Of a DNA stretch of 64,000 nucleotides, positions 1-64,000 are shown one piece after another (within the stretch, counting starts at the first letter, position 1; every line of letters starts with the position of its first letter). Below the pieces are notes generated by a model. The model ran no database searches. It was given only the letters and a program-made list of their open reading frames with translations, and had not been told where the DNA came from. Source of the stretch: a virus. Its lineage: Duplodnaviria; Caudoviricetes. The stretch is taken from positions 1 through 64,000 of IMG/VR virus record IMGVR_UViG_3300030376_006484, one strand, 5' to 3'. The position numbers and the translations under genes are program-made.

Positions 1-1450
1 CCACCGATACAGGGCGTAGATTTTGCGGTGTATTCAAATCAGCACCAAAAGCAGTGGGTATTTCGCTGATGGTTTCAAAACTGATGTTCCTAGCGATAAT
101 CATTGAAGGATAGAGGCCCGCAAAGTCAAACGCCGCCACATTAAGATGTAGTCCATTCGTACCTTCATCCAATGGATTGTAAATCATAGCACCCGAATAA
201 GATAAAGATGCACCGCACTTTTTACATTCTTTCAGTTGTTTATCTTTAGGATTTTCGTATCCGCAAGCATCACACTTCTTTGTTTTTAATCTAACACCCG
301 TCTTACATTTCCAACTAGCATTGTTCATAAAGTAAATACTACCCATGTGGGAAGCATAGAAGCAAGACTCAAACGGAGCCACTAGCAATCTTTGTAAGGA
401 TATAATAGCCTCGCTACAATGGTTTTCCTCATCTATCTTTCTTAGTAATTCTACATCTATGATAGTGTATTGTAGATAAGAATACTTATCTTCTAACCAA
501 GCCCTTGAATAAAACTCATTAGGGTCAGTAAATTTAGTTTCAATATACTTACCTTCACCGAATAATGTTTTAGAAACATAGTCCAAAGCAAGACTTGGTA
601 GTGTCCCTCTTTGTGCGTCATTCCATTGTCTCTCAAAAGCAACATCAAGATTTAAGTTAATCATGCCTTTAACAGGTTGTGCAATAGGAGAATAGCCTCC
701 ACTTTTAGTAAACTTTAGACCGTCTAGACTTTCTTCTATTCCATCAATAACATTCATTGGAGAAATACTTCTAGGGTCAATCTCATTAGCAATACATCTT
801 CCTAATAGTTTAGGTAGGTCAAACTTAAGACCAAACCAAGCAACCATCATATCGGGTTTTTCTTCCGAAAGAAAGGCAATAAACTTAGTTAGCATTTCTG
901 CTTCGGAAGTACTGTAATCAAGAATACTAGTATAACCATCTACTGATGGCTTAGTAACTTTAGCAAATGATTCTTTAGGATACCATACCCACACATGGAA
1001 GTTTTTAGAAAAGTTATCGTAAAGAGCAATAGCAGTAATCTTACCATCATGTATTCCTCCTTGCATCCATTCCATATCCCAATAGTATTTCTTTAGAGAG
1101 TACGATTCCATAATATCTAAACTATCAACTGCGTACCTATTAACTAGTGAAACATCTGCTTCATATGTCATATCACCTAACTTGGGATGCTTAAATGGCT
1201 TCCTAGCACTATCTACATGTGATGGCTTCTCATAGTAAACTCGCTTTAGTTTAGTACCATCAATAGAAAACCATTCTCCTTTTACATAAGAGAAGTCCCT
1301 TCTTAGCATACCTACACTATATTGAGCAGGTTCTCTATAAGAGTCGGGTACATAAAAATAAGGAGCAAAGTCTACTAGTTCTGTAGATAATTCTCCTTGT
1401 TGGTTTCTATTAGATGTGTATATTGTATTTTCATAATTAGCAATTATCAT
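1..1450 (-). CDS. polB: Family B DNA polymerase (5' part; runs off the window start)
   Basis: Manual translation from ATG at 1450 (MIIANYENTIY...) gives ExoI-like YYWDMEW, YSGA motif and motif A AAFDFAGLYPSMIIARNISFET. Absent from the ORF track because it is truncated. Confidence 0.95.
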   Translation of the reverse strand, partial: MIIANYENTIYTSNRNQQGELSTELVDFAPYFYVPDSYREPAQYSVGMLRRDFSYVKGEWFSIDGTKLKRVYYEKPSHVDSARKPFKHPKLGDMTYEADVSLVNRYAVDSLDIMESYSLKKYYWDMEWMQGGIHDGKITAIALYDNFSKNFHVWVWYPKESFAKVTKPSVDGYTSILDYSTSEAEMLTKFIAFLSEEKPDMMVAWFGLKFDLPKLLGRCIANEIDPRSISPMNVIDGIEESLDGLKFTKSGGYSPIAQPVKGMINLNLDVAFERQWNDAQRGTLPSLALDYVSKTLFGEGKYIETKFTDPNEFYSRAWLEDKYSYLQYTIIDVELLRKIDEENHCSEAIISLQRLLVAPFESCFYASHMGSIYFMNNASWKCKTGVRLKTKKCDACGYENPKDKQLKECKKCGASLSYSGAMIYNPLDEGTNGLHLNVAAFDFAGLYPSMIIARNISFETISEIPTAFGADLNTPQNLRPVSV

Positions 1451-1469
1451 TTATATTCCTCGTATATTA

Positions 1470-2240
1470 TTATTCAATGTGAGGTACTCGTACTAAGAAT
1501 CTATTTTCGTTAGAAAGAAATAGCGGGAATTCGTCTTTCATAAAGAGAAAGAAATCTTCATCAAAGAATTTATGGATTGGCGCAGAAAAGGCTACAGTAG
1601 AACCATCTCCTGTTTGTGTCTCCAATTCTAGAATCTTCGCATAATTCTTAGTAATGTTTCCCGAAGAAATAGTTAGTTGGTTTTCTTTGTGATTCAAAAG
1701 GTAAATTCCTGTGTTGATGTTTTCACACATATTGATTGCTTCGCTGAATTCTTTATGATTAACCAAAACACCCGATTCAAATTGAGTCTTGTTAAAGGAA
1801 GGTAACTCTCCCGAAACAGGTTCAATAGAAGAAGCAAATGGTAGTTTCATGTTCATAATAGTATTAATGGAGCCGAAATTAGGATGCTCGTTTATCAAAG
1901 AAAGAGTCAAAGAAGTTTCCCCTGTTTGGGTTTGTATCTGTATTGTGTCGTTCAAATACATGATAATATCCCCATTCATCTTTTTTAGGAAAGGAGATAA
2001 CTCTTTTGCATTTACACAAAACGGTTTTAGGGTTGGGTCATCAACTGTGCAATCTAAAATTGAACAAGCAATAAAAGACATATCAGCATTCCAAACTTCT
2101 AGTCTTTCTTCCCTGTAAATCATAACTACATGTTTTCCTAACAGGTCGGACTTAACTCCTGTACCTGTACCATACTTACCTCTTACCATTAAGTTAGAAA
2201 GGGTCTTTTCTAGTGTCTTTGCATCTACTGTAATTCTCAT
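1470..2240 (-). CDS. DNA sliding clamp (PCNA/beta-clamp fold), putative
   Basis: 256 aa, PCNA-like size and alternating beta/alpha pattern; next to polB; RFC genes nearby. Confidence 0.65.
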   Translation of the reverse strand: MRITVDAKTLEKTLSNLMVRGKYGTGTGVKSDLLGKHVVMIYREERLEVWNADMSFIACSILDCTVDDPTLKPFCVNAKELSPFLKKMNGDIIMYLNDTIQIQTQTGETSLTLSLINEHPNFGSINTIMNMKLPFASSIEPVSGELPSFNKTQFESGVLVNHKEFSEAINMCENINTGIYLLNHKENQLTISSGNITKNYAKILELETQTGDGSTVAFSAPIHKFFDEDFFLFMKDEFPLFLSNENRFLVRVPHIE

Positions 2241-3046
2241 ACCTTCATCTCCTTTACGCTATCAATACCTGTCCAATCTACTGAGCCATCTCTAGCCACT
2301 GTTAAGAAGGTATAATTCTTACCTACTAAGGAAGGATAGTATTTACTACTTTTAACAGTAGCAACAAACTCTGTTCCTTTAGCAGTGATTCTTTGCTTAG
2401 TACTAATAATAGAATAAAGTCGGGAGTCTAATCTATTCCATATTGGTTGGGGTGGGTCATCTCTAAATGGTGGCTTAGTGTGTGTAATGTATATTTGATG
2501 ACAATTGAGTTTCAAGGATTCCTTCAAAACTTCTCTGTAAGGTTGGTTTCGCTGAAACCATTCTTGTTGTTTTGTAGCCTTCATTTTACGCATTCGGGAA
2601 TTCTCCATCCCTGTCATGTAAAGAGTACAGTAATCTAACCAAGTATCTACTCCATCCCAAACGAATAGAATCGGTTCTTCCGATGATGCTATTTCATTTT
2701 TTACTAGGGCAATAAAAGAACGAATGTTTCCTTGAGTTTGGTAAGGTAGAAATTCTCCATCTTCGTCATAAGCCGCAGGATTAAAAATTAGAATCCTATC
2801 CGTACTGTTATGATTAGCCTTCCAAGTAGGGACTGCTCCTTCATCACAATCTAAGTAGAATGTTTTCATACCTGTATCCATAGTTATGCCGGATTTTCCT
2901 GTCTTTGCATCACCTTCAATACCCAATAGTAGATGGGATTTATTGCTAGTGTTTGTCTTCTTTTGTTCGTTAATTAGCCTTTGAACCAAATCAACATCAA
3001 TTGCTGTTTGGCTTTCTTTGCTTACTAAATTTTTATTTTGTATCAT
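2237..3046 (-). CDS. P-loop ATPase, RecA/RadA/Sak4-like
   Basis: Walker A GDAKTGKS, YLDCDEG, Walker B FVWDG, YITH; next to RPA. Confidence 0.75.
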   Translation of the reverse strand: MIQNKNLVSKESQTAIDVDLVQRLINEQKKTNTSNKSHLLLGIEGDAKTGKSGITMDTGMKTFYLDCDEGAVPTWKANHNSTDRILIFNPAAYDEDGEFLPYQTQGNIRSFIALVKNEIASSEEPILFVWDGVDTWLDYCTLYMTGMENSRMRKMKATKQQEWFQRNQPYREVLKESLKLNCHQIYITHTKPPFRDDPPQPIWNRLDSRLYSIISTKQRITAKGTEFVATVKSSKYYPSLVGKNYTFLTVARDGSVDWTGIDSVKEMKV

Positions 3047-3053
3047 GTGTATT

Positions 3054-3287
3054 TCACCTCTTATTATCTTTCCAAGTTTCTAGTAACTTGGTAACTTCTT
3101 CTTCTTCGTTAAAAACTAGTCTAACTTCTTTGCCTCCAATGTGCATTTTTACATGGAAGTTATTGTCATCCCAATTCTGTTTCATGGTGATAAAATCTAC
3201 ATCTCGTAAATCAACCATCCACTTTCCGTCTTCATAGACAAAGTTTGTACCTTGATATTCAATCATTAGTACTCCTCTCCTGTCCAA
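3054..3287 (-). CDS. Small beta-rich hypothetical protein
   Basis: Operonic ORF; VDLRDVDFITMK resembles IRFENIQHISW of the neighbouring ORF. Confidence 0.55.
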   Translation of the reverse strand: MDRRGVLMIEYQGTNFVYEDGKWMVDLRDVDFITMKQNWDDNNFHVKMHIGGKEVRLVFNEEEEVTKLLETWKDNKR

Positions 3288-3472
3288 CGGCAGTAATTAG
3301 TCATAAATTCTTCAAAGATTTTCATAGTCGTTTTCTGTACGATTGTCCCTCCACTTGAGTAGAGTTTCATGGTAACATAATTATCCGGTTCGTGATTCCA
3401 ACTAATGTGTTGGATATTCTCAAACCTAATAAATGCTAAATCTGTTTTTATTGCTTTTCTGTATAGTTTCAT
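3266..3472 (-). CDS. Small beta-rich hypothetical protein (start MKLYRK)
   Basis: GAGG SD before ATG at 3472; possible paralog of 3054-3287. Confidence 0.55.
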   Translation of the reverse strand: MKLYRKAIKTDLAFIRFENIQHISWNHEPDNYVTMKLYSSGGTIVQKTTMKIFEEFMTNYCRWTGEEY

Positions 3473-3485
3473 TTTAATTCCTCTA

Positions 3486-3594
3486 AGGATAGGGCTTTGC
3501 ACCCATCCGAACATCAGTTTCCCCCAAGCCCATGTTTACACTTGTTTACGATAACTCACCTATAGGTGATTGCTACATTGCGAGTTAATGGGAA
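3486..3594 (-). ncRNA. Putative structured intergenic RNA element
   Basis: Palindrome TCACCTATAGGTGA and hairpin GGATGGG-TGCAAAG-CCCTATCC in an intergenic gap of a tightly packed operon. Confidence 0.3.
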
Positions 3595-4803
3595 TCAAAA
3601 CCAATCTAGGTCTTCCTCCGTAGCCTGTTCAATCTCTACTACTTGACCTCGGCGTTCCTTTACAAGAAGCCCTGTAAGGTTGATAGTAACAGGTTGTAGC
3701 CCTTCTTCTGTTTCCCTTTGTGATGTTCTACCAACAACGGTTACGGCGGAGCCAATACCAAAGTCAATGTCTACATTTTCGGGAACCCAACAAGTTACCA
3801 TACCGTCATTTTCATAATCAAAGTCTGCGGCTAGGTCGGTAATGTTAATGATTCTATTACCGTTACCTGTAGGGGTCATGTTGATATTACAAACTGTACC
3901 GTTAGTAATAACAAATCGTTGTGCTGATGGTAGGTCACGCAATTCGTCGTGCTTTTCTTGTAGATTTCCTAGATACACGACATTGTTAGAGGCAACATTA
4001 GCCATCATATTAGTCATGTTTAAGGAAGAAGTGTCACGATAAAGGTCACTGTTGGGGTCTTGTTCTTCATTCATTCTCAAACTACCAATGGTCTTATCAG
4101 TAAATCCATAGATAAATCCATCTCTATTAGAATCCTTAATGACAACCATATTCAACCATGAGAAGGTCTTAGGAGTAAATTCAATTCCTCCTTTGTTCTT
4201 GTAAGAAAAGTTGTAAAGATTGTACTCTTCATCATCTCCTACCTTACCAATAAAGACACCACTTCTACGCATTACTGAGTTTAGTGGCTTACCATAGTTT
4301 TTGTTCTCGCCACCGTTTTGATAGCGAGCGTTGTTGTCCAAAGGAATGATGATAGAACCATCTTCTAATTCCTGTACGCAATCGGGAAGAGTCTTAACTT
4401 TCTTCTCTTGGATTGCATCATTGTGGAAACGGGAGACTGAATAAAATCCATTCTCGGCTTCTTCAACAATAGCAACAAATCCCTTTTGATGAGCATTGTA
4501 TGGGTCATTCTTCCATTCTTCTACGGCTCGTCGTCGGTTGTATTCGTTTAAGTCTCTTGGTTCTTCAAGAGCCAAAAAGAATCCAAAGGCTTGCTTTGCA
4601 AGTCCCCCTCCTCCGGTGGTTGTTGTTGTGTTCTGTGACTTTTGGCTTCTAATTTGTTGTGCGGCGTAACTACGCCATAGTGCGATAGCAATTGGGCTAT
4701 CAGCACCCACACCATTTTCGGCACAAATTTCGTCAAATTTCAATTGAGCATCCTCTAGTGGAATACTCAACTTCTCTGCGGCTTTTACAATTTCGTTTTG
4801 CAT
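3595..4803 (-). CDS. RPA-like OB-fold ssDNA-binding protein
   Basis: C-terminal OB-fold pattern (NRIINITDL...VTCW...GSAVTVVGR), acidic-aromatic tail EEDLDWF, located in the replication module. Confidence 0.7.
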   Translation of the reverse strand: MQNEIVKAAEKLSIPLEDAQLKFDEICAENGVGADSPIAIALWRSYAAQQIRSQKSQNTTTTTGGGGLAKQAFGFFLALEEPRDLNEYNRRRAVEEWKNDPYNAHQKGFVAIVEEAENGFYSVSRFHNDAIQEKKVKTLPDCVQELEDGSIIIPLDNNARYQNGGENKNYGKPLNSVMRRSGVFIGKVGDDEEYNLYNFSYKNKGGIEFTPKTFSWLNMVVIKDSNRDGFIYGFTDKTIGSLRMNEEQDPNSDLYRDTSSLNMTNMMANVASNNVVYLGNLQEKHDELRDLPSAQRFVITNGTVCNINMTPTGNGNRIINITDLAADFDYENDGMVTCWVPENVDIDFGIGSAVTVVGRTSQRETEEGLQPVTINLTGLLVKERRGQVVEIEQATEEDLDWF

Positions 4804-4816
4804 TTGTTTTTCCCTC

Positions 4817-5728
4817 CTATATTAGTTGGCCTACCATCCATGAAGCAAGTAATTTCGGGGTCATGGTGGTAGAACGCCACTCCCCTTCTCCAATTACTCG
4901 CAGGAATTTCAATTTCATTTTAGCCTCCATATCACACTTGATTGTGTAATCGTGGAGTCCAATGCAGATTTCCTTTACGGAACGACCTGCGTAAATAGAC
5001 TGATGAATTTTTTCAAGTGAACCATTAGCATTTCTATTTACAATTTCATTTATTATTTCTTCGTACTCTTCTAGACCTTTTTCAATTTGTCTCGTTAGTG
5101 TTGTACCCGACACGATACCGGCCTGTAACTCGGTAAGTGTTCTACGCAAATCACCATGAAGAGAGTATATGAAGGTTCCCAAATCCTCATCCGTTAAGTG
5201 GGTATGGGCTTCCTTCTTCAAAATCATTTTTGTGATTCTCAATACCAAATCATATGGTAAAGGCTTGAATCGGTAGTTTGCACATCTACTTTGAAGTGCG
5301 TGAATGATTTTGTTTTTATCATTGCAAGTAATAATAAATCTAACATTGTTAGAGTATCTTTCCATAATTCTCTTCAATGCGTTTTGAGCATCATTGGTCA
5401 TCCCATCCATTTCATCTAACAAGATGATGCGAAAGGGAACAGTACCAATAGTACCGCTTTGTGCGATTTCTTTAATCCGTGTTCTAACTGTTTCTAGTCT
5501 TCTGTCATCGGAAGCATTTATTTCAAAGAAGTTTTCTTTGACATGAACACCTAGAATAGCATTAGCAAGTACAAAGGCCACACTAGTTTTACCTGTACCC
5601 GATGTACCATAGAGTAGAACATTGGGCATAATTTGTTCTTTAGCCCAAGACTCCGCATCCATTACAAAGTGTTCTTGTCCCACAATTTCGCTTAGTTTGG
5701 TTGGTCTGTATTTCTCTGTCCATAACAT
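4817..5728 (-). CDS. rfcS: Replication factor C small subunit (clamp loader)
   Basis: WTEKYRP, GTSGTGKT, EINASDDR, IILLDEMD, ALQSRC, GDLRR motifs. Confidence 0.95.
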   Translation of the reverse strand: MLWTEKYRPTKLSEIVGQEHFVMDAESWAKEQIMPNVLLYGTSGTGKTSVAFVLANAILGVHVKENFFEINASDDRRLETVRTRIKEIAQSGTIGTVPFRIILLDEMDGMTNDAQNALKRIMERYSNNVRFIITCNDKNKIIHALQSRCANYRFKPLPYDLVLRITKMILKKEAHTHLTDEDLGTFIYSLHGDLRRTLTELQAGIVSGTTLTRQIEKGLEEYEEIINEIVNRNANGSLEKIHQSIYAGRSVKEICIGLHDYTIKCDMEAKMKLKFLRVIGEGEWRSTTMTPKLLASWMVGQLI

Positions 5729-5742
5729 TATATCATCTCCAT

Positions 5743-6324
5743 TTAATTATTAGCGTACCATTCACCACAATACTCAGCAGAAACATCATAGCCATTTTCT
5801 ATGTGTGGAGTCTTACAAGTAGTCTTCCACCTTTCGTCTGTGTCATCAAAACGACCTATGAACATATAAAATTCATCAGTTGTCCATTTGTCAAAGGATT
5901 TTTTTAGACCCAAATATGTAGAATAGGTATCTCCACCATCATTTGCTGAACCTTCACCCCATGACATATCCCATGAATCTGCTTGAATCACCCCGTTCAA
6001 ACAATCAATGGCCGTTAATTGTCGGTAGTCATGATTCTCCACCTTTAATACTAAGAAATAATCTTCATCCGAGCGACAATCTTTATCATCATCGGAAACA
6101 GTAAATTTAATCTTATGATAAGGGGGTTCTTCTACAATATCAACAGAAGAATTATCCTCGCTAATATGTGTTATGCCTATGCCTATAACTGCTATAACCA
6201 TACTCACTACAAATAATACTATTATAGGTTTTAATAACTTGTTAGAATAATGGTTATGTGTCACATCAACTGTAACTACGCTATCATGTATGTTGTTTCT
6301 TTCGTATTTGTCTGTGTCAATCAT
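5743..6324 (-). CDS. Single-pass membrane protein with MIDTDK leader
   Basis: TM helix IIVLFVVSMVIAVIGIGI followed by a Cys-containing acidic domain. Confidence 0.65.
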   Translation of the reverse strand: MIDTDKYERNNIHDSVVTVDVTHNHYSNKLLKPIIVLFVVSMVIAVIGIGITHISEDNSSVDIVEEPPYHKIKFTVSDDDKDCRSDEDYFLVLKVENHDYRQLTAIDCLNGVIQADSWDMSWGEGSANDGGDTYSTYLGLKKSFDKWTTDEFYMFIGRFDDTDERWKTTCKTPHIENGYDVSAEYCGEWYANN

Positions 6325-6569
6325 TTTTCTTCACCCGTAAATAGCCTATGAAAATGCGATTGGCCTTCACTGTTGTAGGCACGATAAAATTCCATCATCG
6401 TTTCTTCACCAAAATACTCTCGGACTAAAACGACAAAGCCACGCAACCGCTTGACTTCGGCAAGTAACTCCATTCCCATTGCTTGTAAGACTTCATAGAG
6501 GTGGTCATCGTGTTGTAGCCATTCTTCGGTTTGTTGTAGCCATTCTTCGGTTTTGTCTGTGTCTATCAT
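6321..6569 (-). CDS. Hypothetical protein, MIDTDK family
   Basis: MIDTDK leader and ELLAEVKRLR motif shared with 27077-27316. Confidence 0.65.
   Translation of the reverse strand: MIDTDKTEEWLQQTEEWLQHDDHLYEVLQAMGMELLAEVKRLRGFVVLVREYFGEETMMEFYRAYNSEGQSHFHRLFTGEEK
6511..6552. repeat. Perfect 21-bp tandem duplication (TGTTGTAGCCATTCTTCGGTT x2)
   Basis: Read directly; encodes the duplicated TEEWLQ. Confidence 0.9.
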
Positions 6570-6571
6570 TT

Positions 6572-6805
6572 TTATTCCTCCTTAAAGAAATACCTAAGAG
6601 CAGAAGGTAATTGTTCAATTATCTTCGCTCGTATTTCATCGTCCATTCTAGATTGGTATTCTCTAGACATTTTGTTAATTTGATTGTAGGACTGCACACT
6701 GTCAATCTTTAAGTTAAGTTTGTTGGTCATGTGCATTAACCTATTATTGATAATTTTTATTTGGTTTTCAATTCCTTCTATTTTAATTTCTATTTCTGTT
6801 TTCAT
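6572..6805 (-). CDS. Coiled-coil hypothetical protein
   Basis: GAGG SD before MKTEIE; heptad pattern. Confidence 0.55.
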   Translation of the reverse strand: MKTEIEIKIEGIENQIKIINNRLMHMTNKLNLKIDSVQSYNQINKMSREYQSRMDDEIRAKIIEQLPSALRYFFKEE

Positions 6806-6807
6806 TT

Positions 6808-7056
6808 TTATTCCTCTTTTAATTCCCATAGGGATATTTTGTTCGGTAGATATGAATGTCTACTAAACTCTTTATGTCGCATAATCTGTCCTATTCTATT
6901 AGAACAAATTCTACTGTTCTTCAACTTAATATTGTTGAGTAGTCTTTCTTTTAATTGAAAGGTACTAAGAGGTGACTCATCACCAAGCACCCGTACTATT
7001 TCTTTTTTGATTCTTTTATAGTTGCCCGATGATTTACTTTTCCCCATTCTCTTCAT
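6808..7056 (-). CDS. Small basic winged-HTH-like protein
   Basis: LSTFQLKERL...SNRIGQIM...LW pattern, paralogous to 7034-7261. Confidence 0.55.
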   Translation of the reverse strand: MKRMGKSKSSGNYKRIKKEIVRVLGDESPLSTFQLKERLLNNIKLKNSRICSNRIGQIMRHKEFSRHSYLPNKISLWELKEE

Positions 7057-7261
7057 CTCCTAATTCCCATTCAGCATTTTTACCCGAACCTATTCTAATA
7101 AATTTTTTAGATTTTAGAATAGAACCTAATTGGTTAGCGGTAATGCCCCATTTAGTTTTTCTATTGATATACTCAAAGATTTCTTGAGTTGATTTTTTTC
7201 CACTACTAATATATTGTTTTATTTTGTCAGCGTGTCTTTCTGTTTTTTTCTTTTTGCTCAT
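7034..7261 (-). CDS. Small basic winged-HTH-like protein
   Basis: KSTQEIFEYIN...TANQLGSIL...F...EWEL. Confidence 0.6.
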   Translation of the reverse strand: MSKKKKTERHADKIKQYISSGKKSTQEIFEYINRKTKWGITANQLGSILKSKKFIRIGSGKNAEWELGDEENGEK

Positions 7262-8106
7262 AGGAATTCCTCCAATGAAAACTGTTTAGTTTTTTTCTTT
7301 CTAATACTGAGTGTTTTCTTCTCGCCTAATCCCATCAATCTACACTCTTCATTGTTGTATTTTGACATGGCGTGTTTTCTAAACTCATCCTCTTTTATCA
7401 GTTGCTTAAACAATCTATGTTCATGTGAGGCTAGGCCAACTCTCTTTAGTAGTCTAGGTACTTTTGAGTACTTGCCTCTTGTCGGCATATTGGCCCGTCT
7501 AAACACCTTGCCTTCGTGACAATATGCAAGCATTTCGTAGAAGTATCTTTGAGGCCAACGGCGTTTAACTACACCATCAACAAAGAGTAATTTGTTTGGG
7601 TGTAGGTTTTCATTCAACCATGAAACAATTTGAGTATCTGCGGGTTTGTTAAACAAAAGTAATTCTCTAATTAAATCTCTGTCACCGCTTTTTAAGTATT
7701 CATTTATTAGACTAAATACATCTCTTTCGTAGGAAAAAGGTTCTTCACTTCTAGGTGCTATTTCTTTTAACTGCTCCTGTATGTGTTGTTTAGAACCGAC
7801 TCTTTTAATTTTGCAAATCTTTTTTATTTCCTTCGGGATGGATTTTTGATTAATAGAAGTTAATACTACTGTACCTCTATACTTAAGAATAATATCTACT
7901 ATTTCTTTTGTCATTGGTTTATAATGTATGTCTTCTATGATTATACCTAACTCAATAGGTACGGAGAAAATATCCTTTATGTCAATGACATTAGCATACT
8001 GATAAACTGCATTGGGTAGCATTTCTTTTACTGTTGTAGTCTTGCCCGTTCCTGCTTTTCCTACGAAAATTTCTGTTCTGTCTTTATTTATATTAGTCAA
8101 ACCCAT
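7258..8106 (-). CDS. RFC large subunit-like AAA+ protein
   Basis: Walker A GKAGTGKT, Walker B IIIED, C-terminal PIP box QFSLEEFL. Confidence 0.7.
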   Translation of the reverse strand: MGLTNINKDRTEIFVGKAGTGKTTTVKEMLPNAVYQYANVIDIKDIFSVPIELGIIIEDIHYKPMTKEIVDIILKYRGTVVLTSINQKSIPKEIKKICKIKRVGSKQHIQEQLKEIAPRSEEPFSYERDVFSLINEYLKSGDRDLIRELLLFNKPADTQIVSWLNENLHPNKLLFVDGVVKRRWPQRYFYEMLAYCHEGKVFRRANMPTRGKYSKVPRLLKRVGLASHEHRLFKQLIKEDEFRKHAMSKYNNEECRLMGLGEKKTLSIRKKKTKQFSLEEFL

Positions 8107-8479
8107 TTAGATTCCCCTTTATTATTAGTATTTGTTCTAGACCTTGTAAGGTCAAATGTTTTTTATTTTGGACTATTTCGTGTATTCTTCTAAAGTCTGT
8201 TAGTTTCTTTGAAAGCGAGTCCAGTCCTTTAGGTATAATATGCAATATGTGTTCTACATTACTTTTACTTATTACTATTCTGTCGCTTTGTAGACTGTGT
8301 GGAAAATTCCTTTGTGTAAAACTTCTAGACAGTGCCGATAATAACTCTTGATTAGAAGACACTACTATTATTTTAAGCGTACAAGAATAGCCAATGTTGG
8401 TGCTTTCGCTAATTTCCACCTTAGAATAAAAATTACCTTTTGCTAAAAGAATACCAACTATCATGTCCCTAGATAACAT
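8093..8479 (-). CDS. LAGLIDADG-fold protein (probably degenerate)
   Basis: IVGILLAKGNF helix lacks the catalytic acidic residue; C-terminal KKHLTLQGLEQI is typical of LAGLIDADG endonucleases. Confidence 0.6.
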   Translation of the reverse strand: MLSRDMIVGILLAKGNFYSKVEISESTNIGYSCTLKIIVVSSNQELLSALSRSFTQRNFPHSLQSDRIVISKSNVEHILHIIPKGLDSLSKKLTDFRRIHEIVQNKKHLTLQGLEQILIIKGNLNGFD

Positions 8480-8759
8480 AATCTACAACCCCTAAATAAT
8501 GATGCTCTATTCCTTCATGTTTCAAGAAAAATTGAATATTGGATACTACAAGGGATTCATCTAAACTAGAAAGATACACTTCTATATCCGCATTAGTATA
8601 TTTGAAGAATACTCTACTTGTGTCTTTTTTGTGTCTTAACCAATGGGCATTGAACAATTCTAAAACCATTCTTTGATTCACCGAAATATCGTCTTCTAAA
8701 GAGAAGACTAGTTTTTTCTTGTTTGGTAGTTTATCAAAGTCCTTCATACAATCCCTCAA
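8469..8759 (-). CDS. Hypothetical protein
   Basis: Translationally coupled ORF in the operon. Confidence 0.55.
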   Translation of the reverse strand: MRDCMKDFDKLPNKKKLVFSLEDDISVNQRMVLELFNAHWLRHKKDTSRVFFKYTNADIEVYLSSLDESLVVSNIQFFLKHEGIEHHYLGVVDYVI

Positions 8760-10285
8760 AATAAGTTTATTACATCGTCAATAGTATTTATTTGACTTAG
8801 AATTTTGTCGTCTCTAATTCTATCCTTTCTAGGAAATCTTAGACCTAGTGTTCCATTAGTATTCCTAGTAACTGCGTCAGCAGTAACAGAGATAATTATT
8901 GAAGGAGTTATTGAATGATTCTCAGTAGATGCGTTATAATTAGAAATAAGCCTACGACATTTAGAGGTTAAAGAAATTAAGTCTTCATCACTAAAACCAA
9001 TACCAACTCTACCAATTGGTTCATATCCGCTATCGGAAGAAGATGATAGTACACTAATTTCAAAACTAGAAAATAGGTTGGTATTAGAATTCTCGCCATA
9101 CTTAGCACCTGTAATCACTACATCTAAATCAATTTGAGCAGGTTTGTACTTAATCCACTTCCTCTTAGCAGGGTGATATTCGTCGCCCATATCTTTGACC
9201 ATGATGCCTTCAAAACCTCCTGCAATCGCTTGATTGTAAAAGGCGAAAGGGTCGCCATCAACCACCCGTAGGGCTTGATGAGGCAAAGAAGAGAAGGTTT
9301 CAAGCCGTACTCTTAAAGGATAGGCCATGATAGATACTCCATTCATTTTCAAACAATCAAACACTACCCATTCTACAGGACACTTCAAAAGCAAATCGGA
9401 ATTTATGTTCTTTGAGTGGACTCTTTTATTCATTTGTTGATGAGCAACTGGATAACCGCTACCATCAATCGGATATATTTCTCCATCTAGAATAAAATTG
9501 TCTTCTTCATAGGCAAGTATCTTTTCTATTACATCGGGGAATTGGGGATTAACTACCTTTCCTCTTCTGTTAAAGATAATAACAGAATCCTTCTCCTTAT
9601 GTATTTGATACCTATTACCATCGTACTTAATATCATAAACTGCATCCTCCGGCCATTTCTTGAAAGGTTGGACTTTAGCCAACATCGGTGAAACAAATTT
9701 ACCATGCACTAGATTTAGTGGCGGGCTTCTATTCATTTCATAGTAAGAGGTAACTGAAACTATACTGTTGAGAGAACAGTCCCGTTGTACTTCTTGTTGA
9801 GTTTTATTGTATTTCTTTGCTAGAACCTTTTGTATTGTTTTTTCGCCTATCTTGTTATTGGGGGTTCTAATCCAAAACTTGACAAACCACTTTCTTTCGT
9901 AGTCCGACATTGATAAGAAGGCTTCTTGTATTGTGTCAAAGGATAATGACCTAGAAGAACAGTCCAATTCTAGAAGTTGAATAATCCTTTTAAGACTATA
10001 CTCTTCTTCCGAATCAAAGGTTTCCATTAAAGATACTGCTTCTCCAATGTCGTTAGTTGCATCATACAATGCGTCTAATTCTTCATCAAATATTCCAAAG
10101 AAAGAGGATAGCCACTTCTTTGCTTTGGTTAATCCAATATTATTCTTTTCTAAATCTAGGCTTAGAATCTTTACTAGGTCTGTTGGATTAAAATTCTCCA
10201 TTTCCTTTGTAAGTCGGTTCACTTGTGTTGTCGGCGTTTGGTCGCAAATCGCTTCCATTAGTCGGGCTAGTCTTTTCATTGTCAT
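8756..10285 (-). CDS. lig: ATP-dependent DNA ligase (replicative)
   Basis: PMLA, KYDGNR, FILDGE, VFD, EGIMVK, WIKYK, LRFPR...RDDK motifs. Confidence 0.95.
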   Translation of the reverse strand: MTMKRLARLMEAICDQTPTTQVNRLTKEMENFNPTDLVKILSLDLEKNNIGLTKAKKWLSSFFGIFDEELDALYDATNDIGEAVSLMETFDSEEEYSLKRIIQLLELDCSSRSLSFDTIQEAFLSMSDYERKWFVKFWIRTPNNKIGEKTIQKVLAKKYNKTQQEVQRDCSLNSIVSVTSYYEMNRSPPLNLVHGKFVSPMLAKVQPFKKWPEDAVYDIKYDGNRYQIHKEKDSVIIFNRRGKVVNPQFPDVIEKILAYEEDNFILDGEIYPIDGSGYPVAHQQMNKRVHSKNINSDLLLKCPVEWVVFDCLKMNGVSIMAYPLRVRLETFSSLPHQALRVVDGDPFAFYNQAIAGGFEGIMVKDMGDEYHPAKRKWIKYKPAQIDLDVVITGAKYGENSNTNLFSSFEISVLSSSSDSGYEPIGRVGIGFSDEDLISLTSKCRRLISNYNASTENHSITPSIIISVTADAVTRNTNGTLGLRFPRKDRIRDDKILSQINTIDDVINLF

Positions 10286-10398
10286 CTATTATCAACTCGT
10301 TATTTTCATTTAGTACTCGGATTATTTCTCTAATGTTATCCTTCATTTTTGGTTTTACTTTGGAAACAGACCAAAGATATTTTGCTAATTCAATCCAT

Positions 10399-10764
10399 TC
10401 ATTCTTCTTCATCAGTATCACCTTGATGAGAAGAAATCTCAGCATTTATTCTAGAAAAGTTTTGCATCATCTTCTGCAATACTTCGGATAGGTCTAGCCT
10501 ATTTACTGCCTCTGCGGCTAATTGCATGTAAGTCATTGTCCCTATAACAATAGGGAAGGAAATTGTATTGAAAGTACTACCAACAATTAGCGACCAATGC
10601 ACTACAAATGCACCTCTTACTTGTTCATTGGTATTTTGCACTTTAGGCCAAACAGAAGAAAAATCTTCTTTAAATTGTTTGGGTATTTTCTTTTCATGTC
10701 CAATAGCCCACTTTGAAAATTCTTTGGGTTTTTTGGACAACAGTTTTAATTTACTAATCTTCAT
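10399..10764 (-). CDS. Hypothetical protein
   Basis: Coupled ORF in the operon. Confidence 0.55.
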   Translation of the reverse strand: MKISKLKLLSKKPKEFSKWAIGHEKKIPKQFKEDFSSVWPKVQNTNEQVRGAFVVHWSLIVGSTFNTISFPIVIGTMTYMQLAAEAVNRLDLSEVLQKMMQNFSRINAEISSHQGDTDEEE

Positions 10765-10976
10765 TCTTCTTCATCTCCTTCAAACATATTTGTTAGAATT
10801 CTGTAGAGTACTTTGGCTTCTATCATATTAAACCGTACTCCCTTTCTTGTTGGTTTTTCATCTTTATACCAACGAATATCTAGAACCTCTATTCCATAAT
10901 AGCGGCCTTGATGCACCTTTACTTCTTGGGTGCTATTTCTAATAACTCTACCCTTAAATTCCATATCGTCATTCAA
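10761..10976 (-). CDS. PC4/Sub1-like ssDNA-binding protein
   Basis: YYGIEVLDIRWY...PTRKGVRF matches the PC4 signature (DIR.Y....P.KKGI). Confidence 0.75.
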   Translation of the reverse strand: MNDDMEFKGRVIRNSTQEVKVHQGRYYGIEVLDIRWYKDEKPTRKGVRFNMIEAKVLYRILTNMFEGDEEE

Positions 10977-11370
10977 GCATCCATCCCTCCTTGAATTTCT
11001 TTACTTCCTTTCTAGAAAGGAAATATCTAGGCGTGTCTAATTCATCTAGACGATTAACAACCCAACAGGCTCCGCCTAAACTAGATATTTGTACGATTTC
11101 GTATTGGCCTCCGCTAACTTCACAAACTTCTTTTGTATTTATGTCGGGGGTTAGACCATACATTCTAGTAATTTCTGAGGCAACATCGTGTATGTTATCA
11201 ACTACATACTTGATAATGTGCGCTCTTTGAATAGGGATTTTAGGAGCAACCTTGATTTCTAATTCACCACTTAAGTTACAGACCTTGCATTTATTACCTT
11301 CACAAATAGGACAAGTAATCCTAGACTTGTGGGGGGCGGGAAGGGTAACCGTGATTGCTCTTTTCTTCAT
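10969..11370 (-). CDS. Protein with DnaJ-type CxxCxG zinc finger
   Basis: CPICEGNKCKVCNLSG; directly downstream of groEL. Confidence 0.55.
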   Translation of the reverse strand: MKKRAITVTLPAPHKSRITCPICEGNKCKVCNLSGELEIKVAPKIPIQRAHIIKYVVDNIHDVASEITRMYGLTPDINTKEVCEVSGGQYEIVQISSLGGACWVVNRLDELDTPRYFLSRKEVKKFKEGWMLE

Positions 11371-11372
11371 GA

Positions 11373-12890
11373 CTATTCCTCTTTGAGGACTGCAACTTCT
11401 GTAGATAAGAACATTAAAGCAATTGACATGGCGGCTGATAAACTACTCTTAGTTACCTTAACGGGGTCAATAACTCCTTCTTCCCAAAGGTTTTCTACTT
11501 CTCCGGTTTTAGCATTGTAGCCTATTAGTTCACTAGGTTTGATTGAATCCCAAATATCTTCTGTTGCATCCCCGTTTTGTAATAAAACACTAATTGGGGT
11601 CATAAAAACATCAGCAAGGTACGGTAGATTGGGAACATCAATTTCCTTCTTCATCTCTTGGAAGGCCAATAGTAAACCTAGACCGCCACCCACAATAACT
11701 CCTTCTTGTAGTGCGGCCTTCGTAGCGTTTAGTGCGTCATCAAGTCTCTCTTTGGTTTCTCTCAATTCAACACTAGAACCGCCACCTACAGTTATTACTG
11801 CAATACCTCCCTTTAATCTAGAAATTCTAGTGGTGAGTCTTTCTCTAATCCAATCATTGTTAGCAATCTTGTATAATTCAGTTAGTGCTTCTACTCTTTC
11901 TTGGGGATTTCCAATACCCCCTATAATTGTTGAATCCACTTGGTTCAATATGACCTTATCGCATTCGCCAAAGGAAGACTCATCAACAATTCGCAAATCA
12001 TCCTTTGCTTCATCGGAGAATAATTTCCCTCCTACAACAGAAATAATATCTTTCAATTCATCTAGTCTAGCATCACCATGATTAGGGGCTTGTGTTACAC
12101 CAATCTGTATTCTTCCTTGAACAACATTCGCTAATACATTAGATAGAGCAGAACCTCTTAAGTCTCCACAAATCAAATACAATGGGCGACTCTTAGAAGA
12201 AGCATACTCTAGCGCAGGAAGAATATCACTAAAGTTGATGATTGTCTTATTAGTACAGAACACTAGGGGCTTCTCTAGAATACATTCGCCACTATCTTGA
12301 TTAGCAAATAGGTGGCTAGCATAGCCATTATCTAACTCTAGACCTTCTTTTAATTCAAAATCTGTAGTTAATCCATGCCCTTCTTCAACAGAAATAACTC
12401 CGTCTTTACCTACATGAGAAAACACTTCCGCAATCAATTCTCCCAAAACAGGGTCATTGTTAGCGGCAATTGTAGCAACATCTAGAATAGAATCATCAGT
12501 AACAGGTTCAGCCAAGTTATCTAAGAACAACATCATTTCATCCCTAACATACTCTAAATTATTTCTAATAGAATGTAGGTTGTTTAAGGGCATAGCCATA
12601 ATAGAATTACAAAGAGACTGTGCTAAAACACACGCCGTTGTTGTTCCATCACCTGCTTTTGATTGTGCCTTAAATGCTAGGTTCTGTACCAATTGGATTC
12701 CCATTTGAACATAAGGGTCTTCGTGACTAACATACTTAGCGATTGTTACACCATCGTTGATAACAACGGGTGGAGTACCCTGTAGGATAGCAGTACGGGC
12801 TTGTGGGCCTAGTGTTGGCCTAACAGTGTCAGCGACTAAGTTAATGCCTTGTAGGATTTTTTCTTTTACTTCATTACCAAAAAGAATCAT
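11373..12890 (-). CDS. groEL: Group I chaperonin GroEL
   Basis: TLGP, NDGVTIAK, AGDGTTTA, GGG, GVIDPVKV motifs; no GGM tail. Confidence 0.95.
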   Translation of the reverse strand: MILFGNEVKEKILQGINLVADTVRPTLGPQARTAILQGTPPVVINDGVTIAKYVSHEDPYVQMGIQLVQNLAFKAQSKAGDGTTTACVLAQSLCNSIMAMPLNNLHSIRNNLEYVRDEMMLFLDNLAEPVTDDSILDVATIAANNDPVLGELIAEVFSHVGKDGVISVEEGHGLTTDFELKEGLELDNGYASHLFANQDSGECILEKPLVFCTNKTIINFSDILPALEYASSKSRPLYLICGDLRGSALSNVLANVVQGRIQIGVTQAPNHGDARLDELKDIISVVGGKLFSDEAKDDLRIVDESSFGECDKVILNQVDSTIIGGIGNPQERVEALTELYKIANNDWIRERLTTRISRLKGGIAVITVGGGSSVELRETKERLDDALNATKAALQEGVIVGGGLGLLLAFQEMKKEIDVPNLPYLADVFMTPISVLLQNGDATEDIWDSIKPSELIGYNAKTGEVENLWEEGVIDPVKVTKSSLSAAMSIALMFLSTEVAVLKEE

Positions 12891-13102
12891 TCTTTCACCC
12901 CGTAAATGTCACTGTATTGGACAAAGATAAATCCACGATTCTTCTTTGCTTTCTCTATAGAATAGAAGATAGTCTTCCCAATAAGAGAAGAATCACATTG
13001 ACAATCAATGACTGTACCTTTGTTTTCTTCTAAGGAAATGATTCCGTGTGTACTTTCTTTCTCTTCGTTTTTAACTACGACCCAATCTCCAACCGCTTTC
13101 AT
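12887..13102 (-). CDS. groES: Co-chaperonin GroES-like
   Basis: MKAVGDWVVV, GII mobile loop, SDIYGV; upstream of groEL. Confidence 0.8.
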   Translation of the reverse strand: MKAVGDWVVVKNEEKESTHGIISLEENKGTVIDCQCDSSLIGKTIFYSIEKAKKNRGFIFVQYSDIYGVKE

Positions 13103-13142
13103 ATTCTAATCATCACATCAAGAGTATATATTGCTTCCCAAA

Positions 13143-13337
13143 TTATCGCTCTCGTTTCTTCCCATCGTGCATAATCAAATGTGATGAAACTTCTAGGTAT
13201 TGTCTAACCATTGTGGTTTTTTTACCCAACCAAATATGGTAAGTAGCACACTTACAGTCTAGACAATAATATAGGCGGTTCTTTTTCTTAACCTTGATTA
13301 TCTCAAGGTTTTCTCCTTTGCAATTAAAACACTTCAT
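13143..13337 (-). CDS. Small zinc-ribbon protein
   Basis: CFNC...CLDC. Confidence 0.5.
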   Translation of the reverse strand: MKCFNCKGENLEIIKVKKKNRLYYCLDCKCATYHIWLGKKTTMVRQYLEVSSHLIMHDGKKRER

Positions 13338-13642
13338 GCCGTCACCTCTTCATTTTTTTCCCAACAATAATAGCATTCGTATTCACCATCAGCATTAGGG
13401 TTCTCAAGAGTTCTACCAAATTGTAAATGCTGTTCGTTTACTGATACGGAATCACATTGATTACACCAACCTGCATTATCCCTATAATGCAGGAATTTAT
13501 CATATGAGAAATCCTCATCCTCCATATACATTAACACCTCATGCTCCCAATTTTTCTGCCTTTTCAAGTATTCAATTTCCTCTTTCAACTTCTTAACCTG
13601 TTCTTCATTCACGCCGTCACCTCCACGCCACAAGCAATACAT
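13334..13642 (-). CDS. Hypothetical protein with CxxC pairs
   Basis: CNQC...CYYC. Confidence 0.5.
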   Translation of the reverse strand: MYCLWRGGDGVNEEQVKKLKEEIEYLKRQKNWEHEVLMYMEDEDFSYDKFLHYRDNAGWCNQCDSVSVNEQHLQFGRTLENPNADGEYECYYCWEKNEEVTA

Positions 13643-13703
13643 TTACCATCCACTACTCTATTCTTATAGAGGGCAATATCACAGTTAGGGCAATTCTTCA
13701 TAA

Positions 13704-13919
13704 TCAAGCCTCCATACCATTAACATTAACCATGTTAGCAAATTCCCATTGATGGAACATTTCATGTCCACCAATAAAACCACCTGCTTCTCTAATAGGC
13801 CCAATAAATTGTGCAGAACAAATTTGACAATAAACCATCACTATTCTTTCATCAATATGCGAGCCTACTTTTGTTTCGTAAGAAACTATTTTTCCTATGT
13901 CATTTTCTGTATATGTCAT
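13704..13919 (-). CDS. Small C2H2-like zinc-binding protein
   Basis: CQIC...HEMFH; coupled to the JAB gene. Confidence 0.55.
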   Translation of the reverse strand: MTYTENDIGKIVSYETKVGSHIDERIVMVYCQICSAQFIGPIREAGGFIGGHEMFHQWEFANMVNVNGMEA

Positions 13920-14461
13920 TCTTCTTCTCCTCCAATAAAACCTTTATTCATGTGTTGAATTCTTGTTGAGAATTCGTCAATACTTTCGTAGGTAATTATC
14001 TTTAGTAGTTCGGGTAGTTTATTACTCCAAACTCCATAATGGTCATACCCACCTAGAACATAAGCGGATTCCATCTTGGCTCCCCAAATTCTAATTGTTC
14101 TCCAATCAACCCCACTGAAATAAGCACTACCGAAAGGATGCGTATGTATCCAACACTTAATCGGTAACTTCATCCCTACAGGGTTAATTTGAAAATCAAC
14201 ATAGCCCGACGAACCACTAGAAATGTGTAGATTCCAATTAGCATCAACTACTACCTGTACTTCTAAGTTAGGCAATATCACTGTAGACGCTTCCCAAATT
14301 GCTGAATGAAATGTAGGGTGTTTTATTATTTCTTCACCCTCTTGGTTTATTAACATCTCATCAAAGACTCCTTGAATGTAAGGCTCAACTAATCCTCTTA
14401 ATTCCTGTAGATGTTTCGCTTTTAGTAATTCAACTGAATTCATGGTTGTTCTACTTTTCAT
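13916..14461 (-). CDS. JAB/JAMM metalloprotease (Ubl-processing/deconjugating)
   Basis: E (NLEVQ)...WIHTHPFGSAYFSGVD = Ex(n)HxHx7Sx2D. Confidence 0.88.
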   Translation of the reverse strand: MKSRTTMNSVELLKAKHLQELRGLVEPYIQGVFDEMLINQEGEEIIKHPTFHSAIWEASTVILPNLEVQVVVDANWNLHISSGSSGYVDFQINPVGMKLPIKCWIHTHPFGSAYFSGVDWRTIRIWGAKMESAYVLGGYDHYGVWSNKLPELLKIITYESIDEFSTRIQHMNKGFIGGEEE

Positions 14462-14623
14462 TTAAATCCCTCCACTTAAAAAATAACCAAAATACAGAAG
14501 TGAGATTACTCCTACCGAGAACAAAAAGCAAGTATAGCAAGTGTAAATTAATAGTATCCCACTAGTAAATTCTTCTACGGTTAGTTTCTTATTATCTTCT
14601 GTGTCTATATCATATACTCCCAT
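14462..14623 (-). CDS. 53-aa membrane protein
   Basis: Manual translation MGVYDIDTEDNKKLTVEEFTSGILLIYTCYTCFLFSVGVISLLYFGYFLSGGI; GAGGTGG SD; fills the gap between E1 and JAB. Confidence 0.55.
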   Translation of the reverse strand: MGVYDIDTEDNKKLTVEEFTSGILLIYTCYTCFLFSVGVISLLYFGYFLSGGI

Positions 14624-14632
14624 ATTACCACC

Positions 14633-15187
14633 TCAAACATTAATCACGGCAAAGCCGTTCACTTCTTCATCATTAAACCAACGCTGAATCCATTCAGCAC
14701 CCATTCCTGCAATAGCAACTTGTAAGAAATGTACTCCTTCTGTAGAGCCATCCCATGAATCACCTTGACAAGAAAAACTACCATCCGGCCCTGCTAACAT
14801 AGTATCATACATTTTAGGGTCGGCTTTGTAGGATACATAGGCGGCGTTCCTTGCTTGAGAGCGAAGGTCTAGCCACGCTATGTTTGAACGGTATAGCATC
14901 CTTCGTGCGGATAGATTATCCACACAACATACTACCAAATCATATCCTTGTATCTGCCCATCGGTTAGGATAGGGAATTTACTTGGACTGATGGGATACC
15001 TCTTTTGTAGAGCCATTACCTTTAATTCACCCACTTCATCTTCCGTGAAGTTTTGGTAAGGTAGGTTCTTTGTATCTACGGTGTCGGGGTCACTTACGCT
15101 AATCGTGTAAAGGCCCGTCTTATCTAATAGTGGTATTAGAAAACTTCCAATTCCACCGGCTCCAATTATCAATATTTTTCTTTTCAT
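14633..15187 (-). CDS. ThiF/MoeB/E1-like Ubl-activating enzyme
   Basis: ILIIGAGGIGS, DPDTVDTKNLPYQ, K, CVDNLSAR, candidate catalytic Cys in FSCQ. Confidence 0.92.
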   Translation of the reverse strand: MKRKILIIGAGGIGSFLIPLLDKTGLYTISVSDPDTVDTKNLPYQNFTEDEVGELKVMALQKRYPISPSKFPILTDGQIQGYDLVVCCVDNLSARRMLYRSNIAWLDLRSQARNAAYVSYKADPKMYDTMLAGPDGSFSCQGDSWDGSTEGVHFLQVAIAGMGAEWIQRWFNDEEVNGFAVINV

Positions 15188-15331
15188 TTTTATTCCTCCA
15201 TTCTACAAGCAACTTCTTCTTGTATTCCTTCTACTATCCATTCTAAATCTCTACAAGACAGTTCCATATTGAATAGTATTCGTAATACATTGTCTCTTGC
15301 TAAGGTACTCTTTAATTTATCTTCTGTATCT

Positions 15332-15598
15332 TTATTCATTTTTATTCCTCCATTCTTCAAATGTTGATTGTGATTCTTTCATGGTATATGACATACTTAT
15401 CATACTAGCAAGTCCTCTGTATAATACATCTTGAATTGACGCATCAAATTGAGAGAACAATGGTGCTAACATCATTCTAGTTGCCGTCACATAACAATTA
15501 CATTCACGACAAACTCTATCTTCAAACTTAGGTAGAATCGGTTGAGGGTTATTCCCTTCCCAAGTCTCTATTTCTTTTTCGCATATTTTACATTTCAT
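15332..15598 (-). CDS. Zinc-finger protein
   Basis: CKIC...GNNPQP...CRECN. Confidence 0.6.
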   Translation of the reverse strand: MKCKICEKEIETWEGNNPQPILPKFEDRVCRECNCYVTATRMMLAPLFSQFDASIQDVLYRGLASMISMSYTMKESQSTFEEWRNKNE

Positions 15599-15599
15599 A

Positions 15600-16424
15600 T
15601 TACCATATCCATTGTGTTCCTTGTCCTTTTATTTCGGACTCTGTTTTACCTACTGTTCGTAGGAGTTTTTTTGTTGTATCTCTACAAGTGCGACTAGTCA
15701 CACCTACAACCTCACCAACTTCTTTTTGAGTTAGTTGTTTAAATTCGCAAAGATTTGCTATGTAGATTATCCCTGCTACTGCGCTCTTATTTAGAGTAAG
15801 AGTACGCATTTCGTATTCCCTCTCAAAGAAGGAAAGTAACATGCTACAGGTACTAGCAAAATGTCTGTCCCCTAATTGAAGGGAATACTTCTCTACCAAA
15901 GAATCAAGAGATTGAATAAAGACTCCACTATTCTTAAAATGCTTAGAAATCTTCTTGGCTACTTTAGCAACCAACTTTGGGTTTGCACCATATTCAGCAC
16001 AAACTTCTTTTAAAGTAAAAGGTAAATTTCTCTCTCTTAGTACATAGTAAATTAAAGCACTAGCCCTATCTTCATAAGTAGATTGACCAAATACCCCTGC
16101 TCTAAAACAAGTCATGTAGGCGTTTTCTACTCTCTCCATTTGGCTCTTTGAATTAGTCAAAGAAGACATTAACATTTTAGAGAAACCTAATCCCACATCT
16201 ACATGACTTCTTTTACCTCTTTCATATCTATGAACAGGCTTAGAACCTAGAGTTTTATCTACATGCCTAATTATTTCTCCATCATGAGTAAATAAAGAAA
16301 CCGTTTGGTCAAAGGGTTCAGTTACTACAATCAAACCACAGTCTTGACATTCTTTCTCGCCCATGTATTCGTTGTACGAAAAATCAGTACTGTTACATTC
16401 AGTACAATTAAGCAAGGTTCTCAC
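15600..16424 (-). CDS. tfb: Transcription initiation factor TFB/TFIIB homolog
   Basis: Zn ribbon CTEC...GEKECQDCGLIV, two cyclin repeats (ASALIY...PFTLKEV; AGIIYIA...LTQKEVGEVVGVT). Confidence 0.88.
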   Translation of the reverse strand: MRTLLNCTECNSTDFSYNEYMGEKECQDCGLIVVTEPFDQTVSLFTHDGEIIRHVDKTLGSKPVHRYERGKRSHVDVGLGFSKMLMSSLTNSKSQMERVENAYMTCFRAGVFGQSTYEDRASALIYYVLRERNLPFTLKEVCAEYGANPKLVAKVAKKISKHFKNSGVFIQSLDSLVEKYSLQLGDRHFASTCSMLLSFFEREYEMRTLTLNKSAVAGIIYIANLCEFKQLTQKEVGEVVGVTSRTCRDTTKKLLRTVGKTESEIKGQGTQWIW

Positions 16425-17637
16425 TCTCTACTGGTTCTAAATATCTTTCTATGTGGTTACCAAAGGCGATTTCTAATTTGGAGTTTTCATCCACCAATTC
16501 AAAATTTATTCTATGCGTAGCGGAAGGAATACTCTTCATGGTAGAGACTCTTTGTTTAGTCATTCTATCATTAATGCACACCAACAATCTAGTTACTAAT
16601 TGGTCATGTATAGGAGAATTGGATTGAAGGTTATCAACACAAACAGCCCTCCATTCGCCTATGGTATCATCTTCTTTAATAATGGATAAGTAAGCAGTTG
16701 TTACTAATTGCCTACCTGCTGATTTCCTATTAGTATTCCAACTGAATAACCAATCGTTGTCTATCCCTTTGACTAGTAGATACTGTTCCCTTGTTTCTTT
16801 ATCGGAAAGCATCTTGACTTTATTCTTATACTTAGCAAGCGTTTGCTCTAACAAAATTTCTGCCCTATCTTCTATTAATTTAGAGGTTCTGTTTTGTTCC
16901 AAAAAGGCAATCATAACATCGGAGTCCGATTCTGTTATTTCTTTACCCATTAGAAGAAAGTAGAGTTTTTGAGGGGAAAGGAATTTCCAAGAGCCTCTAT
17001 TATGCCCATGTAAGTAGTGTCCTAAATACTTAGACAAGTCTTTGAAAGAAATAGTACCCCAAACAGAATCACTTATCTCTAAGGCTATCTTATCATCACT
17101 TATTTGTTTAGCATTCAGTCTAACATCAACTCTTCGCCCGTTATTAAAGAAGTAAAATGGTACTCTATTTTCAAGGACATGGCTAATCTCGTAAGGAGTA
17201 TTGCATATCCTGTAGAATAGCATCATCGTTTCCGACCTACTCATGTCATTATTTACACGGTAGAGGAATCTAGATAGATTGTAGAAAATCTCTCTCTTAG
17301 TACCCTTCAAACCATTAATAGAAATTGGTGTTTCGTTGGTTACTATAACTGAGAAGTCGTTTATTACAAATTCTAGATAGTCTTTTGGACTACTAGTTAT
17401 GTCTTTCATCATTCTTTTAATTTTTTCAGCAAAGGAGACTACCAAAGAATCTAATGAGGTATGTACTTGGTTCGCCCTACCATTAAAGTAATGAGAAACA
17501 GTACTTGCATATCCATTCCGTATAATTTGAACAGTTCCCCGTATGCTTTTCTTCTCTCGGTACTGGCCGTCACTGTGTAAGGGGAGTTCTAGGCTTTTTT
17601 TCTCTGTATTATAATTTGTAATTGTTGATTCCGTCAT
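16408..17637 (-). CDS. Uncharacterised 409-aa protein in the Ubl locus
   Basis: Long coupled ORF; C-terminal YLLVKG...AVCVDN...PIHDQLVTRLLVCIND. Confidence 0.75.
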   Translation of the reverse strand: MTESTITNYNTEKKSLELPLHSDGQYREKKSIRGTVQIIRNGYASTVSHYFNGRANQVHTSLDSLVVSFAEKIKRMMKDITSSPKDYLEFVINDFSVIVTNETPISINGLKGTKREIFYNLSRFLYRVNNDMSRSETMMLFYRICNTPYEISHVLENRVPFYFFNNGRRVDVRLNAKQISDDKIALEISDSVWGTISFKDLSKYLGHYLHGHNRGSWKFLSPQKLYFLLMGKEITESDSDVMIAFLEQNRTSKLIEDRAEILLEQTLAKYKNKVKMLSDKETREQYLLVKGIDNDWLFSWNTNRKSAGRQLVTTAYLSIIKEDDTIGEWRAVCVDNLQSNSPIHDQLVTRLLVCINDRMTKQRVSTMKSIPSATHRINFELVDENSKLEIAFGNHIERYLEPVESENLA

Positions 17638-17641
17638 ATTA

Positions 17642-17800
17642 TCACATCATTCTCATTTTTGTTTTGTAATTGTTTACACATTCTTCATGTGCTTCTATTT
17701 TCATATCTTGTGGAGTTAGTAAAGAGCCTCCACATACTCTGCATTTTGTCGCTATCTTGCGACCTCTTGAATTGTCTGTATAGTTTGGATTTTTTGACAT
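17642..17800 (-). CDS. 52-aa zinc-finger protein (CxxC...HxxC)
   Basis: Manual translation MSKNPNYTDNSRGRKIATKCRVCGGSLLTPQDMKIEAHEECVNNYKTKMRMM; GAGG SD. Confidence 0.6.
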   Translation of the reverse strand: MSKNPNYTDNSRGRKIATKCRVCGGSLLTPQDMKIEAHEECVNNYKTKMRMM

Positions 17801-17802
17801 AA

Positions 17803-18093
17803 TTAATCCTCTAATTTATTTACTTCGTGGTATTTAACATACACATCAAAATCTTTAATGTATTTTATTAAATATTGGTTGAATCCAATTGTCACGGCTT
17901 CATCAATATCAAAAAGATAATTCTTTAATTTAGAATTTAAGAAGAAGACTTGTTCTTTTTCGTCGTCCATCAACAACGAATGCCGTAGTGCTGTCTCAAC
18001 GAATAATTGCCCCTCCACCGATAACATAGGTAGAAGTGACTTAACTACTGCTCTACAATGAGCAAAGTTACGGTAGAGGGGCATAAGCACCAC
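17803..18093 (-). CDS. Hypothetical protein
   Basis: ORF in the operon. Confidence 0.55.
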   Translation of the reverse strand: MVLMPLYRNFAHCRAVVKSLLPMLSVEGQLFVETALRHSLLMDDEKEQVFFLNSKLKNYLFDIDEAVTIGFNQYLIKYIKDFDVYVKYHEVNKLED

Positions 18094-18130
18094 GGTTTAA
18101 GGGATGGTTTTATTCATCAACAAGGCGGGT

Positions 18131-18337
18131 TCAACAGGAACCTCCAACAATAGCAGGAGTCAAGTCCACGCTACTAACAGTATCCCAATTGATAGAGTTA
18201 ATGTCTTGACGGCTCACCATCTCACCATCAACGAAAACCCAATGCGTAGGGTGTGTTTCAATTTGTTCTACAACTTTCTCTACGGAGAGTTGCAATTCAG
18301 TGTGTCCTGTTTCATTCAAAATAGTTAGTGTAATCAT
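18131..18337 (-). CDS. Ubiquitin-like beta-grasp protein (ThiS/MoaD/SAMP-like) with GG-SC end
   Basis: 68 aa; VFVDGEMV and VDLTPAIVGG match the ThiS/MoaD consensus; GAGGTGA SD. Confidence 0.8.
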   Translation of the reverse strand: MITLTILNETGHTELQLSVEKVVEQIETHPTHWVFVDGEMVSRQDINSINWDTVSSVDLTPAIVGGSC

Positions 18338-18338
18338 T

Positions 18339-19499
18339 TTAATTCACCTCTGTTTTATTCACCTTGTCATGACTATTTAAGCCATCCCCTTTATTTGCGG
18401 AAATCCAAACGGTTGCTTGTCTCTTTGTCACTTTTTCGCTACCGTTGTATCCTAAGTTTTGCATGTATTGGATTTGGTTATCTGTTGCCGCCTCCATACA
18501 TTTAGTTAATGTTTCAATTTGCCTTTGGGATAGAGCATTACCCCAATTAGAATTCTTCAATTTGATTTCTATATCCCGAAGGAAGTTAGTTGTCCAATTA
18601 TCAAAAGGAAGATTGTTCTTCACTTCGTAGTAATTACTAATCCCAAAGAATTCCATCTTATTAGAAATATTGCGAGAATACCTCTTCTCTCGCATACTAT
18701 CAACCTCGGCCATTTTCTTTTCCATATCAGCATCTTCTTCGGCAACAATAGCAAAGGTTTCTCTTGATGAATAGTAGAAATCATCTAAATCCTCTAACAG
18801 TTTTTTATTAGGGTAGCCCTTAGTATTAATTTGAGCCTTTGGGTTATCGGGATGATTCCAACGCCATACAATAGAAGCCATTTCTCCATCCATAGCCCTT
18901 TTACGAATATAGGTCTTGGGGCGATGTGTATTTAGTTTCTCATCCCAATAGAACCCTTTACTTCTAACATTGACTCGCAAATCTAAGTCCTTAATCTTGT
19001 TGAATTTAAACTCAAAGATTGAACCGTTATTAGCCCACCAAGCAGTTTTCTTCATTCCTTCAATCCGAACATTAATCCATTGGTCAATCATCTCATCCGT
19101 AATGTATTCATCTTCAAGACCCGTTTCCTGTTTAATCGCTCTAAGAATTAGATAAGAATTGATGTGGTCGCTACCAACACATTCCTTTCTACCATTCTCA
19201 GTATTTTCTATTTCAAAATGATAAATGATTCTATGACCACATAGACAACTACCGTATCCCATACTAGAATTCATAACCCACGGAGGGGCATCTTCGGCTC
19301 TATCTCCACCATATTGTGACCACCAAACATTTCCTGTAGCCAACCATTCTAATTTTGCATCGTCGTAATTGTCTGCATTAGAAAGACGGGTAAGTGCCTC
19401 TTTCAAAGCCCTATCCCATCTTCCATTTCCTAGTCTTCTCTTTGGTTGAACCAACTCTCTTTCGTAACTTAATTCAATTGCTTCTCTTGGTATATCCAT
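18339..19499 (-). CDS. Uncharacterised protein with CxCGH...VGSDH zinc-binding motif
   Basis: CLCGHRI...NTENG...VGSDHI; C-terminal ATDNQIQY...TKRQA motif. Confidence 0.7.
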   Translation of the reverse strand: MDIPREAIELSYERELVQPKRRLGNGRWDRALKEALTRLSNADNYDDAKLEWLATGNVWWSQYGGDRAEDAPPWVMNSSMGYGSCLCGHRIIYHFEIENTENGRKECVGSDHINSYLILRAIKQETGLEDEYITDEMIDQWINVRIEGMKKTAWWANNGSIFEFKFNKIKDLDLRVNVRSKGFYWDEKLNTHRPKTYIRKRAMDGEMASIVWRWNHPDNPKAQINTKGYPNKKLLEDLDDFYYSSRETFAIVAEEDADMEKKMAEVDSMREKRYSRNISNKMEFFGISNYYEVKNNLPFDNWTTNFLRDIEIKLKNSNWGNALSQRQIETLTKCMEAATDNQIQYMQNLGYNGSEKVTKRQATVWISANKGDGLNSHDKVNKTEVN

Positions 19500-19664
19500 T
19501 TCAAATCTCTCCTAATTCGTATTGTTTCTTTTTTGGTAGACAAAGATTGTGCATAATCTTCAATCCATCTCTATTAGTAACCATCCTAGCACAAGACTTA
19601 CATGTAGGGGTCTTACAATGGTCGCATAATGTGGTAGCACTGATGCTATCGCATGTTGAACACT

Positions 19665-19919
19665 TCACTTCATCATCTCCCTATCTTCTTTCTCAAATTT
19701 ATGTGCTTCACTAAGATAACTAGTCAAGATAAAGTCCATCTTTTCTTGCAGTGCTTCAATAACTCCTGCTATTGTTCTTCGCTTTAGACTAATCCAAAGT
19801 CTATGGTAAGTATTCAATACCACCTTAACTCCATCATCTTCTCCTTGCGTTATAACGATTGGAGGCATATCCTCGCTGTCAATTATTCTAAATTCTACTT
19901 TTTCATTCATGTTTATCAT
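19665..19919 (-). CDS. Hypothetical protein
   Basis: ORF in the operon. Confidence 0.55.
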   Translation of the reverse strand: MINMNEKVEFRIIDSEDMPPIVITQGEDDGVKVVLNTYHRLWISLKRRTIAGVIEALQEKMDFILTSYLSEAHKFEKEDREMMK

Positions 19920-20286
19920 TCCTTATTATTTTATTATTTATATCCATTACTTGTGCTTGCATTTTATCTTGGAAGAGTTTCATTAGCCCAAGTATATTTT
20001 TCAATATATTTTCTTCCATAGATTTTACTTGCTCTATTGCTACATTTTCAGCAATATCCCTTGTTATAGATTCAACTATAGTATCAAACATGGAAATTTT
20101 CTCTTCCATTCTTTCTATTCTAGTTTGTAGAGCAAGATATTCTGTTTGTTTTCTTTTGTTTGCGGATTGAACCGCACTACTTTGCTTTCTCATAGAGCGA
20201 CATTTTGTGCAAATACTACCCTTTCTTTCCCCTTCAAATTTTAAAGAAGTTGGTCTAAATTCTATTTCACATACCATACATTTCAT
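19903..20286 (-). CDS. Zinc finger plus coiled-coil protein
   Basis: CMVC...CTKC followed by heptads. Confidence 0.6.
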   Translation of the reverse strand: MKCMVCEIEFRPTSLKFEGERKGSICTKCRSMRKQSSAVQSANKRKQTEYLALQTRIERMEEKISMFDTIVESITRDIAENVAIEQVKSMEENILKNILGLMKLFQDKMQAQVMDINNKIIRNDKHE

Positions 20287-20358
20287 TTTTATTCCTCATT
20301 TATATTGGGTCTTGCACCCTTTCAACAATCATTTAACACTGCTACACTATTTGAATAA

Positions 20359-20442
20359 TGTCGGAGGCAGGATTTGAACCTGCGAATCATTAAGAACAGG
20401 AGTTTAAGCCCTGCGCCTTTGACCAAACTCGGCTACTCCGAC
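20359..20442 (-). tRNA. tRNA-Leu (UAA)
   Basis: GTCGGAG acceptor, TGG D-loop, CAGGG-CTTAAAC-TCCTG anticodon arm, long variable arm, GGTTCAAATCC T-arm; no encoded CCA. Confidence 0.92.
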
Positions 20443-20451
20443 TTGAATAGG

Positions 20452-20524
20452 CGAGCGTATCAGGATTTGAACCCGAATCCTCGGCTTAGAAGGCCAAGAT
20501 GCTATCCTATTACACCATACGCTC
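20452..20524 (-). tRNA. tRNA-Arg (UCU)
   Basis: GAGCGTA/TACGCTC acceptor, TTGGC-CTTCTAA-GCCGA anticodon arm, GGTTCAAATCC T-arm. Confidence 0.92.
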
Positions 20525-20761
20525 ATTCGTTATGTTCCAAACATTAGTTTGGTAATTTCCGCCTCTGCCTCCCATAACTGAGGTTTTTTCCGTTGAGAAA
20601 AATTGAGGTCGGGCCGACAAAATGTTTCTAACCTTCTGTCTAGTTGGGGCTATTTTATACCAATTGTTATTGATATAGCCCACGATTTCATTCAATGTTA
20701 AATCATCTCCTAATTCTTTAAAAGCACTTTCAATCATTGTTATGTGGCTTGTTTTTCCCAT
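20510..20761 (-). CDS. Winged-HTH-like protein overlapping the tRNA-Arg 5' end
   Basis: LTLNEIVGYIN...PTRQKVRNIL...F...VW; similar to 7034-7261. Confidence 0.6.
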   Translation of the reverse strand: MGKTSHITMIESAFKELGDDLTLNEIVGYINNNWYKIAPTRQKVRNILSARPQFFSTEKTSVMGGRGGNYQTNVWNITNERMV

Positions 20762-20786
20762 ACATTACACGAACCTTTACTAGTAT

Positions 20787-21089
20787 TTAATGTAGCCAAT
20801 TGAGAAGCCAAGCATCGTTCTTAGATTCAACCAATGTTCCTAGTTGGAATTTGGAATATTCGTCTGTATGTTTAGCCACAATAACAGAAGCCAAACTAAT
20901 AGCCAACTTTTCTTTACTTGTCTTTTCTAGGAAAACAGAAGCAATTCTCTTTGCTAGTTTTTCTTGTTCTCTACGGTGTTGTAGGACACAATAGCATTCT
21001 TCTTGATAAGTTATATCATGTGTATTATCAATAACTAACCTAATACCGCTACCGTCACAATGACTGCATTTACAACATTCTTGTGACAT
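20787..21089 (-). CDS. Protein with CxxCxGxG zinc finger
   Basis: CSHCDGSG...CYC. Confidence 0.55.
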   Translation of the reverse strand: MSQECCKCSHCDGSGIRLVIDNTHDITYQEECYCVLQHRREQEKLAKRIASVFLEKTSKEKLAISLASVIVAKHTDEYSKFQLGTLVESKNDAWLLNWLH

Positions 21090-21292
21090 TAGATAATCAC
21101 CACATTGTTCGCTTCCAAATAGTCATCTAAGTCCTCAAAGTTTACGATTACTTTATTGTCATCGCTTAAGTCAATTAGTACTCTCATTTTGCTAGGATAT
21201 GTAGTAAAGGAATTCATTGAAACCCATTCAATGTCCTCATACCAAATTGAGTAGTCGGGGTTATCTCTATCCTTTTTTTCTCGGTATAGCAT
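21089..21292 (-). CDS. Hypothetical protein
   Basis: GGAGG SD, coupled ORF. Confidence 0.5.
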   Translation of the reverse strand: MLYREKKDRDNPDYSIWYEDIEWVSMNSFTTYPSKMRVLIDLSDDNKVIVNFEDLDDYLEANNVVII

Positions 21293-21401
21293 CAGTATCC
21301 CTCCAAGAAAAGGAAACTAGCAGTTATTCCTAAATCGCTTATTGCGACATTATAATCACTAATGATTGTCCATTCAATTATTTCTTCTATTGTCATTGTA
21401 T

Positions 21402-21983
21402 TCACCTGTATTTGTTTAGTATTTTAGTAACTCTCCAAGAGGCAGGAAACCAACTGGGATTGTCTCGCCTTGTCCAAAAGGCAAACTCCCACTTACCTTC
21501 AAGGTAGTAGTGCTGATAGGATTTAATCACAAAATCCCATGTGTGTTTTTCTTCCGGTAGTCTGTATTCATCAGCCATAGCAATAGATACAGGACTCAAT
21601 TCTTCTTCATCATAAGAGAAGGTGAAACTGTCCTGTATTCTAGATTCAGTGCCGTGTGTCTTACCATAACGGTAAGAGTACTCCTTACAAAGAGCCACTG
21701 CATGATTGTATAACCACATGAAGTTAGCCTTGTTTTTCCTAGCCCAAATAGTACTGGGATGATTTAGCATAGCGGGTTTCATCATGTAAGAGAAGTGGGA
21801 TTCTTTGTGGAATTCCTTTAACTCTTTTAGAGAAGGTTCTCTACCGTGTGCTTCCCAAAACAAAAAGTATAGGGAATTAGTATGTAGCATTTGACAACTT
21901 TCAGTGGGCATTTTTACTACATGTTTGTCCAACATTTGTTGGGCTGATTCTACGGGGCATTTTGATAGTGCAAATATGTTCAT
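21402..21983 (-). CDS. Pyrimidine-dimer DNA glycosylase (DenV)-related phage protein
   Basis: MNIF...DKHVVKM..ESCQML, HPSTIW, LCKEY..RYGK.H, YY...K motifs. Confidence 0.7.
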   Translation of the reverse strand: MNIFALSKCPVESAQQMLDKHVVKMPTESCQMLHTNSLYFLFWEAHGREPSLKELKEFHKESHFSYMMKPAMLNHPSTIWARKNKANFMWLYNHAVALCKEYSYRYGKTHGTESRIQDSFTFSYDEEELSPVSIAMADEYRLPEEKHTWDFVIKSYQHYYLEGKWEFAFWTRRDNPSWFPASWRVTKILNKYR

Positions 21984-22207
21984 TCAATCATCTCCTTTGC
22001 TTTAGTCATTGTAACTACCCATTTTGTACCGCTTCCACAACCTTGACAATACCAAATATCGCCTTCATAAACATCGGGTTCTTCCGACCAATCAATGTCC
22101 GGCCTATCAGCCATGAGAAGCATATTTGATGGGTGGTAGCCTTGCATAGAAACACAGTGACTACAAACGCCAACCATTTCTTCTTCGTTTTTATCTGTGT
22201 CAATCAT
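21980..22207 (-). CDS. Zinc-ribbon protein with MIDTDK leader
   Basis: MIDTDKNEE; CSHC...CQGC. Confidence 0.6.
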   Translation of the reverse strand: MIDTDKNEEEMVGVCSHCVSMQGYHPSNMLLMADRPDIDWSEEPDVYEGDIWYCQGCGSGTKWVVTMTKAKEMIE

Positions 22208-22783
22208 TCTTCATCACCTCTACACGGACATTGACTAATCCAAGTCCCCTTTACCATAATATAAGCACAGGGCATCTCGCACTCGGAGCATTCTCCACCA
22301 AAGAAAGCACTCATTGTTCATCACCCCGACTACCTGCCCAACCACAAGAATAACAGGAATAGTAATTCTTATCTTCGTGTTGTTCAGCCATCCCTTGACA
22401 ACCTTTTCCTTTACATTTTATTTTCATATTTTCATTCTCCTTATTGATATTTGATATGCTTTGTAGGGGCGCATACCTAGACCCGTTAGTTCTTTGTAGA
22501 TTTCACTACGCTTTTCTTCTTGCTCCGCTTTACGATTCAAAAACACCGACTTGAATAAGTGCATTGATTCTTTACGAATTATGTCTTTCATATATTTCAT
22601 ATTATCACTTTAAAAATTAAAATTCCCTAAGCCAATTAACCTAGAGGGATGGGGGAAGAGAAGGAGGAGAACGAATCCCCCTAGTCAAAAGATAGAAACA
22701 CCAAACATGGAAGTAATGATAGAATTTTTCTCTTATTACGGACAAACCCCAAACTCTTTCGTCGGATAAACCAACTATGAGTG

Positions 22784-24217
22784 TTACTGTGGACTAGGCC
22801 CACAATAAAATAAGTTTCGCTTCGCTCTTGTTATTGCAACATAGCAAATATTTCGTTCTTCTTGTGGATTAGTTGCTCTCGGATGAGGCATCCTTTCCGT
22901 AGCCAAAAGATATACATTATCGGCTTCAAGCCCTTTTGCTTTGTGGACTGTGGACAACATAATGTCACCCTTACCATCGGAAGAAAAGACACGGTTAATC
23001 TCGTCAATAATTCCTTGAACACTGTTTGCTTTACCCACAAAAATACTCAAACAATTATACTTATCTTCTAGTGCAAGTGCTTGGTTCTTTTTCTCTTTCA
23101 AGAGTAGTCTTTCTGTCTCTTTACTAAAGTGCTGATTCAACAACAAATTAAACTCGGTAGAAGACATTCCCATATTCTTACGGGAAACCTTCTTCACATA
23201 GTTTGTTAGTCCCTTTGTCATGTCACGGCCTAGAATATAAGCCGACTTTCCATCAGCCAATAAACTATAGAACGCTGTAGCGAGAGGCGCATTATAGCGA
23301 CACAAAACAATGTCGCCTTTGATTGGATTAAGGCTAGCGAATTCTTCTACGCTACCTTCTTCCGCTTCATCTCGGCAAGTGAAATCCTTTACAAATCTGT
23401 TTGCTTCTTTTACAACAGATTTAGGACAACGCCATGTTACGCTAAGTGGGAATTTACTAACTCCTCTATTCGTCTTCCTTAGCAAGTCTTCAAAGATTTG
23501 CATACTAGAAGAATCGGCTCCTCGGAATCCGTAAATTGCTTGATTAGGGTCGCCTACTACAATACATCGGCCATCCGGCTCAACACTACGATAGATTAAT
23601 TGTCGCTGTGCTTCATTGAAATCTTGTGCCTCATCAACAAACAATACATCATACTTTTCCAACGGAAGATTGTTCACTAGAGGAATCCAAATCATATCAT
23701 CAAAATCAATAGTTGAAGAATTCATACTCAACTTCATAATTTGAGGTAGAGCATCAAAAGCCAACACTTCATCATGGTCTGTCTCAAAGTTAATGTTGTA
23801 AGAATCAACCAACTTAGCGATTGACTTTCTATCGCTACCTTCAACCATAGCACCCTTCATCAAAGATACTAGTTTAGCCAAAGGCACTGCGAAATAATCC
23901 GCACCAAGAACCTTCTTGATAATGTTATATGTCTTGGACTTATCCATCTTAGTTCGCCCATTTTGCTTAATTGCTCGGAATCCCATTGAATGAAATGTCG
24001 CCGCATAAACATCTTCGGGAAGACGCTTACCAAGTGTTGTTGCAATACTCTTATTGAATGCTAAGAAAGCCATCTTACCCGACATTCTTTTTGCACCTTC
24101 TACAATAGTGAAGGTCTTACCAACACCTGCTCCTGCATCAACTACAACATGGTTTTCACCATGTTCCATTTCAGCCCAAATGTCTTCTTGTTGTTGTGTG
24201 CCTACAATTACCATCAT
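22784..24217 (-). CDS. UvrD/Rep superfamily 1 helicase
   Basis: AGAGVGKT, LAFN, TFHS, VDEAQD, VGDPNQAIYGFRGA, STVHKAKGLE, YVAITRAK. Confidence 0.95.
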   Translation of the reverse strand: MMVIVGTQQQEDIWAEMEHGENHVVVDAGAGVGKTFTIVEGAKRMSGKMAFLAFNKSIATTLGKRLPEDVYAATFHSMGFRAIKQNGRTKMDKSKTYNIIKKVLGADYFAVPLAKLVSLMKGAMVEGSDRKSIAKLVDSYNINFETDHDEVLAFDALPQIMKLSMNSSTIDFDDMIWIPLVNNLPLEKYDVLFVDEAQDFNEAQRQLIYRSVEPDGRCIVVGDPNQAIYGFRGADSSSMQIFEDLLRKTNRGVSKFPLSVTWRCPKSVVKEANRFVKDFTCRDEAEEGSVEEFASLNPIKGDIVLCRYNAPLATAFYSLLADGKSAYILGRDMTKGLTNYVKKVSRKNMGMSSTEFNLLLNQHFSKETERLLLKEKKNQALALEDKYNCLSIFVGKANSVQGIIDEINRVFSSDGKGDIMLSTVHKAKGLEADNVYLLATERMPHPRATNPQEERNICYVAITRAKRNLFYCGPSPQ

Positions 24218-24474
24218 TCAACACCCAACCCAATGTCATACATTTCTTTGTGTTCTAGAACATCAATCCATCCCTTATTTACAGGAGAATATAATTGCTT
24301 CTTGATTGAACCATCCTTCAAAATATAAAGGCAAATGAAACCCGACTCATCTTGATAATTACATATCAAGGAATTATCCGGCCCCGCATACCACCTATCT
24401 TCAAATGTCCACCCTACTCCGCCTACAGCGAAGTGTCGTTCTTGCTTCTCGTTTATTTCTATTATTATTTGCAT
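24214..24474 (-). CDS. Hypothetical protein (probable start MQIIIE)
   Basis: GGAGGT SD upstream of the internal ATG; the longer start overlaps a hairpin-rich leader. Confidence 0.5.
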   Translation of the reverse strand: MQIIIEINEKQERHFAVGGVGWTFEDRWYAGPDNSLICNYQDESGFICLYILKDGSIKKQLYSPVNKGWIDVLEHKEMYDIGLGVE

Positions 24475-24489
24475 GTTTTTACCTCCTAT

Positions 24490-24630
24490 CAAAGGTGAGA
24501 GTAGGGCCACACTAAATAAATTAGTGATTATCTTAAAAGGCTCCATAGCCCTACTCTCTGTCTCTAACGGATAAAACCCGATTGAGACACCTAGACCTCC
24601 CCATTTTGTTTATAAGGGGTTCCCCCCCAT
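24490..24630 (-). promoter_or_regulatory. TATA-box promoter and structured 5' leader of the leftward operon
   Basis: Minus-strand CTTATAAA near 24619-24626; hairpins TGTCTC...GAGACA and GAGAGTAGGGC...GCCCTACTCTC. Confidence 0.5.
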
Positions 24631-24649
24631 TTCGGGTTAAGGATATTGG

Positions 24650-25140
24650 AGAAAAAGTATAGCATTATCAAAATACCATTGAAGTAAATAGTACTAGCAT
24701 TTTTACTACTTAGGTAAGACTAAACACCAATAGTATTTTTTTATGTAAAATATTGTTATCTTAATTATTATCATATTATTCTCTATTCGTAAACGAAGCA
24801 CTGCTCCATAATTCTCATTATTCTCATTTTTCTCTAGGGGTGTCAATTTCTCGCACCCCATATGAGAATAATGATAAAGATGAGAATTTGAAAAATGCTC
24901 TTTAGATATATGATAATAATGATAATATGATAATAATATATTAAAATATACTTATTTTCTTCAAAAAGACACTTTTTGCCCATTTATTATTCTCACTTCG
25001 GATGAGAATAACATGAGAAACTCAAAATTCCACACATATATGTTATATACATAAGACCAATTGAAAACCTGTAAAACAATATCAAGAAATAACAAACACA
25101 ATAAAAAGGAGAGTTATGAAGGAAGGATAGATATGTGATT
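24650..25140. other. AT-rich non-coding region with ATTCTCA/TGAGAAT repeats; candidate replication origin
   Basis: No ORF, very low GC, about 7 copies of TGAGAA(T) in both orientations, TGATAATAA repeats, at the strand switch. Confidence 0.45.
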
Positions 25141-25202
25141 TAGGTATTATGCGTAAGACGCTTTGTAGATGAGCATTAAATACCCTACCATGAATCTTGG
25201 TT

Positions 25203-25830
25203 GTCTTAGCCCACCACACACGGATAGATAAGGAAAAGGTGACGACCATGACAAAAGGAAAGAAAAACGAAACAAAAACAAGCGAAGCGGCTCAAGCCGT
25301 GGATTATTCAAAATACACCGCCCGATTGGGTGACATTCAAGGAGTCCTTGAAAAGGCTCCAAACGCCAAACTTCAAATGGCGGTGGATGACATTAATGGG
25401 GCTATTGAAGCGCAACTTGATGAGAAATTGTGCATTCAACTAATTGGTGCATTGAAAACCTACATTCAACTTGAAGGTGAAGCGGGAGCAATCTACGCCG
25501 ACGCTATGCCTCAACGACTACGCTCAAGCGACCCACTCGCTCAAGCACACTATACACGAATTGATGACGAATTGAACACATTGATGAACGACAACGCACC
25601 ACTTCTTGAAGTGATGTTTAGTCTAAAAATCGGTATGCGAGTTAAAGAAGGAGAAGAACCCACCATTGACGACTACCGTTCAACACTACGAAAGAAGAAT
25701 AGAGCCGTGAACAAATACAACAAAACCACTTCAACTACTGCTCAACCAACGGGGGACTCAAGCGAGGCGTGAAGCCCCGCTAACCCATGAAAATTAACCC
25801 TTAAGCCGTGTGTGGTGGGTTAAGGCTCCA
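25203..25830 (+). ncRNA. Panhandle element A: 21-bp 5'/3' stem plus 3' UCCA enclosing an ORF
   Basis: GTCTTAGCCCACCACACACGG (25203-25223) pairs with CCGTGTGTGGTGGGTTAAGGC (25806-25826), followed by TCCA. Confidence 0.7.
25248..25772 (+). CDS. Helical hypothetical protein, paralog of 28634-29149
   Basis: AGGTGA SD before ATG 25248; MAVDD...LDEKL...YADAMP versus MAVED...IDDKL...YADYLP. Confidence 0.75.
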   Translation: MTKGKKNETKTSEAAQAVDYSKYTARLGDIQGVLEKAPNAKLQMAVDDINGAIEAQLDEKLCIQLIGALKTYIQLEGEAGAIYADAMPQRLRSSDPLAQAHYTRIDDELNTLMNDNAPLLEVMFSLKIGMRVKEGEEPTIDDYRSTLRKKNRAVNKYNKTTSTTAQPTGDSSEA

Positions 25831-25835
25831 TTTAT

Positions 25836-25855
25836 GGCCCCCCTTACGGGGGGCT
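25836..25855 (+). terminator. GC-rich hairpin downstream of panhandle A
   Basis: GCCCCCC-TTAC-GGGGGGC. Confidence 0.55.
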
Positions 25856-25883
25856 TAAGTGGGGTTGTGTCTTGTCATTACCC

Positions 25884-25928
25884 CAAAGATTATCATTAAG
25901 CGACACAACCATATGGTATGTACTTTGA
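25884..25928. repeat. CAAAG...ACCATATGGT...CTTTG palindromic element, copy 1
   Basis: Read directly; upstream of ORF 25965. Confidence 0.7.
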
Positions 25929-25964
25929 ACATACCCCACTTGAACCAAATGAAAATAATAGGCT

Positions 25965-26273
25965 ATGAGAGTAAATTTCAGCCTAGAAGAATTGAATGCA
26001 GAAGAAGTAAGAGTAAACTACCAAACTAATTTAAGCGGTAGAGCGATGAACATAAGGACGACTTATGTTTATAGTTCCGAAGAAGATTATTGGGCGGCAT
26101 ACGACCTATTAGCAAAGCATAAACTAACTAGTGGATTCCAATTCCACTTTGACCAACGAAACGACACGAATGCAATAGTGACCGTAACAGAAGTTTCATT
26201 AGAATGGTACAGAAAAGAACAAAAACGAAAACAAGAACAGGGGGATTCACTGAGTAGTGAAACCAATGAGTAA
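25965..26273 (+). CDS. Hypothetical protein
   Basis: ORF downstream of the palindromic element. Confidence 0.6.
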   Translation: MRVNFSLEELNAEEVRVNYQTNLSGRAMNIRTTYVYSSEEDYWAAYDLLAKHKLTSGFQFHFDQRNDTNAIVTVTEVSLEWYRKEQKRKQEQGDSLSSETNE

Positions 26274-26682
26274 AATAAACCCATATCTAGACATATGGGA
26301 TTTTTTTACTGTTGAATCGTCCACTACCCCCACAACTACAAAGACGATAACAATTAAAACAATCAAACAAGAGGAATAAAAATGTATAAAATAATTAGAT
26401 TTAGATTTAACGGGCCAAACCGTACAATACAAAGAGGATTAACGCTAGAAGAAGCACAAGCCCACTGTCAAAGAGAAGATACTCACGGAGACGGTTGGTT
26501 TGACGGATATGCGGAGGAATAAAAATGAACAAAAAAATAGAAGCAACACTATACAAACTATTAGATTATGTCACTAGGACACTAAGGTATTACAGTATTA
26601 ATGATGACCATTGGAAGGTAGCACTTAGCCTAACAAGACATACTGCGAGAGAACTAATCGCATTAGTGGAGAGTGAAGAAGA

Positions 26683-27084
26683 ATGACTAGATTTCTAACA
26701 CACAAAGAATTTATGGAAATGACTGACCATTGGAGTTACACAGAAAAAATAGCATTCCTATTAGAGGATAGCGAGGTTTTAGATTCTATTCTAAAACACA
26801 TAGAATGCTCATGGAATGGTCGCTACACAATCATTAATCGTGAAACTAATGAAGCGGAAAAGGAAGACATTTACCATGTTACAAAGGAAGAGGTTAAGAT
26901 TCAAGAAGAGATGAACAAAAACAAGGAGGTTATGCTCAATGGATTTAAACAACAATTGCATAGTTTATATTCCTGCCTTGAACGAGTTGATGATGATGCG
27001 GCATTTGAGTGGGCAACGAAGAATGTAGGCGAAGATGATATGTGGATTGTTAGAGGGACAGGAAGGAGATGGTTGAATGATTAA
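26683..27084 (+). CDS. Hypothetical protein
   Basis: GGAGAGTGA SD, coupled to the next ORF. Confidence 0.6.
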   Translation: MTRFLTHKEFMEMTDHWSYTEKIAFLLEDSEVLDSILKHIECSWNGRYTIINRETNEAEKEDIYHVTKEEVKIQEEMNKNKEVMLNGFKQQLHSLYSCLERVDDDAAFEWATKNVGEDDMWIVRGTGRRWLND

Positions 27085-27316
27085 CACAGACAAATACGAA
27101 AAATACAAACCCACACAAGCCAACTACCAAACAAGCGAGAGGTACATCAAGGAACTGCTAACAGAAGTCATGCGGTTGCGTGGGATATTGGGCGACATTA
27201 TAGCCATAGATGAATGGGGCGGAGATGGTAAAGATGTTGGTATCACCATCACATGGTACGGAGATTATACTTTCAGTGGATGGTTAAACAAAGTTTACGA
27301 TGGGGTGACTGAATGA
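27077..27316 (+). CDS. Hypothetical protein, MIDTDK family
   Basis: MINTDKYEKY...ELLTEVMRLR. Confidence 0.65.
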   Translation: MINTDKYEKYKPTQANYQTSERYIKELLTEVMRLRGILGDIIAIDEWGGDGKDVGITITWYGDYTFSGWLNKVYDGVTE

Positions 27317-27540
27317 TTGACACAAACAACAATAGACACAATTTAAAGATTAGAATAGAGACAGAGGAATGTGTCTTTGAAGAGTATTGGGAGGCTTAAT
27401 CTTGGCTGAAATACAGACTCCACAGGGAACTGCGACCCTGTTATATATCGCAGAAAGTGACGGAAATATTGAGATAGTCTTCTTAATAGACTAATTAATA
27501 TCCCCTTTAGTCGGCTTTTTAGCCGATTATCGGGGTATCC

Positions 27541-27575
27541 CAAAGTAATACCATATGGTTGTACTGATACTTTGA
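27541..27575. repeat. Palindromic element, copy 2
   Basis: CAAAGTAATACCATATGGTTGTACTGATACTTTG. Confidence 0.75.
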
Positions 27576-27973
27576 CAGAAGTAAAAAACCCTAAGAGGGG
27601 CCATAAGACCCCCCTTAAGATAATTATTAATCCTCTTTAGGATTACAAACCTTACAAGATTTTAAACCTACATGACCTGCTAGGTCACACACTTTTGTAA
27701 CTGATTCTACTCGCATTTTAATTTCTCCTTATGATATGTTGAATGGGATACCCTCACTGACCGCCTTCTTTCTTTAATTGACCATTTGGTGCGCCTGTAT
27801 TTACTAAGTGTTCTTGGGCTAACATTGTCTAGAATATTGCTTTCTCTCTTTTGTTCGTACTTCGGTTCTTTAGGTGCTTTCTTCGTCGCTATTGGGTTCT
27901 TTTCGGAAGGTGATTAACTAGTACTCGCCTTCTTACACCCAACTAAACTCTATTCGTTTAGATAAGGTAGCCA

Positions 27974-28003
27974 CAAAGTTACTACCATATGGTTTGGCTT
28001 TGA
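27974..28003. repeat. Palindromic element, copy 3
   Basis: CAAAGTTACTACCATATGGTTTGGCTTTG. Confidence 0.75.
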
Positions 28004-28039
28004 TGAACCCCGAAGGGGGCTTTCGCCTAATATTTTCTC

Positions 28040-28363
28040 TTATTCAACCTTGATAAGTGAACCGTTCCACAATTCACCATTTAAGAACCATTCAAAATTT
28101 TTCTGCACGATATGAACATTAGGAAGGCCGTTCAAGCGTTCCTTTGTGGTTGTGGTTGCATGTCCTGCCGAAGTAATCAATAAGCCCTCACCTTCAGCAT
28201 AAAGAGCAATTGTATTTTCAAAAAGCGTAAGGTAGGTTATACCCGACCGTGTATATACTTCGGTATTCCCTCGCTTGAATTTTTCTCTATTCCTAAAAGC
28301 CCGTATTGCGTCCCTTGTTATTTTTCGCATCTTATTCACCTCTATTACTTTTGCAAATAGCAC
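28040..28363 (-). CDS. Hypothetical phage protein (probable start MRKIT)
   Basis: GAGGTGA SD before MRKIT; TTTTKERLNGL...VQKNFEWF pattern. Confidence 0.65.
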   Translation of the reverse strand: MLFAKVIEVNKMRKITRDAIRAFRNREKFKRGNTEVYTRSGITYLTLFENTIALYAEGEGLLITSAGHATTTTKERLNGLPNVHIVQKNFEWFLNGELWNGSLIKVE

Positions 28364-28513
28364 AATTCTTTAAATTAAACACATGGTTGAATTGGGTGCA
28401 GTTAGTCGTAACTATACCATAATATTTAGCCATTATTTTTATTTCTTCAATATTTTTCATTTTTATCTCTCCGATTACCTAAATGAATTAGTATTCCTTA
28501 GATAGGGTATGAA

Positions 28514-28543
28514 CAAAGTACCTACCATATGGTTGCACTTTGA
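28514..28543. repeat. Palindromic element, copy 4
   Basis: CAAAGTACCTACCATATGGTTGCACTTTG. Confidence 0.75.
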
Positions 28544-28578
28544 TGCACACCTTATGACTCCCATAAAGGGAGCCATAA

Positions 28579-29189
28579 TGGAGCCTAGCGGGGAAGTTAG
28601 ACTGACTAATAATTTCTAAGGAGCCTTAGCCCCTCAGTTGTCCTCCTGTACGGTTTCGTTTGATTCGTTAATGTGTGACTCGTAGTTGGTCGTTAGACTT
28701 TCCAACTGTCCGTCCCAAACCTTGTTCTTGAAGTCATCTTCAAGTCGGCGTGTGGTAGAGTTGTAAAGGAAATCAACAAGGGTTTCCTCTGTGTAGTAAA
28801 TGATGTTCTCTTTGTTCTTCTTTCGGAAAAGATACACTAGAGCGTCGGGGTTGTGGGTTAGACCTGCGACAACAAAGGAAGTAATGCTGTCCTTAATTGC
28901 AGTAAAGGCAGGACTTAGTGCGTTGTTTGCATCTCGCTGTCCCGACTTAGGCAAGTAATCTGCGTACCCATGAAGGGTTGCAGTAGTACGACAAGCCGCA
29001 TACAATGATGCTCGTAGTTTGTCGTCAATTGTGGTTAAAAGACAGTCCTCAACGGCCATTACGACTCGTTGGTTTGCATCCTTACCTTCTTTCTTCAATT
29101 GAGCCGATAGTGGCTCTAGTCTGTTCGTTATTCGTTCTAAATTTGACATGATATTTCACCTTCCGTCTGTGCTAACTTCCCCGTTAGAC
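28579..29189 (-). ncRNA. Panhandle element B: 18-bp 5'/3' stem plus 3' UCCA enclosing an ORF
   Basis: GTCTAACGGGGAAGTTAG (29189-29172) pairs with CTAACTTCCCCGCTAGGC (28600-28583; one A-C mismatch), followed by TCCA and a hairpin (28578-28552). Confidence 0.7.
28634..29149 (-). CDS. Helical hypothetical protein, paralog of 25248-25772
   Basis: AGGTGA SD; shared motifs with the paralog. Confidence 0.75.
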   Translation of the reverse strand: MSNLERITNRLEPLSAQLKKEGKDANQRVVMAVEDCLLTTIDDKLRASLYAACRTTATLHGYADYLPKSGQRDANNALSPAFTAIKDSITSFVVAGLTHNPDALVYLFRKKNKENIIYYTEETLVDFLYNSTTRRLEDDFKNKVWDGQLESLTTNYESHINESNETVQEDN

Positions 29190-29226
29190 ACCCAAGTAAT
29201 CGTATACTATTCATAGGGTTGTAGCC

Positions 29227-29251
29227 CAAAGTACTACAACCATATGCTTTG
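29227..29251. repeat. Palindromic element, copy 5
   Basis: CAAAGTACTACAACCATATGCTTTG. Confidence 0.65.
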
Positions 29252-29442
29252 CATCCAATTTTTATTTTTATTTATTACTGTTTTACGGTATTAAAAGTAC
29301 TATTTCCGGTAATAAACGGCCTATTTGCATACTATTAATACTATTTTAGTAATACTATTACCACTATTCGGGGTAGTTTCGCCCCCGTACAATTTGGGTT
29401 AAGGTTATATCTTGATGGCCTCTGCGTCTATTTAGTGACGGC

Positions 29443-29649
29443 ATGACTAACACGGCAGAAATGTTACAGTTATTCTTAGAGATTAAAACAGAGTTACAAG
29501 AAGTTATTAGTAGACTTAACAATAAGAAAGATACAATAGATAGTGAAATACTAGTTAGAATAGTTAAAGATATTAATAAGTTAAAGACAATGATAACACA
29601 AATACAAGAAGAACGCAGTCCAAAACAAAAACAATTAGGAGATTATTAG
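29443..29649 (+). CDS. Small coiled-coil protein with PIP-box-like C-terminus
   Basis: Ends PKQKQLGDY; TATA-like GGTTATAT at about 29403-29410. Confidence 0.55.
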   Translation: MTNTAEMLQLFLEIKTELQEVISRLNNKKDTIDSEILVRIVKDINKLKTMITQIQEERSPKQKQLGDY

Positions 29650-29757
29650 AATAAATAGTATTAATTTTATCCTGTAAATACATTAAATAGTAATAAAAAA
29701 GGCGGTATAGTGATAAAAAAATTCGGCGTAATTTTTGAAATATTTTTAGGTGGTATT

Positions 29758-30012
29758 ATGTGGAAAGACGAGATTAAAAAACAGGACTATAATGAAGACG
29801 ACTTCTTTATGACGGAAGAAGCAGTTGAGGGGAAAGTTGGAGAAAAAATACAGGAAATGTATAGTATGGCGGAAGAACTATCTAAAATGCAGAACATTTT
29901 GAGTAGCCCTGACTTTCAACGAGGTTTTCCAAAGTATTCATTGAAAGAAATTGAGAAGGCTGTAAAGGGGTTAGGTATGGCCGTTAGTGTTATGGAGAGT
30001 TTTCCTTCGTGA
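29758..30012 (+). CDS. WxxIxK-leader protein (MWKDEIKK)
   Basis: AGGTGG SD, ATG 29758. Confidence 0.65.
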   Translation: MWKDEIKKQDYNEDDFFMTEEAVEGKVGEKIQEMYSMAEELSKMQNILSSPDFQRGFPKYSLKEIEKAVKGLGMAVSVMESFPS

Positions 30013-30042
30013 GCAAAATTATGAGAAATTTTAGGTGATATT

Positions 30043-30306
30043 ATGACATGGAAAAACAACATTAGAAAAGAAAGTCCTTTGGATGAAAGAGCAGGTTTAG
30101 CCGATAACGAAGGTAGAGAAGTTCCTCCAACAGAAGAAGACAAAGAGGTTCATTCCTACTTAAATGAGATATTAGGAGAATTATCAAGAGAAATGCGTGA
30201 CATTCCTGTAAGATTTTCAGGAGATAGTGACTTATTAGAAGAGGCTATTAAACATATTGAAAGGGCTATTTATGCTATTCAAAGAGCCAAAAGAAGGATG
30301 AGGTGA
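30043..30306 (+). CDS. WxxIxK-leader protein (MTWKNNIRK)
   Basis: AGGTGA SD. Confidence 0.65.
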   Translation: MTWKNNIRKESPLDERAGLADNEGREVPPTEEDKEVHSYLNEILGELSREMRDIPVRFSGDSDLLEEAIKHIERAIYAIQRAKRRMR

Positions 30307-30311
30307 TTATT

Positions 30312-30578
30312 ATGACTTGGAAAGATGAAATACAGAAAGAAATGCCTAAAGGAGAAGGCGGAAAACATAAGCGTATGGGAGAATTATTGGGCGGTATGGG
30401 TATGAGAATTACTTTTGATGCTATTACCCAAAAAGAACGACACTACAAAAGAATAAAAAGTGACGAGGCACAAACTTTGTCTAATTTTTTAAATGAGGCT
30501 AAAGATGCCGCATTAGAACTAATAATGAAAATTAATGATGCAAATAAATATTATGAAGTAAATAAAGATGCGCTTTGA
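30312..30578 (+). CDS. WxxIxK-leader protein (MTWKDEIQK)
   Basis: AGGTGA SD. Confidence 0.65.
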   Translation: MTWKDEIQKEMPKGEGGKHKRMGELLGGMGMRITFDAITQKERHYKRIKSDEAQTLSNFLNEAKDAALELIMKINDANKYYEVNKDAL

Positions 30579-30598
30579 TAGAAAAAAAGGTGATTATT

Positions 30599-30748
30599 AT
30601 GACATGGAAAGATAGGATTAAGAAGAAGGAAAGCGAATGTCCCGAATGCGGTAAGAAAAAAGATTTGGAATTTAGAATTCTTTCAAGAGACAATTACGGT
30701 GTAATGTGTAAAGACTGTTATCGTGACAAATCAGTAGCAGGTAAGTGA
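30599..30748 (+). CDS. 49-aa WxxIxK-leader zinc-finger protein
   Basis: Manual translation MTWKDRIKKKESECPECGKK...MCKDCYRDKSVAGK; AGGTGA SD. Confidence 0.65.
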   Translation: MTWKDRIKKKESECPECGKKKDLEFRILSRDNYGVMCKDCYRDKSVAGK

Positions 30749-30757
30749 GGTATTCTT

Positions 30758-31714
30758 ATGTTTAGGCTTTTCTTCTCAATAGATGGTGGTAATTTTGCCC
30801 CTATTGGAGAAAGTGAAAAGTCACGATTAAGGGCTAGAAATATGGTTGCTGATATTTCTAGAACGCTTGGTTATTCTTTTAAAGGCGATGAATTCAAAGG
30901 TAGTCTTGTTAATGATGAGTCTACAATTTTATATGAAATTAGAGAGAAGGAATCCGAAGATAAGTGGAAGGATATACTCAAGAGTCGTAAGATAACAGAC
31001 CCTAGAGCAAGGCGAAAGGATGATGGGAATACTACTAACTTTGGTTGGTCTACACCTGCTTTTGCAACTAAAGAAGAAATACAGAGGCGAAATGCTCCTT
31101 CTGTTTCTAAAGAAGAAATACTAGCCATTGTTGATAGTTACACTGAAGCCCTTATTTTTCCATTAGTCAAGGAAGCAACTTTGCCTATAATTGAAAAATA
31201 CAGTGATAGGGATAAGGGCTATGACGACGAGTACGGTGCAGATGGATTGGAATATTTTGCAATAGCATTAAAGAATTGGTCATACCATCCTGAGAGGGTT
31301 TCTAAAGATATTAAATCATTAAATGATAAAGACTATCGTTTATTTTTAAATGAGTTACAGAAAGAATTCAAAAATATTCGTAATTTGTCTGTTTATATGG
31401 GGCCGGAAGACGGTTATGACATGGAAACCGAAACTTATCTTGGTTCAAAGGGTAGACGCTCCGAAAGTGCTACTTGGTTTGAAAGGTTTAGAAGTGTATT
31501 GAAGGATGATGAGTATTTTATTAACGAATCGTCATACGAGACTGTTGATGAGTATTGGGAAGATAGAGGAATAACGGCTGATAGAGTTTTGGCTGAATTA
31601 AATTCTGCTTTGAATAAGGTTAAATCTTCTTTGCAAGGTAAAGGTTTATTCAATAATGCTAAGAAAATATTTGGAGATTACAGTAGAAAGATAGTTAGGG
31701 GTGAGAAAAAATGA
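30758..31714 (+). CDS. Hypothetical protein with internal WKDILK motif
   Basis: ORF track; KWKDILKSR near residue 70. Confidence 0.65.
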   Translation: MFRLFFSIDGGNFAPIGESEKSRLRARNMVADISRTLGYSFKGDEFKGSLVNDESTILYEIREKESEDKWKDILKSRKITDPRARRKDDGNTTNFGWSTPAFATKEEIQRRNAPSVSKEEILAIVDSYTEALIFPLVKEATLPIIEKYSDRDKGYDDEYGADGLEYFAIALKNWSYHPERVSKDIKSLNDKDYRLFLNELQKEFKNIRNLSVYMGPEDGYDMETETYLGSKGRRSESATWFERFRSVLKDDEYFINESSYETVDEYWEDRGITADRVLAELNSALNKVKSSLQGKGLFNNAKKIFGDYSRKIVRGEKK

Positions 31715-31947
31715 GTTGGAGAGATGACTTGGCCCGTGATGGTATAACTTTGGTAATTAAGAGGCAACTTTTTGAAATTTTAGGTAATCAGCCGGAAATT
31801 ACTGCTAGAGGCATTGAAGAAGCCTTGTATGGTCGTGGTCATAAGAGGGTAAATATGTCAAAAATTAAAAAATTTGTGGCTAAGACTCCCGAAATACGAC
31901 TTAACGAAAAATATAGTGAGACTAACACCTATTCATTGGAGAAGTGA
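31711..31947 (+). CDS. Winged-HTH-like small protein
   Basis: ITARGIEEAL...NMSKIKKFV...YSL. Confidence 0.5.
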   Translation: MSWRDDLARDGITLVIKRQLFEILGNQPEITARGIEEALYGRGHKRVNMSKIKKFVAKTPEIRLNEKYSETNTYSLEK

Positions 31948-31952
31948 ATAGA

Positions 31953-32417
31953 ATGTGGTTTGATATTATTAAATCGGTTGAAATTTTGACCGAAAATTCG
32001 GCTAGTAAGATGTTAGACGGGTTTAAGACTGCGGTTGAGAAGGGTTATCCTGCAATTATTACTCCTTTATCGCTTGTTGCTAAGATTCAAGATGGCGAAT
32101 TGGCCGCTTTTACCTCTTTTAACGATATGGGGAAGTTTTTCTTTGTTGGAAATAGTTTGACTAATCCAAAATACAAGGGTCGGGGTTATTTTACTCAAAT
32201 TTTGGCTTCTAGAGATGAATATACTAAGGGAAAACCTAGAATTACTTTGCTAAATCCTTTGGATGCTAAGTCTAGGGGCATTGTTAGGGCGGTTGTTACC
32301 AAAAAAGGTGGTAAGGAAGTGACTTCTTATGCTGATGTTCAAGATATTATGGATGAGCAGACCTACAAAGGGATGAAAAGCACTAATTTAGATATGTTTA
32401 GGTACAAGGTGATTTGA
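31953..32417 (+). CDS. GNAT-like acetyltransferase with WxxIxK leader
   Basis: MWFDIIKS; NPKYKGRGYF acetyl-CoA-binding motif A. Confidence 0.6.
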   Translation: MWFDIIKSVEILTENSASKMLDGFKTAVEKGYPAIITPLSLVAKIQDGELAAFTSFNDMGKFFFVGNSLTNPKYKGRGYFTQILASRDEYTKGKPRITLLNPLDAKSRGIVRAVVTKKGGKEVTSYADVQDIMDEQTYKGMKSTNLDMFRYKVI

Positions 32418-32608
32418 TGACATGGAAAAACATACTCAAAATTAGTACCGAAGAGGCAATTCAAGATGCTGAGAGGTATGCAGACCCCGAAGATACTGAA
32501 ATGGAAAAGGTAGCAGGTGCGGTAACTACATCAAGTGCGGCCCATTCCCTTCTATTTAGGCCGACCTTTGGCGGTAAGCGAAGGAAGCGCAAAAAGAAGG
32601 AGGATTGA
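32417..32608 (+). CDS. WxxIxK-leader small protein
   Basis: MTWKNILK; basic tail. Confidence 0.6.
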   Translation: MTWKNILKISTEEAIQDAERYADPEDTEMEKVAGAVTTSSAAHSLLFRPTFGGKRRKRKKKED

Positions 32609-33681
32609 TTATGCCTAAAGATGTAAAAAAGGTCACTGCTACGGTTGGTGATGCAATTCTTACTACTAAAGCAGGAATTATTACCTTTCCTAAAAAGTAC
32701 ACTGCTTGGAAGAGACAGTGTAGTAGTTTAGGGCCGGAGAAAGTTGGTGGTAAGACTTCTCTTTTGGTTGCTTTGAGGCGACATGGTGTTCCTACTAGAC
32801 CTACTTCTCCTAATGCAGGTGGAGTAAAAGGGATGAAATTCACTTTGATGGAGATTGAAAAGGTGATAAAGAGTAGACCTAATGGTATTTACTACGATAG
32901 TGATGTTGAGACTTTTCAAGAATTACTAGATGATTTAGATATTTACGGGGATGGAGGGGATTTAGACCCTGCTTCTATTCCTTTTACTACTTATCCTATG
33001 TCTAGAGGAAAGAGAATCCCCGATGCTAAATCTACGAAAATTCATGGTCACTATATTGATGAATATTTTGCTTCAAAATTCGCTACATCTGTTAAACTTG
33101 ACGATGCTAAAGGTTGGAGTAATAAGGAAAAAGGCTTGGCTAATCCTCCATTGAAACAGGCTATTTTTGGTGGGCTTCTATTTACTGAAAGTTTAAATGA
33201 TATTTTGCAGTTGGCTATCAAAGAGATAGAGAATATGGAATACAATATTGAGATTAAGACAGGGCGTTCTCCTGTTAGATTAGTAAACATTCCTTCTTTT
33301 AGGTCAAAGTTAGCAGGTGCGGTAAAATCTTCTTTAGTTGATGGTGCTATTAGTATCAAGGGTGTTAGAGGTAAAATGAATGGAATATTTTTCCCTATTA
33401 AGACTGAGAAGGAGGAATCATTCGTTGCTGATTATGCTAAGGCTAAAGGTATTGGTGGGTCTTTTACTTCTTTCAAGGTGAACATGACTCCTGCGGCAAC
33501 CAAGAAATTAATTGAAACTTACATGGCTACTTCTAGGGGAGTCAAAGAGCGAGACATTGTGAAGTCTTGGGTAGATGTAATCAAAAAGAAAACAAAAACT
33601 TGTCCTGTTTGTGGGCATGAAAACCATAAGGATGCTAACAAATGTACTAATTGTGGTGCTGATATTTCCGATGTAAAGTGA
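32605..33681 (+). CDS. Hypothetical protein with C-terminal WVDVIK plus zinc ribbon
   Basis: ...DIVKSWVDVIKKKTKTCPVCGHEN...CTNCG. Confidence 0.7.
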   Translation: MIMPKDVKKVTATVGDAILTTKAGIITFPKKYTAWKRQCSSLGPEKVGGKTSLLVALRRHGVPTRPTSPNAGGVKGMKFTLMEIEKVIKSRPNGIYYDSDVETFQELLDDLDIYGDGGDLDPASIPFTTYPMSRGKRIPDAKSTKIHGHYIDEYFASKFATSVKLDDAKGWSNKEKGLANPPLKQAIFGGLLFTESLNDILQLAIKEIENMEYNIEIKTGRSPVRLVNIPSFRSKLAGAVKSSLVDGAISIKGVRGKMNGIFFPIKTEKEESFVADYAKAKGIGGSFTSFKVNMTPAATKKLIETYMATSRGVKERDIVKSWVDVIKKKTKTCPVCGHENHKDANKCTNCGADISDVK

Positions 33682-34340
33682 TTATTATGCGAAGAAAGAG
33701 TTGTGCTTTTTGTCAGCATGAGAATGCTAAGGAGTTTGAACAACAGTTGGAAGACTGTGTTATTTCCTGTGATGATTTAGACCAACAGGAAAATTGGCGT
33801 AGTGGTACTGCGGCTCAACATCAAAGAAACCACATGGGGGATTATGTTACAAGTAGTAATCCTAAGTGTAATTTCTGTACTGACCCTCTAAGGAAACAAT
33901 ATGAGGTTGGATTAACTGAGGGCAAGTTAGAAGTTTCTATTGTTGCAGATATTTTAGAGACTACTAAGAGTCAAATCCACCGACACATGAAACATCATTT
34001 GGCTCCTATTGTTCAAGAGTCTGCGGCTACAATAATTGCTAAGAAGGAAGTTAATGAAGTTGATATGTTAGCCAATAACTTAGAAGTGTTGGATGGTAAA
34101 CTTACTGAGATTGCTTCAAGGGATGATTTAGATTCTAAGGAGTTAGATGCTTTGGTTAAGTTGGCTAGAGAGATTCGTGAGTCATTGAAATACATGATGG
34201 AGTTTAAGGGTAAGTTAATACATAAGAGACAGGACACAATAATTATTGCACAGATGCAAATTGTCCAAGAAGTTTTGGCTCAAGGACACCCCGAAGTTTG
34301 GCTTGATGTAAAGAAGAAGATGCAGGAGAGATTACAATGA
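33678..34340 (+). CDS. Putative terminase small subunit (Zn/HTH plus coiled coil)
   Basis: Two CxxC-HTH-HxxxH repeats (CAFCQH...HQRNH; CNFC...HRHMKHH) then an oligomerisation-like helix; upstream of TerL. Confidence 0.45.
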   Translation: MIIMRRKSCAFCQHENAKEFEQQLEDCVISCDDLDQQENWRSGTAAQHQRNHMGDYVTSSNPKCNFCTDPLRKQYEVGLTEGKLEVSIVADILETTKSQIHRHMKHHLAPIVQESAATIIAKKEVNEVDMLANNLEVLDGKLTEIASRDDLDSKELDALVKLAREIRESLKYMMEFKGKLIHKRQDTIIIAQMQIVQEVLAQGHPEVWLDVKKKMQERLQ

Positions 34341-34597
34341 ACTGGAAAGAAATACTAAAGCAGAATATGAAGAGTTATCCTAAAAATATACTTTATGATG
34401 ACATAGAATACGAATTAATTCATGTTGATGATAAGGCTATTGAATATGATAAAAATGGTGACCCTATGGGAACTTATGTACCAAAGGAAGCCGATGAAAA
34501 TTTAGACGAACAAGTGGTATATTTGGATTTACCAGATGCAAAACGCCACATGATGCTTTTATTAAATAAAGAAGAAATGCAGGAGAGATTACAATGA
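34337..34597 (+). CDS. WxxIxK-leader cassette protein
   Basis: MNWKEILKQ; ends MQERLQ like the upstream gene. Confidence 0.7.
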   Translation: MNWKEILKQNMKSYPKNILYDDIEYELIHVDDKAIEYDKNGDPMGTYVPKEADENLDEQVVYLDLPDAKRHMMLLLNKEEMQERLQ

Positions 34598-34839
34598 GTT
34601 GGAAAAAAATATTGAAACAAGATGAAATATCCCGAATGAAAGATTCTCTAAACGCTAATATGGATTTACTTAATGATTATTTTAAAAAAATGGAAGAGTT
34701 AATGGGTTCCCTTGAGTCTCAACAAATAGAAAAAGCAGAAAAACTTTGGACGGATATGCAAGACATGGTAAAAGATGTTGAGGGCTTAGGCTTACACAAA
34801 AATATTCACGCTTACTTAAACAGGATTATTTTAGACTAG
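34594..34839 (+). CDS. WxxIxK-leader cassette protein
   Basis: MSWKKILKQ. Confidence 0.7.
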   Translation: MSWKKILKQDEISRMKDSLNANMDLLNDYFKKMEELMGSLESQQIEKAEKLWTDMQDMVKDVEGLGLHKNIHAYLNRIILD

Positions 34840-34850
34840 GAGAGATTACA

Positions 34851-35264
34851 ATGAGTTGGAAAGATATACTGAAATTAAGACCAATAGAGGATATACCCGA
34901 TGAAATGTATGATGATTCATATTCTTATCAAAATCCTAAAGAAGTTGAGAGTTTGATGAGAAGAAAACAAAAGAAGGGTGGGCTACTTTGGTATATTGAA
35001 AAGGATTTTGCACAAAACGCAAATGTGGCGGATTGGACTACTGATGAAGGAGTTAAATTTTGGGATATGGTAGTTTCGGATTTGAAAAATATTTACAATA
35101 CTAATAATTTAACACATAAGAACTATAAAAATGGAACTATTCTAGCGGGTAGAGAAGGCGTGGACAAATCTGTTTTTGCTATGATAATGAACCTAGACCC
35201 GAAGTTTGGTGCGCCTATAAGTGGTAGTCAATTTATGAGAGAAAATAAATTCCGAGGCTTTTGA
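34851..35264 (+). CDS. WxxIxK-leader cassette protein
   Basis: MSWKDILKL. Confidence 0.7.
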   Translation: MSWKDILKLRPIEDIPDEMYDDSYSYQNPKEVESLMRRKQKKGGLLWYIEKDFAQNANVADWTTDEGVKFWDMVVSDLKNIYNTNNLTHKNYKNGTILAGREGVDKSVFAMIMNLDPKFGAPISGSQFMRENKFRGF

Positions 35265-35280
35265 TACAGGAGAGATTACA

Positions 35281-35496
35281 ATGAAATGGGAAAAACTACT
35301 AAAAAATGATTTTGAAAAAATTGATTTATTTATACAAAAGATGAAAAGAATCAATATTTCAGCACAAGAAGCGTTTAAAGAATTTGAAACTGAAAAGTCT
35401 ATAGAGATGCAACAATTAGCGACTACTATTATTGATATGGGAACTGCTATAATGGACTTGGAAAAGATGAGAGATAGACAAGAGAAATTACAATGA
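35281..35496 (+). CDS. WxxIxK-leader cassette protein
   Basis: MKWEKLLKN. Confidence 0.7.
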   Translation: MKWEKLLKNDFEKIDLFIQKMKRINISAQEAFKEFETEKSIEMQQLATTIIDMGTAIMDLEKMRDRQEKLQ

Positions 35497-35518
35497 GAGT
35501 GAACAAGTAGAGATTAGC

Positions 35519-35593
35519 ATGAGTTGGAAAAATATACTAAAAGATGCAAAGAAAGTCACTATGAAGTTTCACCCAAAAGAGGAATTACAATGA
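35519..35593 (+). CDS. 24-aa mini-cassette MSWKNILKDAKKVTMKFHPKEELQ
   Basis: Manual translation; bounded by junction repeats. Confidence 0.5.
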   Translation: MSWKNILKDAKKVTMKFHPKEELQ

Positions 35594-36045
35594 GTTGGAT
35601 GGGTATAGTCAAACAAAAGACTTACGAGGTTTATATTAAAAATCATCGTAATGCTAAAAAATACCCTAATTGGACTAAAATTAATTTACAACTAGACGGG
35701 TATGACCAATCTACATCTTCTAGAGAATTGGCTAAACATTTTTTTGAAGAAAAGTCTTTCAATCTTGGAGACAAAAATCCTTTCATTGTTGAAGGAGACA
35801 ACACATCGGGTTATGTCGTTCCTTATGGTTTTGGAACTGCAAGTCCCATGATGGGTTCCGAATACAATAGATTTCAAGGAGAGAATGTTCTTTTTGCAAA
35901 TGGCCCAACATATTTTTATGAGATTGTTGAGTCGGGAGAACAACCAAAGAATGCTAAACCGCCTACTTTTACTATGGCTGAAAAAATTAGTAATTATGTT
36001 AGGATTAACAAAGAACAAGGTGTAGATGTTAGCGATTATTTTTAA
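35590..36045 (+). CDS. WxxIxK-leader cassette protein (MSWMGIVKQ)
   Basis: GAGG SD and junction repeat before ATG 35590. Confidence 0.7.
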   Translation: MSWMGIVKQKTYEVYIKNHRNAKKYPNWTKINLQLDGYDQSTSSRELAKHFFEEKSFNLGDKNPFIVEGDNTSGYVVPYGFGTASPMMGSEYNRFQGENVLFANGPTYFYEIVESGEQPKNAKPPTFTMAEKISNYVRINKEQGVDVSDYF

Positions 36046-36054
36046 GGTGATTAA

Positions 36055-37668
36055 ATGGCTACTTCTGTATTAACTATTGACGAGGTTTTCCTCAAGTTGT
36101 TTAGGGATTATGAAGATGCTAACTTGAAGGAGTACATTGAAATCCTTTCAAAGAAGAAGCCTAATCACACAGTCTTGAGGAAGATGATGGTTCCTTTTTT
36201 GGACAGGGACTTACAAGATATAAAGGGGCTATTGAGAACCAAATACGCTAAAGAAGTAGAAGCGATTGCTACGAGTTTTAATATTAAACCTCTTGCTAAA
36301 GTGAGGAGAGTTTTGAAGCCCAAGTTGTATGAATTGGCTAGATATGCCGGTAAGACAGAACAGGAAATGTCTATTGCTGAATTGGTTCAAGGGTTTAGTA
36401 AGATTACCGATAAGGCAAAACGGGATGATTACAGAAAAAGGATAACTGCTATTATTGAGAGTAGAGATAAATTAACTAGTGATAAATTAGGAGGGGTTTC
36501 TAAGCAAAGCCTTTTTGATTTTTTGACAGAAGTAGAAGAAGAAGAGATGGAAAAAACCCTACAACCCTACTCTAAGGAGGAACAAGCAAAAATGCTTAAG
36601 GAAATTGAGGGCAAGTTACTAACTGCCGTCATTGTTGTAACACATTCAACAGGCCGATTTATTTCTTATTATCCTGCTAAAGAGATAAATAAAAACATGG
36701 ATTTAGACCTAGAAGGTAAAATTTATGTTACGCCTTCATATTCTCCTAGATGGGAAAAATTGCGAAAAGTCTTAGAATTATCAATTCAAGGCACTTTTTC
36801 TATTGGTTCAAGTGTTGGGGTAGAAAAGGAAACTTATACTCTTAATGACACAGATGCTTTCTTGGGTAAGTATTTGGATATGTTGCAAAATGTTTCGTCT
36901 AGCAAAAAAGATAAAAAAGCAGAAAAAGTGGGTAAACAAAATAAGAGAAAATTTCTTCCCGAACTTAAAGGGAGAAAAACATGGAGTCCTAAATCAATTA
37001 TTTTTAGGGGGAAGGAAGGAGGGAGTGACTCTATTTTGTTTAATCCTCATTTGAGAAAGATGATTACAGACCCTACTTATTTTGCTTCTGTATTTAAGAC
37101 GGGATATACTGATGATAAAATCAACGAGTACTTTCCCAATGCTCAAGGTAGAAATTTAGGTACTAGATTGTTTCTCTTTGAAGGGGAGAACTACACAAAC
37201 GCTTTAGAAGAATTAGATGAAGCAGAAATAGATTACCAAGTTAATGAAGGTAGACAACTTGTATTGCTTGATGAAATGCTTAGTGATAAGGACTTTTTTG
37301 AAGAACAAGATGTGAAAACCAAAGAAATTATTTCCGAAGAAGAAACTTTAGAACTAGACCCCGACTATTCCAAAGACAGTTATTTCTTTGAAGGGCGACC
37401 AATAGGGGAAACTAAACAAGATGTTATAGAAAGTTTAGAGGTTGCTATTTTGGCGGGCGAATTTTATGATGACTATTTTAGCGCAATAATAGGAAAAACA
37501 ATTAGGGTAACGCCCGAACTTCTTGATAGAATAGAGGCGGCTATGAAGGAATTTGAAGAGGATTTCAATACCGCCATACGGAAAAAAATACGCTTCCTTG
37601 CAGAGAACGCAGATGAGAGAGTGCTTAAATACCTAGCCGCATACGAATTAATCAATAAGAACGAATAG
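36055..37668 (+). CDS. Large hypothetical protein (possible internal virion protein)
   Basis: 537 aa, AGGTGA SD, late region. Confidence 0.75.
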   Translation: MATSVLTIDEVFLKLFRDYEDANLKEYIEILSKKKPNHTVLRKMMVPFLDRDLQDIKGLLRTKYAKEVEAIATSFNIKPLAKVRRVLKPKLYELARYAGKTEQEMSIAELVQGFSKITDKAKRDDYRKRITAIIESRDKLTSDKLGGVSKQSLFDFLTEVEEEEMEKTLQPYSKEEQAKMLKEIEGKLLTAVIVVTHSTGRFISYYPAKEINKNMDLDLEGKIYVTPSYSPRWEKLRKVLELSIQGTFSIGSSVGVEKETYTLNDTDAFLGKYLDMLQNVSSSKKDKKAEKVGKQNKRKFLPELKGRKTWSPKSIIFRGKEGGSDSILFNPHLRKMITDPTYFASVFKTGYTDDKINEYFPNAQGRNLGTRLFLFEGENYTNALEELDEAEIDYQVNEGRQLVLLDEMLSDKDFFEEQDVKTKEIISEEETLELDPDYSKDSYFFEGRPIGETKQDVIESLEVAILAGEFYDDYFSAIIGKTIRVTPELLDRIEAAMKEFEEDFNTAIRKKIRFLAENADERVLKYLAAYELINKNE

Positions 37669-37676
37669 GTGTTACT

Positions 37677-40193
37677 ATGGCTATACAAAAAAAGGTAAGA
37701 TTAGACCAAGAAGCCTTTGATTCTTTGAATCTAACAGAAGAAGAGGTAATGGATGCCTTGTCCGGTGAACCTTTACAAGAGTACGAAAGGACAGGTGATG
37801 TTAGAATAGCACGAAAAGGTGTTAGAGATGTACTTTTGCCTATTCTAGAAAAGAGAATACAGGACATGGGTATTGAATCTAATGAGAAGGGTAAGTCCTT
37901 AGTTGCTCTAACAATGTCAAAGGTCACAAGTATTCTAACTAGGGGTAGGTTAGAGGGTTTGTTAGATAAGGATGAGAATACAAAGGTCAAAGATAGAAGG
38001 GTATATCAAAGCCTCATTAATAGATTATACAGTGGGATTCTCTACGAAGATAGAAAATTAGAAGTAGAGGACTTTATTACAGGTATTGATTCTACAAAGA
38101 TTTCAAGGAACCCAAAAAGAGATAGAATTACTTCTACTTACTTAAATAATCTAATAAATAGAGAATTGGAAGGTAAAAATAGGGATGCTGCTTCTGTTTG
38201 GTTTGATTCCCATTCTTCTAGTCACAAGGCAATAGAAGACGGTTTGATTGCATTTAACAATCAACAAAGTGCTAAAAGAAGAGAAGGCATTTCTCCCGTA
38301 GTAGTAATTAGAGATGACATTCTAACTTTCATGGGTTCTACTTCAAAGAAGATTTTGGATAGGAAAGATACTATTTACAACACTTGGAAACAAATTGAAG
38401 GTAGATTTGACGGTGTTAAAAAACAATCGGAGATAGTGAAGAAACAATTTGGTTTAGAAGACAATCACCCCTTTGCTAAGGCAACGGCTGATTTAGAAAA
38501 TTATGTTGTGGAGTATTCTCCTGTTTCAGTAAAAAGAGCAAATCCTAAATTGGTTGCTCTTGATTTGTTGGATGCTTTTATGAAAAGGTCGGGAAGAAAT
38601 GTTTTTGAAACGGACACTACAGTTACTATAGATTCTGTAGGGATGCCGACTGTAGAAGAAGGAACCATGAGCATGACTGATAAAACAGATGAGCAGAACC
38701 AAATAACTAGGAAGGAAATGGAAGCGGCCAACAAAGGCTTAGGGGTTGCAGTAGACCCTATTTCTAGATACTACATGAATAAAATGTTGGGGGGTGCTTT
38801 TATGGATGAAAGGCACTTTGAAGAAATTACCGAGTTACTCAAAGATTATTCTAAGAGAATTAGTTTCGGTAAGCGTGATTATGAAAATCTAGATAAATTC
38901 ATTTCCGATATTCCCAAAATTGCCGGTGCTAATACTGACACAGTGTTTTTGCCTATTCACTTCTCAAGAGGGTTCTTGGATGCAGGGGATAATAAAATGG
39001 ATTCTAAGATAGACCCAATAAACAAAATATGGCGAGAGTATTTTATGGCTTTAGGTGGACTAATTGAGCAGGGCTACAGAATGCCTAAGAAAACAAAACA
39101 AACATCAAACATTGGAACAATCGGCGAAGAGGTTAAAGAGACAGGGGCGAAATTAACTCTAAATACCTATGTGGCTCAATTTCAAGGAAGGCCCATGAAT
39201 TTTAAAGAAACAAGTAAAGAACAGGCAGATGCACTAAAAGAATTATTTGTTCGCTTAGAGTTGTATATGTTTAGTCCACTATCAAACCCCTTTATTACGC
39301 TAGGGTATAATTTTAAAGACATTAAGAAAACCTCAAGTTACAAAATCATGTCTGTTTATGCCGATAGAAATAATGTTTTGGAAGGAGAACTAACACAGGA
39401 TGAAAACAAAAATTGGGTATTTGCAGGACAACCTTTTGAAAGTAAAGCAGAAGCCGAAACTGCAAGGTCAAAGGGTTCAACTAATTCCACTAAGGCTATC
39501 TCTACATTATACCAACTTCTTGATAAAAAAGGGGGTAGCATGATTACCAATAAACAAATAAAAATCATTGAAGAATTTTTAGAATCCCTTCGGGTTAATG
39601 TTGAGGTTGAAAGTGTCAAAAGACAGACTAACAAACTATACAAATTCGTAATAAAAAGGCTATACAAAAAAGCAGGTAAGGGTTTCTTAGACCGAGCAAG
39701 AGAAGGTCTAGGGAGACTTGTTGCTTCTGTATTCAATAAAATTAATGAAACAGGTAGCGTAACTACACTAGGAGTAGATAGTGCAGACTTCAAAGGCGAA
39801 GACTATGACATTGATGATGTAGTGGCGTTATTGGAATTGAAAGATTTCTTAGCAGAAAACGCAGATAGGCTAAACAATAAAAAGAAAGCAGAAACACTAG
39901 TAGGGAAATTCAACCAAATATCTAAGGCTAATCCTATCAAAAACAAAATCTTGCAAGCACATGATTCCTTTAGAATACTGAAAGGCTTGCCTATCTATTA
40001 TGGTAAAGGGCAAACGGATTCAGTAGAAGACATTTCTAAAATGATTGATGTTGTTTATGATAAAATGGGTATTCATATAGTTGGTAATGAGATTGTTAAG
40101 ATGGTGGAAGAGGTTGATTCATTCACTTCTATTGCTACTAATGTTGGTGTGACAGAAGAAGTTGTCTACTTTGTCAAGGCTAACTTTAGGTGA
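37677..40193 (+). CDS. Large hypothetical protein (possible internal virion protein)
   Basis: 838 aa; C-terminal HTH-like FTSIATNVGVTEEVVYFVK. Confidence 0.75.
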   Translation: MAIQKKVRLDQEAFDSLNLTEEEVMDALSGEPLQEYERTGDVRIARKGVRDVLLPILEKRIQDMGIESNEKGKSLVALTMSKVTSILTRGRLEGLLDKDENTKVKDRRVYQSLINRLYSGILYEDRKLEVEDFITGIDSTKISRNPKRDRITSTYLNNLINRELEGKNRDAASVWFDSHSSSHKAIEDGLIAFNNQQSAKRREGISPVVVIRDDILTFMGSTSKKILDRKDTIYNTWKQIEGRFDGVKKQSEIVKKQFGLEDNHPFAKATADLENYVVEYSPVSVKRANPKLVALDLLDAFMKRSGRNVFETDTTVTIDSVGMPTVEEGTMSMTDKTDEQNQITRKEMEAANKGLGVAVDPISRYYMNKMLGGAFMDERHFEEITELLKDYSKRISFGKRDYENLDKFISDIPKIAGANTDTVFLPIHFSRGFLDAGDNKMDSKIDPINKIWREYFMALGGLIEQGYRMPKKTKQTSNIGTIGEEVKETGAKLTLNTYVAQFQGRPMNFKETSKEQADALKELFVRLELYMFSPLSNPFITLGYNFKDIKKTSSYKIMSVYADRNNVLEGELTQDENKNWVFAGQPFESKAEAETARSKGSTNSTKAISTLYQLLDKKGGSMITNKQIKIIEEFLESLRVNVEVESVKRQTNKLYKFVIKRLYKKAGKGFLDRAREGLGRLVASVFNKINETGSVTTLGVDSADFKGEDYDIDDVVALLELKDFLAENADRLNNKKKAETLVGKFNQISKANPIKNKILQAHDSFRILKGLPIYYGKGQTDSVEDISKMIDVVYDKMGIHIVGNEIVKMVEEVDSFTSIATNVGVTEEVVYFVKANFR

Positions 40194-40197
40194 TTTT

Positions 40198-41625
40198 GTG
40201 GAAATAGGCGCACTTAACTTAGAACATGAAATGGATATTAAATTATCCCAACAATCATTTTCTTATTTCTTTGAGCATGTGTTAGGCTTTCAAATGACCA
40301 ACCATCAACTTGAATGGTTGTCTTTGATGGATGAAAGTAATCGTAATGTCATCATTTGTAGTCGGGGTCACGGTAAGTCTGTATTCATGCACAGTTGGGT
40401 GGTTTGGAATTTAGTTTTCCAACCTGCTCCATACCAAATAGTGTATATGTCTTCTAACCAAAAACAGACTAATATGCACATGAAGTCTATTGATAAGTTA
40501 TTCAACAATCCTGTTCTTTCCAAGTACAAACCTACAGGTTCTAAGGGTTGGGCTGTTGAAGAAATGAATTTAGTCAATGGTAATTCTATTGTCGCTCGCT
40601 CTGTAAATTCGCAGGTTCGTGGTCTTCATCCTCAAGAAATTATCATTGACGACCCTTTGAAGGAGTTTAGTTTAGTAGGTATCCAAAAAGTTACAGATTG
40701 GTTTTTCGGAGATATGATTCCTGCACTTCATCACACGGCTTCTCTAAGAATTATTGGAACTCCGTTTTCTTACACAGATATTTATTCTCAATTAGAAGAA
40801 AATACTCAATACCTTGTGCGTAAATATCCATGTTTGAATGCTCTTAATGAACCACTTTGGCCTAAGCGATGGGACTATGATTCTTTAATGAATAGGAAGG
40901 CTGAAATCGGTTCTTTAAAATTCACAAGAGAATACATGTGCGTTCCTATTTCAACGGGTACTTCTTTATTCAATCCCGAATACTTAGAGAAAGCCAAGAA
41001 TAAAAGTTTGGTTTTATCGTCCCGAAGGAGAGAAGGCTACAAATATTATGTAGGGATTGACCCTGCTATTTCTACTGATGGAGACTACAATGTTATTACT
41101 GTTCTAGAAGTAGATGAGCATGACAATAAATCTATTGTTTATGTTGATAGAGCAAAGAATGTAGAGTTTAGAGATAACATACAGAAGGTTAGATTGATAG
41201 GAAAAGTATTCAATCCCGAAGTTGTTTTGTTTGAGACGAATGTTTTCGCTAAATCTTTTACTCAAGAATTAAGGAATGTGTCGGATATAAATGTTCACGA
41301 CTTCAACACTACAAGAAAGAAGAAACAAGATATTGTTTTAAATTTACAAATGAATTTTGAAAACAGTAAAATACATTTACCCTATGGTAATGAAGAGAGT
41401 CGGCGGGTTACTACTGCCCTTATTGAGGAATTATCTATGTTTTCTATTACAGATAAGGGTAAGTTTGAGGGTGTTGGGGCGCATGACGATATGGTTATGA
41501 GCCTTGCTTTAGCGAATGCCGCCACACAAAAGGCAAGTGAAAATTTCTTATTGTTAGACGACTTGGGCTTATTTAGCGAGAGGCCACATAACCCGTATCA
41601 AGGCATTATGGGGCTTAATTTTTAA
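40198..41625 (+). CDS. terL: Terminase large subunit
   Basis: Walker A SRGHGKS, VRG, Walker B IIIDD, IGTP, nuclease GIDPA...HDDMVMSLALA; start uncertain (40198 GTG or 40231 ATG). Confidence 0.93.
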   Translation: MEIGALNLEHEMDIKLSQQSFSYFFEHVLGFQMTNHQLEWLSLMDESNRNVIICSRGHGKSVFMHSWVVWNLVFQPAPYQIVYMSSNQKQTNMHMKSIDKLFNNPVLSKYKPTGSKGWAVEEMNLVNGNSIVARSVNSQVRGLHPQEIIIDDPLKEFSLVGIQKVTDWFFGDMIPALHHTASLRIIGTPFSYTDIYSQLEENTQYLVRKYPCLNALNEPLWPKRWDYDSLMNRKAEIGSLKFTREYMCVPISTGTSLFNPEYLEKAKNKSLVLSSRRREGYKYYVGIDPAISTDGDYNVITVLEVDEHDNKSIVYVDRAKNVEFRDNIQKVRLIGKVFNPEVVLFETNVFAKSFTQELRNVSDINVHDFNTTRKKKQDIVLNLQMNFENSKIHLPYGNEESRRVTTALIEELSMFSITDKGKFEGVGAHDDMVMSLALANAATQKASENFLLLDDLGLFSERPHNPYQGIMGLNF

Positions 41626-41634
41626 GGTGATTAA

Positions 41635-43623
41635 ATGGCTATTGCAACTACCGAGGAATTACGGGAGGCTAGTGATAAACTAGAAGATGTTGCAGAATCA
41701 CAAGAGGATGCTGAAAACGATTTGGATAATTTGTTTTCTAGTTTACAGAAGGGATTGTTTATTGAGTCGGAATATGAAATTGTTAAGCGAGTATGCAAAG
41801 AGTACAATATTAATGCTAGCCAAGCCAAAAGAAACATTGAATATTTCCCTCCTAATTATCAAATGTATGAGCAAGATATACCGGCGGTTATAAAAACTCT
41901 TAGAAAAGAAAGAAGGAGTCTCAAAGGCCAATACAGGGATAGTATGACTAAAAGCATTGATTCTTTAATAGAAGGATACAGTGAGCATATTGATAAGTGC
42001 ATAGATAGTTTGTATTGGTTGCATCCTTACAAAGCAACATTGAAAAAGATGACCTTCAAAGAATCGGATTTGAGAAAACTACATTCTGTGAAAGAGGCGG
42101 AAGGCAGAAGGGATATTGTAGATTCTCTTTGTAAGTATTGGGAAGCAGATTTGGATAAAAGAGAAGTGAATTATGGTAGGGTTTATGCTTCTTTAGATAA
42201 AGACATGAGGCTTGCTAAAAGTGATTTTAGAAAACATTTGAAACAAATCCCCGATGTTGTTCTTAGAAAAAACATTAAAGAAAAAACCCAAGAGTTTATT
42301 TTAAAGCAAGTTTGTGACCATCAAGGAATTAGTGCTAGGCAAATACATGATAGAATGCCTTCTCAATTATATGATAGAAACTCTTGGAATACGATTTCTA
42401 AAATATCAAAAGGACTAGATATTGTTTCTCTAGAAGGTAAGTACTACAAACTTAATGGGGAGATAAAGAAAAATATTTGGGCCTATACTGCGGCTTTTAT
42501 TGACTCGGATGGATACATTACAATGGATAGGAAATTTAATCCTAGAGTCGGGCTTGTTGCTACAGGTGATAGAGGTAAAGTTTTCATGCAAGAAATACAT
42601 AAGGCGATTGGCTTTGGTAAATTACATCTTGACCAAAAATCTCCCCAAGATACTAGACCCGTCAATCGTTTAAATTTTTATTCTCAAGATGATGTTTATA
42701 ATTTGTTAGTTAAGTGTCTTCCTCATTTTAGAATGAAGGGGCCAAACGCAAAACTTCTTTTGGAGTTAGTTAGAATAAAGAAAGGACACAAGAAGGCTAG
42801 TTGGTATAAAGATAGATGCGGTGAAATTTTTAAGTTGATGAAGTGGGAAAATCATCGTGACCATGTAGGTTTTGATTTTGAGAAAGAGGGGATTTACAAA
42901 GACGATATTCAAAAATACAGAGATAATTGTAAAATGTCTGTTATGGATTCATTAGAACAAATTGGTGGTATGGTTCTTAAGCAAAAAGAATATGACCCCG
43001 AAGAGAATTTAAAAAAATATGGGACTAAAGATAGGCTACCCAAAAGACCTCCTTATCAAACACAAACTCCTGATTTTTTAAGAAGTAAAGGATATAATAT
43101 CACTGAGGTTAAGGAAACTGAAAACGGATATGTCGGAAAAGACGGAAACAATTATTCTTATGCCTTAGTTAGAGATATTCGTCGGGTAGGCAATTATTAT
43201 GAGGGTAGTCCTATATTGTATGATGATGAAGGTAATAGATTAGATAAGAACTCATATGAATACGAACAACAAAAAGAAGAAATAAAAGAAGCAACTGAGG
43301 ATATTTTTAATCACCATCAAGAAGTATTTGAGGCTAGAGAACACTGGGCCAATGAAGGTTGGGAAACTAACACTAGAAAAGGCCGCAAATACAAAAAAAT
43401 GATGGACTATTATGATAAAAATTATCGCCCTATTGAAGAACAAAAAGAAAGGGAATTAGAAGAAAGAGTAGAAGCCGCAAAGGATTTAATGTATAATACT
43501 TTCAACATGAATAGGAACCATCCTAAAGCCCTACAACTACAACAATTGAAAATGTTTATGAGAGATAAACCTAAAGAATATCAACAGATGGTTGATGATT
43601 TAAAAGAAGCGGGGGAGTTTTAA
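41635..43623 (+). CDS. Multidomain protein with LAGLIDADG endonuclease domain
   Basis: WAYTAAFIDSDGYI, IGFGKL, CLPHFRMK; preceded by HTH-like GISARQIH. Confidence 0.8.
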   Translation: MAIATTEELREASDKLEDVAESQEDAENDLDNLFSSLQKGLFIESEYEIVKRVCKEYNINASQAKRNIEYFPPNYQMYEQDIPAVIKTLRKERRSLKGQYRDSMTKSIDSLIEGYSEHIDKCIDSLYWLHPYKATLKKMTFKESDLRKLHSVKEAEGRRDIVDSLCKYWEADLDKREVNYGRVYASLDKDMRLAKSDFRKHLKQIPDVVLRKNIKEKTQEFILKQVCDHQGISARQIHDRMPSQLYDRNSWNTISKISKGLDIVSLEGKYYKLNGEIKKNIWAYTAAFIDSDGYITMDRKFNPRVGLVATGDRGKVFMQEIHKAIGFGKLHLDQKSPQDTRPVNRLNFYSQDDVYNLLVKCLPHFRMKGPNAKLLLELVRIKKGHKKASWYKDRCGEIFKLMKWENHRDHVGFDFEKEGIYKDDIQKYRDNCKMSVMDSLEQIGGMVLKQKEYDPEENLKKYGTKDRLPKRPPYQTQTPDFLRSKGYNITEVKETENGYVGKDGNNYSYALVRDIRRVGNYYEGSPILYDDEGNRLDKNSYEYEQQKEEIKEATEDIFNHHQEVFEAREHWANEGWETNTRKGRKYKKMMDYYDKNYRPIEEQKERELEERVEAAKDLMYNTFNMNRNHPKALQLQQLKMFMRDKPKEYQQMVDDLKEAGEF

Positions 43624-44324
43624 TGTGGTTTGATATTCTTAAAGAAAGAGTTGGTTCTAAGGTTCAGCAGGAAATGTCTGCTTTAGCAGATAAAGTACCT
43701 ATACCTAATATGGATAAAGATTTTGACTTTAAGAAAGAATATACATATGACGAATTAATACCATTATTAGAATTCGGTAGTAGTGTTGAATACGATTTAG
43801 ACAAGGTTCTCAAAGAGTTTATGTCTGAAAAATATAGATATGAAAATATGTCTGAATCAGACCGTAAGGCTTTAAGAAGAAGAGGTGAAATGCCTAAACC
43901 TTTTACTTTAGAAGAAGTAAAGGATAAGATTCTTTTTAGATTGGATGGTGGTGATTTTGATATTAAAGAAGAAAACGGTAAAACAATTATTAATGTACCT
44001 ACATTTAAAGAAGATGTTGATAATCTAAAAACAAATGCCTTAGATGAATTATATGCGGGTAAAAAGCAAACTGCTAATCAACCTAAAAAACCTAAATGGT
44101 ATACTGATTATAGGGCGGAGGATGTTATAGACCCCGATGTATATACCGAGAGGAAAAAGAAAACCATGGCTGAGAATTTTCTTGGTAGGTTGATGGCCGG
44201 TTTAAGGAAGGAAAGAAGGGGGTTCCATACACCATCAAAAAACAAACTACACCCTCAATACGGTAGACTTAGAGAACTTGAAGCCCGTAATAAAAAGGTG
44301 CATAGGAGAGAGGATTTAAAATGA
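43623..44324 (+). CDS. WxxIxK-leader protein
   Basis: MWFDILKE. Confidence 0.7.
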   Translation: MWFDILKERVGSKVQQEMSALADKVPIPNMDKDFDFKKEYTYDELIPLLEFGSSVEYDLDKVLKEFMSEKYRYENMSESDRKALRRRGEMPKPFTLEEVKDKILFRLDGGDFDIKEENGKTIINVPTFKEDVDNLKTNALDELYAGKKQTANQPKKPKWYTDYRAEDVIDPDVYTERKKKTMAENFLGRLMAGLRKERRGFHTPSKNKLHPQYGRLRELEARNKKVHRREDLK

Positions 44325-44346
44325 CTCGTAGTCAAAGGAGAGGTCT

Positions 44347-44724
44347 ATGATGTGGTTTGAAGAATTGAAGAAAGAGAAGGATGCCTGTTATCGTAAGGTA
44401 AAGTCCCGCTACAAAAAGTGGCCTTCTGCTTATGCTTCGGGTGCTTTGGTTCAATGCAGAAAAGTTGGTGCAAAGAATTGGGGTAATTCTGTAAAGAAAG
44501 GCGGAGATAACTTCGCTAGAGAAAAGAAAGAAGGACTTCACGGTTGGTTTTCACGAAGAGGTGGAGATGGACAGAAAGGTTGGGTTTCTTGTCAATCATG
44601 TGAAGATGATAAAGAAGGGACAAAACCCTGTGGCCGTAAAGATGCTACTAAAGGAACTAAACAAAGATGTAGGCCGACATGTGCGGCTTGCAAAACCTAC
44701 AAAAGAAGGAAGGGAACAAAATGA
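44347..44724 (+). CDS. WxxIxK-leader basic Cys-rich protein
   Basis: MMWFEELKKE; DACYRKVKSRYKKWPSAYASGALVQCRK motif recalled from marine phage proteins. Confidence 0.7.
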   Translation: MMWFEELKKEKDACYRKVKSRYKKWPSAYASGALVQCRKVGAKNWGNSVKKGGDNFAREKKEGLHGWFSRRGGDGQKGWVSCQSCEDDKEGTKPCGRKDATKGTKQRCRPTCAACKTYKRRKGTK

Positions 44725-45113
44725 TTTGGAAAAAAATATTGAAAGCGCACTGCAATACAGAAAAAGCCGGTTACGGTTCCGATTGTAATTGTAGTGCATG
44801 TGAAGAAAAAATGGAAAAGAAACTTGTCGGTGGTCAAAGAAAATTAGACCGAGACAAAGATGGAAAGATTACAGGTAAGGATTTTTCCATGTTAAGAGAT
44901 AGTGCTAAGAAGGCTGACCCAACAGAAACAATCGTTTCTACTCTAGAAGAAGAGGGTGGAGCATCCGGTTTAGAACCTCTAGAAGAGTCCACTAAAATGT
45001 CTAAGGATGAATTAAAAGATATGCTAGAGAACATGGAAAATGTTGTTCAGCACAAAAAGGGAGACTATATTTTGTTAGATGGTTTGCCTTTACCTACAGA
45101 AGAAGAGGAATAA
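44721..45113 (+). CDS. WxxIxK-leader protein with EF-hand-like loop
   Basis: MIWKKILKA; LDRDKDGKITGKDF. Confidence 0.7.
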   Translation: MIWKKILKAHCNTEKAGYGSDCNCSACEEKMEKKLVGGQRKLDRDKDGKITGKDFSMLRDSAKKADPTETIVSTLEEEGGASGLEPLEESTKMSKDELKDMLENMENVVQHKKGDYILLDGLPLPTEEEE

Positions 45114-45115
45114 GT

Positions 45116-45517
45116 ATGAGTTGGAAAATTTTAGTCAAGGCATTTTCTTGTCCTGTTGCTACTCAAGATTTGAAATTGAATACTAAAAATAGAGATAGAG
45201 CAGTCAAGGAAAAGTACATTCAGTACGGGCCTTTGAATTTAGAAGATGAAGACTATTGGGTTAGGTATGCAAAGAAATGGAATACTACTGCTGATGTTGC
45301 TAAGAAGTCTAATTGTAGTAATTGCGTAGCGTTTGATATTTCTCCTAGAATGGATGAATGTATGCCTCTAAATACAGACGAAGATGGCCGTTTAGGTTAT
45401 TGTTGGATGCACGATTTCAAATGTCATTCTGCTAGAACTTGCTACACTTGGGCTAAAGGTGGCCCAATTGATGATGATAAGACCTCAAAAGAAAACCAAC
45501 AGAGGAGAGAAAAATGA
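45116..45517 (+). CDS. WxxIxK-leader Cys-rich protein
   Basis: MSWKILVKA; CSNCVAF...GYCWMHDFKCHSARTCYTW. Confidence 0.7.
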   Translation: MSWKILVKAFSCPVATQDLKLNTKNRDRAVKEKYIQYGPLNLEDEDYWVRYAKKWNTTADVAKKSNCSNCVAFDISPRMDECMPLNTDEDGRLGYCWMHDFKCHSARTCYTWAKGGPIDDDKTSKENQQRREK

Positions 45518-45801
45518 GTTGGAAAACCATTCTAAAAAAAGACAAAAAAGATATGCGGGTTGGGACTGTATATCCTAGTGATAGAAGCGGTAAGAAAATC
45601 ATGATGCTCACCCATGAAGGAAAGAAAATTCATGCGGGTGCTAAAGGATATGGTAACTACAAAGGAAAGGGTAAAAATCGTGGTGGTGGAACCCACAAGA
45701 ACCCTAAAAGAAGAAAGTCATTCAAAGCAAGGCATAAGTGTCACGAATGCAAAGGGAGAATAACAACTCCTAGATGTTTAGCCTGTAAGAAATTATGGTG
45801 A
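45514..45801 (+). CDS. WxxIxK-leader basic protein
   Basis: MSWKTILKK; IHAGAKGY...RRKSFKARHKC. Confidence 0.7.
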   Translation: MSWKTILKKDKKDMRVGTVYPSDRSGKKIMMLTHEGKKIHAGAKGYGNYKGKGKNRGGGTHKNPKRRKSFKARHKCHECKGRITTPRCLACKKLW

Positions 45802-45852
45802 CAACAAACATCATTAATGATGGCTATTGAACAGTAATTGGGGAGAATACAT

Positions 45853-47494
45853 TATGGCTGATAAAAGACGATTTTCCTTCACAAATCTATTCCGAAGGAC
45901 TACTCCTAAACCCAATGATAGAAAGGTCTACAATGTAGGAATTCAAGAGAAAGAGCAATCCTACATGATGACAGGGCCATTGGTCTACAATGTCGTGGGG
46001 CAATCGGTAATTGTTAGAACATGTATTACTCAACTTAAGCAAGAAATTTTTCGCAGAGGCTATGTTTGGGAAAAGGCGTTTGAGTCTCGTTGTCTATCTT
46101 GTCAAAAAACACACAAGATGCCTGTACTTGAATGTGCTAGATGTGGTTCTACAGACTTAGAAAAACCTAATCCAAAGCAGTTAGAGTACGCTGAAAATTT
46201 CATAGAAGGGTATGTAAATAAGTCCGAGCAAAAATTCATTGATGTATTTAAAGAATTAGAAGATGATTTGAATATCATGGATGATGCGTATATTGTTCTT
46301 GTCAAAGAGTATTACTTGGATGGTAACGGCAAAATCCGTATGCACCGAATCAAGGAATTGTTTAGAGGCGACCCTGTAACTATGACTATCTATGCTGATG
46401 AAGTAGGCATTAGAGGAACAAAAGGTTTCACTTGTATTAACCATAGAAGCCATCTTGCCCATGAACCACATGAAAGTTGTGAAGAATGCGGTAGTCCTCT
46501 TTATCCTGTTCACTATGTAAATCGTGCTAATGGAGAACAGCAATATTTCTTACAAGGAGAAGTTTTGCACTTTAGCAAATACAGTCCTAGTAGAATGTAT
46601 GGGCAGTCTCCAATTCTAACTTTATTCAATAATATAATGACTCTTATCGCTATGGAAAACTATGTCAATTCTTCTTACACCAAGAGTAGAATGCCTAGAG
46701 GTTTGTTAGCAGTACAAACTAGAAATATGGATTCAATGGCCGCATTTTGGAGAGGTGTAAAAGAACGAATGGAACAAGACCCTCACTATATTCCTGTTAT
46801 GGGAATTGAAGCCGAGAATGGTAAGGGGTCTGTTGAATGGATTAAATTCATGGACAGTTTAAAAGAAATGGAATATGTCGCAGTGAAGGATGATTTGCGA
46901 GATAGAATTTCTGCATTCTTTGGAGTAAGTAAAGTATTCATGGCTGACAACACTACTAGCGGTGGACTTAACAATGAAGGTATGCAAATCTTAGTCACTA
47001 ACAGAGCAGTACAAATGGCTCAAAATGTTTACAATAATTATGTATTCCCGTTCTTAACTAAAGAGTTTGGAATTACAGATTGGGTTCTAAAATTACCCCC
47101 TAGTGAAGAAGAGGATGAAATAGCAGTACTTCGTAAAAGAGAGATTGAAGTTAATATTGCGGCTTCTACTAAGAATCTAGGATTTGAAGTAGATATGGAT
47201 GAAGACGGACAGTTTACTTTTAGTAAGCCGGAACCAAAAGAAACACCTAAGCAAGAAGGAGAAGAAGATTCTAGCGTTGATATTGACCCTTATGCGGGAA
47301 CAAATATTGATGCTTCGCAAATGGGACAGATGCAAGAACAGATGATGCAAGCCGGAAGTAAACCACAAGAGAACCCACCGGCCACAAGAAATAAAGCAAG
47401 GATGAGCGTAGGGCCGGATAAGCGCATGACAGGATTACCTAAAGAAGCGGGTAATCAAAATGTTGATTCAAGAAGTGAAAGGAGAATACCATAA
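45853..47494 (+). CDS. Portal protein with zinc-ribbon insertions
   Basis: DLNIMDDAY, EVLHF, YGQSP, MPRGLL, ISAFFGV portal pattern; between TerL and protease; start approximate. Confidence 0.85.
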
Positions 47495-47715
47495 TGACAG
47501 ATATAGCAAGAAAGGAAGCAAAGTTAGCAAGAGAGTTAGCAAAGGTTCGCTCACAAAGAGCCGCCGAAGATAGAGCAGTTAGAAAGAATAGAGATTTTTC
47601 TTTGGGTGGTTTGCCTCCCGATACTAGCCATACTCCCAAGAGGGGTTCAGCAGATACTCCCGATGCGGTTCAACTTCCCGTAAAAAGAAGAAACAGGACA
47701 GAAAATAAGTGGTGA
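47494..47715 (+). CDS. Hypothetical protein
   Basis: Coupled to the portal gene. Confidence 0.6.
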   Translation: MTDIARKEAKLARELAKVRSQRAAEDRAVRKNRDFSLGGLPPDTSHTPKRGSADTPDAVQLPVKRRNRTENKW

Positions 47716-47720
47716 TTTTA

Positions 47721-49355
47721 ATGTCTTTTATGGATGTTCTAAAGATTCAATTTCCTACCGAAGAGGCTAAGGAAGAAGACTTGAATGAAGTAAAAGAAGA
47801 GATGGAGGTACTAGAACCTCAAACATTATCGTCATTAAAAACTAATTCCGAATTGATGGGATATTATAAGACCATAAAGAATTCTTTATCGGAAATAGTA
47901 GGTGAACAAATAAAATATAATAAGGATGAAAAAGAGGCTAGGGAAACAACTAATAACGGCAGAAAAGAAAAGGGTAGAAAGCCTTTGGTAGTTAGGAATT
48001 CTGCTAAACTAGATTTACAAGACCCTCTAAATCCTAAAGAAAGAATGACTTTTGACATTCCACTAAAAGGAATCACTGAGGCAAAGATAGGAAAAATCGT
48101 TTTGGGAGAATTATTAGAATCTATCAAAGCAAAAGTTAAGCGTTACTCCGAAGGAACAATAATGCAACCTAAAGAAAAAGAAGTTGTGGCGGAAGAACCT
48201 AAAATTCCTAGAGTAAAGGAAATAAATGATTTCGTTAATTCGGGAGAAAACAGAGAAAATACTTCTTTTGATATTGAAAAACTAAGTGCGGTATTACTAG
48301 ATATAGAAAAAACAATACAAGAAAATACTCCCCCAACTCAAGATTTATCTATGCTTCTAGACTTAGGAAAACTACGCTCACCAATTGTTGTTGCAATAGA
48401 TTCTGCTAAATCTATTATTGATAAAGTACAAGGTAGAAATGCTGATACTATGAATAGGTTGAGAATACTACTGCAAGATATTAGAAAGTCGGATTTAGTA
48501 GCGGTTCCCTATAAAAGAAAATTAACCCCTCATATTAAGTCCCTTGAAGAATTAAAAAACCTAACTTTTACTATTAAGGGACATACAGTGCAACCTGCAA
48601 CCATAAACAAAGTAAAAGAACTACGGGATATGTTAGTACAACTGAATAAAAACAGAAACACAAATTACGATGTTGTGAAGGCAATGGGTAGAGGGGCTAC
48701 GGCAAAAAATAATTATAGTTTCTTAAAGAATGTTAGTAAAAACACCCAATCTATTTTCTATAATTATGTTAAAGCAGGAACAGATTTTTTAAGTCCTCTG
48801 CGACAAAAAAATAATAAGATAAGGTATTTTAAAGATGACGCTACTACCGATAACGAGAAAAAACGCTATGGTGAATTAGAAAAGGTAGGTAAGGAGATAC
48901 ATAGTTTGTTAAATTTGGAAGACAGTCCGGCAAGCCTAAATCAAAAATATTTAGATGATTTAGAATCTGCTAGGAAAGAAGGTAAAAGTAGTTTTACTAT
49001 TAATGATGGTGTAGAACCTTTAGAAGTGATAATAGACGGATTGGAACCAAAAGATGTTGAAGACTATATTTTGTTTATTGCTAAGGAAAATGGAAACGAT
49101 AGTCTCTTAGAAGAGTTGATGCAGACCTACCAATCTTTAACAGGTATAGTAATAGATGTTGCAGAAAACAAAAAGATGCGAAAAGAACTTGCTAAACTAA
49201 GAAAGGAAGTTTTAGCAAGTGTTACACAAAGCGAAGACCAACGCACTGATTTGAATAGACTTTTGGATGATGTAAGGGAATCGGGATTAGAGCCTATGGA
49301 AATTACCGATAGTCTTGCTAGCGAAAGGAAAAAACAAAAAGAAGAAGAGGAATAA
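47721..49355 (+). CDS. Large coiled-coil protein with leader-like MSFMDVLK
   Basis: GGTGA SD, ATG 47721. Confidence 0.7.
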   Translation: MSFMDVLKIQFPTEEAKEEDLNEVKEEMEVLEPQTLSSLKTNSELMGYYKTIKNSLSEIVGEQIKYNKDEKEARETTNNGRKEKGRKPLVVRNSAKLDLQDPLNPKERMTFDIPLKGITEAKIGKIVLGELLESIKAKVKRYSEGTIMQPKEKEVVAEEPKIPRVKEINDFVNSGENRENTSFDIEKLSAVLLDIEKTIQENTPPTQDLSMLLDLGKLRSPIVVAIDSAKSIIDKVQGRNADTMNRLRILLQDIRKSDLVAVPYKRKLTPHIKSLEELKNLTFTIKGHTVQPATINKVKELRDMLVQLNKNRNTNYDVVKAMGRGATAKNNYSFLKNVSKNTQSIFYNYVKAGTDFLSPLRQKNNKIRYFKDDATTDNEKKRYGELEKVGKEIHSLLNLEDSPASLNQKYLDDLESARKEGKSSFTINDGVEPLEVIIDGLEPKDVEDYILFIAKENGNDSLLEELMQTYQSLTGIVIDVAENKKMRKELAKLRKEVLASVTQSEDQRTDLNRLLDDVRESGLEPMEITDSLASERKKQKEEEE

Positions 49356-49357
49356 TT

Positions 49358-49705
49358 ATGTGGGAACATGTACTAAAAGAAACAATAGAAAAAGAAAACA
49401 GTCCGATTTTACAATCGTTAGACGATAAGAAAAGAAAAAGGTTGAAGAAGACTCTACAATCAACAGAACCTACGGAGTACTTCGGCCAAGATTTTACTCG
49501 CTTAGGTGAATTGATTGATATGCTCAAAGAATTAGAGTTAATCAAATCCGATGAAAAAATGACAAAGAAGTTTAAGTCCATAGATGAAAGGAACATTGAT
49601 ATGTTAGCCCTATCTAGCAAACTTCGTAAGGAGTATGAATTACTGTACCGACAACTTCGGGAAGTCATTTATCCAAGTAGAAAGGGGGATTTAAGAGATG
49701 AGTGA
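49358..49705 (+). CDS. WxxIxK-leader protein
   Basis: MWEHVLKE; internal LIKSD. Confidence 0.65.
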   Translation: MWEHVLKETIEKENSPILQSLDDKKRKRLKKTLQSTEPTEYFGQDFTRLGELIDMLKELELIKSDEKMTKKFKSIDERNIDMLALSSKLRKEYELLYRQLREVIYPSRKGDLRDE

Positions 49706-49922
49706 AACAGACGAAGAAGTTTTAGAAATCCTAAAGGCTCTAGTGGGTAGAATCAAGACTCTAGAACAAGCAGTCTACAACAAAGACAATATTCTAATGA
49801 AGTCGGGATTTGTTGTTGCTCAATCCCCTACTCCTTCAATTACTAACTCAACCATGCCGACAGATGATGTAATTCATAAAATGTCTTGGGATGATATAGA
49901 GAAATTTGTAGGTGGACGGTGA
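49698..49922 (+). CDS. Small scaffold-like protein with C-terminal MSWDDIEK
   Basis: C-terminus resembles the scaffold C-terminus MDWSDIHK. Confidence 0.65.
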   Translation: MSETDEEVLEILKALVGRIKTLEQAVYNKDNILMKSGFVVAQSPTPSITNSTMPTDDVIHKMSWDDIEKFVGGR

Positions 49923-50167
49923 AACTTATGCCCGAAAAAATGACTAAAGAAGAAGTTAAGGTTGCACAAGCAATTGAGCAAGTTAGAATTGTTAAAGAAT
50001 TAGTACAACAGGCTAGTGCTGAAAGAATTGCTTACGATGATGAATCGGAAGAAGTTAAAGTAAAGCGACCTAAAAAGACAGGCGAAAAAGACAAGACCAA
50101 GATTGAGAACAACAAAGGTACTCATTCGGGATATGGATTAGGCGGCGAGGAAACTCATTTTAAGTGA
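49919..50167 (+). CDS. Hypothetical protein
   Basis: Coupled ORF. Confidence 0.55.
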   Translation: MKLMPEKMTKEEVKVAQAIEQVRIVKELVQQASAERIAYDDESEEVKVKRPKKTGEKDKTKIENNKGTHSGYGLGGEETHFK

Positions 50168-50176
50168 GGCGAATAA

Positions 50177-52645
50177 ATGCCCTCTACAGGTTTAACTATC
50201 GGGAAAGTCAAAGCCCCCGTTTCCGACGAAATACTACATCTGTTTGAGAAGGTTAGAGTATCTTATCTATCTGCAAAGGAAGATAAGAAAGAATACGGTG
50301 GTCGTTGGAGAAACACACTAGAAGAAATAAGCGAAGCATTTGATTCAATTTCTCCTTTGGGTAAAGAAATTAATGTTTTCTTAGACGAAAGGCATTTAGA
50401 AGATAATGATTCTAAAGACCCCGAAAGCACTACTGCTAGAATTATTTACGAAGCCATTAAAGATATGCGTTTCAAATCGGAAGAAGTAGAAGACCCCTTC
50501 GCTGACCGATTCAAAGGTAATGTGTTAGAAGCATTACTATCCGATGTTGGTACAATGGTCAAATTTATTCATTATGCTATTCGTTCCGATGAGAAAGCCT
50601 TACCTGCTGATTTCTACAAATCTAAAGAATTACAAGAAGATGAAATTACTGATGGATTGGAAGGACTTGATTTAGTAGTTGATGATGTTCCTTTGTTTAT
50701 CATTGAGCATTATGGTGACGATAAGGATTCTAAGAAGGTGGAAGCACAATTCAAAAAAGCAAATAAGATACTAGAAGAAATGATGCTATCAAATTCTTCG
50801 GAAGAAGATTTAGAAGAATTAGTAGAGGTTGATTTAGAAAAGGCCGAGAAAACTGAAAAGGCATCTTCTCAATTTATTGTTCCTAACAAACCCATGTACC
50901 GAATCTTTGACATTGATGACATGAATGAATTGAAAGGGTTTAGTGGAGAATATGTTGTCCAAGAAAAATATGATGGTATGCGAATACAGATTCATAAAAT
51001 AGATGACAAAATCAAAATCTACTCCTATAATGAAAAGGACATTACAGACAAGTGTTCCGAACAGGTCAAGGAATTACAGAAAAAGGCATACGGTGATTGT
51101 ATCCTTGATGCTGAGTTAATTTTGTTTGATGGAGAGAAAGCCCTCCATAGGGCAGATACAATAGCCCATGTTTTCAAGAATAAGTACAAAGAGGCTAGAC
51201 TAAGAGCGCATGTTTTTGATATTATGAGACATGAGGCTCAAAACCTTACAGAAGAACCCCTAAGAGATAGAATCAACATACTGTTCAACAATTATTCTTC
51301 CAAGTCTTCTTCGGATTTGGTTTACCCTTCAAAGAAAGATACTCGCATTGCTGACTCTCTAAAAGATATAGCAGAATACGCAGAAGAGATTATGGAAATG
51401 CCTACTTCGGAAGGAGTAGTCATTAAAGATATTGAATCCACTTACTTTATTGGTACTAAGAAAAACCCCAAGTGGGTTAAGTGGAAGAAGTTTGTAGATT
51501 TAGATATGGTCGTTCTAGACAAGAAATCTACTAAGTCCGGTCTTTACTCTTACACTTTAGGAGCAGGGCCAGTTGATGATGAGGACGAAGGTAAGCACAT
51601 TGTTGAACAGAACGATAGAAAATACATGAATGTTGGTAAGGCACTTAATACTAAGATTAATGCAAAGGTCGGCCAAATTATTAGAGTCAAAGTAGATGAG
51701 GTAAGAGAGGATAATGGTAGGTTTACTCTTTACTCGGCTAAGGTTATTGAAATACCCGAAGTTGAATTACCCGACAAAATAGTAACTTTACAAATGCTTT
51801 CTCAAGATACTAAACCTAGTATTAAATACAAAACTATGGCTTTGAAAAAAGGAATAACAATCAGTGATGGAATTCACGGCACTGCAACTTTGATTGCTAA
51901 AAGCATGGATGGCTTTACTTTGTACGGATTTAAAGAAACTAATCTTATGGCTAAGAATGCAATTCATGATTTAGATATGTGGAAAAAGGAAGCAGAAGAA
52001 ACTATGAAAAGTCTACAATCGGAAATATATGTGGGAGTTATCAATCTAATAAAAAGAAAGGGGCCACAACCAATAACAGAGGTACATGACTTCTTGATTA
52101 GGAATTATGGTAGCCAATACGAAACAGTATTAGAAAGCGATAAGAAAGAACTACCCGATTGGTTGAACCGTAGGGAAGACATATCAATATCCAACGGTAA
52201 GGTTTCAATTGACGATTCTAAAATAATTAAAGAGAAGCCTTCTCAATTTAAAATTTATTTGAGAAAGGACGGCAACCTTAATTTTTCAGTACAGCATAAA
52301 GAAGAATTATTGATGTGGACTATTGATTTAGAAACTGATGATGATATATTCGCATTGTTTGGTAAAGCAGTAAAGTATCCTGCGGAAATATCCGAGCAAC
52401 AAGATACTCATAAATTAATAGACGAAGGAGATGTAGAGGTAGGTGTTCAAAGGCATGGATACCATGAGTACATTTTAGACGGTAATAAGTTTGAGACTAA
52501 ATTACATTTCCGAGTAGTAGATATTAAGGATAAGGAAAGTTGGGTTGCTTGGACAGGATATGAGCAAAAACCTGTAGATAAAGATACAGACGAAGGCGTT
52601 TGGAATATCTATGAAGATAAGTACAAAACTCTAAAATTAGAATAA
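50177..52645 (+). CDS. Second ATP-dependent DNA ligase, multidomain, in the head module
   Basis: QEKYDGMRIQIH, CILDAE, HVFD, EGVVIKD, WVKWK motifs; long acidic N-terminus and an extra C-terminal domain. Confidence 0.9.
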   Translation: MPSTGLTIGKVKAPVSDEILHLFEKVRVSYLSAKEDKKEYGGRWRNTLEEISEAFDSISPLGKEINVFLDERHLEDNDSKDPESTTARIIYEAIKDMRFKSEEVEDPFADRFKGNVLEALLSDVGTMVKFIHYAIRSDEKALPADFYKSKELQEDEITDGLEGLDLVVDDVPLFIIEHYGDDKDSKKVEAQFKKANKILEEMMLSNSSEEDLEELVEVDLEKAEKTEKASSQFIVPNKPMYRIFDIDDMNELKGFSGEYVVQEKYDGMRIQIHKIDDKIKIYSYNEKDITDKCSEQVKELQKKAYGDCILDAELILFDGEKALHRADTIAHVFKNKYKEARLRAHVFDIMRHEAQNLTEEPLRDRINILFNNYSSKSSSDLVYPSKKDTRIADSLKDIAEYAEEIMEMPTSEGVVIKDIESTYFIGTKKNPKWVKWKKFVDLDMVVLDKKSTKSGLYSYTLGAGPVDDEDEGKHIVEQNDRKYMNVGKALNTKINAKVGQIIRVKVDEVREDNGRFTLYSAKVIEIPEVELPDKIVTLQMLSQDTKPSIKYKTMALKKGITISDGIHGTATLIAKSMDGFTLYGFKETNLMAKNAIHDLDMWKKEAEETMKSLQSEIYVGVINLIKRKGPQPITEVHDFLIRNYGSQYETVLESDKKELPDWLNRREDISISNGKVSIDDSKIIKEKPSQFKIYLRKDGNLNFSVQHKEELLMWTIDLETDDDIFALFGKAVKYPAEISEQQDTHKLIDEGDVEVGVQRHGYHEYILDGNKFETKLHFRVVDIKDKESWVAWTGYEQKPVDKDTDEGVWNIYEDKYKTLKLE

Positions 52646-52685
52646 AAATCCGATAAGGCTATATAGTCAATTATAGAACGAAGGT

Positions 52686-53864
52686 TTGAGTAATATGTCG
52701 CCAATCATTAAGGCGCAACGATTTGATGACTTTCAAATAATCAAAAGCGACGAATTAATGATAGGTGGATATGCTTCTATTGAAATGGTAGATAAACAAA
52801 ATGATTTGATTACCTTAAAATCACTTAAAGAAGCAGTAAACAAATTTATGGAACAAAAAAACTTCCGAAATGTAATGACAAACCACTCAAATGTCCAAGT
52901 AGGAGAAGTAGTAGAAAATTACCGAGACTCAAATGGAAGACTATGGAAAACCGAAGTAGATGATGTAGGATTTTTTGTAGTAATTAAATTAAGGGACGAC
53001 ATAGAAAAAGCCAAAGAAATAGGCAGAGGAATTCGCAAGGGAACATTAAGGTCTTTTAGCATTGGAGGACAAGCATTACAGAAAGTAAAAAAGCGCAGTG
53101 AAGAGTTAGGCGAATTTAGTGAAATTAGCAAACTTGAATTGCACGAAGTAACAATCTGTGAAAAAGGAATAAATCCCGAAGCGAAATTTGACATACTCAA
53201 ACAAGAGGTGACTAACATGAATAAATTGGAAAAAGCATTGGCGGAATTGGATACACTTCTAGAAGAAGTGAACACTCTCCGTAAAGAAGAAGAAGAAGCC
53301 CCCGAAATGGAAAACATGGCGGGAGACGAAGAAGAAATGATGGGCGGAGAATATATGGATGATACCCGTAAGGCTCCTACTGCTACGCTTGACGGCGGCT
53401 CTGTAGAAACAGGTGAACCTGCTGAAAGAGTTGTTGTAAGCGGTGGAAAACCAACAGGTTCTTCACAAGCAGAAGAAGAAGGTATGGTTTCAAAAGCATT
53501 CGGTAACGGAGAATTTGATACTCTAAACCTTTCCCCCGAAAACATTGAAAAGGCTTATGCTCAGTTTAGAGCAGAGCAAATGGAAAAACTTGCATACGAT
53601 AATTTGCAAGACTCCTTCACTAAGAGATTTGCTAGTGAAGTTACTAACCGTGAAGAAATGGTTGCAAAGTCCGAGTACGATGCACAATCAGAAATCACTG
53701 CTCTCCGTGAGCAATTTAGTGACCTTCGTAAGTCTTTGACAGAAGGAACAGAAGAAATTCGCAAGGCCAACGAAGCCGCACAAGAAGTTAAGGTGCTTTC
53801 CCTAGAGGAAGTTGCTGACATGGATTGGAGCGACATTCACAAGATGGTTAGCGGAAATATTTGA
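52686..53864 (+). CDS. Prohead protease (HK97/U35 type) fused to scaffold
   Basis: GGYAS...DKQND, NH, SFSIGG, LHEVTIC...NPEA followed by an acidic coiled-coil region. Confidence 0.9.
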   Translation: MSNMSPIIKAQRFDDFQIIKSDELMIGGYASIEMVDKQNDLITLKSLKEAVNKFMEQKNFRNVMTNHSNVQVGEVVENYRDSNGRLWKTEVDDVGFFVVIKLRDDIEKAKEIGRGIRKGTLRSFSIGGQALQKVKKRSEELGEFSEISKLELHEVTICEKGINPEAKFDILKQEVTNMNKLEKALAELDTLLEEVNTLRKEEEEAPEMENMAGDEEEMMGGEYMDDTRKAPTATLDGGSVETGEPAERVVVSGGKPTGSSQAEEEGMVSKAFGNGEFDTLNLSPENIEKAYAQFRAEQMEKLAYDNLQDSFTKRFASEVTNREEMVAKSEYDAQSEITALREQFSDLRKSLTEGTEEIRKANEAAQEVKVLSLEEVADMDWSDIHKMVSGNI

Positions 53865-53875
53865 GGTGATTAAGC

Positions 53876-55207
53876 ATGACATATATTAACACAATTAGAG
53901 ATTTAGAGGCGGCAACATACGGAGTACCTGCATTTGGAGGAAATTCCCTCCTTAAGCAAGCAGGAGTCGTACAAGGATTACACACAGCACACGATATTGC
54001 GGGTACTGCGGCGGCAGGAACAACTTCCGTTACTTCTACCGGAATGTATAATGTACTATACGGACAGAAAGTTTGGTCAATGCTTAACAGAGAAGTTAAT
54101 GCTTTGGCTATGCTATCAAAGCGACCTTACACTTCAAGCGGTTGGAGAATTCTTAAGAGCCGACCCTTTGGTGGTAGTGCATCAGTTCTTGATTTGCGAA
54201 GTGACGGTAGTAGCGGTGGAATTGGTTCCGACCAACCTAATGCAGATGAAATCGGTGGTGTTCGTGAAAATGCGGCACTTTCTACTGCGGCTGACGGTCT
54301 AGGAAGCATGGCTCCTACCTACGCTCAACTCTTTATGAGTCCTAAGACGATTGCTCACCAATTTGATATATCGGAATTGGCTATGGAAATGGCTCAAATT
54401 GACGATGGTTTGGGAGATATTCGTGCTATTATCCGTGAAGACATGGGTAAGGCTCACGCAGAAGCACAAAACAAGATGCTCGTTATGCCTTTTGAATTCT
54501 ATGGAGAAGTGTCTGCTCTTGCTGATATTGAGAACAATTATACCTCGCTCCTTAAGATTGTCTCTAACCGAGATGAAATACTTGCTATGGATAATAGCGT
54601 TCTTTGTACTGATGTGGCTAGTGCTTCTAACAATCTAGGTAAAATCTACGGTGATGAGAGACACACTGCCGCTTCTTTCCTAGATGCAGAAGTAGACTTC
54701 AACAGCAGTTATGCGGCATCTTCGGTTCGCCCACTAACTTTGACTTTGCTTAACGCTATGATTAGAAACTTGCGTATTGCCGGTGGTTCACCAAAGGTTA
54801 TCCTAACAGGATACGATACCATCCAAGCAATTGCTGACTTGCTACAATCCCAAGAGCGATTCATGGACAGAAAGGAAATTGTTCCTACTGTTAATGGTGT
54901 TCGTGGAATTAAGGGAGCAGAAGTTGGATTCCGTGTTGCAACATACTACGACATTCCTCTCATCCCTGTTAAGGAAATGAGTGGAACCCGTAACGCTTCC
55001 GATAGTGGAATTAGTGACTTGTTGTTCCTTGATACTGACCATTTGTGGCTTTCTGTTATGAAGCCTACACAATACTTTGAAGATGGTATTTCCAATGGAA
55101 ACCCATTCGGTGTTGGTCGTCTAGGAAACCAAGCCCTTTACCGTACCATCGGTGAAACAGGTTGTTCCTTCTTCCGTGGACAAGGTAAAATCACGAATGT
55201 GGCTTGA
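53876..55207 (+). CDS. Major capsid protein (HK97 fold)
   Basis: Follows the protease; YGQKVWSMLN, PKTIAHQF, G.EVGF.VATY..IP pattern of halovirus/magrovirus MCPs. Confidence 0.88.
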   Translation: MTYINTIRDLEAATYGVPAFGGNSLLKQAGVVQGLHTAHDIAGTAAAGTTSVTSTGMYNVLYGQKVWSMLNREVNALAMLSKRPYTSSGWRILKSRPFGGSASVLDLRSDGSSGGIGSDQPNADEIGGVRENAALSTAADGLGSMAPTYAQLFMSPKTIAHQFDISELAMEMAQIDDGLGDIRAIIREDMGKAHAEAQNKMLVMPFEFYGEVSALADIENNYTSLLKIVSNRDEILAMDNSVLCTDVASASNNLGKIYGDERHTAASFLDAEVDFNSSYAASSVRPLTLTLLNAMIRNLRIAGGSPKVILTGYDTIQAIADLLQSQERFMDRKEIVPTVNGVRGIKGAEVGFRVATYYDIPLIPVKEMSGTRNASDSGISDLLFLDTDHLWLSVMKPTQYFEDGISNGNPFGVGRLGNQALYRTIGETGCSFFRGQGKITNVA

Positions 55208-55217
55208 GGTGTTTTAA

Positions 55218-55583
55218 TTGACAGAAGAAGTTTACACAGTTGCGCTTTTAGCCGACCATAAAGGGCAGACCCGCCCTAGTGTTATTGGTGATGAATACAT
55301 GGTAGATGCTATGATTGATGTTTCTACATACGATGCTTCCGGTGTTGTACTTAGTGCATCCGATTTTGGATTGGCTAAAATAACTGCAATCTGCAACACA
55401 GGAATAGCAAATGTTCTATTCTATCCAACCTTCGTCATGAGTGGTACTACAGGAGCCTATACTAGCGACAGTAGCGTTACAATGTTAATTGTGCAAAACC
55501 TACAGGCTACACCTGCCGAGGTTGCAGACGGAGGTACACACTCCGGTATGCAATTTAGAGTCCGAGTTTGGGGAAATATTTGA
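55218..55583 (+). CDS. Putative head decoration protein
   Basis: Beta-rich, directly after MCP, YDASGVVLSASDFGL. Confidence 0.5.
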   Translation: MTEEVYTVALLADHKGQTRPSVIGDEYMVDAMIDVSTYDASGVVLSASDFGLAKITAICNTGIANVLFYPTFVMSGTTGAYTSDSSVTMLIVQNLQATPAEVADGGTHSGMQFRVRVWGNI

Positions 55584-55592
55584 GGTGGTCTT

Positions 55593-55943
55593 TTGGCTAC
55601 TATCCAATTAAGTGAAACTTGTTGGGCAGATTCTCTAAAACTACAAGGAAGAGAAGGAAAATTTGAAGTGACAAAGGCTGAGTCTACAAAAGTCTCGGCC
55701 TTTGTTGCCTCTCATTATTACGGCGGTAGAAATGTCGTAGTGGTTTTTTCCGAATCGGATAGAGTAGAATTAGAATCTTTGCCGGAAAGAGAATCTACTA
55801 TGCTTAGTGTTGCATTAAGGTGCGAACCTAATGAAGTAGTAGGTATCTTGCTTCCTAAAAAGAAATCAAAGCCTAAGAAGGTCACTAAACCAAAGAAAAC
55901 CACGCCTAAGAAAGACAAAAAGGCACAAGAAGTTACTAAGTGA
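55593..55943 (+). CDS. Hypothetical protein with Lys/Pro-rich tail
   Basis: ORF track. Confidence 0.55.
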   Translation: MATIQLSETCWADSLKLQGREGKFEVTKAESTKVSAFVASHYYGGRNVVVVFSESDRVELESLPERESTMLSVALRCEPNEVVGILLPKKKSKPKKVTKPKKTTPKKDKKAQEVTK

Positions 55944-55994
55944 AGGCCAAAACCTTCATTAAGACATTGACTCTAGCAATAGATAAGTGATACT

Positions 55995-56318
55995 ATGCCC
56001 GACGCTTCAAGGTCAAGTGGTGTTCTCGCAGGAGACACAATAATTTGTAAAAACGCATGTAATTTGAAAAGTATTCATATTACTTGTACTGTAGGTGGCT
56101 CCGACGAATACATTCTAAAGATTTTTGATTCTAAGGATGCTACTCTAACAGGTAATACTGAATTAGCAAGATTTGTTTTTAAAGGCCATACAGGGGCCAT
56201 TAATGTAGAATATGACATGCATGGTGTTTTGGCTAGAGAAGGACTATTTGCACAATTGACTCAACCTATTCCACCAAATGCCGCATCTCAATGTGCTTTC
56301 TCAGTGGAGTTTAATTGA
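55995..56318 (+). CDS. Small beta-rich virion protein, putative
   Basis: LKSIHI...LKIFD...GVLAREGLF jelly-roll-like pattern. Confidence 0.55.
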   Translation: MPDASRSSGVLAGDTIICKNACNLKSIHITCTVGGSDEYILKIFDSKDATLTGNTELARFVFKGHTGAINVEYDMHGVLAREGLFAQLTQPIPPNAASQCAFSVEFN

Positions 56319-56327
56319 GGCGGTACA

Positions 56328-56726
56328 ATGGCGGCACTTAACACCGACACTAGGCTAATCATGACTATTCTTTTTGTAGGGGTAGTTAGTGGGGCAAATG
56401 TTTTCTTTTATGCACAATATGGTACTAACTTTCCATACACGCACTTAGCACATGGGGTTCTATTTGGGCTTATTACAGTGGGTGCTATTTTAATTATGAA
56501 GGCTCTCAATGATTTATTCTTAAATGATTACATAGAGCAAGGACTTCTAGATAGAAGAATTGAGGCTTATTGGAAACTTAAGAACAAGGAAGAACAACAA
56601 AGAAAGAGAATGCAAGATTCTCTAAAGACCTTCCAAACAGACTACAATACTACTAGAGTACCGGAAATTGCTACTTATAACGCAGAAGACGGCATAGGAA
56701 ATGAATTTTTAGCCACCTTACAGTGA
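56328..56726 (+). CDS. Two-TM membrane protein with cytosolic coiled coil
   Basis: LIMTILFVGVVSGANVFFY and GVLFGLITVGAILIM helices. Confidence 0.75.
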   Translation: MAALNTDTRLIMTILFVGVVSGANVFFYAQYGTNFPYTHLAHGVLFGLITVGAILIMKALNDLFLNDYIEQGLLDRRIEAYWKLKNKEEQQRKRMQDSLKTFQTDYNTTRVPEIATYNAEDGIGNEFLATLQ

Positions 56727-56735
56727 GGTGGTTAA

Positions 56736-56954
56736 GTGGTCTTGAGCGACTTAATGGGTTTTTCCGACTCGGATTATGCGTACAATCAACAGAGAGCGCA
56801 TTCTGCTGATATGTTCTTTATGAGAATGAGGGCATGGTTTTGGGGTTCTTGTGTTGGCTTGTCTTGTTTATTAATAGGAAATATCATGGGTGTTTTTGAT
56901 ATAAATATCATGGGTTGGCTAATAGACAAAGTAACAGGTTTATGGAGTCATTAA
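56736..56954 (+). CDS. Single-TM membrane protein
   Basis: AWFWGSCVGLSCLLIGNIMGVF. Confidence 0.7.
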   Translation: MVLSDLMGFSDSDYAYNQQRAHSADMFFMRMRAWFWGSCVGLSCLLIGNIMGVFDINIMGWLIDKVTGLWSH

Positions 56955-56955
56955 A

Positions 56956-57618
56956 ATGTCAGTAATGACAGGCTTTGCTATTCTTTTAGGAGAAGCAGTG
57001 ATAGGGTTTTACAAGAAAATACATGCAATTAATTTTGGAGTATACGGAGCAACAATGGTAGGTAAAACTACTTTACATCATCAGTTAAGGACTAGAGGCG
57101 AAGTCCCTCAAATAAAAGAAAGAACAGTAGGAGTCCATAGACCAACAAGAAAAACAGTAAAAATAGACGGTGATGTTCATACCTTAAAGACTGCTGATAT
57201 GGGGGGCGAGTCTATTTATTGGCGACAATGGCTTAGAGATATAAAAAAAAGAAGAGTCAAATACATTATTTTTCTTATTGACCATAGACATTTAGATAGC
57301 CAAGCAAATTTAGACCATCAACTAGCATGGAAGTTTTTGGTAGATGGTATTTGTTCAACCACTTGGCCTAATGGAAAAAAGAAAAAAACAGAAGAATACC
57401 CTTTGGCGATAGGTCTTTGGGCTAATAAGTATGATATGTGGGGAAAAAAATACAAACATGATGGTGATATAGAAGACCATCCTATCTTTGAACCATTTCA
57501 TTATGGTATGCAAAAACTAAATGAACGAGGGATTCCCACATTCAAATACATAGTATCGGCTAAGTCGCAACCGGAGATGGTTTATCGTGGCGTTACAACA
57601 ATGATAAAGGATTATTGA
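56956..57618 (+). CDS. Small Ras-superfamily GTPase, Arf/Sar1-like
   Basis: G1 GATMVGKT, G2 ERT, G3 DMGG, G4 NKYD, G5 SAK; N-terminal hydrophobic helix. Confidence 0.88.
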   Translation: MSVMTGFAILLGEAVIGFYKKIHAINFGVYGATMVGKTTLHHQLRTRGEVPQIKERTVGVHRPTRKTVKIDGDVHTLKTADMGGESIYWRQWLRDIKKRRVKYIIFLIDHRHLDSQANLDHQLAWKFLVDGICSTTWPNGKKKKTEEYPLAIGLWANKYDMWGKKYKHDGDIEDHPIFEPFHYGMQKLNERGIPTFKYIVSAKSQPEMVYRGVTTMIKDY

Positions 57619-58256
57619 TTAATATGTACCAACAACCGAATTTGATAGGGGCGCAATCACCACAAACAGGCAACTTGTTTTTGTCGCCTTTAATGCAAGC
57701 AAGAGCAAGTGGCCCTGTAGAAGAATATAAGTTTAAGAATATTAAACCTAAAAAGAAGTTAAAGGAAATCAAGCAAGTACTAATGGCCGAAAAAAAGAAA
57801 TTTTTGTTTATTAGATATGGATTTAAATTTAATTTAAAGGAACGGTGTGTTGTTTGTGGAGCGCATAAAGTATGGGAGTCGGGGGATTATATGCGGCCTC
57901 CTATCCCTTTGACCCATGTAGAAAAGGGTCGTCCTATGCGAGGAACATATTGCGATAAGCATTCGGCAACACATAAACAAATGGAAATGTTACAACAACA
58001 AATACTAGCAGAAGAACACGGTCTTGATTTTAAAGCATTTATTCCTAGACCAAGAATGCCCCAAGTTTTATCTAAGGGGCCGCTTACCACACTATCACAG
58101 GCAGATGTAGTTTCGCTAACTTCGGCAGGATGGATACTAAAACCCCCTACTAATAAAACAGAAGAAACACCCCCCGAAGAAGTAGTTAGACTATCACAAG
58201 AAATGCGAACATCATTAGAAAGAATGCAGTTTTTAATAGAAGGAAAGGGTGAATAA
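57615..58256 (+). CDS. Zinc-binding, proline-rich protein
   Basis: CVVC...YCDKH; YMRPPIP. Confidence 0.7.
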   Translation: MINMYQQPNLIGAQSPQTGNLFLSPLMQARASGPVEEYKFKNIKPKKKLKEIKQVLMAEKKKFLFIRYGFKFNLKERCVVCGAHKVWESGDYMRPPIPLTHVEKGRPMRGTYCDKHSATHKQMEMLQQQILAEEHGLDFKAFIPRPRMPQVLSKGPLTTLSQADVVSLTSAGWILKPPTNKTEETPPEEVVRLSQEMRTSLERMQFLIEGKGE

Positions 58257-58929
58257 CATGGTATTTGGAACAAGTAATGGAACAGTATTAAGTGCGGTAA
58301 ACGCTCAAAACGACCAACAATTCAAGAATGTAAATAATCTACTATCTTTACAAGATAACCATGTGGAAGAATTCTTTCAATATCATGGCTCTCAGTTTTT
58401 AGGAGCATTAGAAAAACTAATGGAAGATGTTACAGAAAGAGTAGTAAGTCAAATGTTGGCTAAATTAGAATTTGTTCAAGATTCTACTACAGGTAAAACC
58501 ACTGTTCACCCCGATTGTTTAAGAGAATATGAAAAGATTACTGCTGAAAATATTCAATTAGATATTAATGCAATTCTTCATTCTGCGGTTGATACAGAAG
58601 TAATCAACCAAAGAAAGATGGCTAAGAAACAGTATTTAGAATCACAAGGATTTGCTTCCCCTCAACAAGGATACCAACAAGCGATGGCTCCATCAGCAGG
58701 TGTGGCTATAGCCGGAGTGACAGGACAAACTCAACAATATAACCAAGTGCAAGGCGCAGTAAATAATGGTAGTGGGTATCCAATACCACCAAGCGGGACA
58801 GATGGATACGGTAGGCCGTTTTGGGTAGACCCACAAACAGGGCAAACTAGTTACGAGCCTCCTAAAAGTGGATTGCATTTAGGCTCTGCTATCCAAAAGG
58901 GTGCGGCATGGGCCAAGTGGTTAATGTGA
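58249..58929 (+). CDS. Helical protein with C-terminal WW-like motif
   Basis: YPIPPSGTDGYGRPFWVDPQTGQTSYEPP; terminal amphipathic helix. Confidence 0.7.
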   Translation: MNNMVFGTSNGTVLSAVNAQNDQQFKNVNNLLSLQDNHVEEFFQYHGSQFLGALEKLMEDVTERVVSQMLAKLEFVQDSTTGKTTVHPDCLREYEKITAENIQLDINAILHSAVDTEVINQRKMAKKQYLESQGFASPQQGYQQAMAPSAGVAIAGVTGQTQQYNQVQGAVNNGSGYPIPPSGTDGYGRPFWVDPQTGQTSYEPPKSGLHLGSAIQKGAAWAKWLM

Positions 58930-58938
58930 GGATTGTAA

Positions 58939-60279
58939 ATGTTCATTCCGATTCATTTAAACAATACAGGTCAAGTTTTTGATGTTGTGAAATATGGCGA
59001 ATTATCGTTATTAAAAAAATTGTTTTATGGTAACACGGAGGTTTCTTCTGTTTCTTTGGATGAAGAATTGGATGAGAAGATTGAGGATTTGGAAGATTTG
59101 AATAGAGGTTCGGAATACGAGTTTAATGTTGATGATGCTAAAAAGGAATTTAGAGAACAATTAGCAAATTTAAAAACAGAGAGTTTTTCGGACTTGGATA
59201 AAATAGTACAGATTGACAAGAAGATACCAATACTTGTTGATAAGATGAATTTTACAATTAAAGACATTGCTAATACTGATAAGAGAAATAAATTACTATC
59301 TATGGGTGAAGAAACTGTTGCATATGAAAGACTAACAACTCCTAGCGAAAAAATATCACTAGATGAGTTAGAAGACAAAATTAAGGATACGGGCTTTAAC
59401 ACACAATTTGATGAATTGTATGATACTGTTTTAGATGACATGGAAGTAGATGAAGAAAACAATAAAATATCTTTCAGTGATATACCATTTACAAGAAGAG
59501 TACTAGAAAGATACAAACCTAGTAAATTATGGATTGATGATTATTTAAACCAACATAAGCAATTATCCCCTAATATATTTGAAGAAACAGTGGTTCTTGC
59601 TACCTTAAAGGTAGTCAATGGTGAACTTGTAGTTGAAGGTAATCTAGATGAAGACCAAGTTGAGGAATACTTTGATTACGAAGAAGTAGAAACGGGTGAA
59701 TTTGCAATTGAAGTATTAGTCGCCACATTAAAAGAAAACCTAAACAGAAAAGCATGGGCTGATTTATTTTTAAGTGCTATATTTGACAACCAAAAAAATA
59801 ATTTCATAGATTATCTAACTGATTTTACTAAACTAATGCAGGTTGAATGTACTATTAAGCCTAAGTCGGAGGTAAGCCCACGAACAGGCGAAGTACAAAT
59901 TGTGGCCGATTTAGTATTTACTGAATATGGTAGAATTAGATTTACTAAGCCACCTTTGCCTAGACTTGCGGGTGCAACTAAGAAAGACAATTTGCTTAAA
60001 CCTAGAGTATCAACGAATATTCCCTTTCCAGATTTTATAGATAAAGACAGAATTAATCTAAAACAACCCGATGCTTGGAAAGATGAATTAAGTGCAAGTG
60101 CTAGAGCCAAATACCAAGACCTTACTCCCAAAGCAAGACAAACAAGAGAAGAAGAGTTGAGAGATAAAATATTCAACCAAAACCAACAAAAAATTACAGA
60201 AACTAGAGAAAAAGTACTCGCTTTCTTTTATGAAATCATTTCTAATCTTAGTGATTTAGAAGACGCATTGGAGGTCTAA
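58939..60279 (+). CDS. Acidic hypothetical protein
   Basis: 446-aa ORF. Confidence 0.7.
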   Translation: MFIPIHLNNTGQVFDVVKYGELSLLKKLFYGNTEVSSVSLDEELDEKIEDLEDLNRGSEYEFNVDDAKKEFREQLANLKTESFSDLDKIVQIDKKIPILVDKMNFTIKDIANTDKRNKLLSMGEETVAYERLTTPSEKISLDELEDKIKDTGFNTQFDELYDTVLDDMEVDEENNKISFSDIPFTRRVLERYKPSKLWIDDYLNQHKQLSPNIFEETVVLATLKVVNGELVVEGNLDEDQVEEYFDYEEVETGEFAIEVLVATLKENLNRKAWADLFLSAIFDNQKNNFIDYLTDFTKLMQVECTIKPKSEVSPRTGEVQIVADLVFTEYGRIRFTKPPLPRLAGATKKDNLLKPRVSTNIPFPDFIDKDRINLKQPDAWKDELSASARAKYQDLTPKARQTREEELRDKIFNQNQQKITETREKVLAFFYEIISNLSDLEDALEV

Positions 60280-60281
60280 GT

Positions 60282-61400
60282 ATGCCTGTATCATCATCCC
60301 CTAGTGACTATACCAACATAAATGTAGATTATTCACAAGGTCGTGGATTTTATACTGATAAAACATCTATATCGGATTTATTACAAATACCTGCTTTTAC
60401 TTCTGTTACTAATCCTACGGATGCACAGATAGGTGCTATCATCAAAAGAACAGAAGGAATCATTGATGATAAAATAAACCGTTCCTTTAGACCTATTATT
60501 TGGAAGGATGAGTTTCGTGATTTTGAATTTACTCATCACCCAATAAATTCATATTACAGTGGCTATGTAGGGTTTGTTCAATTAAACCAAATGAAGGTTA
60601 GAAAGATTATCAGTCTACAAGTTTGGGAAGGAACCAATTACAGAGAGTTGGCTTCTGCTCAAGCAAGTATTAGTTTGGACACTTCCAAATATAATAAGAT
60701 AAGAAAACTAACCTTGACTCTACCTAATTCAGTAGATTCTTGGGATTTATTTTATAGTGGGGAAGGCGGTAAGTCGGCCACACAGACATTCAATTTAAAT
60801 TTTGGAGCAAAGACTACGGCAAAGGAAATTGTTGCTTTGATTAACGAACAGTTTCCTGCTAGGACTGCACAGTTTACGGGAGCCACTGCTGAAAAAGCAA
60901 ACACTTCTTTGACTAATGGATATTCTATTTCTGATTTTTTCTATGCTTACACTGATAGCCAAGACGGAACCTTAGTCCATATTTCTAGTCTGTTAGAAGG
61001 CGAGGATGGTTCGGATTGTACTCTTACGGTTACAGACCAAGCAGGGCAAACTTCCGATAGCGTGGTTACTAATTTCACTGATAAGCAGGAAATGAAAAGA
61101 CTAGGGGACTTTTGGATGATGGGTAGTGATGGTCGTATTTTCTTCAATAAGAAGTATCCTTACCACAGAAAAAATTCAGTTATTGTTAGTTTTGTTGCAG
61201 GTGATGGAAGAGTACCTTCTGCAATTCATGAAGCCGCTACTAAATTGGTTGCGGCAGAAATACTACGGCATGATGACCAAACTATTCTTATTGCTGAAAC
61301 AGGTGCTAATATTTCCACTAAGGAAAAGTACGATATTCTAAGAAAAGAGGGTATGGAAATCTTAGACGGTAAGAAAGATTTAGTTTATTTGATTGATTGA
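60282..61400 (+). CDS. Head-tail adaptor/neck protein
   Basis: IKRTEGIIDDKINRSF...VSFVAG...VPSAIHEAATKLVA (gp6/gp15-like). Confidence 0.7.
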   Translation: MPVSSSPSDYTNINVDYSQGRGFYTDKTSISDLLQIPAFTSVTNPTDAQIGAIIKRTEGIIDDKINRSFRPIIWKDEFRDFEFTHHPINSYYSGYVGFVQLNQMKVRKIISLQVWEGTNYRELASAQASISLDTSKYNKIRKLTLTLPNSVDSWDLFYSGEGGKSATQTFNLNFGAKTTAKEIVALINEQFPARTAQFTGATAEKANTSLTNGYSISDFFYAYTDSQDGTLVHISSLLEGEDGSDCTLTVTDQAGQTSDSVVTNFTDKQEMKRLGDFWMMGSDGRIFFNKKYPYHRKNSVIVSFVAGDGRVPSAIHEAATKLVAAEILRHDDQTILIAETGANISTKEKYDILRKEGMEILDGKKDLVYLID

Positions 61401-61608
61401 TATGTCATTTAAAAAAGCAACTGAGGTTTTTACTGATTTTCTAGAGAGGGAAAAACAAAGAAACATACAGATGTTAGAAGTTTCTAGATTATTAGGGGTA
61501 GATTTAACTTTTACAAATGACGAACTTATCAAAAATGCAGAAGAAGCATATATTCAGTACATGGAAAAACTAATAGTAGAACAAGCGGAGGCAGTAATTA
61601 ATGGATGA
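61393..61608 (+). CDS. Hypothetical protein
   Basis: Coupled ORF. Confidence 0.55.
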   Translation: MIDMSFKKATEVFTDFLEREKQRNIQMLEVSRLLGVDLTFTNDELIKNAEEAYIQYMEKLIVEQAEAVING

Positions 61609-62110
61609 AGTTAGTTTAGTGATTGATTTATTAGACAATCAATGGTCTACTTCTGCAACAACTTTAGTTAGTGCAGGTACAATAAATGTCTCTCATTCGG
61701 GAAAACCTAACCTAATTGATGTTCGTTCTATTGAGAAGAATAAGGGTGTTAGATATGACCTCTCTTCTAAAGATGTAATTATTGTTTTTGAGGATTCTAA
61801 TACAATGGATTATCCTACGGTGTTTTATGATGTACGAAATGAAACCTATTCTTTTACTCTACATATTAGAACGGTTCAAGATGAAAGAGCCGGAACAGAC
61901 GCAGATTTCGGCAAAGATAGGCTAAGGGCTTTATACTTGATAACCCGTCACGCAATTGAGAGCAAGCGTAGGGGGTACGAATCTTCGGATAATTCATGTT
62001 TTAATCAACTTTTTTTAGGGGCGAGAAGCGAATCTAATGATAGGGCAAAACGATTATTCGGATATAAATTGAATTTAGAAGCGAAAAGATTTGCTCAAAC
62101 AGTCCCTTAG
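61601..62110 (+). CDS. Putative tail terminator/completion protein
   Basis: Position before the tail tube gene; size and alpha/beta pattern. Confidence 0.5.
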   Translation: MDEVSLVIDLLDNQWSTSATTLVSAGTINVSHSGKPNLIDVRSIEKNKGVRYDLSSKDVIIVFEDSNTMDYPTVFYDVRNETYSFTLHIRTVQDERAGTDADFGKDRLRALYLITRHAIESKRRGYESSDNSCFNQLFLGARSESNDRAKRLFGYKLNLEAKRFAQTVP

Positions 62111-62133
62111 TTTGTAAGTAAGGAAGTGGGATT

Positions 62134-63738
62134 ATGACCAACAACAATATATTTTTAGGAAGCGGCACATCGGTAACTTTTGTTCCCGAAGTAGATATTT
62201 ATTTGAAACCTCACGGAACGGCGGGTACGGCTTTAACCGATACAAACGGCGTACTTCCTTCGGGACAAGGAAATAAATTAACTCTGCATGGTGATTTTAC
62301 AGGCAATTTTGATTTGGTCAATGACCTTTATGTTGGTTGTGTTTTGGAGTTTTATGATGGCGGAGGAACTACCCCCACTTCTTCGCATAGAGTAACATCT
62401 AATGACGCTACAACCATTACTTTTCACCCTGCTATAACTGCAACTATTGTTCCTGCTACTGACTTTTTCCACTTAAAAGGATATGGCGCACCATGTCCTG
62501 CGGAAAGCGGTACTTCAAACCTAAAACATCTAAACGCCGACAATTGGTTGGGTATTGTAGAGTCCCTAACTTTCCCTTCTGTTGATGTAGAATTCAAACA
62601 ACAGAATTTGTTTGTGGGTGGAAGCAGAAACTTTACCCACCAATACAAAGGAATAGAAACGGCAGGTAACGCAAGCATTGGTATTGTTGCTAATCATGGT
62701 GCTTGGTTGTACTATTTCTTTGGTAAGTGTTCTTCTATTAGTGCTACTCTAGACTCTGGTACTCACCCCGATAGTGCCTTCGCAGGAGATGTTACCTCCG
62801 AAAATAAATATTATTTGCATGGCTCTAGTCTTACTGACACAGGGCCGTTGTTTTACAGAAGTATAGACAATGTAATGACCCCTCCGCTTTTGGAAGGGCA
62901 AGATGCCTTCGCAGATTTAGACCAATTAACAGAATCTACAGTTGGTGCTGACGGATTTATTGATAACCCAATTACCTACACCTTTACAGAGCAGGATGGG
63001 GATGATTTGCCTTCCTTTGCTATGGAACAAGTCTTTTCTAAATTACCATCTACAAACACTTACAGTACAAATACTGCTGATGCTGATGAAGATACTAACT
63101 TTGTTCTTATTGCTACAGGCAACAGAGTAAACACTCTTACAATGACTGCTAATGAAAACGAAGAGTTGAAAATGACTATGGATTGTATGCCTCGTAAGGT
63201 TCACAGTTTAGGGAAGACGGAGAAGTATGCGGCTAGAAGGTCTGTTACTGACGAAACTGCTTTCAAGAATTTCGCTTCCGATGATAAACTATTGGAGCCT
63301 TTCTTCTTTTCAAGTGGTTCTATTAGTTTATTCGGACAAGACTTTATGAGAATTACCCAATTCTCCTTGACAATGAACAATACTCTTACTGATAAAAGAT
63401 TCATTGGTATTGGTAGTAGGAATGTTAAGGATGCTATTCCTGCACAAAGAACCTACGAATTGACTTTTAGTGCTTTAGTTACTGATGATAAATTATTCAA
63501 TGAGTTGAAAAACAATGACGAAAACCAATCGGGTGATAGTGGAGCAGTGATTGATTTAATCTTTGATAAACCAAACCAAGAACAAATCCGTTTGAAGTTT
63601 GATAACTATTACTTGACTACAAACTCTTGGCCTATTCCCGAAGACAAAGGAGCCGTAGTCGTAGATGCTACAATCATTCCTCGTTCCTTAGCGTCTAGTG
63701 GATGCACCGTCAAAACCCATTGGGTCTTGCAGGGGTGA
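62134..63738 (+). CDS. Major tail tube protein (siphovirus-type), with insertions
   Basis: LPSFAME, VNTLTM, FSLTMNNTL, RTYELTF tube-protein pattern. Confidence 0.75.
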   Translation: MTNNNIFLGSGTSVTFVPEVDIYLKPHGTAGTALTDTNGVLPSGQGNKLTLHGDFTGNFDLVNDLYVGCVLEFYDGGGTTPTSSHRVTSNDATTITFHPAITATIVPATDFFHLKGYGAPCPAESGTSNLKHLNADNWLGIVESLTFPSVDVEFKQQNLFVGGSRNFTHQYKGIETAGNASIGIVANHGAWLYYFFGKCSSISATLDSGTHPDSAFAGDVTSENKYYLHGSSLTDTGPLFYRSIDNVMTPPLLEGQDAFADLDQLTESTVGADGFIDNPITYTFTEQDGDDLPSFAMEQVFSKLPSTNTYSTNTADADEDTNFVLIATGNRVNTLTMTANENEELKMTMDCMPRKVHSLGKTEKYAARRSVTDETAFKNFASDDKLLEPFFFSSGSISLFGQDFMRITQFSLTMNNTLTDKRFIGIGSRNVKDAIPAQRTYELTFSALVTDDKLFNELKNNDENQSGDSGAVIDLIFDKPNQEQIRLKFDNYYLTTNSWPIPEDKGAVVVDATIIPRSLASSGCTVKTHWVLQG

Positions 63739-63922
63739 GCAAGTGGTTGAAGTAAAAGGTGTAGACCGCTACACAAAAAGGAAACAATACCGTGAGCGTC
63801 TTCTAGAAGAACAGGAGAAAGCAAAATCAAAACCTGCCCCTAAGAAGAGGGGTAGGAAGCCAAAGGCAGTGAAGGAAACTCCACCGTCAAAGGAGGAAGT
63901 CTCTAAGACAGAAGAAGAATAA
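63735..63922 (+). CDS. Small basic/acidic protein
   Basis: KKRGRKPK AT-hook-like motif; start uncertain. Confidence 0.4.
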
Positions 63923-64000
63923 ACATTCCACTAACATTATTTGTTTGTTAGTTTTTATGAAGGTGGATAAAATGAATACAGTAAAAGATAAATCAGTGCT

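What the first reader, a model, noticed from the sequence alone, without database searches (positions are those of the whole stretch)
13704..18337. Virus-encoded ubiquitin-like conjugation system (Ubl-GG-SC, E1, JAB) wrapped around a TFB gene
Seen: one co-oriented cluster holds a 68-aa beta-grasp protein ending PAIVGG-SC, a ThiF/E1 with nucleotide-binding motifs and a free Cys (FSCQ), a JAB protease with an intact HxH..S..D motif, three small Zn fingers, a 409-aa unknown and TFB. Established: SAMP/UbaA/JAMM sampylation in Haloferax needs only E1 and targets include TBP; a blocked diglycine must be trimmed by a protease. No thiamine, MoCo or tRNA-thiolation genes occur in this window. Inference: a self-contained viral protein-tagging pathway (JAB matures the Ubl, E1 conjugates it) that may reprogram transcription, mark host proteins, or counter host Ubl defences.
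Basis: partly seen in the sequence, partly recalled or inferred. Interest (0 to 1): 0.85.

Follow-up and report, generated by a model that had tools for sequence, protein, structure and literature searches.

The report
Ubiquitin-like tagging kit in magrovirus
An abundant ocean virus of archaea carries its own small ubiquitin-like protein, a stripped-down activating enzyme, a trimming protease and a probable carrier enzyme, so it probably tags proteins in a ubiquitin-like way, which has not been tested and which I found described in no paper.

Summary
The window belongs to an 86-kb group-B-type magrovirus. On its minus strand lie a 68-aa protein ending PAIVGG-SC, a 184-aa ThiF/E1 enzyme, a JAMM/JAB peptidase with all catalytic residues, a TFB, a 409-aa protein and small zinc fingers.

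- **Ubl:** the AlphaFold model is a confident beta-grasp, and its best structural matches are ubiquitin, NEDD8, MoaD and the bacterial Bil Ubl. Across relatives the diglycine is almost invariant. The tail after it is 0-2 highly variable residues, as expected of a precursor that gets trimmed.
- **Co-occurrence:** Ubl, E1, JAB, the 409-aa protein and TFB occur together, in one order, in every related viral contig that reaches far enough.
- **New here:** the C-terminal domain of the 409-aa protein (residues 250-409) has a UBC/RWD-like topology. A cysteine conserved in 89 of 90 family representatives sits where the E2 catalytic cysteine would be, but the structural scores are weak (Z 4-5.4).
- **Sulfur transfer:** no sulfur-transfer partner was found anywhere in the genome.

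Best reading (0.55): a virus-encoded Ubl conjugation cascade of E1, an E2-like protein and a JAB peptidase, with unknown targets. The link to TFB is synteny only.

This scan had already reported the same system in at least four other magrovirus genomes. My literature searches found no paper describing it.

The parts
18131..18337 (-). Ubl: 68-aa beta-grasp protein. Invariant ...PAIVGG (G65-G66 = 18140-18145) is followed by a 2-residue tail, SC (18134-18139), then the stop codon.
   Evidence: ORF. AF2 pLDDT 90.2 with beta-grasp strand/helix order. Foldseek top 50 all ubiquitin, NEDD8, ISG15 or SUMO. VIA-align: MoaD Z 5.7, Bil Ubl 8tyx_A Z 5.4. GG and tail statistics. Almost free of lysine.
17803..18093 (-). 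96-aa protein of unknown function between the Ubl and the Zn ribbon. Membership in the system is uncertain.
   Evidence: No Pfam, PHROG or NCBIfam hit. A family HMM finds it in 73 of 80 Ubl-anchored loci.
17642..17800 (-). 52-aa CxxC...HxxC zinc-ribbon protein, a constant partner gene of the 409-aa protein.
   Evidence: C20, C23, H38 and C41 are invariant in 14 of 14 sequences. Found in 79 of 80 loci, and in 78 of them it ends within 150 nt upstream of the 409-aa gene.
16408..17637 (-). 409-aa protein. Its C-terminal domain (residues about 250-409, nt about 16411-16890) is UBC/RWD-like, with near-invariant Cys333 (16639-16641). It is the candidate E2-like carrier. The folds of the N-terminal and middle domains were not identified.
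   Evidence: AF2 pLDDT 83.5, pTM 0.62, order a-b-b-b-b-b-Cys-a-a. Cys in 89 of 90 representatives. VIA-align wide search: FANCL ELF Z 5.4, Ubc9 4.6, UBE2F 4.4, UBE2O 4.3, Tsg101 UEV 4.2, BubB 4.0, CdnG-E2 3.6, all below Z 8. Second look: Ube2K Z 4.3 over 119 residues. No sequence-level hit in Pfam or PDB. Present in 79 of 80 Ubl loci.
15600..16424 (-). Divergent TFB/TFIIB (Zn ribbon plus cyclin-fold core). Its start overlaps the end of the 409-aa gene by 17 nt. A conserved neighbour, not shown to be functionally linked.
   Evidence: Family profile against PDB 1d3u/1ais E 2.3e-14. NCBIfam TFIIB 51.7 bits, far under the cut-off of 384. Present in 79 of 80 loci.
15332..15598 (-). 88-aa CxxC...CxxC protein, a variable accessory gene.
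   Evidence: ORF. No family hit. Found in only 18 of 80 loci.
14633..15187 (-). Minimal 184-aa E1-like adenylating enzyme (ThiF superfamily). It has GAGGIGS, the VDN aspartate (D90) and an invariant GSFSCQG (Cys140 = 14768-14770).
   Evidence: Pfam ThiF 1.9e-16, covering residues 3-140 against profile positions 21-163 of 238. PDB profile hits to a ThiF-type protein 9egc (2e-9), MccB, UBA3, UBA5, Uba4, Cap2, MoeB and ThiF. Invariant residues. Below every NCBIfam equivalog cut-off.
13916..14461 (-). JAMM/JAB (MPN+) metallopeptidase: E67 (14261-14263) and H106-x-H108-x7-S116-x2-D119 (14105-14146).
   Evidence: Motif invariant in 15 of 15 sequences. Profile match to the AMSH-like protease active-site region, E 1.2e-3. 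Found in 20 of 20 E1-anchored loci and in 75 of 80 Ubl-anchored loci; four of the five misses end too early and the fifth (L091) cannot be judged.
13704..13919 (-). 71-aa C2H2-like protein overlapping the JAB stop, a variable accessory gene.
   Evidence: ORF. Found in 27 of 80 loci: between E1 and JAB in 11, right after JAB in 5, elsewhere in 11.
18339..19499 (-). 386-aa conserved upstream neighbour with invariant C85-x-C87-G-H89...H94...H112 and WRWNHPxNP. Role unknown and not claimed as part of the system.
   Evidence: Invariant columns. No hit in Pfam, PDB, PADLOC or PHROGs. Upstream of the Ubl in 70 of 80 loci.

Best explanation
This is a virus-encoded ubiquitin-like protein-conjugation system of a marine group II (Poseidoniales) archaeal virus.

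Proposed steps, all inferred:
1. The Ubl is made with a short, variable C-terminal tail (SC here).
2. The JAMM peptidase removes the tail to expose Gly-Gly, and probably also reverses conjugates.
3. The minimal, presumably homodimeric E1 adenylates the Gly-Gly end. It may hold the Ubl on its invariant Cys140, which by sequence order lies in the crossover-loop region.
4. The Ubl passes to Cys333 of the UBC/RWD-like C-terminal domain of the 409-aa protein. That protein, with its constant 52-aa zinc-ribbon partner and its own N-terminal domains, selects targets and transfers the Ubl to them without a separate E3.

The targets are unknown. The genes lie in the replication and early-gene arm of the genome, next to the viral TFB and GroEL/GroES. 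This suggests host or viral proteins acted on early in infection.

Shown here: the genes, the motifs, the beta-grasp fold, family-wide conservation and co-occurrence.
Inferred: every biochemical step and the E2 role.
For: 1. Ubl fold: a confident beta-grasp (pLDDT 90.2). All 50 listed Foldseek rows are ubiquitin, NEDD8, ISG15 or SUMO. VIA-align best rows are MoaD Z 5.7, ubiquitin variants 5.5 and the Bil Ubl 5.3-5.4, covering 61-63 of 68 residues.
2. C-terminus of the Ubl:
- Among 120 cluster representatives, 8 end at GG, 110 have GG plus 2 residues (more than 20 different dipeptides), 1 has GG plus 5 and 1 has GD.
- Among 80 viral loci, 14 end at GG, 3 have 1 extra residue and 63 have 2.
- G65 is invariant and G66 is kept in 130 of 131 sequences.
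3. E1: ThiF family, with Cys140 and 65 other residues invariant across 14 sequences of 60-82% identity.
4. JAB: the full JAMM motif is invariant and aligns to AMSH-like deubiquitinases.
5. The 409-aa protein:
- Cys333 is kept in 89 of 90 representatives from a family of 195 clusters at 50% identity.
- The model places it right after a helix plus beta-meander and before a long helix, as in E2 enzymes.
- In a search of 48,161 PDB representatives that does not rely on Foldseek, by my count about 40 of the 50 listed rows for residues 250-409 are E2, UEV or RWD domains, including the bacterial BubB and CdnG-E2.
6. Co-occurrence:
- From E1: JAB in 20 of 20 loci; Ubl in 16 of 20, and the four misses have under 3 kb of upstream DNA.
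- From Ubl: the 409-aa protein in 79, TFB in 79, E1 in 76 and JAB in 75 of 80 loci. Four of the five misses end too early; the fifth (L091) carries a different gene after the Ubl and ends 3.5 kb downstream, so it cannot be judged.
- From the 133-aa neighbour: JAB 48 of 48, E1 43 of 43 and the 409-aa protein 39 of 39 loci with enough upstream DNA.
7. Conservation: Ubl and E1 are the best-conserved genes of the block. Against the most distant loci they keep 60-63% and 59-60% identity, compared with GroEL 40-41% and TFB 27-28%.
8. No sulfur-transfer partner is in the 86-kb genome, and the E1 carries no rhodanese domain.
Against: - There is no experiment, and no expression data were obtained.
- The E2 assignment rests on weak structural scores: Foldseek found no PDB match at E<=1e-3, and all VIA-align Z values are 5.5 or lower, whereas the tool warns that Z under 8 may be only a common arrangement.
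- RWD and UEV domains, which are not enzymes, score as well as true E2s.
- The E2-like domain has no HPN motif and no sequence-level similarity to any E2.
- The E1 is unusually short. It lacks the last third of the ThiF profile and the N-terminal helix. It has an invariant Tyr where E1s carry the Arg of the NLxRQ motif (alignments; invariance). Adenylation activity is therefore not assured.
- That Cys140 lies in the crossover loop is inferred from sequence order only, because the E1 was not modelled.
- Co-occurrence is total in this virus group, so it cannot be told apart from general synteny. I saw no lineage that lost the genes together.
Confidence: 0.55

Rival explanations
1. E1-only, sampylation-like tagging. 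JAB matures the Ubl and the E1 alone conjugates it. The 409-aa protein is unrelated to tagging, for example a partner of the overlapping TFB gene in viral transcription.
For: The 409-aa gene overlaps the TFB start by 17 nt and always precedes it (79 of 80 loci). Its E2-like match is weak and is equalled by non-enzymatic RWD and Mediator-head domains.
Against: A cysteine kept in 89 of 90 diverged representatives, at the topological position of the E2 cysteine, would be unexplained. The E1 scores 33 bits against the UbaA model, whose cut-off is 450.
Confidence: 0.15
2. Sulfur-carrier system. The E1 adenylates the Ubl, which becomes a thiocarboxylate and donates sulfur to a cofactor, tRNA or DNA modification using host enzymes. 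JAB only trims the precursor, as in the CysO/Mec and QbsE/QbsD systems (both recalled, not checked here).
For: The best VIA-align row for the Ubl is MoaD (Z 5.7). The top NCBIfam rows for the E1 are ThiF and MoeB models. Ubl plus JAB plus E1 clusters for sulfur assimilation are described in PMC1779556 (passages read). In the protein atlas, the nearest named cluster is a ThiS-domain family of Thermoplasmatota (score 0.83, a lead only).
Against: No ThiG, MoaE, rhodanese, cysteine desulfurase or Ncs6-type gene is in the 86-kb genome. The E1 is far below every ThiF, MoeB or MoeZ cut-off. Foldseek ranks ubiquitin and NEDD8 first. The very high conservation of the Ubl surface and the co-conserved Cys protein fit a protein-protein relay better.
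Confidence: 0.12
3. Counter-defence. The viral JAB strips a host Ubl from viral proteins, or the viral Ubl and E1 act as decoys against a host Ubl-based immune system of the Bil, Bub or CBASS type.
For: Bacterial Ubl systems are antiviral and tag virion proteins (PMC11601596, sections 3 and 5 read). A JAB protein next to a ThiF protein also sits in the replication module of a crAss-like phage.
Against: A decoy or eraser role needs neither its own highly conserved Ubl with a processed GG end nor a cysteine-bearing E2-like protein. The pattern scan of species-representative genomes found no close cellular relative of the E1: 5 loci in all, and the only close one is an 11.9-kb contig that looks viral. 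That scan finds close relatives only.
Confidence: 0.08

Closest known systems
Bacterial Bil (BilABCD) ubiquitination-like antiphage operons (PMC10557695, PMC11601596)
   Same: Both have four separate proteins: a single beta-grasp Ubl with a processed C-terminus, a JAB/JAMM peptidase that pre-processes the Ubl, an E1, and an E2 without a separate E3. The Ubl model aligns to the Bil Ubl (8tyx_A, 8tyz_B) at Z 5.3-5.4.
   Different: [quoted passage not shown] Here the E1 is one 184-aa domain. The candidate E2 is the C-terminal domain of a 409-aa protein with no sequence similarity to any E2. The system is encoded by a virus of archaea, not by a bacterial defence island, and no PADLOC model except generic E1-E2 (Cap2) models hit it.
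Archaeal SAMP / UbaA / HvJAMM1 sampylation
   Same: It is an archaeal-world system with a small beta-grasp modifier bearing a GG end, a homodimer-type ThiF-like E1 and a JAMM peptidase. The TATA-binding protein TBP2 is a known target of sampylation (PMC4895103, abstract listing).
   Different: The E1 is not a UbaA (33.2 bits against a cut-off of 450) and is about 85 residues shorter. The Ubl has no sequence similarity to any solved Ubl. An E2-like Cys protein is co-conserved here. SAMPs also carry sulfur, whereas no sulfur partner is present here.
Bub (6E/DUF6527) operons (PMC11601596)
   Same: Both have a minimal homodimer-type E1 resembling UBA5 and ThiF, a JAB peptidase that cleaves the Ubl precursor, and a diverged E2. 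BubB (9eav_D) appears among the structural matches of the 409-aa protein at Z 4.0.
   Different: Bub works through Tyr and Ser oxyesters and lacks the cysteines. Here both the E1 and the E2-like domain keep a cysteine. No DUF6527 serine protease was found, and there are no Ubl-E2 or JAB-E1 fusions.
JAB plus ThiF gene pair in crAss-like phages (e.g. Bacteroides phage DAC15)
   Same: It is a viral, replication-module pair of a JAB-domain protein (365 aa, Prok-JAB 6.5e-5) directly followed by a ThiF-domain protein (336 aa, 2.1e-14). The ThiF domain is 27-34% identical to the magrovirus E1.
   Different: The proteins are larger and multi-domain. I did not look for a separate Ubl or an E2-like gene there. 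These genes are annotated only as hypothetical or 'thiamine biosynthesis protein', and the host is bacterial.

Membership tests
Ubiquitin-like beta-grasp modifiers | Beta-grasp fold (b-b-a-b-b-(a)-b) | tested here: met
   AF2 pLDDT 90.2; E2-8, E11-17, H19-28, E32-36, E39-41, H43-48, E56-61. Foldseek top 50 all Ub, NEDD8, ISG15 or SUMO. VIA-align Z 4.8-5.7 over 57-65 residues.
Ubiquitin-like beta-grasp modifiers | Flexible C-terminal tail ending in Gly-Gly, exposed directly or after trimming | tested here: met
   PAIVGG is invariant in 13 of 13 sequences. GG is present in 119 of 120 representatives, with tails of 0, 2 or (once) 5 residues.
Ubiquitin-like beta-grasp modifiers | Covalent attachment to target lysines | not testable with these tools
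   Needs biochemistry or mass spectrometry.
E1 / ThiF / MoeB adenylating enzymes | Rossmann-type ThiF domain with GxGxxG and the DN aspartate | tested here: met
   Pfam ThiF 60.4 bits against a cut-off of 28.1. GAGGIGS and VDN align with the Uba4 GAGGLG and CTDN motifs and are invariant. Which residues bind ATP and Mg is recalled.
E1 / ThiF / MoeB adenylating enzymes | Arg of the NLxRQ motif | tested here: not met
   An invariant Tyr44 aligns with that Arg in Uba4, 9egc and MccB.
E1 / ThiF / MoeB adenylating enzymes | Catalytic Cys in the crossover loop (for thioester-forming E1s) | tested here: inconclusive
   Cys140 in GSFSCQG is invariant. It lies between the second beta-hairpin region and the last long helix by sequence order. 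The E1 was not modelled and the PDB alignments stop at about residue 100.
JAMM / MPN+ metallopeptidases | E...HxHx7SxxD zinc site | tested here: met
   E67, H106, H108, S116 and D119 are invariant in 15 of 15 sequences and align to WIHTHPTQTAFLSSVD of the AMSH-like protease. The Pfam Prok-JAB score itself is below the cut-off (14.4 against 25).
E2 / UBC-fold conjugating enzymes | UBC fold (helix, four-stranded meander, active-site loop, helices) | tested here: inconclusive
   The model order fits and E2, UEV and RWD chains dominate two searches. However, Z is only 3.4-5.4, and Foldseek gives E>=0.038 for the best E2 row.
E2 / UBC-fold conjugating enzymes | Conserved catalytic Cys after the meander | tested here: inconclusive
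   Cys333 is kept in 89 of 90 representatives and sits directly after strand 327-332 and before helix 343-355. I could not obtain a residue-level superposition on an E2 cysteine.
E2 / UBC-fold conjugating enzymes | HPN motif upstream of the Cys | tested here: not met
   There is no HPN in the alignment upstream of Cys333. Prokaryotic E2-like proteins also lack this histidine according to PMC1779556, Table 1 row 6d (passage read).
Bil (BilABCD) | E1 with IAD-AAD-CYS architecture | tested here: not met
   The E1 is a single 184-aa ThiF domain. The definition comes from PMC11601596, section 5.
Bub (6E/DUF6527) | DUF6527 serine protease, with Cys-less E1 and E2 | tested here: not met
   No DUF6527 hit in any scanned ORF. 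Both the E1 and the 409-aa protein keep a cysteine.
SAMP-activating E1 UbaA | Score above the NCBIfam equivalog cut-off | tested here: not met
   33.2 bits against a cut-off of 450.
ThiS/MoaD sulfur-carrier pathways | Cognate sulfur-acceptor or sulfur-donor enzymes (ThiG, MoaE, rhodanese, Ncs6) in the same genome | tested here: not met
   None among 83 scanned proteins of the 86-kb genome. Host-encoded partners cannot be excluded.
TFB / TFIIB | N-terminal Zn ribbon plus two cyclin-fold repeats | tested here: met
   C7, C10, C26 and C29 are invariant. The family profile matches the 1d3u/1ais core (E 2.3e-14) and the 1pft ribbon (6.5e-4). It is far below the NCBIfam cut-off (51.7 against 384), so this is a divergent member.

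The most novel reading that the evidence does not exclude
Magroviruses, among the most abundant viruses of the surface ocean, run a complete ubiquitination-like cascade of their own: a Ubl precursor, a JAMM maturase and eraser, a minimal E1, and an orphan E2-like enzyme with a built-in targeting region and a zinc-ribbon partner. They use it early in infection to tag host or viral proteins, such as the transcription or replication machinery. If so, this would be the first such cascade shown for a virus of prokaryotes, and a new, very small E1 and a new E2 lineage.
Probability: 0.4. Interest if true: 0.85.

Novelty: new variant of a known kind. Interest (0 to 1): 0.7.

Why it matters
Ubiquitin-like conjugation in prokaryotes is known as a cellular function (SAMPs) or as antiviral defence (Bil, Bub, type II CBASS). 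Here the whole kit sits in the virus, in a lineage that infects one of the most abundant archaeal groups of the ocean.

If it conjugates proteins, several things follow:
- Viruses of archaea would be using Ubl tagging for takeover or counter-defence.
- The 184-aa E1 would be about as small as a Ubl-activating enzyme can be, and it lacks a canonical arginine.
- A new E2-like family would be added, one that sequence methods cannot see.

The 68-aa, nearly lysine-free Ubl and its partners are small enough for direct reconstitution, so the question can be tested even though neither virus nor host is cultured. The adjacent JAB and ThiF genes in the crAss-like phage I inspected hint that related kits may be widespread in viral replication modules.

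Tried and rejected
- **Structure prediction:** not accepted, then accepted. Both jobs went to the 409-aa protein and the Ubl, so the E1, the JAB, the 386-aa protein and the isolated C-terminal domain were not modelled.
- **Sequence-level identification of the 409-aa protein failed.** Pfam, PHROGs, NCBIfam and PADLOC gave nothing. No Pfam family was matched by more than 1 of 90 members. PDB profile searches with 14 and with 90 sequences gave 0 hits at E<=10. The protein atlas gave no usable hit.
- **BFVD fold search:** only three unnamed viral homologues and a weak giant-virus E2 row (E 0.047).
- **Paralogues of the E2-like domain:** none in this genome. The best other ORF scored E 1.9.
- **Ubl profile against PDB sequences:** only two chance-level rows (E 0.83 and 1.5).
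- **Expression:** no RNA holder was listed among 24 sequencing runs. I did not lay reads.
- **Supplements of PMC5434244:** Gene tables there may name these genes.
- **Bacterial-type promoter and terminator scan:** uninformative, 34 sites against 36.5 expected.
- **Lineages that lost the system together (phyletic test):** none seen from the 133-aa anchor. The MCP-anchored scan returned only close relatives of 73% identity or more; 3 of 3 long contigs not already in the Ubl list carry the Ubl. More distant magrovirus groups were not sampled.
- **Phage collection:** it holds no magrovirus record (all 48 E1 hits are under 60% identity), so I could not see depositors' annotations of magroviruses.
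- **Literature:** magrovirus + ubiquitin gave 0 papers. ThiF, JAB, ubiquitin, MoeB and TFIIB occur 0 times in the main texts of PMC5434244, PMC10160649 and PMC11706807. Poseidoniales + ubiquitin-like + virus gave 1 unrelated paper. Searches for archaeal viruses or crAss-like phages with ThiF and JAB, and for phage-encoded Ubl systems, listed nothing describing a viral system. The PDB codes 9EGB, 9EGC and 9EGD appear in no held paper.

Full report
**What the window is.** The 64-kb window is part of a single 86,150-bp contig. It encodes family B DNA polymerase, an RFC-like clamp loader, two ATP-dependent ligases, a UvrD-type helicase, GroEL, terminase, portal, prohead protease, an HK97-type capsid protein and a tail tube protein. 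It also carries tRNA-Leu(UAA) and tRNA-Arg(UCU). GroEL and exactly these two tRNAs are what Philosof et al. report for group B magroviruses, the viruses assigned to marine group II (Poseidoniales) archaea (PMC5434244, passages read). The cluster in question lies in the minus-strand arm that holds the replication genes. The virion genes are on the plus strand.

**Observation.**
- The E1 is a clear ThiF-family protein: Pfam 1.9e-16, 60.4 bits against a cut-off of 28.1. A family profile hits 45 PDB sequences at E<=1e-3, led by a ThiF-type protein (9egc, 2e-9), MccB, UBA3, UBA5, Uba4, Cap2, MoeB and ThiF.
- The JAB is below Pfam's threshold. It carries E67...H106-x-H108-x7-S116-x2-D119, which is invariant in 15 of 15 relatives, and its profile aligns this stretch to AMSH-like deubiquitinases (E 1.2e-3).
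- The TFB is divergent but real: family profile against Pyrococcus TFB, E 2.3e-14.

**The Ubl.** No sequence method recognises the 68-aa protein.
- With an alignment of 131 relatives, AlphaFold2 gives pLDDT 90.2 and the strand and helix order of a beta-grasp, with a flexible tail from residue 62.
- Foldseek finds no PDB match at E<=1e-3. However, all 50 listed rows are ubiquitin, NEDD8, ISG15, SUMO or variants, at E 4e-3 to 1.4e-2 and probability 0.90-0.99.
- VIA-align gives MoaD Z 5.7, ubiquitin variants 5.5 and the bacterial Bil Ubl 5.3-5.4, over 61-63 of the 68 residues.
- The C-terminus behaves like that of a processed modifier. Of 120 cluster representatives, 8 stop at GG, 110 have GG plus two residues drawn from more than 20 different dipeptides, one has GG plus five and one has GD. 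Of 80 viral loci, 14 stop at GG, 3 have one extra residue and 63 have two.
- The body of the protein is highly conserved, with 18 invariant columns in 131 sequences. It is nearly free of lysine: only position 3 is Lys, in 74 of 131 sequences. Poly-Ubl chains through a conserved lysine are therefore unlikely.

**The E1.** It is 184 aa long and covers only positions 21-163 of the 238-position ThiF profile.
- It starts three residues before the GxGxxG strand.
- It keeps GAGGIGS and the VDN aspartate.
- It has an invariant Tyr where Uba4, 9egc and MccB have the Arg of NLxRQ.
- The motif GSFSCQG, with Cys140, is invariant. By sequence order it lies in the stretch that corresponds to the crossover loop, where UBA5-type E1s carry their catalytic cysteine (PMC11601596, section 7). 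This placement is inferred, because I could not model the E1.
- It reaches no NCBIfam equivalog cut-off: ThiF 48.7 against 159, MoeB 36.3 against 449, UbaA 33.2 against 450.

**The 409-aa protein.**
- The family has 195 clusters at 50% identity, all of similar length, and no recognisable sequence relative.
- Its alignment shows a C-terminal block, W-x-G-P-I-C-[VI]-D-N...S-P-x-G-D-Q...R...L-N-D. The cysteine is kept in 89 of 90 representatives.
- The AF2 model (pLDDT 83.5, pTM 0.62) gives for residues 250-409 a long helix, five strands, the cysteine directly after the last strand, and then helices. That is the order of a UBC fold with the cysteine in the active-site position.
- Foldseek has no PDB hit at E<=1e-3, but E2 enzymes recur among the weak rows (UBE2N probability 0.87).
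- A VIA-align second look gives Ube2K Z 4.3 over 119 residues, Ubc13 about 4 and Knl1 RWD 4.4.
- The search of 48,161 PDB representatives that does not rely on Foldseek lists for this region FANCL ELF 5.4, a kinetochore RWD 5.0, Ubc9 4.6, UBE2F 4.4, UBE2O 4.3, Tsg101 UEV 4.2, BubB 4.0 and CdnG-E2 3.6. By my count about 40 of the 50 rows belong to the UBC/UEV/RWD superfold.
- All these Z values are below the level the tool calls safe, and non-enzymatic RWD domains score as well as E2s. The fold assignment is therefore probable, not proven. The E2 function is inferred from fold, cysteine and context.
- A 52-aa CxxC...HxxC protein lies directly upstream of this gene in 78 of 80 loci.

**Co-occurrence.**
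- From the E1 (20 IMG/VR loci, 59-99% identity): JAB in 20 of 20. Ubl in 16 of 20, and the four misses have 195-2,900 bases upstream.
- From the Ubl (226 contigs found, best 80 examined): the 409-aa protein in 79, TFB in 79, E1 in 76 and JAB in 75, always in the same order and on the same strand.
- The loci lacking E1 or JAB are L046, L086, L097 and L060, which end too early, and L091, which has a different 716-aa gene after the Ubl and ends 3.5 kb downstream.
- From the conserved 133-aa neighbour: JAB 48 of 48, E1 43 of 43, TFB 40 of 40 and the 409-aa protein 39 of 39 loci with enough upstream DNA.
- Three of three further long contigs with a related capsid gene carry the Ubl.
- The association is thus complete within this virus group. 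For the same reason it cannot be separated from plain synteny, because I saw no joint losses.
- Ubl and E1 are the slowest-evolving genes of the block apart from the 133-aa protein.

**Sulfur transfer.** None of the 83 proteins scanned across the whole genome hits a thiamine, molybdopterin, rhodanese, desulfurase or tRNA-thiolation family. The E1 has no extra domain. Host enzymes could still serve, so this rival stays at about 0.12.

**Relation to known systems.** In parts list the system is closest to Bil operons (Ubl, E2, JAB, E1, no E3). It fails Bil's defining E1 architecture. It shares the minimal homodimer-type E1 and a JAB that processes the precursor with Bub operons, but it keeps cysteines and lacks the DUF6527 protease. 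It is not a UbaA/SAMP system by score. A similar pair, a JAB protein followed by a ThiF protein, lies in the replication module of the crAss-like phage DAC15. Related ThiF domains occur in 48 phage records, mostly crAss-like, where they are annotated as hypothetical or thiamine-biosynthesis proteins. The pattern scan of species-representative cellular genomes found only one close E1 relative, on an 11.9-kb contig binned with a Maricaulis MAG. That contig is probably viral.

**Prior knowledge.** This scan has reported the same magrovirus system before, on other genomes (notes e1-6073254, e1-5985187, e1-6100715, e1-5984974 and e1-6028005). Those notes mention an E2-like cysteine protein, which led me to look for one. 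I then tested the idea independently on this window's 409-aa protein. One note reports extra copies of the E2-like domain in late proteins of another virus. I found none in this genome. In the literature I could search, nothing describes the system. The supplements of the magrovirus papers could not be read.

**Verdict.** The most likely reading is a virus-encoded Ubl conjugation cascade with a minimal E1, an orphan E2-like protein and a JAMM maturase and eraser, acting on unknown targets. It is a new variant of a known kind of system. Every biochemical step remains to be shown.

Noticed in passing
window 10969-11370 (-): A 133-aa protein with CPICxGNKCxVC lies just downstream of GroEL. It is the most conserved gene of the region (mean column identity 80%; 67-98% identity to relatives where GroEL keeps 40-76%). 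No family matches it.
   Followed up: partly
window 12887-13102 (-): A 71-aa ORF directly upstream of GroEL has a faint Cpn10/GroES match (E 0.074) and occurs in 74 of 80 related loci. PMC5434244 supposed that magrovirus chaperonins work without a GroES, so a viral co-chaperonin may have been overlooked.
   Followed up: partly
window 2-1450 (-) and L022 4064-6142 (genome 84064-86142): The family B DNA polymerase is in pieces. The N-terminal part is at the window start, and two further PolB fragments at the contig end are separated by a 140-aa ORF without family hits and an HNH endonuclease ORF (genome 85385-85891). The contig appears to be a circularly permuted, near-complete genome.
   Followed up: no
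window 18339-19499 (-): A 386-aa protein upstream of the Ubl in 70 of 80 loci has an invariant CxCGH...H...H cluster and WRWNHPxNP. It matches nothing in Pfam, PDB, PADLOC or PHROGs. It could be a further component, for example a ligase-like or metal-binding protein, but it was not modelled.
   Followed up: partly
L183 3554-5663 (Bacteroides phage DAC15, MT074136.1): This crAss-like phage has a JAB-domain protein (365 aa) immediately followed by a ThiF-domain protein (336 aa) in its replication module. Related ThiF genes in 48 phage records are annotated as hypothetical or 'thiamine biosynthesis protein'.
   Followed up: partly
window 8756-10285 (-) and 50177-52645 (+): There are two ATP-dependent DNA ligase genes. 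The second is an 822-aa protein among the virion genes, with the ligase domain in its middle.
   Followed up: no
window 20359-20524 (-): tRNA-Leu(UAA) and tRNA-Arg(UCU) lie side by side. This is the pair reported for group B magroviruses.
   Followed up: yes
L185 (NZMJ01000073.1, 11,950 bp): A contig binned in a Maricaulis sp. MAG encodes an E1 that is 58% identical to the viral one. It is probably a magrovirus fragment mis-binned into a bacterial genome.
   Followed up: no
G003 (IMG/VR contig of 184,733 bp, reached through L172): This contig carries two Ubl copies 93 kb apart, so the record looks like two related genomes joined, or a concatemer.
   Followed up: no
L021 13870-14748 (genome 76870-77748, +): An HMGL-like (hydroxymethylglutaryl-CoA lyase family) gene, an auxiliary metabolic gene of the kind listed for magroviruses in PMC10160649.
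   Followed up: no

What the first reader, a model, noticed from the sequence alone, without database searches (positions are those of the whole stretch)
25203..29189. Two paralogous mRNAs closed by covarying panhandles ending in a tRNA-like AGGC-UCCA
Seen: ORF A (25248-25772, +) and ORF B (28634-29149, -) are divergent paralogs. Each is enclosed by a long-range stem (21 bp and 18 bp) about 610-630 nt apart. The inner stem sequences are completely different between A and B yet remain complementary. The outer end is identical: 5' GUCU pairs with AGGC (G-C, U.G, C-G, U-A), followed by unpaired UCCA and then a TTATGGC.CCC hairpin. Both are preceded by CTTGG(T/G)T and a TATA-like box about 20-28 nt upstream. 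Established: an acceptor stem plus NCCA is the substrate for RNase P/Z, the CCA enzyme and synthetases; GGC-U-CCA resembles archaeal tRNA-Thr/Cys ends; tmRNA encloses an ORF in such a stem but is not known in archaea. Inference: an undescribed class of tRNA-capped viral mRNA, for stabilisation, aminoacylation, circularisation or decoy function.
Basis: partly seen in the sequence, partly recalled or inferred. Interest (0 to 1): 0.9.

Follow-up and report, generated by a model that had tools for sequence, protein, structure and literature searches.

The report
End-pairing helices closing archaeal-virus mRNAs
Two distantly related genes of an ocean archaeal virus are each bracketed by complementary segments that most likely tie the two ends of their messenger RNA together, an arrangement kept by compensating mutations in related viruses, but the proposed tRNA-like CCA end is not conserved.

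Summary
ORF A (25248-25772, +) is enclosed by a 21-bp stem and ORF B (28634-29149, -) by an 18-position stem. Both stems start 19-20 nt after a TATA-like box and are followed by a GC hairpin. The window fits a group B magrovirus.

A and B are remote paralogs (hhalign 91.6%, E 8e-7). Every relative I could fetch with enough flank has its own closing stem: 31 units, 26 distinct, 12 unrelated stem sequences. Cognate 5'/3' flank duplexes average -36.9 kcal/mol against -20.1 for 132 non-cognate pairs (0 of 100000 permutations). In the window, A and B rank first and second of 129 ORFs.

The tRNA-like reading fails. TCCA follows the stem only in the window and its 93-95% relative; elsewhere the tail is mostly CCCC, CCCT or CCTT. 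No tRNA model matches, and a hairpin lies 3' of the "CCA".

Best reading: a conserved 5'UTR/3'UTR closing helix of monocistronic mRNAs that probably protects the ends. The nearest analogues are bacterial hok tac/fbi and hbs 5'/3'-UTR pairing. Transcript ends are unmapped because no usable RNA run was found.

This scan found the same phenomenon earlier on another genome (e1-6120528).

The parts
25176..25182 (+). TATA-like box of unit A (TTAAATA); 20 nt separate it from the first base of the 5' arm
   Evidence: Sequence reading. The leftward-operon promoter has the same 20-nt spacing.
25203..25223 (+). 5' arm of closing stem A, starting GTCT
   Evidence: (I13). It is paired in the minimum-free-energy fold.
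25248..25772 (+). ORF A, 174 aa, function unknown. The ATG start is supported by the alignment of homologs.
   Evidence: No Pfam or PHROG family.
25806..25826 (+). 3' arm of closing stem A, ending AGGC
25827..25830 (+). Tail TCCA. It is the lineage-specific form of a mostly C-rich 4-nt spacer between the stem and the 3' hairpin.
25836..25855 (+). GC-rich 3' hairpin of unit A (8-bp stem, loop TTAC)
29207..29218 (-). TATA-like motif of unit B (CCCTATGAATAG on the - strand). The CCCTA(T/A) motif is conserved 29-34 nt before the 5' arm in B-like relatives.
29172..29189 (-). 5' arm of closing stem B, starting GTCT at 29189
   Evidence: (I15).
28634..29149 (-). ORF B, 171 aa, all-alpha, function unknown; remote paralog of ORF A
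28583..28600 (-). 3' arm of closing stem B, ending AGGC at 28583
28579..28582 (-). Tail TCCA of unit B
28552..28578 (-). 3' hairpin of unit B (11-bp stem, loop TTTAT)

Best explanation
Each of the two genes is a monocistronic transcription unit of a magrovirus-like virus of marine archaea. The start of its 5' UTR and a segment of its 3' UTR form a 15-24 bp helix that closes the whole mRNA into a loop. A 4-nt, mostly C-rich spacer and a stable GC hairpin follow directly.

Shown: the helix is a conserved, covarying feature of this gene family. It is present in all 12 stem-sequence clusters examined, and most clusters have a wholly different arm sequence.

Inferred:
(i) The helix acts in the sense RNA.
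(ii) Transcription starts at or within a few nt of the first pair.
(iii) The helix and the 3' hairpin hide both RNA ends from exonucleases or endonucleases. This would make the messages long-lived and bring the stop and start codons close together.

The ribosome-binding site is usually left free, so the helix is not mainly a translational lock. My odds that an RNA closing helix exists are about 0.85. My odds that end protection or stability is its main role are about 0.45.
For: Window. Both stems are verified and kept in whole-unit folds, z -5.65 and -5.75. A and B rank 1 and 2 of 129 ORFs for flank pairing.

Family. The profile search of 1.84 billion representatives finds 19 clusters at E up to 0.001.

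Units examined. I had DNA with enough flank for 31 units (30, plus L046). Of these, 26 are distinct, and all 26 have a closing stem.

Cognate test, one representative for each of 12 clusters:
- Cognate 5'/3' duplex energies average -36.9 kcal/mol (range -30.4 to -46.2).
- The 132 non-cognate combinations average -20.1 (sd 4.6; the best is -31.3).
- The cognate is the best partner in both row and column for 12 of 12 units.
- 0 of 100000 permutations reach the observed mean.
- In the 11 representatives, the longest uninterrupted helices are 11-18 in cognates, against a non-cognate maximum of 11 and mean of 7.25.

B-family alignment A10, 5 sequences:
- 94.3% of cells are paired, against 81.3% in shuffles (0 of 500 reach it) and 36.5-50.5% when the partner is slid.
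- 7 of 21 pairs have changes on both sides.
- The covariation score is 0.400 against 0.166 (0 of 500).

RNAalifold on 6 other units recovers the long-range helix on its own.

Position. The 5' arm begins 19-20 nt after the TATA-like box in the window, and 29-34 nt after the start of CCCTA(T/A) in B-like relatives. The 3' arm lies before a structured 3' element, a GC hairpin in most.

Wobble. The helix start G-C / U.G / C-G is kept in 8 of 12 clusters. The wobble is replaced by U-A in L035/L036 and in L016.

Same genome. A third promoter with the same start sequence gives a leader whose first hairpin also begins at GTCTC (z -4.43).

Known precedents for protective 5'/3' pairing: hok tac/fbi (PMC9841398, passages) and hbs (PMC5737220, abstract).
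Against: No transcript data were available, so the start site, the 3' end and the helix in vivo are all inferred.

A symmetric count of interior single mismatches shows no G.U excess: G.U-type 2, A.C-type 3, other 5, in 25 units. My earlier count of 42 G.U against 7 A.C came from a fold that favours G.U and from related sequences. Strand-specific evidence therefore rests mainly on the conserved terminal U.G.

In the B family, 4 cells are not standard pairs: A.C in winB, A.A and C.A in L004, and A.A in L005.

In several units, 3-7 bases upstream of the GTC start could pair with the C-rich tail. If that pairing is real, the transcript starts further upstream than the TATA spacing suggests.

The distances from stop codon to 3' arm (2-34 nt) and from 5' arm to ATG (13-33 nt) vary. 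No single translational mechanism fits all units.

The stability function is by analogy only. The host's RNases could not be examined.
Confidence: 0.6

Rival explanations
1. tRNA-like cap. The stem end plus NCCA mimics a tRNA acceptor end and is used by RNase P, RNase Z, the CCA-adding enzyme or a synthetase.
For: In the window, both units end AGGC-TCCA after a helix that starts with G-C. The same holds in the 93-95% relative (L003 and L004).
Against: TCCA occurs in only 4 of 26 distinct units, which is 2 of 12 clusters and one viral lineage. Elsewhere the tail is mostly CCCC, CCCT, CCTT or ACCC. A conserved hairpin lies 3' of the 'CCA'. There is no T-arm-like element. ARAGORN finds nothing here. 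Rfam finds no tRNA-like match at E up to 5 in 24400-29700. TCCA can pair with the upstream TGG(G).
Confidence: 0.03
2. Processing stem. As with rRNA processing stems, the helix is cut by a host or viral endonuclease. This would trim the mRNA to defined ends or excise it, possibly followed by ligation into a circle.
For: The geometry is the same as rRNA processing stems that enclose a whole functional RNA. A small internal loop or bulge recurs beside the conserved GTC/GGC pairs. In archaea, stems carrying bulge-helix-bulge motifs give circular intermediates (abstracts listed, e.g. PMC7714728).
Against: No drawn stem has two 3-nt bulges 4 bp apart. Each unit has its own TATA-like box directly before the stem, so excision from a longer precursor is not needed. 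Whether the host has an enzyme that cuts double-stranded RNA could not be tested.
Confidence: 0.12
3. hok-like latent mRNA. The closed form is translationally inert or poorly translated, and is activated when 3' trimming removes the 3' arm.
For: The architecture matches hok tac/fbi: the 5' end pairs with the 3' UTR, the whole ORF is enclosed, and the pairs covary (PMC9841398, passages). In a subset of units, the Shine-Dalgarno region pairs with a CCTCTC-like segment just after the stop codon. The fraction of shuffles at or below the observed energy is 0.038 for L010, 0.026 for L006 and 0.074 for L027.
Against: Shine-Dalgarno sequestration is not general. Of 16 units tested, 13 give shuffle fractions of 0.15 or more, including winA at 0.91 and winB at 0.83. 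The proteins are about 170-aa helical proteins, not small membrane toxins. No antisense RNA is evident.
Confidence: 0.12
4. DNA-level inverted repeats. The arms are recombination sites of an invertible or mobile gene cassette and are kept alike by gene conversion.
For: The arms flank a whole gene, with the promoter outside the left arm, as in invertible switches. Interior mismatches show no G.U bias. Gene conversion between repeats could mimic covariation.
Against: All 31 units are in the same orientation relative to the TATA-like motif upstream and the tail with its structured element downstream. There is no direct repeat next to the arms. The Pfam scans of 30 window ORFs found no recombinase. 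These scans were not exhaustive. The two arms differ at the same position (T against the complement of G) in 8 of 12 clusters, which homogenisation would erase. Arm sequences differ completely between clusters, unlike recombinase binding sites. Both paralogs sit at conserved places in four related records.
Confidence: 0.08

Closest known systems
hok mRNA tac/fbi fold-back of plasmid R1 and other type I toxin mRNAs (PMC9841398; passages read)
   Same: The very 5' end pairs with the 3' UTR, so the whole reading frame is enclosed. The closed form is described as strongly stabilised.
   Different: Here the host is archaeal and the element is viral. The protein is about 170 aa and helical, not a small toxin. 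No antisense partner is evident. The ribosome-binding site is free in most units, and nothing shows 3' processing.
Bacillus subtilis hbs mRNA 5'/3'-UTR interaction (PMC5737220; abstract read)
   Same: A 14-bp long-range pairing between the 5' and 3' UTR of a small monocistronic mRNA modulates ribonuclease access.
   Different: hbs is a single bacterial gene and its nucleases are known (RNase Y and J1). Here the helix is longer (15-24 bp), starts at the predicted 5' end, is kept across a whole viral gene family, and no nuclease is known.
Archaeal rRNA processing stems with bulge-helix-bulge motifs (abstracts in the listing, e.g. PMC7714728)
   Same: A long-range helix formed by sequences flanking a complete functional RNA in archaea.
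   Different: The drawn stems have no pair of 3-nt bulges 4 bp apart. The enclosed RNA is an mRNA with its own promoter. No circular junctions could be looked for.
tRNA-like structures at 3' ends of plant viral RNAs, and tmRNA (recalled; no paper read)
   Same: In the window's lineage only, a helix is followed by NCCA.
   Different: NCCA is not conserved (4 of 26 units). There is no T-arm. A hairpin follows the 'CCA'. No tRNA or tmRNA model matches.
Genome cyclisation sequences and panhandles of RNA viruses such as flaviviruses, influenza and bunyaviruses (recalled; only the listing seen)
   Same: 5'-3' complementarity that closes a long RNA.
   Different: Those act on RNA genomes as replication promoters. 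Here the virus has double-stranded DNA and the closed molecule would be an mRNA.

Membership tests
tRNA-like 3' end / acceptor mimic | Conserved single-stranded NCCA directly after the acceptor-like helix | tested here: not met
   TCCA occurs in 4 of 26 distinct units (winA, winB, L003, L004). The others carry mostly CCCC, CCCT, CCTT or ACCC.
tRNA-like 3' end / acceptor mimic | T-arm-like or other tRNA elements detectable by tRNA models | tested here: not met
   ARAGORN finds tRNAs only at 20359-20524. Rfam at E up to 5 gives four chance-level, non-tRNA matches in 24400-29700.
tRNA-like 3' end / acceptor mimic | RNA 3' end at the CCA; aminoacylation or RNase P/Z cleavage | not testable with these tools
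   No RNA run holds the stretch.
Archaeal bulge-helix-bulge processing stem | Two 3-nt bulges on opposite strands separated by a 4-bp helix | tested here: not met
   In the stems drawn for 25 units, irregularities in the main stem beside the GTC/GGC pairs are 1-2 nt bulges or 1x1 to 2x2 loops.
Archaeal bulge-helix-bulge processing stem | Circular or cleaved RNA products | not testable with these tools
   Only one 494-nt contig (28670-29163) was laid, and it shows no joints.
hok-type fold-back (tac/fbi) mRNA | The 5' end pairs with the 3' UTR, enclosing the ORF, with covariation | tested here: met
   That the arm is at the very 5' end is inferred from the TATA spacing.
hok-type fold-back (tac/fbi) mRNA | Ribosome-binding site sequestered in the closed form | tested here: not met
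   Only 2 of 16 units score below 0.05 against shuffles. winA gives 0.91 and winB 0.83.
hok-type fold-back (tac/fbi) mRNA | Small toxin ORF with an antisense RNA | tested here: not met
   The ORFs are 160-190 aa. The model is all-alpha with pLDDT 89.9. An antisense RNA was not specifically sought.
Invertible DNA segment / transposon with terminal inverted repeats | Both orientations or empty sites in populations; target-site duplication; a recombinase | tested here: not met
   31 of 31 units share one orientation. No direct repeat lies beside the arms. The Pfam scans of 30 ORFs found no recombinase, but they were not exhaustive and no read-level test was possible.
Magrovirus group B (context) | Replicative and structural modules, two ATP-dependent ligases (one in the structural block), a GroEL-type chaperonin, tRNA-Leu and tRNA-Arg | tested here: met
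   Ligases at 8756-10285 and 50177-52645; cpn60 matching the PHROG 'chaperonin groEL' at 8.3e-109; clamp-loader ATPase; terminase, portal and capsid proteins; tRNA-Leu and tRNA-Arg. These were compared with passages of PMC5434244. No phylogeny was made.

The most novel reading that the evidence does not exclude
The closing helix, with its constant junction, is the recognition site of a dedicated host or viral factor. The junction is a small loop, then G-C / U.G / C-G, then on the 3' side a 4-nt spacer (mostly C-rich) and a hairpin. The factor would seal, trim or even ligate the ends of selected viral mRNAs. That would be a previously unknown way of making closed, long-lived messages in archaea.
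Probability: 0.2. Interest if true: 0.75.

Novelty: new variant of a known kind. Interest (0 to 1): 0.58.

Why it matters
Very little is known about how mRNA ends are protected or how mRNA life-time is set in archaea, and nothing is known for the uncultured Marine Group II archaea and their abundant viruses. Here a whole viral gene family keeps a 5'/3' closing helix through complete turnover of the arm sequences. That is strong comparative evidence that end-to-end pairing of an mRNA is under selection in an archaeal system.

The finding gives concrete, testable molecules for work on archaeal RNA decay, for reading metatranscriptomes, and possibly for making stable mRNAs in archaeal expression systems. 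My four literature searches on this point found no description of such helices in archaeal viruses.

Tried and rejected
RNA evidence. The look-up of sequencing runs listed no RNA holder. Read laying on X1 and X2 laid one 494-nt contig on 28670-29163, inside ORF B, and a 35-nt piece at 27066-27100. There were no joints and no ends at the stems, so this says nothing either way.

Protein function. Nothing useful was found.
- A and B have no Pfam or PHROG family.
- tblastn of B against the phage records found nothing.
- The AlphaFold model of B (pLDDT 89.9) has no Foldseek PDB match at E up to 0.001 (best 1.2).
- VIA-align gives a best Z of 6.6 on generic helical bundles.
- The ESM Atlas rows are uninformative.

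Host nucleases. Two genome-contig scans meant to find the family in cellular genomes, or to reach a host genome through the viral ligase, found nothing. I therefore could not ask whether the host has RNase III.

More distant family members. P0030 found nothing in viral contigs. Some may coincide with loci fetched by the search for related loci. Contigs of the profile hits P0016, P0027, P0028 and P0030 were not seen either.

Other candidate closing stems.
- The pair 5804-5823 / 6478-6497 lies inside coding sequence, and its length is within the shuffle range. I rejected it as chance.
- The unit at 27575-27950 (-) has no significant fold (z -0.80).

Shine-Dalgarno sequestration as a general rule is rejected. 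G.U excess as a strand test gave no signal in an unbiased count.

Supplementary files of papers were not opened. The supplements of PMC5434244 might list this gene family.

Full report
OBSERVATION

The two stems are in the sequence as described. On the + strand, 25203-25223 pairs with 25806-25826 over 21 positions: 19 Watson-Crick and 2 G.U (I13, 30). On the - strand, 29189-29172 pairs with 28600-28583 over 18 positions: 16 Watson-Crick, one U.G and one A.C mismatch (I15).

Both 5' arms begin GTCT and both 3' arms end AGGC. Both are followed by TCCA and a GC hairpin (25836-25855; 28578-28552). Both are preceded by CTTGG(T/G)T and by a TATA-like box 19-20 nt upstream. Whole-unit folds keep the long-range helix, with z -5.65 and -5.75.

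By length alone, only stem A exceeds all 10 shuffles of a window-wide scan. Judged by position, A (-46.6 kcal/mol) and B (-39.3) are the two best of 129 ATG-ORFs of 60 aa or more for pairing between their upstream and downstream flanks. The next ORF scores -28.6 and the median is -12.4.

CONTEXT

The window is part of an 86,150-base virus record. Its leftward replicative block holds:
- a clamp-loader ATPase;
- an ATP-dependent ligase;
- a UvrD-type helicase;
- a cpn60/GroEL-type chaperonin;
- tRNA-Leu and tRNA-Arg.

Its rightward structural block holds terminase, portal, protease, capsid and tail tube genes, with a second ligase embedded. These features match what Philosof et al. describe for group B magroviruses of Marine Group II archaea (PMC5434244, passages). 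Units A and B lie in the central region between the two blocks and face each other.

THE GENES

A and B have no Pfam or PHROG family. BLASTP does not relate them (E 3.4), but profiles of their families do (hhalign 91.6%, E 8e-7 over 101 columns). A joint profile finds 19 clusters at E up to 0.001 among 1.84 billion representatives. The genome has only these two copies. The model of B is an all-alpha protein (pLDDT 89.9) with no informative structural or Atlas match.

THE HELIX IN RELATIVES

I therefore fetched DNA with the search for related loci and the genome search.

Thirty-one units had enough flank: 30, plus L046. L029 was too short. L039-L041 were partial matches and were not used. Twenty-six units are distinct, and they fall into 12 clusters of stem sequence. 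Every one has a helix between its 5' UTR and 3' UTR.

With one representative per cluster:
- Cognate duplexes average -36.9 kcal/mol (range -30.4 to -46.2).
- The 132 non-cognate pairs average -20.1 (sd 4.6; the best is -31.3).
- All 12 cognates are the best partner in both row and column.
- 0 of 100000 permutations reach the observed mean.

Within the B family (winB and L004-L007, alignment A10), 94.3% of cells form standard pairs. Shuffles give 81.3% (0 of 500 reach the observed value), and sliding the partner gives 36.5-50.5%. Seven of 21 pairs changed on both sides. RNAalifold on six further units finds the long-range helix unaided.

The most divergent case is L046, a paralog matching the profile only at E 1.4e-5. 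It has a 15-bp stem of unrelated sequence but the same end signature.

WHAT IS CONSTANT AND WHAT IS NOT

The helix begins G-C / U.G / C-G (GTC... / ...GGC) in 8 of 12 clusters. The wobble becomes U-A in L035/L036 and in L016. A 4-nt spacer and a structured 3' element follow the 3' arm. The spacer is C-rich in most units. The element is a GC hairpin in most units.

The spacer is TCCA only in the window and in its 93-95% relative (L003, L004). Elsewhere it is mostly CCCC, CCCT, CCTT or ACCC. NCCA is therefore a lineage variant of this spacer and not a conserved tRNA-like end. ARAGORN and Rfam find nothing tRNA-like at the locus.

The identical outer ends of A and B are explained by the sequence that several promoters of this genome share around the predicted start: TTGG(G/T)TGT at 25197 (+), 29195 (-), 24594 (-) and 27942 (-). 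The leftward-operon leader has the same spacing from a TATA-like box. There, GTCTC opens a local hairpin instead of a long-range helix (z -4.43).

In B-like relatives, the 5' arm starts 29-34 nt after the start of a conserved CCCTA(T/A) motif. The start site is thus predicted at or within a few nt of the first pair. In several units, 3-7 upstream bases can pair with the tail across a small loop. I cannot say whether these bases are transcribed.

RNA OR DNA

For an RNA helix:
- Both arms lie inside the predicted transcription unit.
- The U.G is kept as a difference between the two arms in 8 clusters.
- All 31 units have the same orientation.
- There is no flanking direct repeat.
- No recombinase was found among 30 ORFs scanned.

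Against it: an unbiased count of interior single mismatches shows no G.U excess, with 2 G.U-type, 3 A.C-type and 5 other. My earlier figure of 42 against 7 is biased by the folding rules and by related sequences. I put the DNA-level reading at about 0.08.

FUNCTION

The ribosome-binding site is paired with a post-stop segment in only a subset of units: L010, L006 and marginally L027. It is not paired in the window. The helix is therefore not a general translational lock.

The best-supported role is closure and protection of both mRNA ends, by analogy with two bacterial cases. One is the tac/fbi fold-back of hok mRNA (PMC9841398, passages). The other is the 14-bp 5'/3'-UTR pairing of B. subtilis hbs mRNA, which modulates RNase Y cleavage (PMC5737220, abstract).

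A processing or circularisation role remains possible but lacks the bulge-helix-bulge signature. No RNA data could be obtained.

NOVELTY

Four literature searches found no description of such helices in archaeal viruses. This scan had already met the same phenomenon on another genome (e1-6120528). That note gave me the hbs lead.

VERDICT

The covarying panhandles are real. The tRNA-like interpretation is not supported. This is a new variant of a known kind of mRNA architecture. Interest 0.58.

Noticed in passing
window 25904-25920, 27546-27562, 27980-27996, 28523-28539, 29235-29251: A palindromic element (CAAAGT .. CCATATGG .. ACTTTG) occurs five times in the central region. Each copy lies between the 3' hairpin of one unit and the TATA-like motif of the next. 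The same element flanks the units in most related loci. It may be an operator, an upstream promoter element or a bidirectional terminator.
   Followed up: partly
window 24470-24596 (-): The leader of the leftward operon sits 20 nt after a TATA-like box. It starts with GTCTC, which opens a local hairpin, and an 11-13 bp second hairpin follows. The fold has z -4.43. It has the same start sequence as the two closing stems.
   Followed up: partly
window 5804-5823 and 6478-6497: A 20-position complementarity that, read on the - strand, begins GTCTTACAAG and ends ..AGAC followed by TCCA. Both arms lie inside coding sequence, and the length is within the range seen in shuffles. It is probably chance.
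   Followed up: partly
window 15600-16424 (-): A 274-aa ORF with a weak TFIIB-repeat match (E 3.1e-4, 21.1 bits, below the 23.6 cut-off). It may be a virus-encoded TFB-like factor for the viral promoters.
   Followed up: no
L019-L022 (about 25-50 nt after the stop codon); also window 25856-25862 and 28545-28551: In L019-L022, the last bases of the 3' arm (GGC) also belong to the 5' half of the following hairpin, whose 3' half ends GTC. The two pairings exclude each other. In many units a conserved (C/T)TTAAGG(T) follows the hairpin.
   Followed up: no
L010, L005-L007, L027, L032-L035 (5' UTR and first 10-20 nt after the stop): In a subset of B-like units, the Shine-Dalgarno region can pair with a CCTCTC-like segment just after the stop codon, extending the closing helix inward. 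Against shuffles this is significant only for L010 and L006.
   Followed up: yes
window 27575-27950 (-): A unit with a promoter-like motif, the same TTGGGTGT start and a long A-rich leader. It shows no significant fold (z -0.80) and no closing stem.
   Followed up: partly

Follow-up and report, generated by a model that had tools for sequence, protein, structure and literature searches.

A portable N-terminal tag on unrelated structural-arm proteins of a magrovirus-like genome is probably an address label for the virus head

Why do some 19 proteins encoded along one arm of the genome of a marine archaeal virus, with little else in common, begin with the same few residues? The window analysed here (64,000 nucleotides) is the opening part of a magrovirus-like genome of 86 kb (86,150 bp), for which an earlier note had proposed a Lys-specific code for loading cargo into the capsid, based on a leader seen at 19 gene starts and again at the end of the scaffold. 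Every one of these 19 starts is an ATG followed by the motif M-x-W-x-x-(I/L)-(L/I)-K (with F for W at 47721), which is better aligned as W-x-x-x-(I/L/V)-K and has the consensus M-S-W-[KEQ]-[DEN]-I-L-K across 599 unique contexts. The literature searched gave no published account of this tag; there, the string WKDILK matched only papers that, by title and abstract, deal with frog-skin or designed antimicrobial peptides or with unrelated subjects.

The arm begins with a block (29.7-36 kb) that lies at least 17 kb upstream of the head genes and contains 11 tagged genes and a stub, all of them, like the other genes given with coordinates below, on the plus strand. It opens with genes starting MWKDEIKK (29758..30012, 84 aa), MTWKNNIRK (30043..30306, 87 aa), MTWKDEIQK (30312..30578, 88 aa), and MTWKDRIKK (30599..30748, 49 aa), the last encoding a Cys4 zinc-ribbon-like protein whose Pfam matches are all under the cut-off. 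These are followed by a 318-aa ORF (30758..31714) in which a leader-like DKWKDILK lies inside the protein (30965-30982), as it does in relative L001, and by a partial leader, MSWRDDLA (31711..31947, 78 aa), missing from the earlier list. After the leader genes MWFDIIK (31953..32417, 154 aa) and MTWKNILK (32417..32608, 63 aa) comes a 358-aa ORF (32605..33681) that carries KSWVDVIKKK (W at 33568) and then a zinc ribbon in its C-terminal part, an arrangement that resembles a larger protein with a module of leader and Zn ribbon joined to its C-terminus. The adjacent conserved 220-aa ORF (33678..34340) ends in EVWLDVKKKMQERLQ (W at 34299), a C-terminal variant kept in relatives. The block closes with MNWKEILK (34337..34597, 86 aa), MSWKKILK (34594..34839, 81 aa), MSWKDILK (34851..35264, 137 aa, the exact consensus), MKWEKLLK (35281..35496, 71 aa), a stub of about 24 codons beginning MSWKNILKDAKK (35519..35593) that overlaps into the next leader gene, and MSWMGIVK (35590..36045, 151 aa). 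Farther along the arm lie MWFDILK (43623..44324, 233 aa), MMWFEELKK (44347..44724, 125 aa, basic and Cys-rich, with a DUF5872 match under the cut-off and a match to phrog_727), MIWKKILK (44721..45113, 130 aa), MSWKILVK (45116..45517, 133 aa, from a family found in 34 relatives), and MSWKTILKK (45514..45801, 95 aa). A 544-aa post-portal protein (47721..49355) starts with the variant MSFMDVLK, and its large equivalents in relatives carry degenerate versions of the leader, while MWEHVLK (49358..49705, 115 aa) belongs to a conserved family whose leader is looser in relatives. Among relatives, tagged genes also occupy insertion hot spots 3-4.5 kb and 8-9 kb downstream of the capsid gene, among late genes. 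The start of an arm, far upstream of the head genes, is an early-gene position in many phages, and the block of tagged genes found there counts against a capsid-targeting reading.

The leader is general among magrovirus relatives, as motif scans of their contigs established, and it is present in three viral clades. At the starts of ORFs of at least 35 aa in this genome and 160 related contig stretches (L001-L160), the strict motif occurred 669 times on the coding strand and never on the opposite strand, and a looser motif gave 651 vs. 5 matches across L001-L080. The leader had also been reported as absent from the early arm, and this was confirmed: no N-terminal leader was found on the minus-strand arm or past 49.4 kb of the whole 86,150-bp genome, where a crude gene caller placed tagged genes at 16 of 66 plus-strand vs. 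0 of 65 minus-strand genes (Fisher p = 1e-5). With the same crude caller, four near-complete genomes pooled yielded 64 tagged genes among 278 on the structural-arm strand vs. 0 among 264 on the other strand, which encodes the replication arm (p = 5e-21). Across 1.02 Mb of replication-arm sequence from 56 relatives, loose matches numbered 28 on the coding strand vs. 3 on the other, and 11 of the 28 came from one family with an off-consensus sequence. Taken together, this strand bias and the near-empty replication arm exclude chance as the origin of the leader.

What follows the tag is highly diverse. The 655 tagged proteins, 33-650 aa long, fell into 244 BLAST families whose similarity is limited to the tag, and in the protein encoded at 45514 a DUF5754 domain, matched above the cut-off, starts at residue 18, behind the tag; the tag is portable. 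By a crude gene count, each genome encodes about 14-18 tagged proteins, mostly orphans (17 plus two variants in the window), and the composition of this set changes rapidly from one relative to the next, which is the pattern expected for injected proteins of host takeover or counter-defence. Passengers are not uniformly basic DNA-binders, since their pI distribution is bimodal (35% above 9, 42% below 5.5), a further point against capsid targeting. Of the payload once suggested (GNAT, Zn fingers, basic proteins), the named functions fared poorly: GNAT is a language-model lead for the protein at 31953, for which Pfam, PHROG, and PDB-sequence searches gave no support, and the Zn-ribbon and DUF matches are mostly under Pfam cut-offs.

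The core of the tag recurs in two other proteins, both times at the C-terminus. One is a fusion of an HK97-family prohead protease (Pfam S78) to a scaffold (52686..53864), which ends in MDWSDIHKMVSGNI, with the tail MDWSDIHK at 53820-53843; the other is a 74-aa mini-scaffold (49698..49922) with an N-terminal helix containing L-E-I-L-K-A, joined by a Pro-rich linker to the tail MSWDDIEKFVGGR. The scaffold tail M-[DSNE]-W-[SNA]-D-I-H-K is kept in 80 of 80 relatives, and its core, [ML]-S-W-x-[DE]-[IV], is retained in protease-scaffolds down to 31% identity. The mini-scaffold is itself conserved (75-110 aa), and in many relatives it ends M-[DE]-W-[SK]-D-I-H-K-M-V, as the scaffold does. The earlier claim that the same motif ends the scaffold thus holds for the core M-S-W-x-[DE]-[IV] common to leaders and tails, but not for the residue before Lys, which in leaders is L, I, or V (473/481) and never H, and in tails is usually H (105/127). 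AF2 predicts a short helix over the scaffold tail with low to moderate confidence. The link between the leader and the capsid machinery is strengthened by the conservation of this tail and by its presence on a second, smaller scaffold.

The second half of the tag, I-L-K, resembles Lys-containing sites in both the scaffold and the capsid protein. All eight hydrophobic-x-K-(A/S) tetrapeptides previously listed for the scaffold were found in ORF 52686-53864, and six such sites (K183, K270, K289, K328, K349, and K360) are conserved within an otherwise variable domain, with K at 97-100%, a hydrophobic P3 at 97-100%, and A or S at P1' at 84-100%. The major capsid protein (53876..55207) has a conserved N-arm, N-S-L-L-K-Q (L25-K27 at 53948-53956), in which L-L-K-[AQS] was found in 77/77, 28/28, 9/9, and 59/65 sequences of four clades, making L-L-K a candidate maturation site and a candidate docking region. 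HK97 cleaves at K103/S104 (PMC10275583). Given this cut by a protease of the same Pfam family, the conserved L-L-K, and the scaffold Lys sites, Lys-specific maturation is plausible. In leaders, the residue after the Lys is A or S in only 39 of 244 family representatives, with no enrichment, which counts against the capsid-targeting reading. A further leader-like candidate, F-D-I-L-K at the protease-scaffold junction, was rejected: it falls inside the Pfam S78 model, is kept to 29% identity, and is probably structural.

These observations suggest that the tag is probably an address label that loads proteins into the virus head. In tailed viruses, the C-terminal tail of the scaffold docks on the inner face or the N-arm of the major capsid protein. 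Because the first half of the leader, M-S-W-x-[DE]-I, reproduces the core that the protease-scaffold and mini-scaffold tails share, tagged proteins would be carried into the assembling procapsid beside the scaffold. The second half, I-L-K, which overlaps the first, looks like a Lys site that the HK97-type S78 protease cuts during maturation, so that the tag would be removed inside the head, and the freed passengers would exit with the DNA at infection. On balance, and with moderate confidence, we favour the view that the tag is a capsid-targeting leader removed after its Lys, like the targeting sequence of T4. The cargo-loading proposal is partly supported: its sequence-level predictions are all borne out, whereas binding of the tag to the capsid protein, its removal after Lys, and the packaging and injection of the passengers are inferred.

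The strongest alternative, which we regard as unlikely, is that the tag docks on another late-phase partner (chaperonin, portal, terminase, or a host factor) and that passengers function inside the infected cell instead of inside the virion, or, as a variant, that the tag marks proteins for processing by a protease acting outside the capsid. The position of many tagged genes at the very start of the arm would fit this scenario, as would the way leaders and tails diverge across clades: beyond differing at the key position, they do not co-vary, the tails of sister clades becoming W-[GS]-D-I-H-[NS] or W-E-E-V-N-E while leaders stay W-x-[DE]-I-L-K. Clade Z (0.95 Mb) even keeps the tail with no leaders found, its 7 coding-strand matches (vs. 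10 on the other strand) all belonging to one family, so that the tail must have a function independent of leaders. The virus also encodes a Cpn60/thermosome-family (group II) chaperonin as a potential partner, but its gene lies on the arm without tagged genes, and we know of no short-motif recognition by group II chaperonins. More generally, outside leaders the W-x-[DE]-I core occurs only in the scaffold and mini-scaffold, where it occupies the classic coat-binding position. In clade X, tails are without Lys and leaders keep it in 165 of 213 cases, as would be expected if the Lys were required to cleave leaders and not to dock them.

A second possibility is that what is conserved is chiefly a nucleic-acid or cassette feature, in which the ribosome-binding site, start, and first codons serve translation or provide homology for swapping, and the peptide is a by-product. 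Several features of the DNA would fit this view: an upstream ggagagattacaATG block is near-identical at 34337, 34594, 34851, and 35281, blocks of homology start or stop at leaders (with L001 ending at 34354 and 35304, and L081 at 43647 and 45127), 13 leader stubs occur on the coding strand of L001-L160 and this genome (the one at 35519 is probably a scar of cassette exchange), and Lys at +1 is encoded by AAA in 95% of cases vs. 69% in the background. Synonymous positions nevertheless vary freely, with all six Leu codons, all three Ile codons, and both Lys codons used in proportions that vary like the background (AAA/AAG = 384/192 for the final Lys), yet the encoded residues do not change. The leader is therefore under selection at the amino-acid level and not at the DNA level, an outcome in favour of the proposal on a test that the earlier note had named. 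GTG-initiated tagged genes likewise retain the peptide, and the same residues recur at scaffold C-termini, where no start signal is involved. We thus consider this explanation very improbable, and we read cassette exchange at leaders rather as an effect of the common tag.

Even less credence can be given to the tag being a short amphipathic helix that targets the host membrane, as do the N-terminal helix of MreB and the C-terminal helix of MinD. By inspection, W, I, and L do fall on one helical face, but this face consists of three residues only, the conserved D/E/N at position 5 is unfavourable for acidic membranes, and a related tail sits on a scaffold protein without a known membrane role; the resemblance to antimicrobial peptides is most simply a coincidence. 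The least credible reading is that tagged genes form an old, expanded paralogous family with the tag as its last, functionless N-terminal remnant: the tandem small genes at 34.3-35.6 kb, with their near-identical junctions, point to local duplication, but a remnant would decay like the rest, and instead eight residues are fixed in 244 families of 33-650 aa across three clades, in front of passengers that are unalignable outside the tag and of known domains such as DUF5754.

Read as a capsid-targeting leader, the tag has parallels in several known systems. In T4, the capsid-targeting sequence of IPI-III and Alt is removed by the prohead protease gp21 at (L/I)-x-E. T4 internal proteins are diverse, thought to counter host defences, and alike only in this sequence (PMC3012670); both systems would place a short N-terminal leader, ending in a hydrophobic-x-charged motif that resembles a protease site, on unrelated, fast-evolving proteins. 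They differ in that the protease here is of the HK97-type S78 rather than the gp21 family, the charged residue is Lys instead of Glu, the host is archaeal, and the leader is similar to the C-terminal tail of the scaffold itself, a relationship not described for T4; the magrovirus system is predicted from sequence. Whereas T4 has a handful of such genes, 17-19 occur per genome here (244 families in 81 genome stretches), to our knowledge more than in any described system with one common packaging tag, and this number counts against the capsid-targeting reading.

Two different proteins with the same terminal motif, as the scaffold and mini-scaffold here with M-D-W-S-D-I-H-K, are also known from 80alpha and SaPI1, where the scaffold and CpmB, respectively, share a C-terminal helix-and-hook with R-I-I-K, i.e., hydrophobic-hydrophobic-Lys after an amphipathic helix, that binds the capsid N-arm (PMC5644958). 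That motif is C-terminal only, serves scaffolding and size control rather than cargo loading, and has no sequence relationship to the tag, for which capsid binding is putative. The C-terminal tail of the HK97 protease is reportedly an encapsidation signal, an idea attributed to Duda, Oh and Hendrix in 2013. This protease, gp4, belongs to the same Pfam family (S78), and the cut in gp5 noted above, a Lys followed by a small residue (PMC10275583), matches hydrophobic-x-K-(A/S) and L-L-K-(A/Q/S). HK97 is, however, without a separate scaffold or a tagged passenger family, whereas the protease here is fused to a scaffold domain of ~210 aa. Encapsulins offer a similar arrangement, in which unrelated cargo proteins carry a short peptide that binds the interior surface of an HK97-fold shell, but their cargo-loading peptides are usually C-terminal and uncleaved, and serve non-viral compartments. 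Finally, in P1, an N-terminal packaging signal of DarB is enough to direct a foreign protein into the head, and the passengers are anti-restriction proteins (PMC9024508); the P1 authors describe no consensus among Dar N-termini (PMC9024508), whereas the magrovirus tag has one strict consensus.

The window covers the opening 64 kb of an 86,150-bp record. The architecture of this record, with a halovirus-like head module and a replication module of its own, matches the description of magroviruses in PMC5434244, passages of which give these tailed viruses of MGII genomes of ~90-100 kb that combine a halovirus-like head module with PolB, RFC, ligase and other genes. The minus-strand replication arm (1-26 kb) encodes PolB, an RFC-like clamp loader, an ATP-dependent ligase, a Cpn60/thermosome-family chaperonin and a UvrD helicase. 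The plus-strand structural arm includes the large terminase (40162-41625), the portal (45827-47494), a second large ATP-dependent ligase fusion (50177-52645), an S78 prohead protease fused to a scaffold domain (52686-53864) and, starting 12 nt downstream of the protease-scaffold, the major capsid protein (53876-55207), whose nearest cultured counterparts are those of haloviruses HVTV-1, HCTV-1 and HCTV-5 at ~25% identity.

One of the two ATP-dependent DNA ligases in the window (8756-10285, minus strand) is an ordinary 509-aa protein of the replication arm; the other (50177-52645, plus strand) is an 822-aa fusion with long N- and C-terminal extensions, placed inside the head module between a small scaffold-like gene (the mini-scaffold, 49698) and the protease, and this position is conserved among relatives (an 830-913-aa ORF precedes the protease in loci of sister clade Y). 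The group II chaperonin (11373-12890, minus strand; Cpn60/TCP-1 family, E = 4e-38) is virus-encoded, with viral relatives from 98% down to 33% identity and no close cellular relative found in a short-pattern scan of 185,579 genomes. Directly after the terminase, a 662-aa ORF (41635-43623, plus strand) matches an HNH/homing-endonuclease PHROG at residues 283-397 and contains a LAGLIDADG-like stretch by eye; it may represent an endonuclease inserted into a conserved gene. Based on a weak TFIIB-repeat match (E = 3e-4, below cut-off), a 274-aa replication-arm protein (15600-16424, minus strand) could be a viral transcription factor governing the switch to the structural arm.

Of the ~29 plus-strand genes at 29.7-49.4 kb, 17 open with a shared eight-residue N-terminal peptide (the leader), properly aligned as M-(x)-W-x-x-x-(I/L/V)-K, while one further gene has an F variant and another a partial leader; leaderless genes of this interval mostly encode recognisable enzymes or large conserved proteins. 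All leader starts called in the earlier note consist of an ATG followed by the motif (19/19), with the one at 35519 heading only a 24-codon stub, and a partial leader missing from that first list (MSWRDDLA) was found at 31711. The same note had seen none in the replication arm, which holds for the whole genome: leaders occur on plus-strand genes only, at 29.7-49.4 kb. The consensus M-S-W-[KEQ]-[DEN]-I-L-K was drawn from 599 unique contexts, taken from 80 terminase-anchored relatives as well as the window.

Strand asymmetry was pronounced, with a loose motif opening 651 ORFs on the coding strand vs. 5 on the opposite strand of the 80 terminase-anchored relatives (1.36 Mb), and a stricter motif opening 669 vs. 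0 across 160 loci plus this genome. Counting residue triples without reference to the motif likewise recovered M-S-W, at 73 of 535 N-termini vs. 0.02 expected. In four near-complete genomes, genes predicted with a crude gene caller were tagged on the structural-arm strand in 16/66, 14/66, 16/68, and 18/78 cases, and on the opposite strand in 0/65, 0/68, 0/65, and 0/66 (Fisher p = 5e-21). Replication-arm loci from 56 relatives (1.02 Mb) yielded 28 loose matches on the coding strand and 3 on the opposite strand; 11 of these 28 belong to one off-consensus family, and few of the others resemble the consensus. The leader is thus neither a product of chance nor local to this genome. A regular expression scored 300 ORFs as leaderless; of the 60 inspected, most have variant leaders or start at GTG or another non-ATG codon, none lies in a replication-arm locus, and they say little about leaderless homologues. 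No recurring N-terminal motif was found in the head module of HVTV-1, where no triple is common to more than 5 of 103 N-termini.

A degenerate DNA pattern for M-x-W-K-D-I-L-K matched at least 120 stretches of cellular genomes. The 80 of these that were listed are single matches in unrelated taxa, look like chance given a rough expectation of ~50 or more, and include no Poseidoniales title; these listed matches therefore lend no support to a host-derived signal, on the model of the host L27 protease that processes the capsid and scaffold proteins of 80alpha.

The proteins bearing the leader (passengers) are small and diverse: although the relatives are non-independent samples, the 655 tagged ORFs fall into 244 BLAST families, most of them present in one to four loci. 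Their median length is 104 aa (interquartile range 81-144), seven families exceed 300 aa, and their pI distribution is bimodal. Searches against Pfam and PHROGs returned almost no annotation: DUF5754 was detected above cut-off in 45514, starting at residue 18 and hence behind the leader, while DUF5872 and zinc-ribbon matches fell below cut-off. The GNAT label for 31953 is no more than a language-model lead (score 0.94), and a PDB sequence search with this protein returned no match at E < 0.1. Further tagged genes of relatives lie downstream of the capsid gene, at insertion hot spots 3-4.5 kb and 8-9 kb away, and the large post-portal protein (47721 here) carries looser leaders with F or Y replacing W.

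Two neighboring genes carry related elements at other positions. The C-terminus of the 32605-33681 product (plus strand; residues 324-358) reads S-W-V-D-V-I-K-K-K followed by a Cys4 zinc ribbon and resembles a complete small leader gene joined in frame; three relatives have a corresponding 37-aa protein on its own (W-W-N-L-L-K-K-K-T-K-T-C-P-V-C-G...; family 28). The adjacent gene (33678-34340, plus strand) encodes a 220-aa Cys/His-rich protein without an N-terminal leader, is one of the few genes of the 29.7-36 kb region conserved at the DNA level in ~30 relatives, and has a conserved C-terminal P-E-[IV]-W-L-[DE]-[IV]-K-K.

A motif similar to the leader is found at the opposite end of scaffold proteins. 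The prohead protease (matching only Peptidase_S78, HK97 type, E = 2.2e-10, and S78_2, with the Pfam S78 match spanning residues 23-180) continues into a scaffold domain that is acidic and helical; the fusion is encoded immediately before the major capsid protein, and its C-terminus reads M-[DSNE]-W-[SNA]-D-I-H-K-M-(V/A)-G-G in 80/80 relatives. The protein family is large (3,858 clusters at 90% identity), and in a library of representatives at the 50% clustering level, protease-scaffolds with as little as 31% identity retain a C-terminal [ML]-S-W-x-[DE]-[IV]-[HN]. An AF2 model, poor overall (mean pLDDT 46.7), includes a long scaffold helix (residues 281-363, pLDDT 73-85) followed by a short helix over the tail. 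The mini-scaffold (49698; conserved at 75-110 aa) consists of one helix, a Pro-rich linker and a scaffold-type tail, which in many relatives is identical letter for letter (M-D-W-S-D-I-H-K-M-V). Among small ORFs, 128 C-terminal tail matches were obtained, mostly from the 49698 family and including the 33678 family, and the 49698-type tail is represented by 71 distinct sequences. Two distinct proteins, the scaffold and the mini-scaffold, therefore end in one short motif.

The scaffold C-terminus is usually the coat-binding element. As described in passages of PMC5644958, the 80alpha scaffold C-terminus forms a helix-and-hook with an R-I-I-K motif on the capsid protein N-arm, and SaPI1 CpmB copies this helix-and-hook at the same binding site. 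The 80alpha scaffold protein and CpmB are the closest structural precedent for at least two proteins with a common C-terminal motif. A prediction of the complex between the capsid protein (alignment of 34 rows) and the first 36 residues of the 34851 protein, made without controls, scored 0.00 in both runs, below the mark of 0.32, and counts neither way on binding.

The earlier statement that the same motif ends the scaffold stands in part: an M-S-W-x-[DE]-[IV] core is common to leaders and tails, but the residue before the Lys differs, being Leu, Ile, or Val in 473/481 leaders and never His, vs. His in 105/127 tails, and the two elements diverge between sister clades. In clade X, tails read W-[GS]-D-I-H-[NS] and lack the Lys, whereas 213 N-terminal W leaders (vs. 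16 on the opposite strand) keep W-x-[DE]-I-L-K, with the Lys present in 165/213. Clade Y has the tail L-S-W-E-E-V-N-E and few leaders, which are still consensus. Clade Z keeps the tail (M-S-W-[DE]-E-V-H) and has no leader system detected in 0.95 Mb, with 7 matches on the coding strand, all from one family, vs. 10 on the opposite strand. Leaders and tails thus do not co-vary across sister clades, leaders being unchanged where the scaffold tail differs. From these comparisons we conclude that the tail is old and has a function of its own, that the leader is a later, clade-restricted invention sharing only its core with the tail, and that the Lys is important for leaders and not for tails. In the two clade Z loci inspected (L454:3514-9945 and L491:4227-9971), a single 1,914-2,143-aa ORF lies directly upstream of the protease-scaffold, in the place of the ligase and small genes here, with D-[FL]-L-K-S at about residues 14-18; this giant protein may be a packaged stand-in for many small tagged proteins. 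The HVTV-1 head module also encodes proteins of 1,048 and 1,313 aa.

The leader I-L-K resembles, in sequence, Lys sites in both the capsid and scaffold proteins. HK97 is the type member for the S78 protease. It cuts its capsid protein at K103/S104, according to passages of PMC10275583. In the capsid protein here, x-L-L-K-[AQS] occurs at about residue 27-34 in 77/77, 28/28, 9/9, and 59/65 sequences of four clades; because this includes leaderless clade Z, the N-arm site is uninformative on leaders specifically. The hydrophobic-x-K-(A/S) repeats previously noticed in the scaffold are borne out by an alignment of 67 scaffolds, in which six Lys (K183, K270, K289, K328, K349, and K360) stand out of an otherwise variable domain: each is conserved at 97-100%, the second residue before it is hydrophobic in 97-100%, and the next residue is Ala or Ser in 84-100%. 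The mini-scaffold has similar sites (L-E-I-I-K-A, L-E-K-[TA], L-L-M-K-[SA]). The residue following the leader Lys is not enriched for Ala or Ser (39/244 families). A candidate third leader-like cleavage site at the protease-scaffold junction, F-D-I-L-K-Q (residues 168-173), was rejected: it lies inside the Pfam S78 match, and proteases of as little as 29% identity still have F-x-[IV]-[LIV]-K, so that it is probably a component of the fold.

Weighing these patterns together, we give a little better than an even chance to the leader being a capsid-targeting tag. Tagged proteins would dock through the W/acid/Ile core at the site that receives the scaffold tail and be enclosed as the shell closes; the S78 protease would then cleave after the leader Lys, as for the capsid N-arm and the scaffold, and the released passengers would remain with the DNA and enter the host on infection. 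The fast turnover of passengers matches that of T4 internal proteins, which, according to passages of PMC3012670, have nothing in common but their targeting sequence and act against host restriction. A broader version of this proposal, in which any protein bearing the eight-residue tag is loaded by tail mimicry, cut at the Lys and injected, giving ~15-20 effectors per virus drawn from hundreds of cassette-swapped families, is plausible, if somewhat short of an even chance.

The clade pattern fits such a two-part tag, composed of a docking core and a cleavage site, and is also compatible with leaders and tails having different partners. The leader could instead engage another late-phase factor, or be processed outside the capsid, which we regard as unlikely.

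A nucleic-acid or cassette feature is a still less probable basis for the leader. Homology blocks between relatives start or stop at leaders, and leader stubs exist, indicating that the leader also marks the borders of exchangeable cassettes. In our reading, this boundary role follows from the tag and does not explain it. The earlier note had allowed for conservation at the DNA level only, and the opposite was found: all six codons are used for the conserved Leu (CTA 134, TTA 104, TTG 89, CTT 63, CTC 47, and CTG 13), three for Ile, and both AAA (384) and AAG (192) for the final Lys, while GTG-started genes retain the leader peptide. Selection acts on the peptide. An upstream conserved stretch that translates as 'GEIT' corresponds to the Shine-Dalgarno region and spacer; it is near-identical DNA at 34337, 34594, 34851, and 35281 and overlaps the stop codon of the preceding gene. 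The underlying ~20-nt block (..caggagagattacaATGA..) occurs four times (34316-34360, 34573-34617, 34830-34874, and 35260-35304), combining the ribosome-binding site and start of one gene with the last codons and stop of the preceding one, and because it spans gene junctions, unrelated proteins also share a C-terminal ..MQERLQ or ..RQEKLQ.

A membrane-targeting helix was raised as an alternative by the occurrence of WKDILK in frog-skin peptides, and we consider it marginally less probable again. Among the matches listed for the literal string in the literature, only frog-skin or designed antimicrobial peptides and other unrelated topics appeared, and the resemblance is probably coincidence. A paralogue remnant is the least credible of the explanations named, and what probability remains falls to something we have not thought of.

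The broader version of the capsid-targeting reading, if true, would make this the largest virion-delivered effector repertoire known among viruses of prokaryotes. Magroviruses, which are among the archaeal viruses most abundant in the surface ocean, are uncultured and their genes mostly orphans; to our knowledge, nothing has been learned of their takeover of Marine Group II archaea. With one easily recognised leader, the orphan genes of thousands of contigs could be sorted into a candidate virion-delivered class, yielding a list of proteins that may serve in takeover of, or counter-defence against, an abundant archaeon of the ocean. Were the capsid reading true, the leader could also be used as a compact tag to load HK97-fold shells with foreign proteins. 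Should it prove wrong, an eight-residue leader conserved on 244 unrelated families would still demand explanation.

As a sequence pattern the leader is solid and, to the extent that we could see, unreported. Neither PMC5434244 nor PMC11706807 has a passage containing 'N-terminal' or 'leader', the two 'motif' passages of the latter deal with an unrelated HTH protein, and supplementary tables could hold annotations. Literature searches on capsid-targeting sequences in archaeal viruses and on magrovirus metaproteomics returned nothing relevant, and no virion proteome of any magrovirus was found in the literature, supplementary files aside. For the scale of the system, with 17-19 tagged genes in the window and 244 families in 81 genome stretches, we know of no described equal. 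In its broader version, the system would be a viral counterpart to encapsulin cargo loading. The most direct likeness is to the T4 capsid-targeting sequence, since here too unrelated proteins share a short N-terminal leader. However, the prohead protease here is of the S78 (HK97) type and not of the gp21 family, making the system an analogue and not a homologue of that of T4; in addition, the site is a Lys instead of a Glu, and the leader resembles the scaffold tail. If the capsid reading is true, a T4-style combination of leader and protease site would have evolved a second time, on a protease and scaffold of HK97 type, through copying of the scaffold's docking tail.
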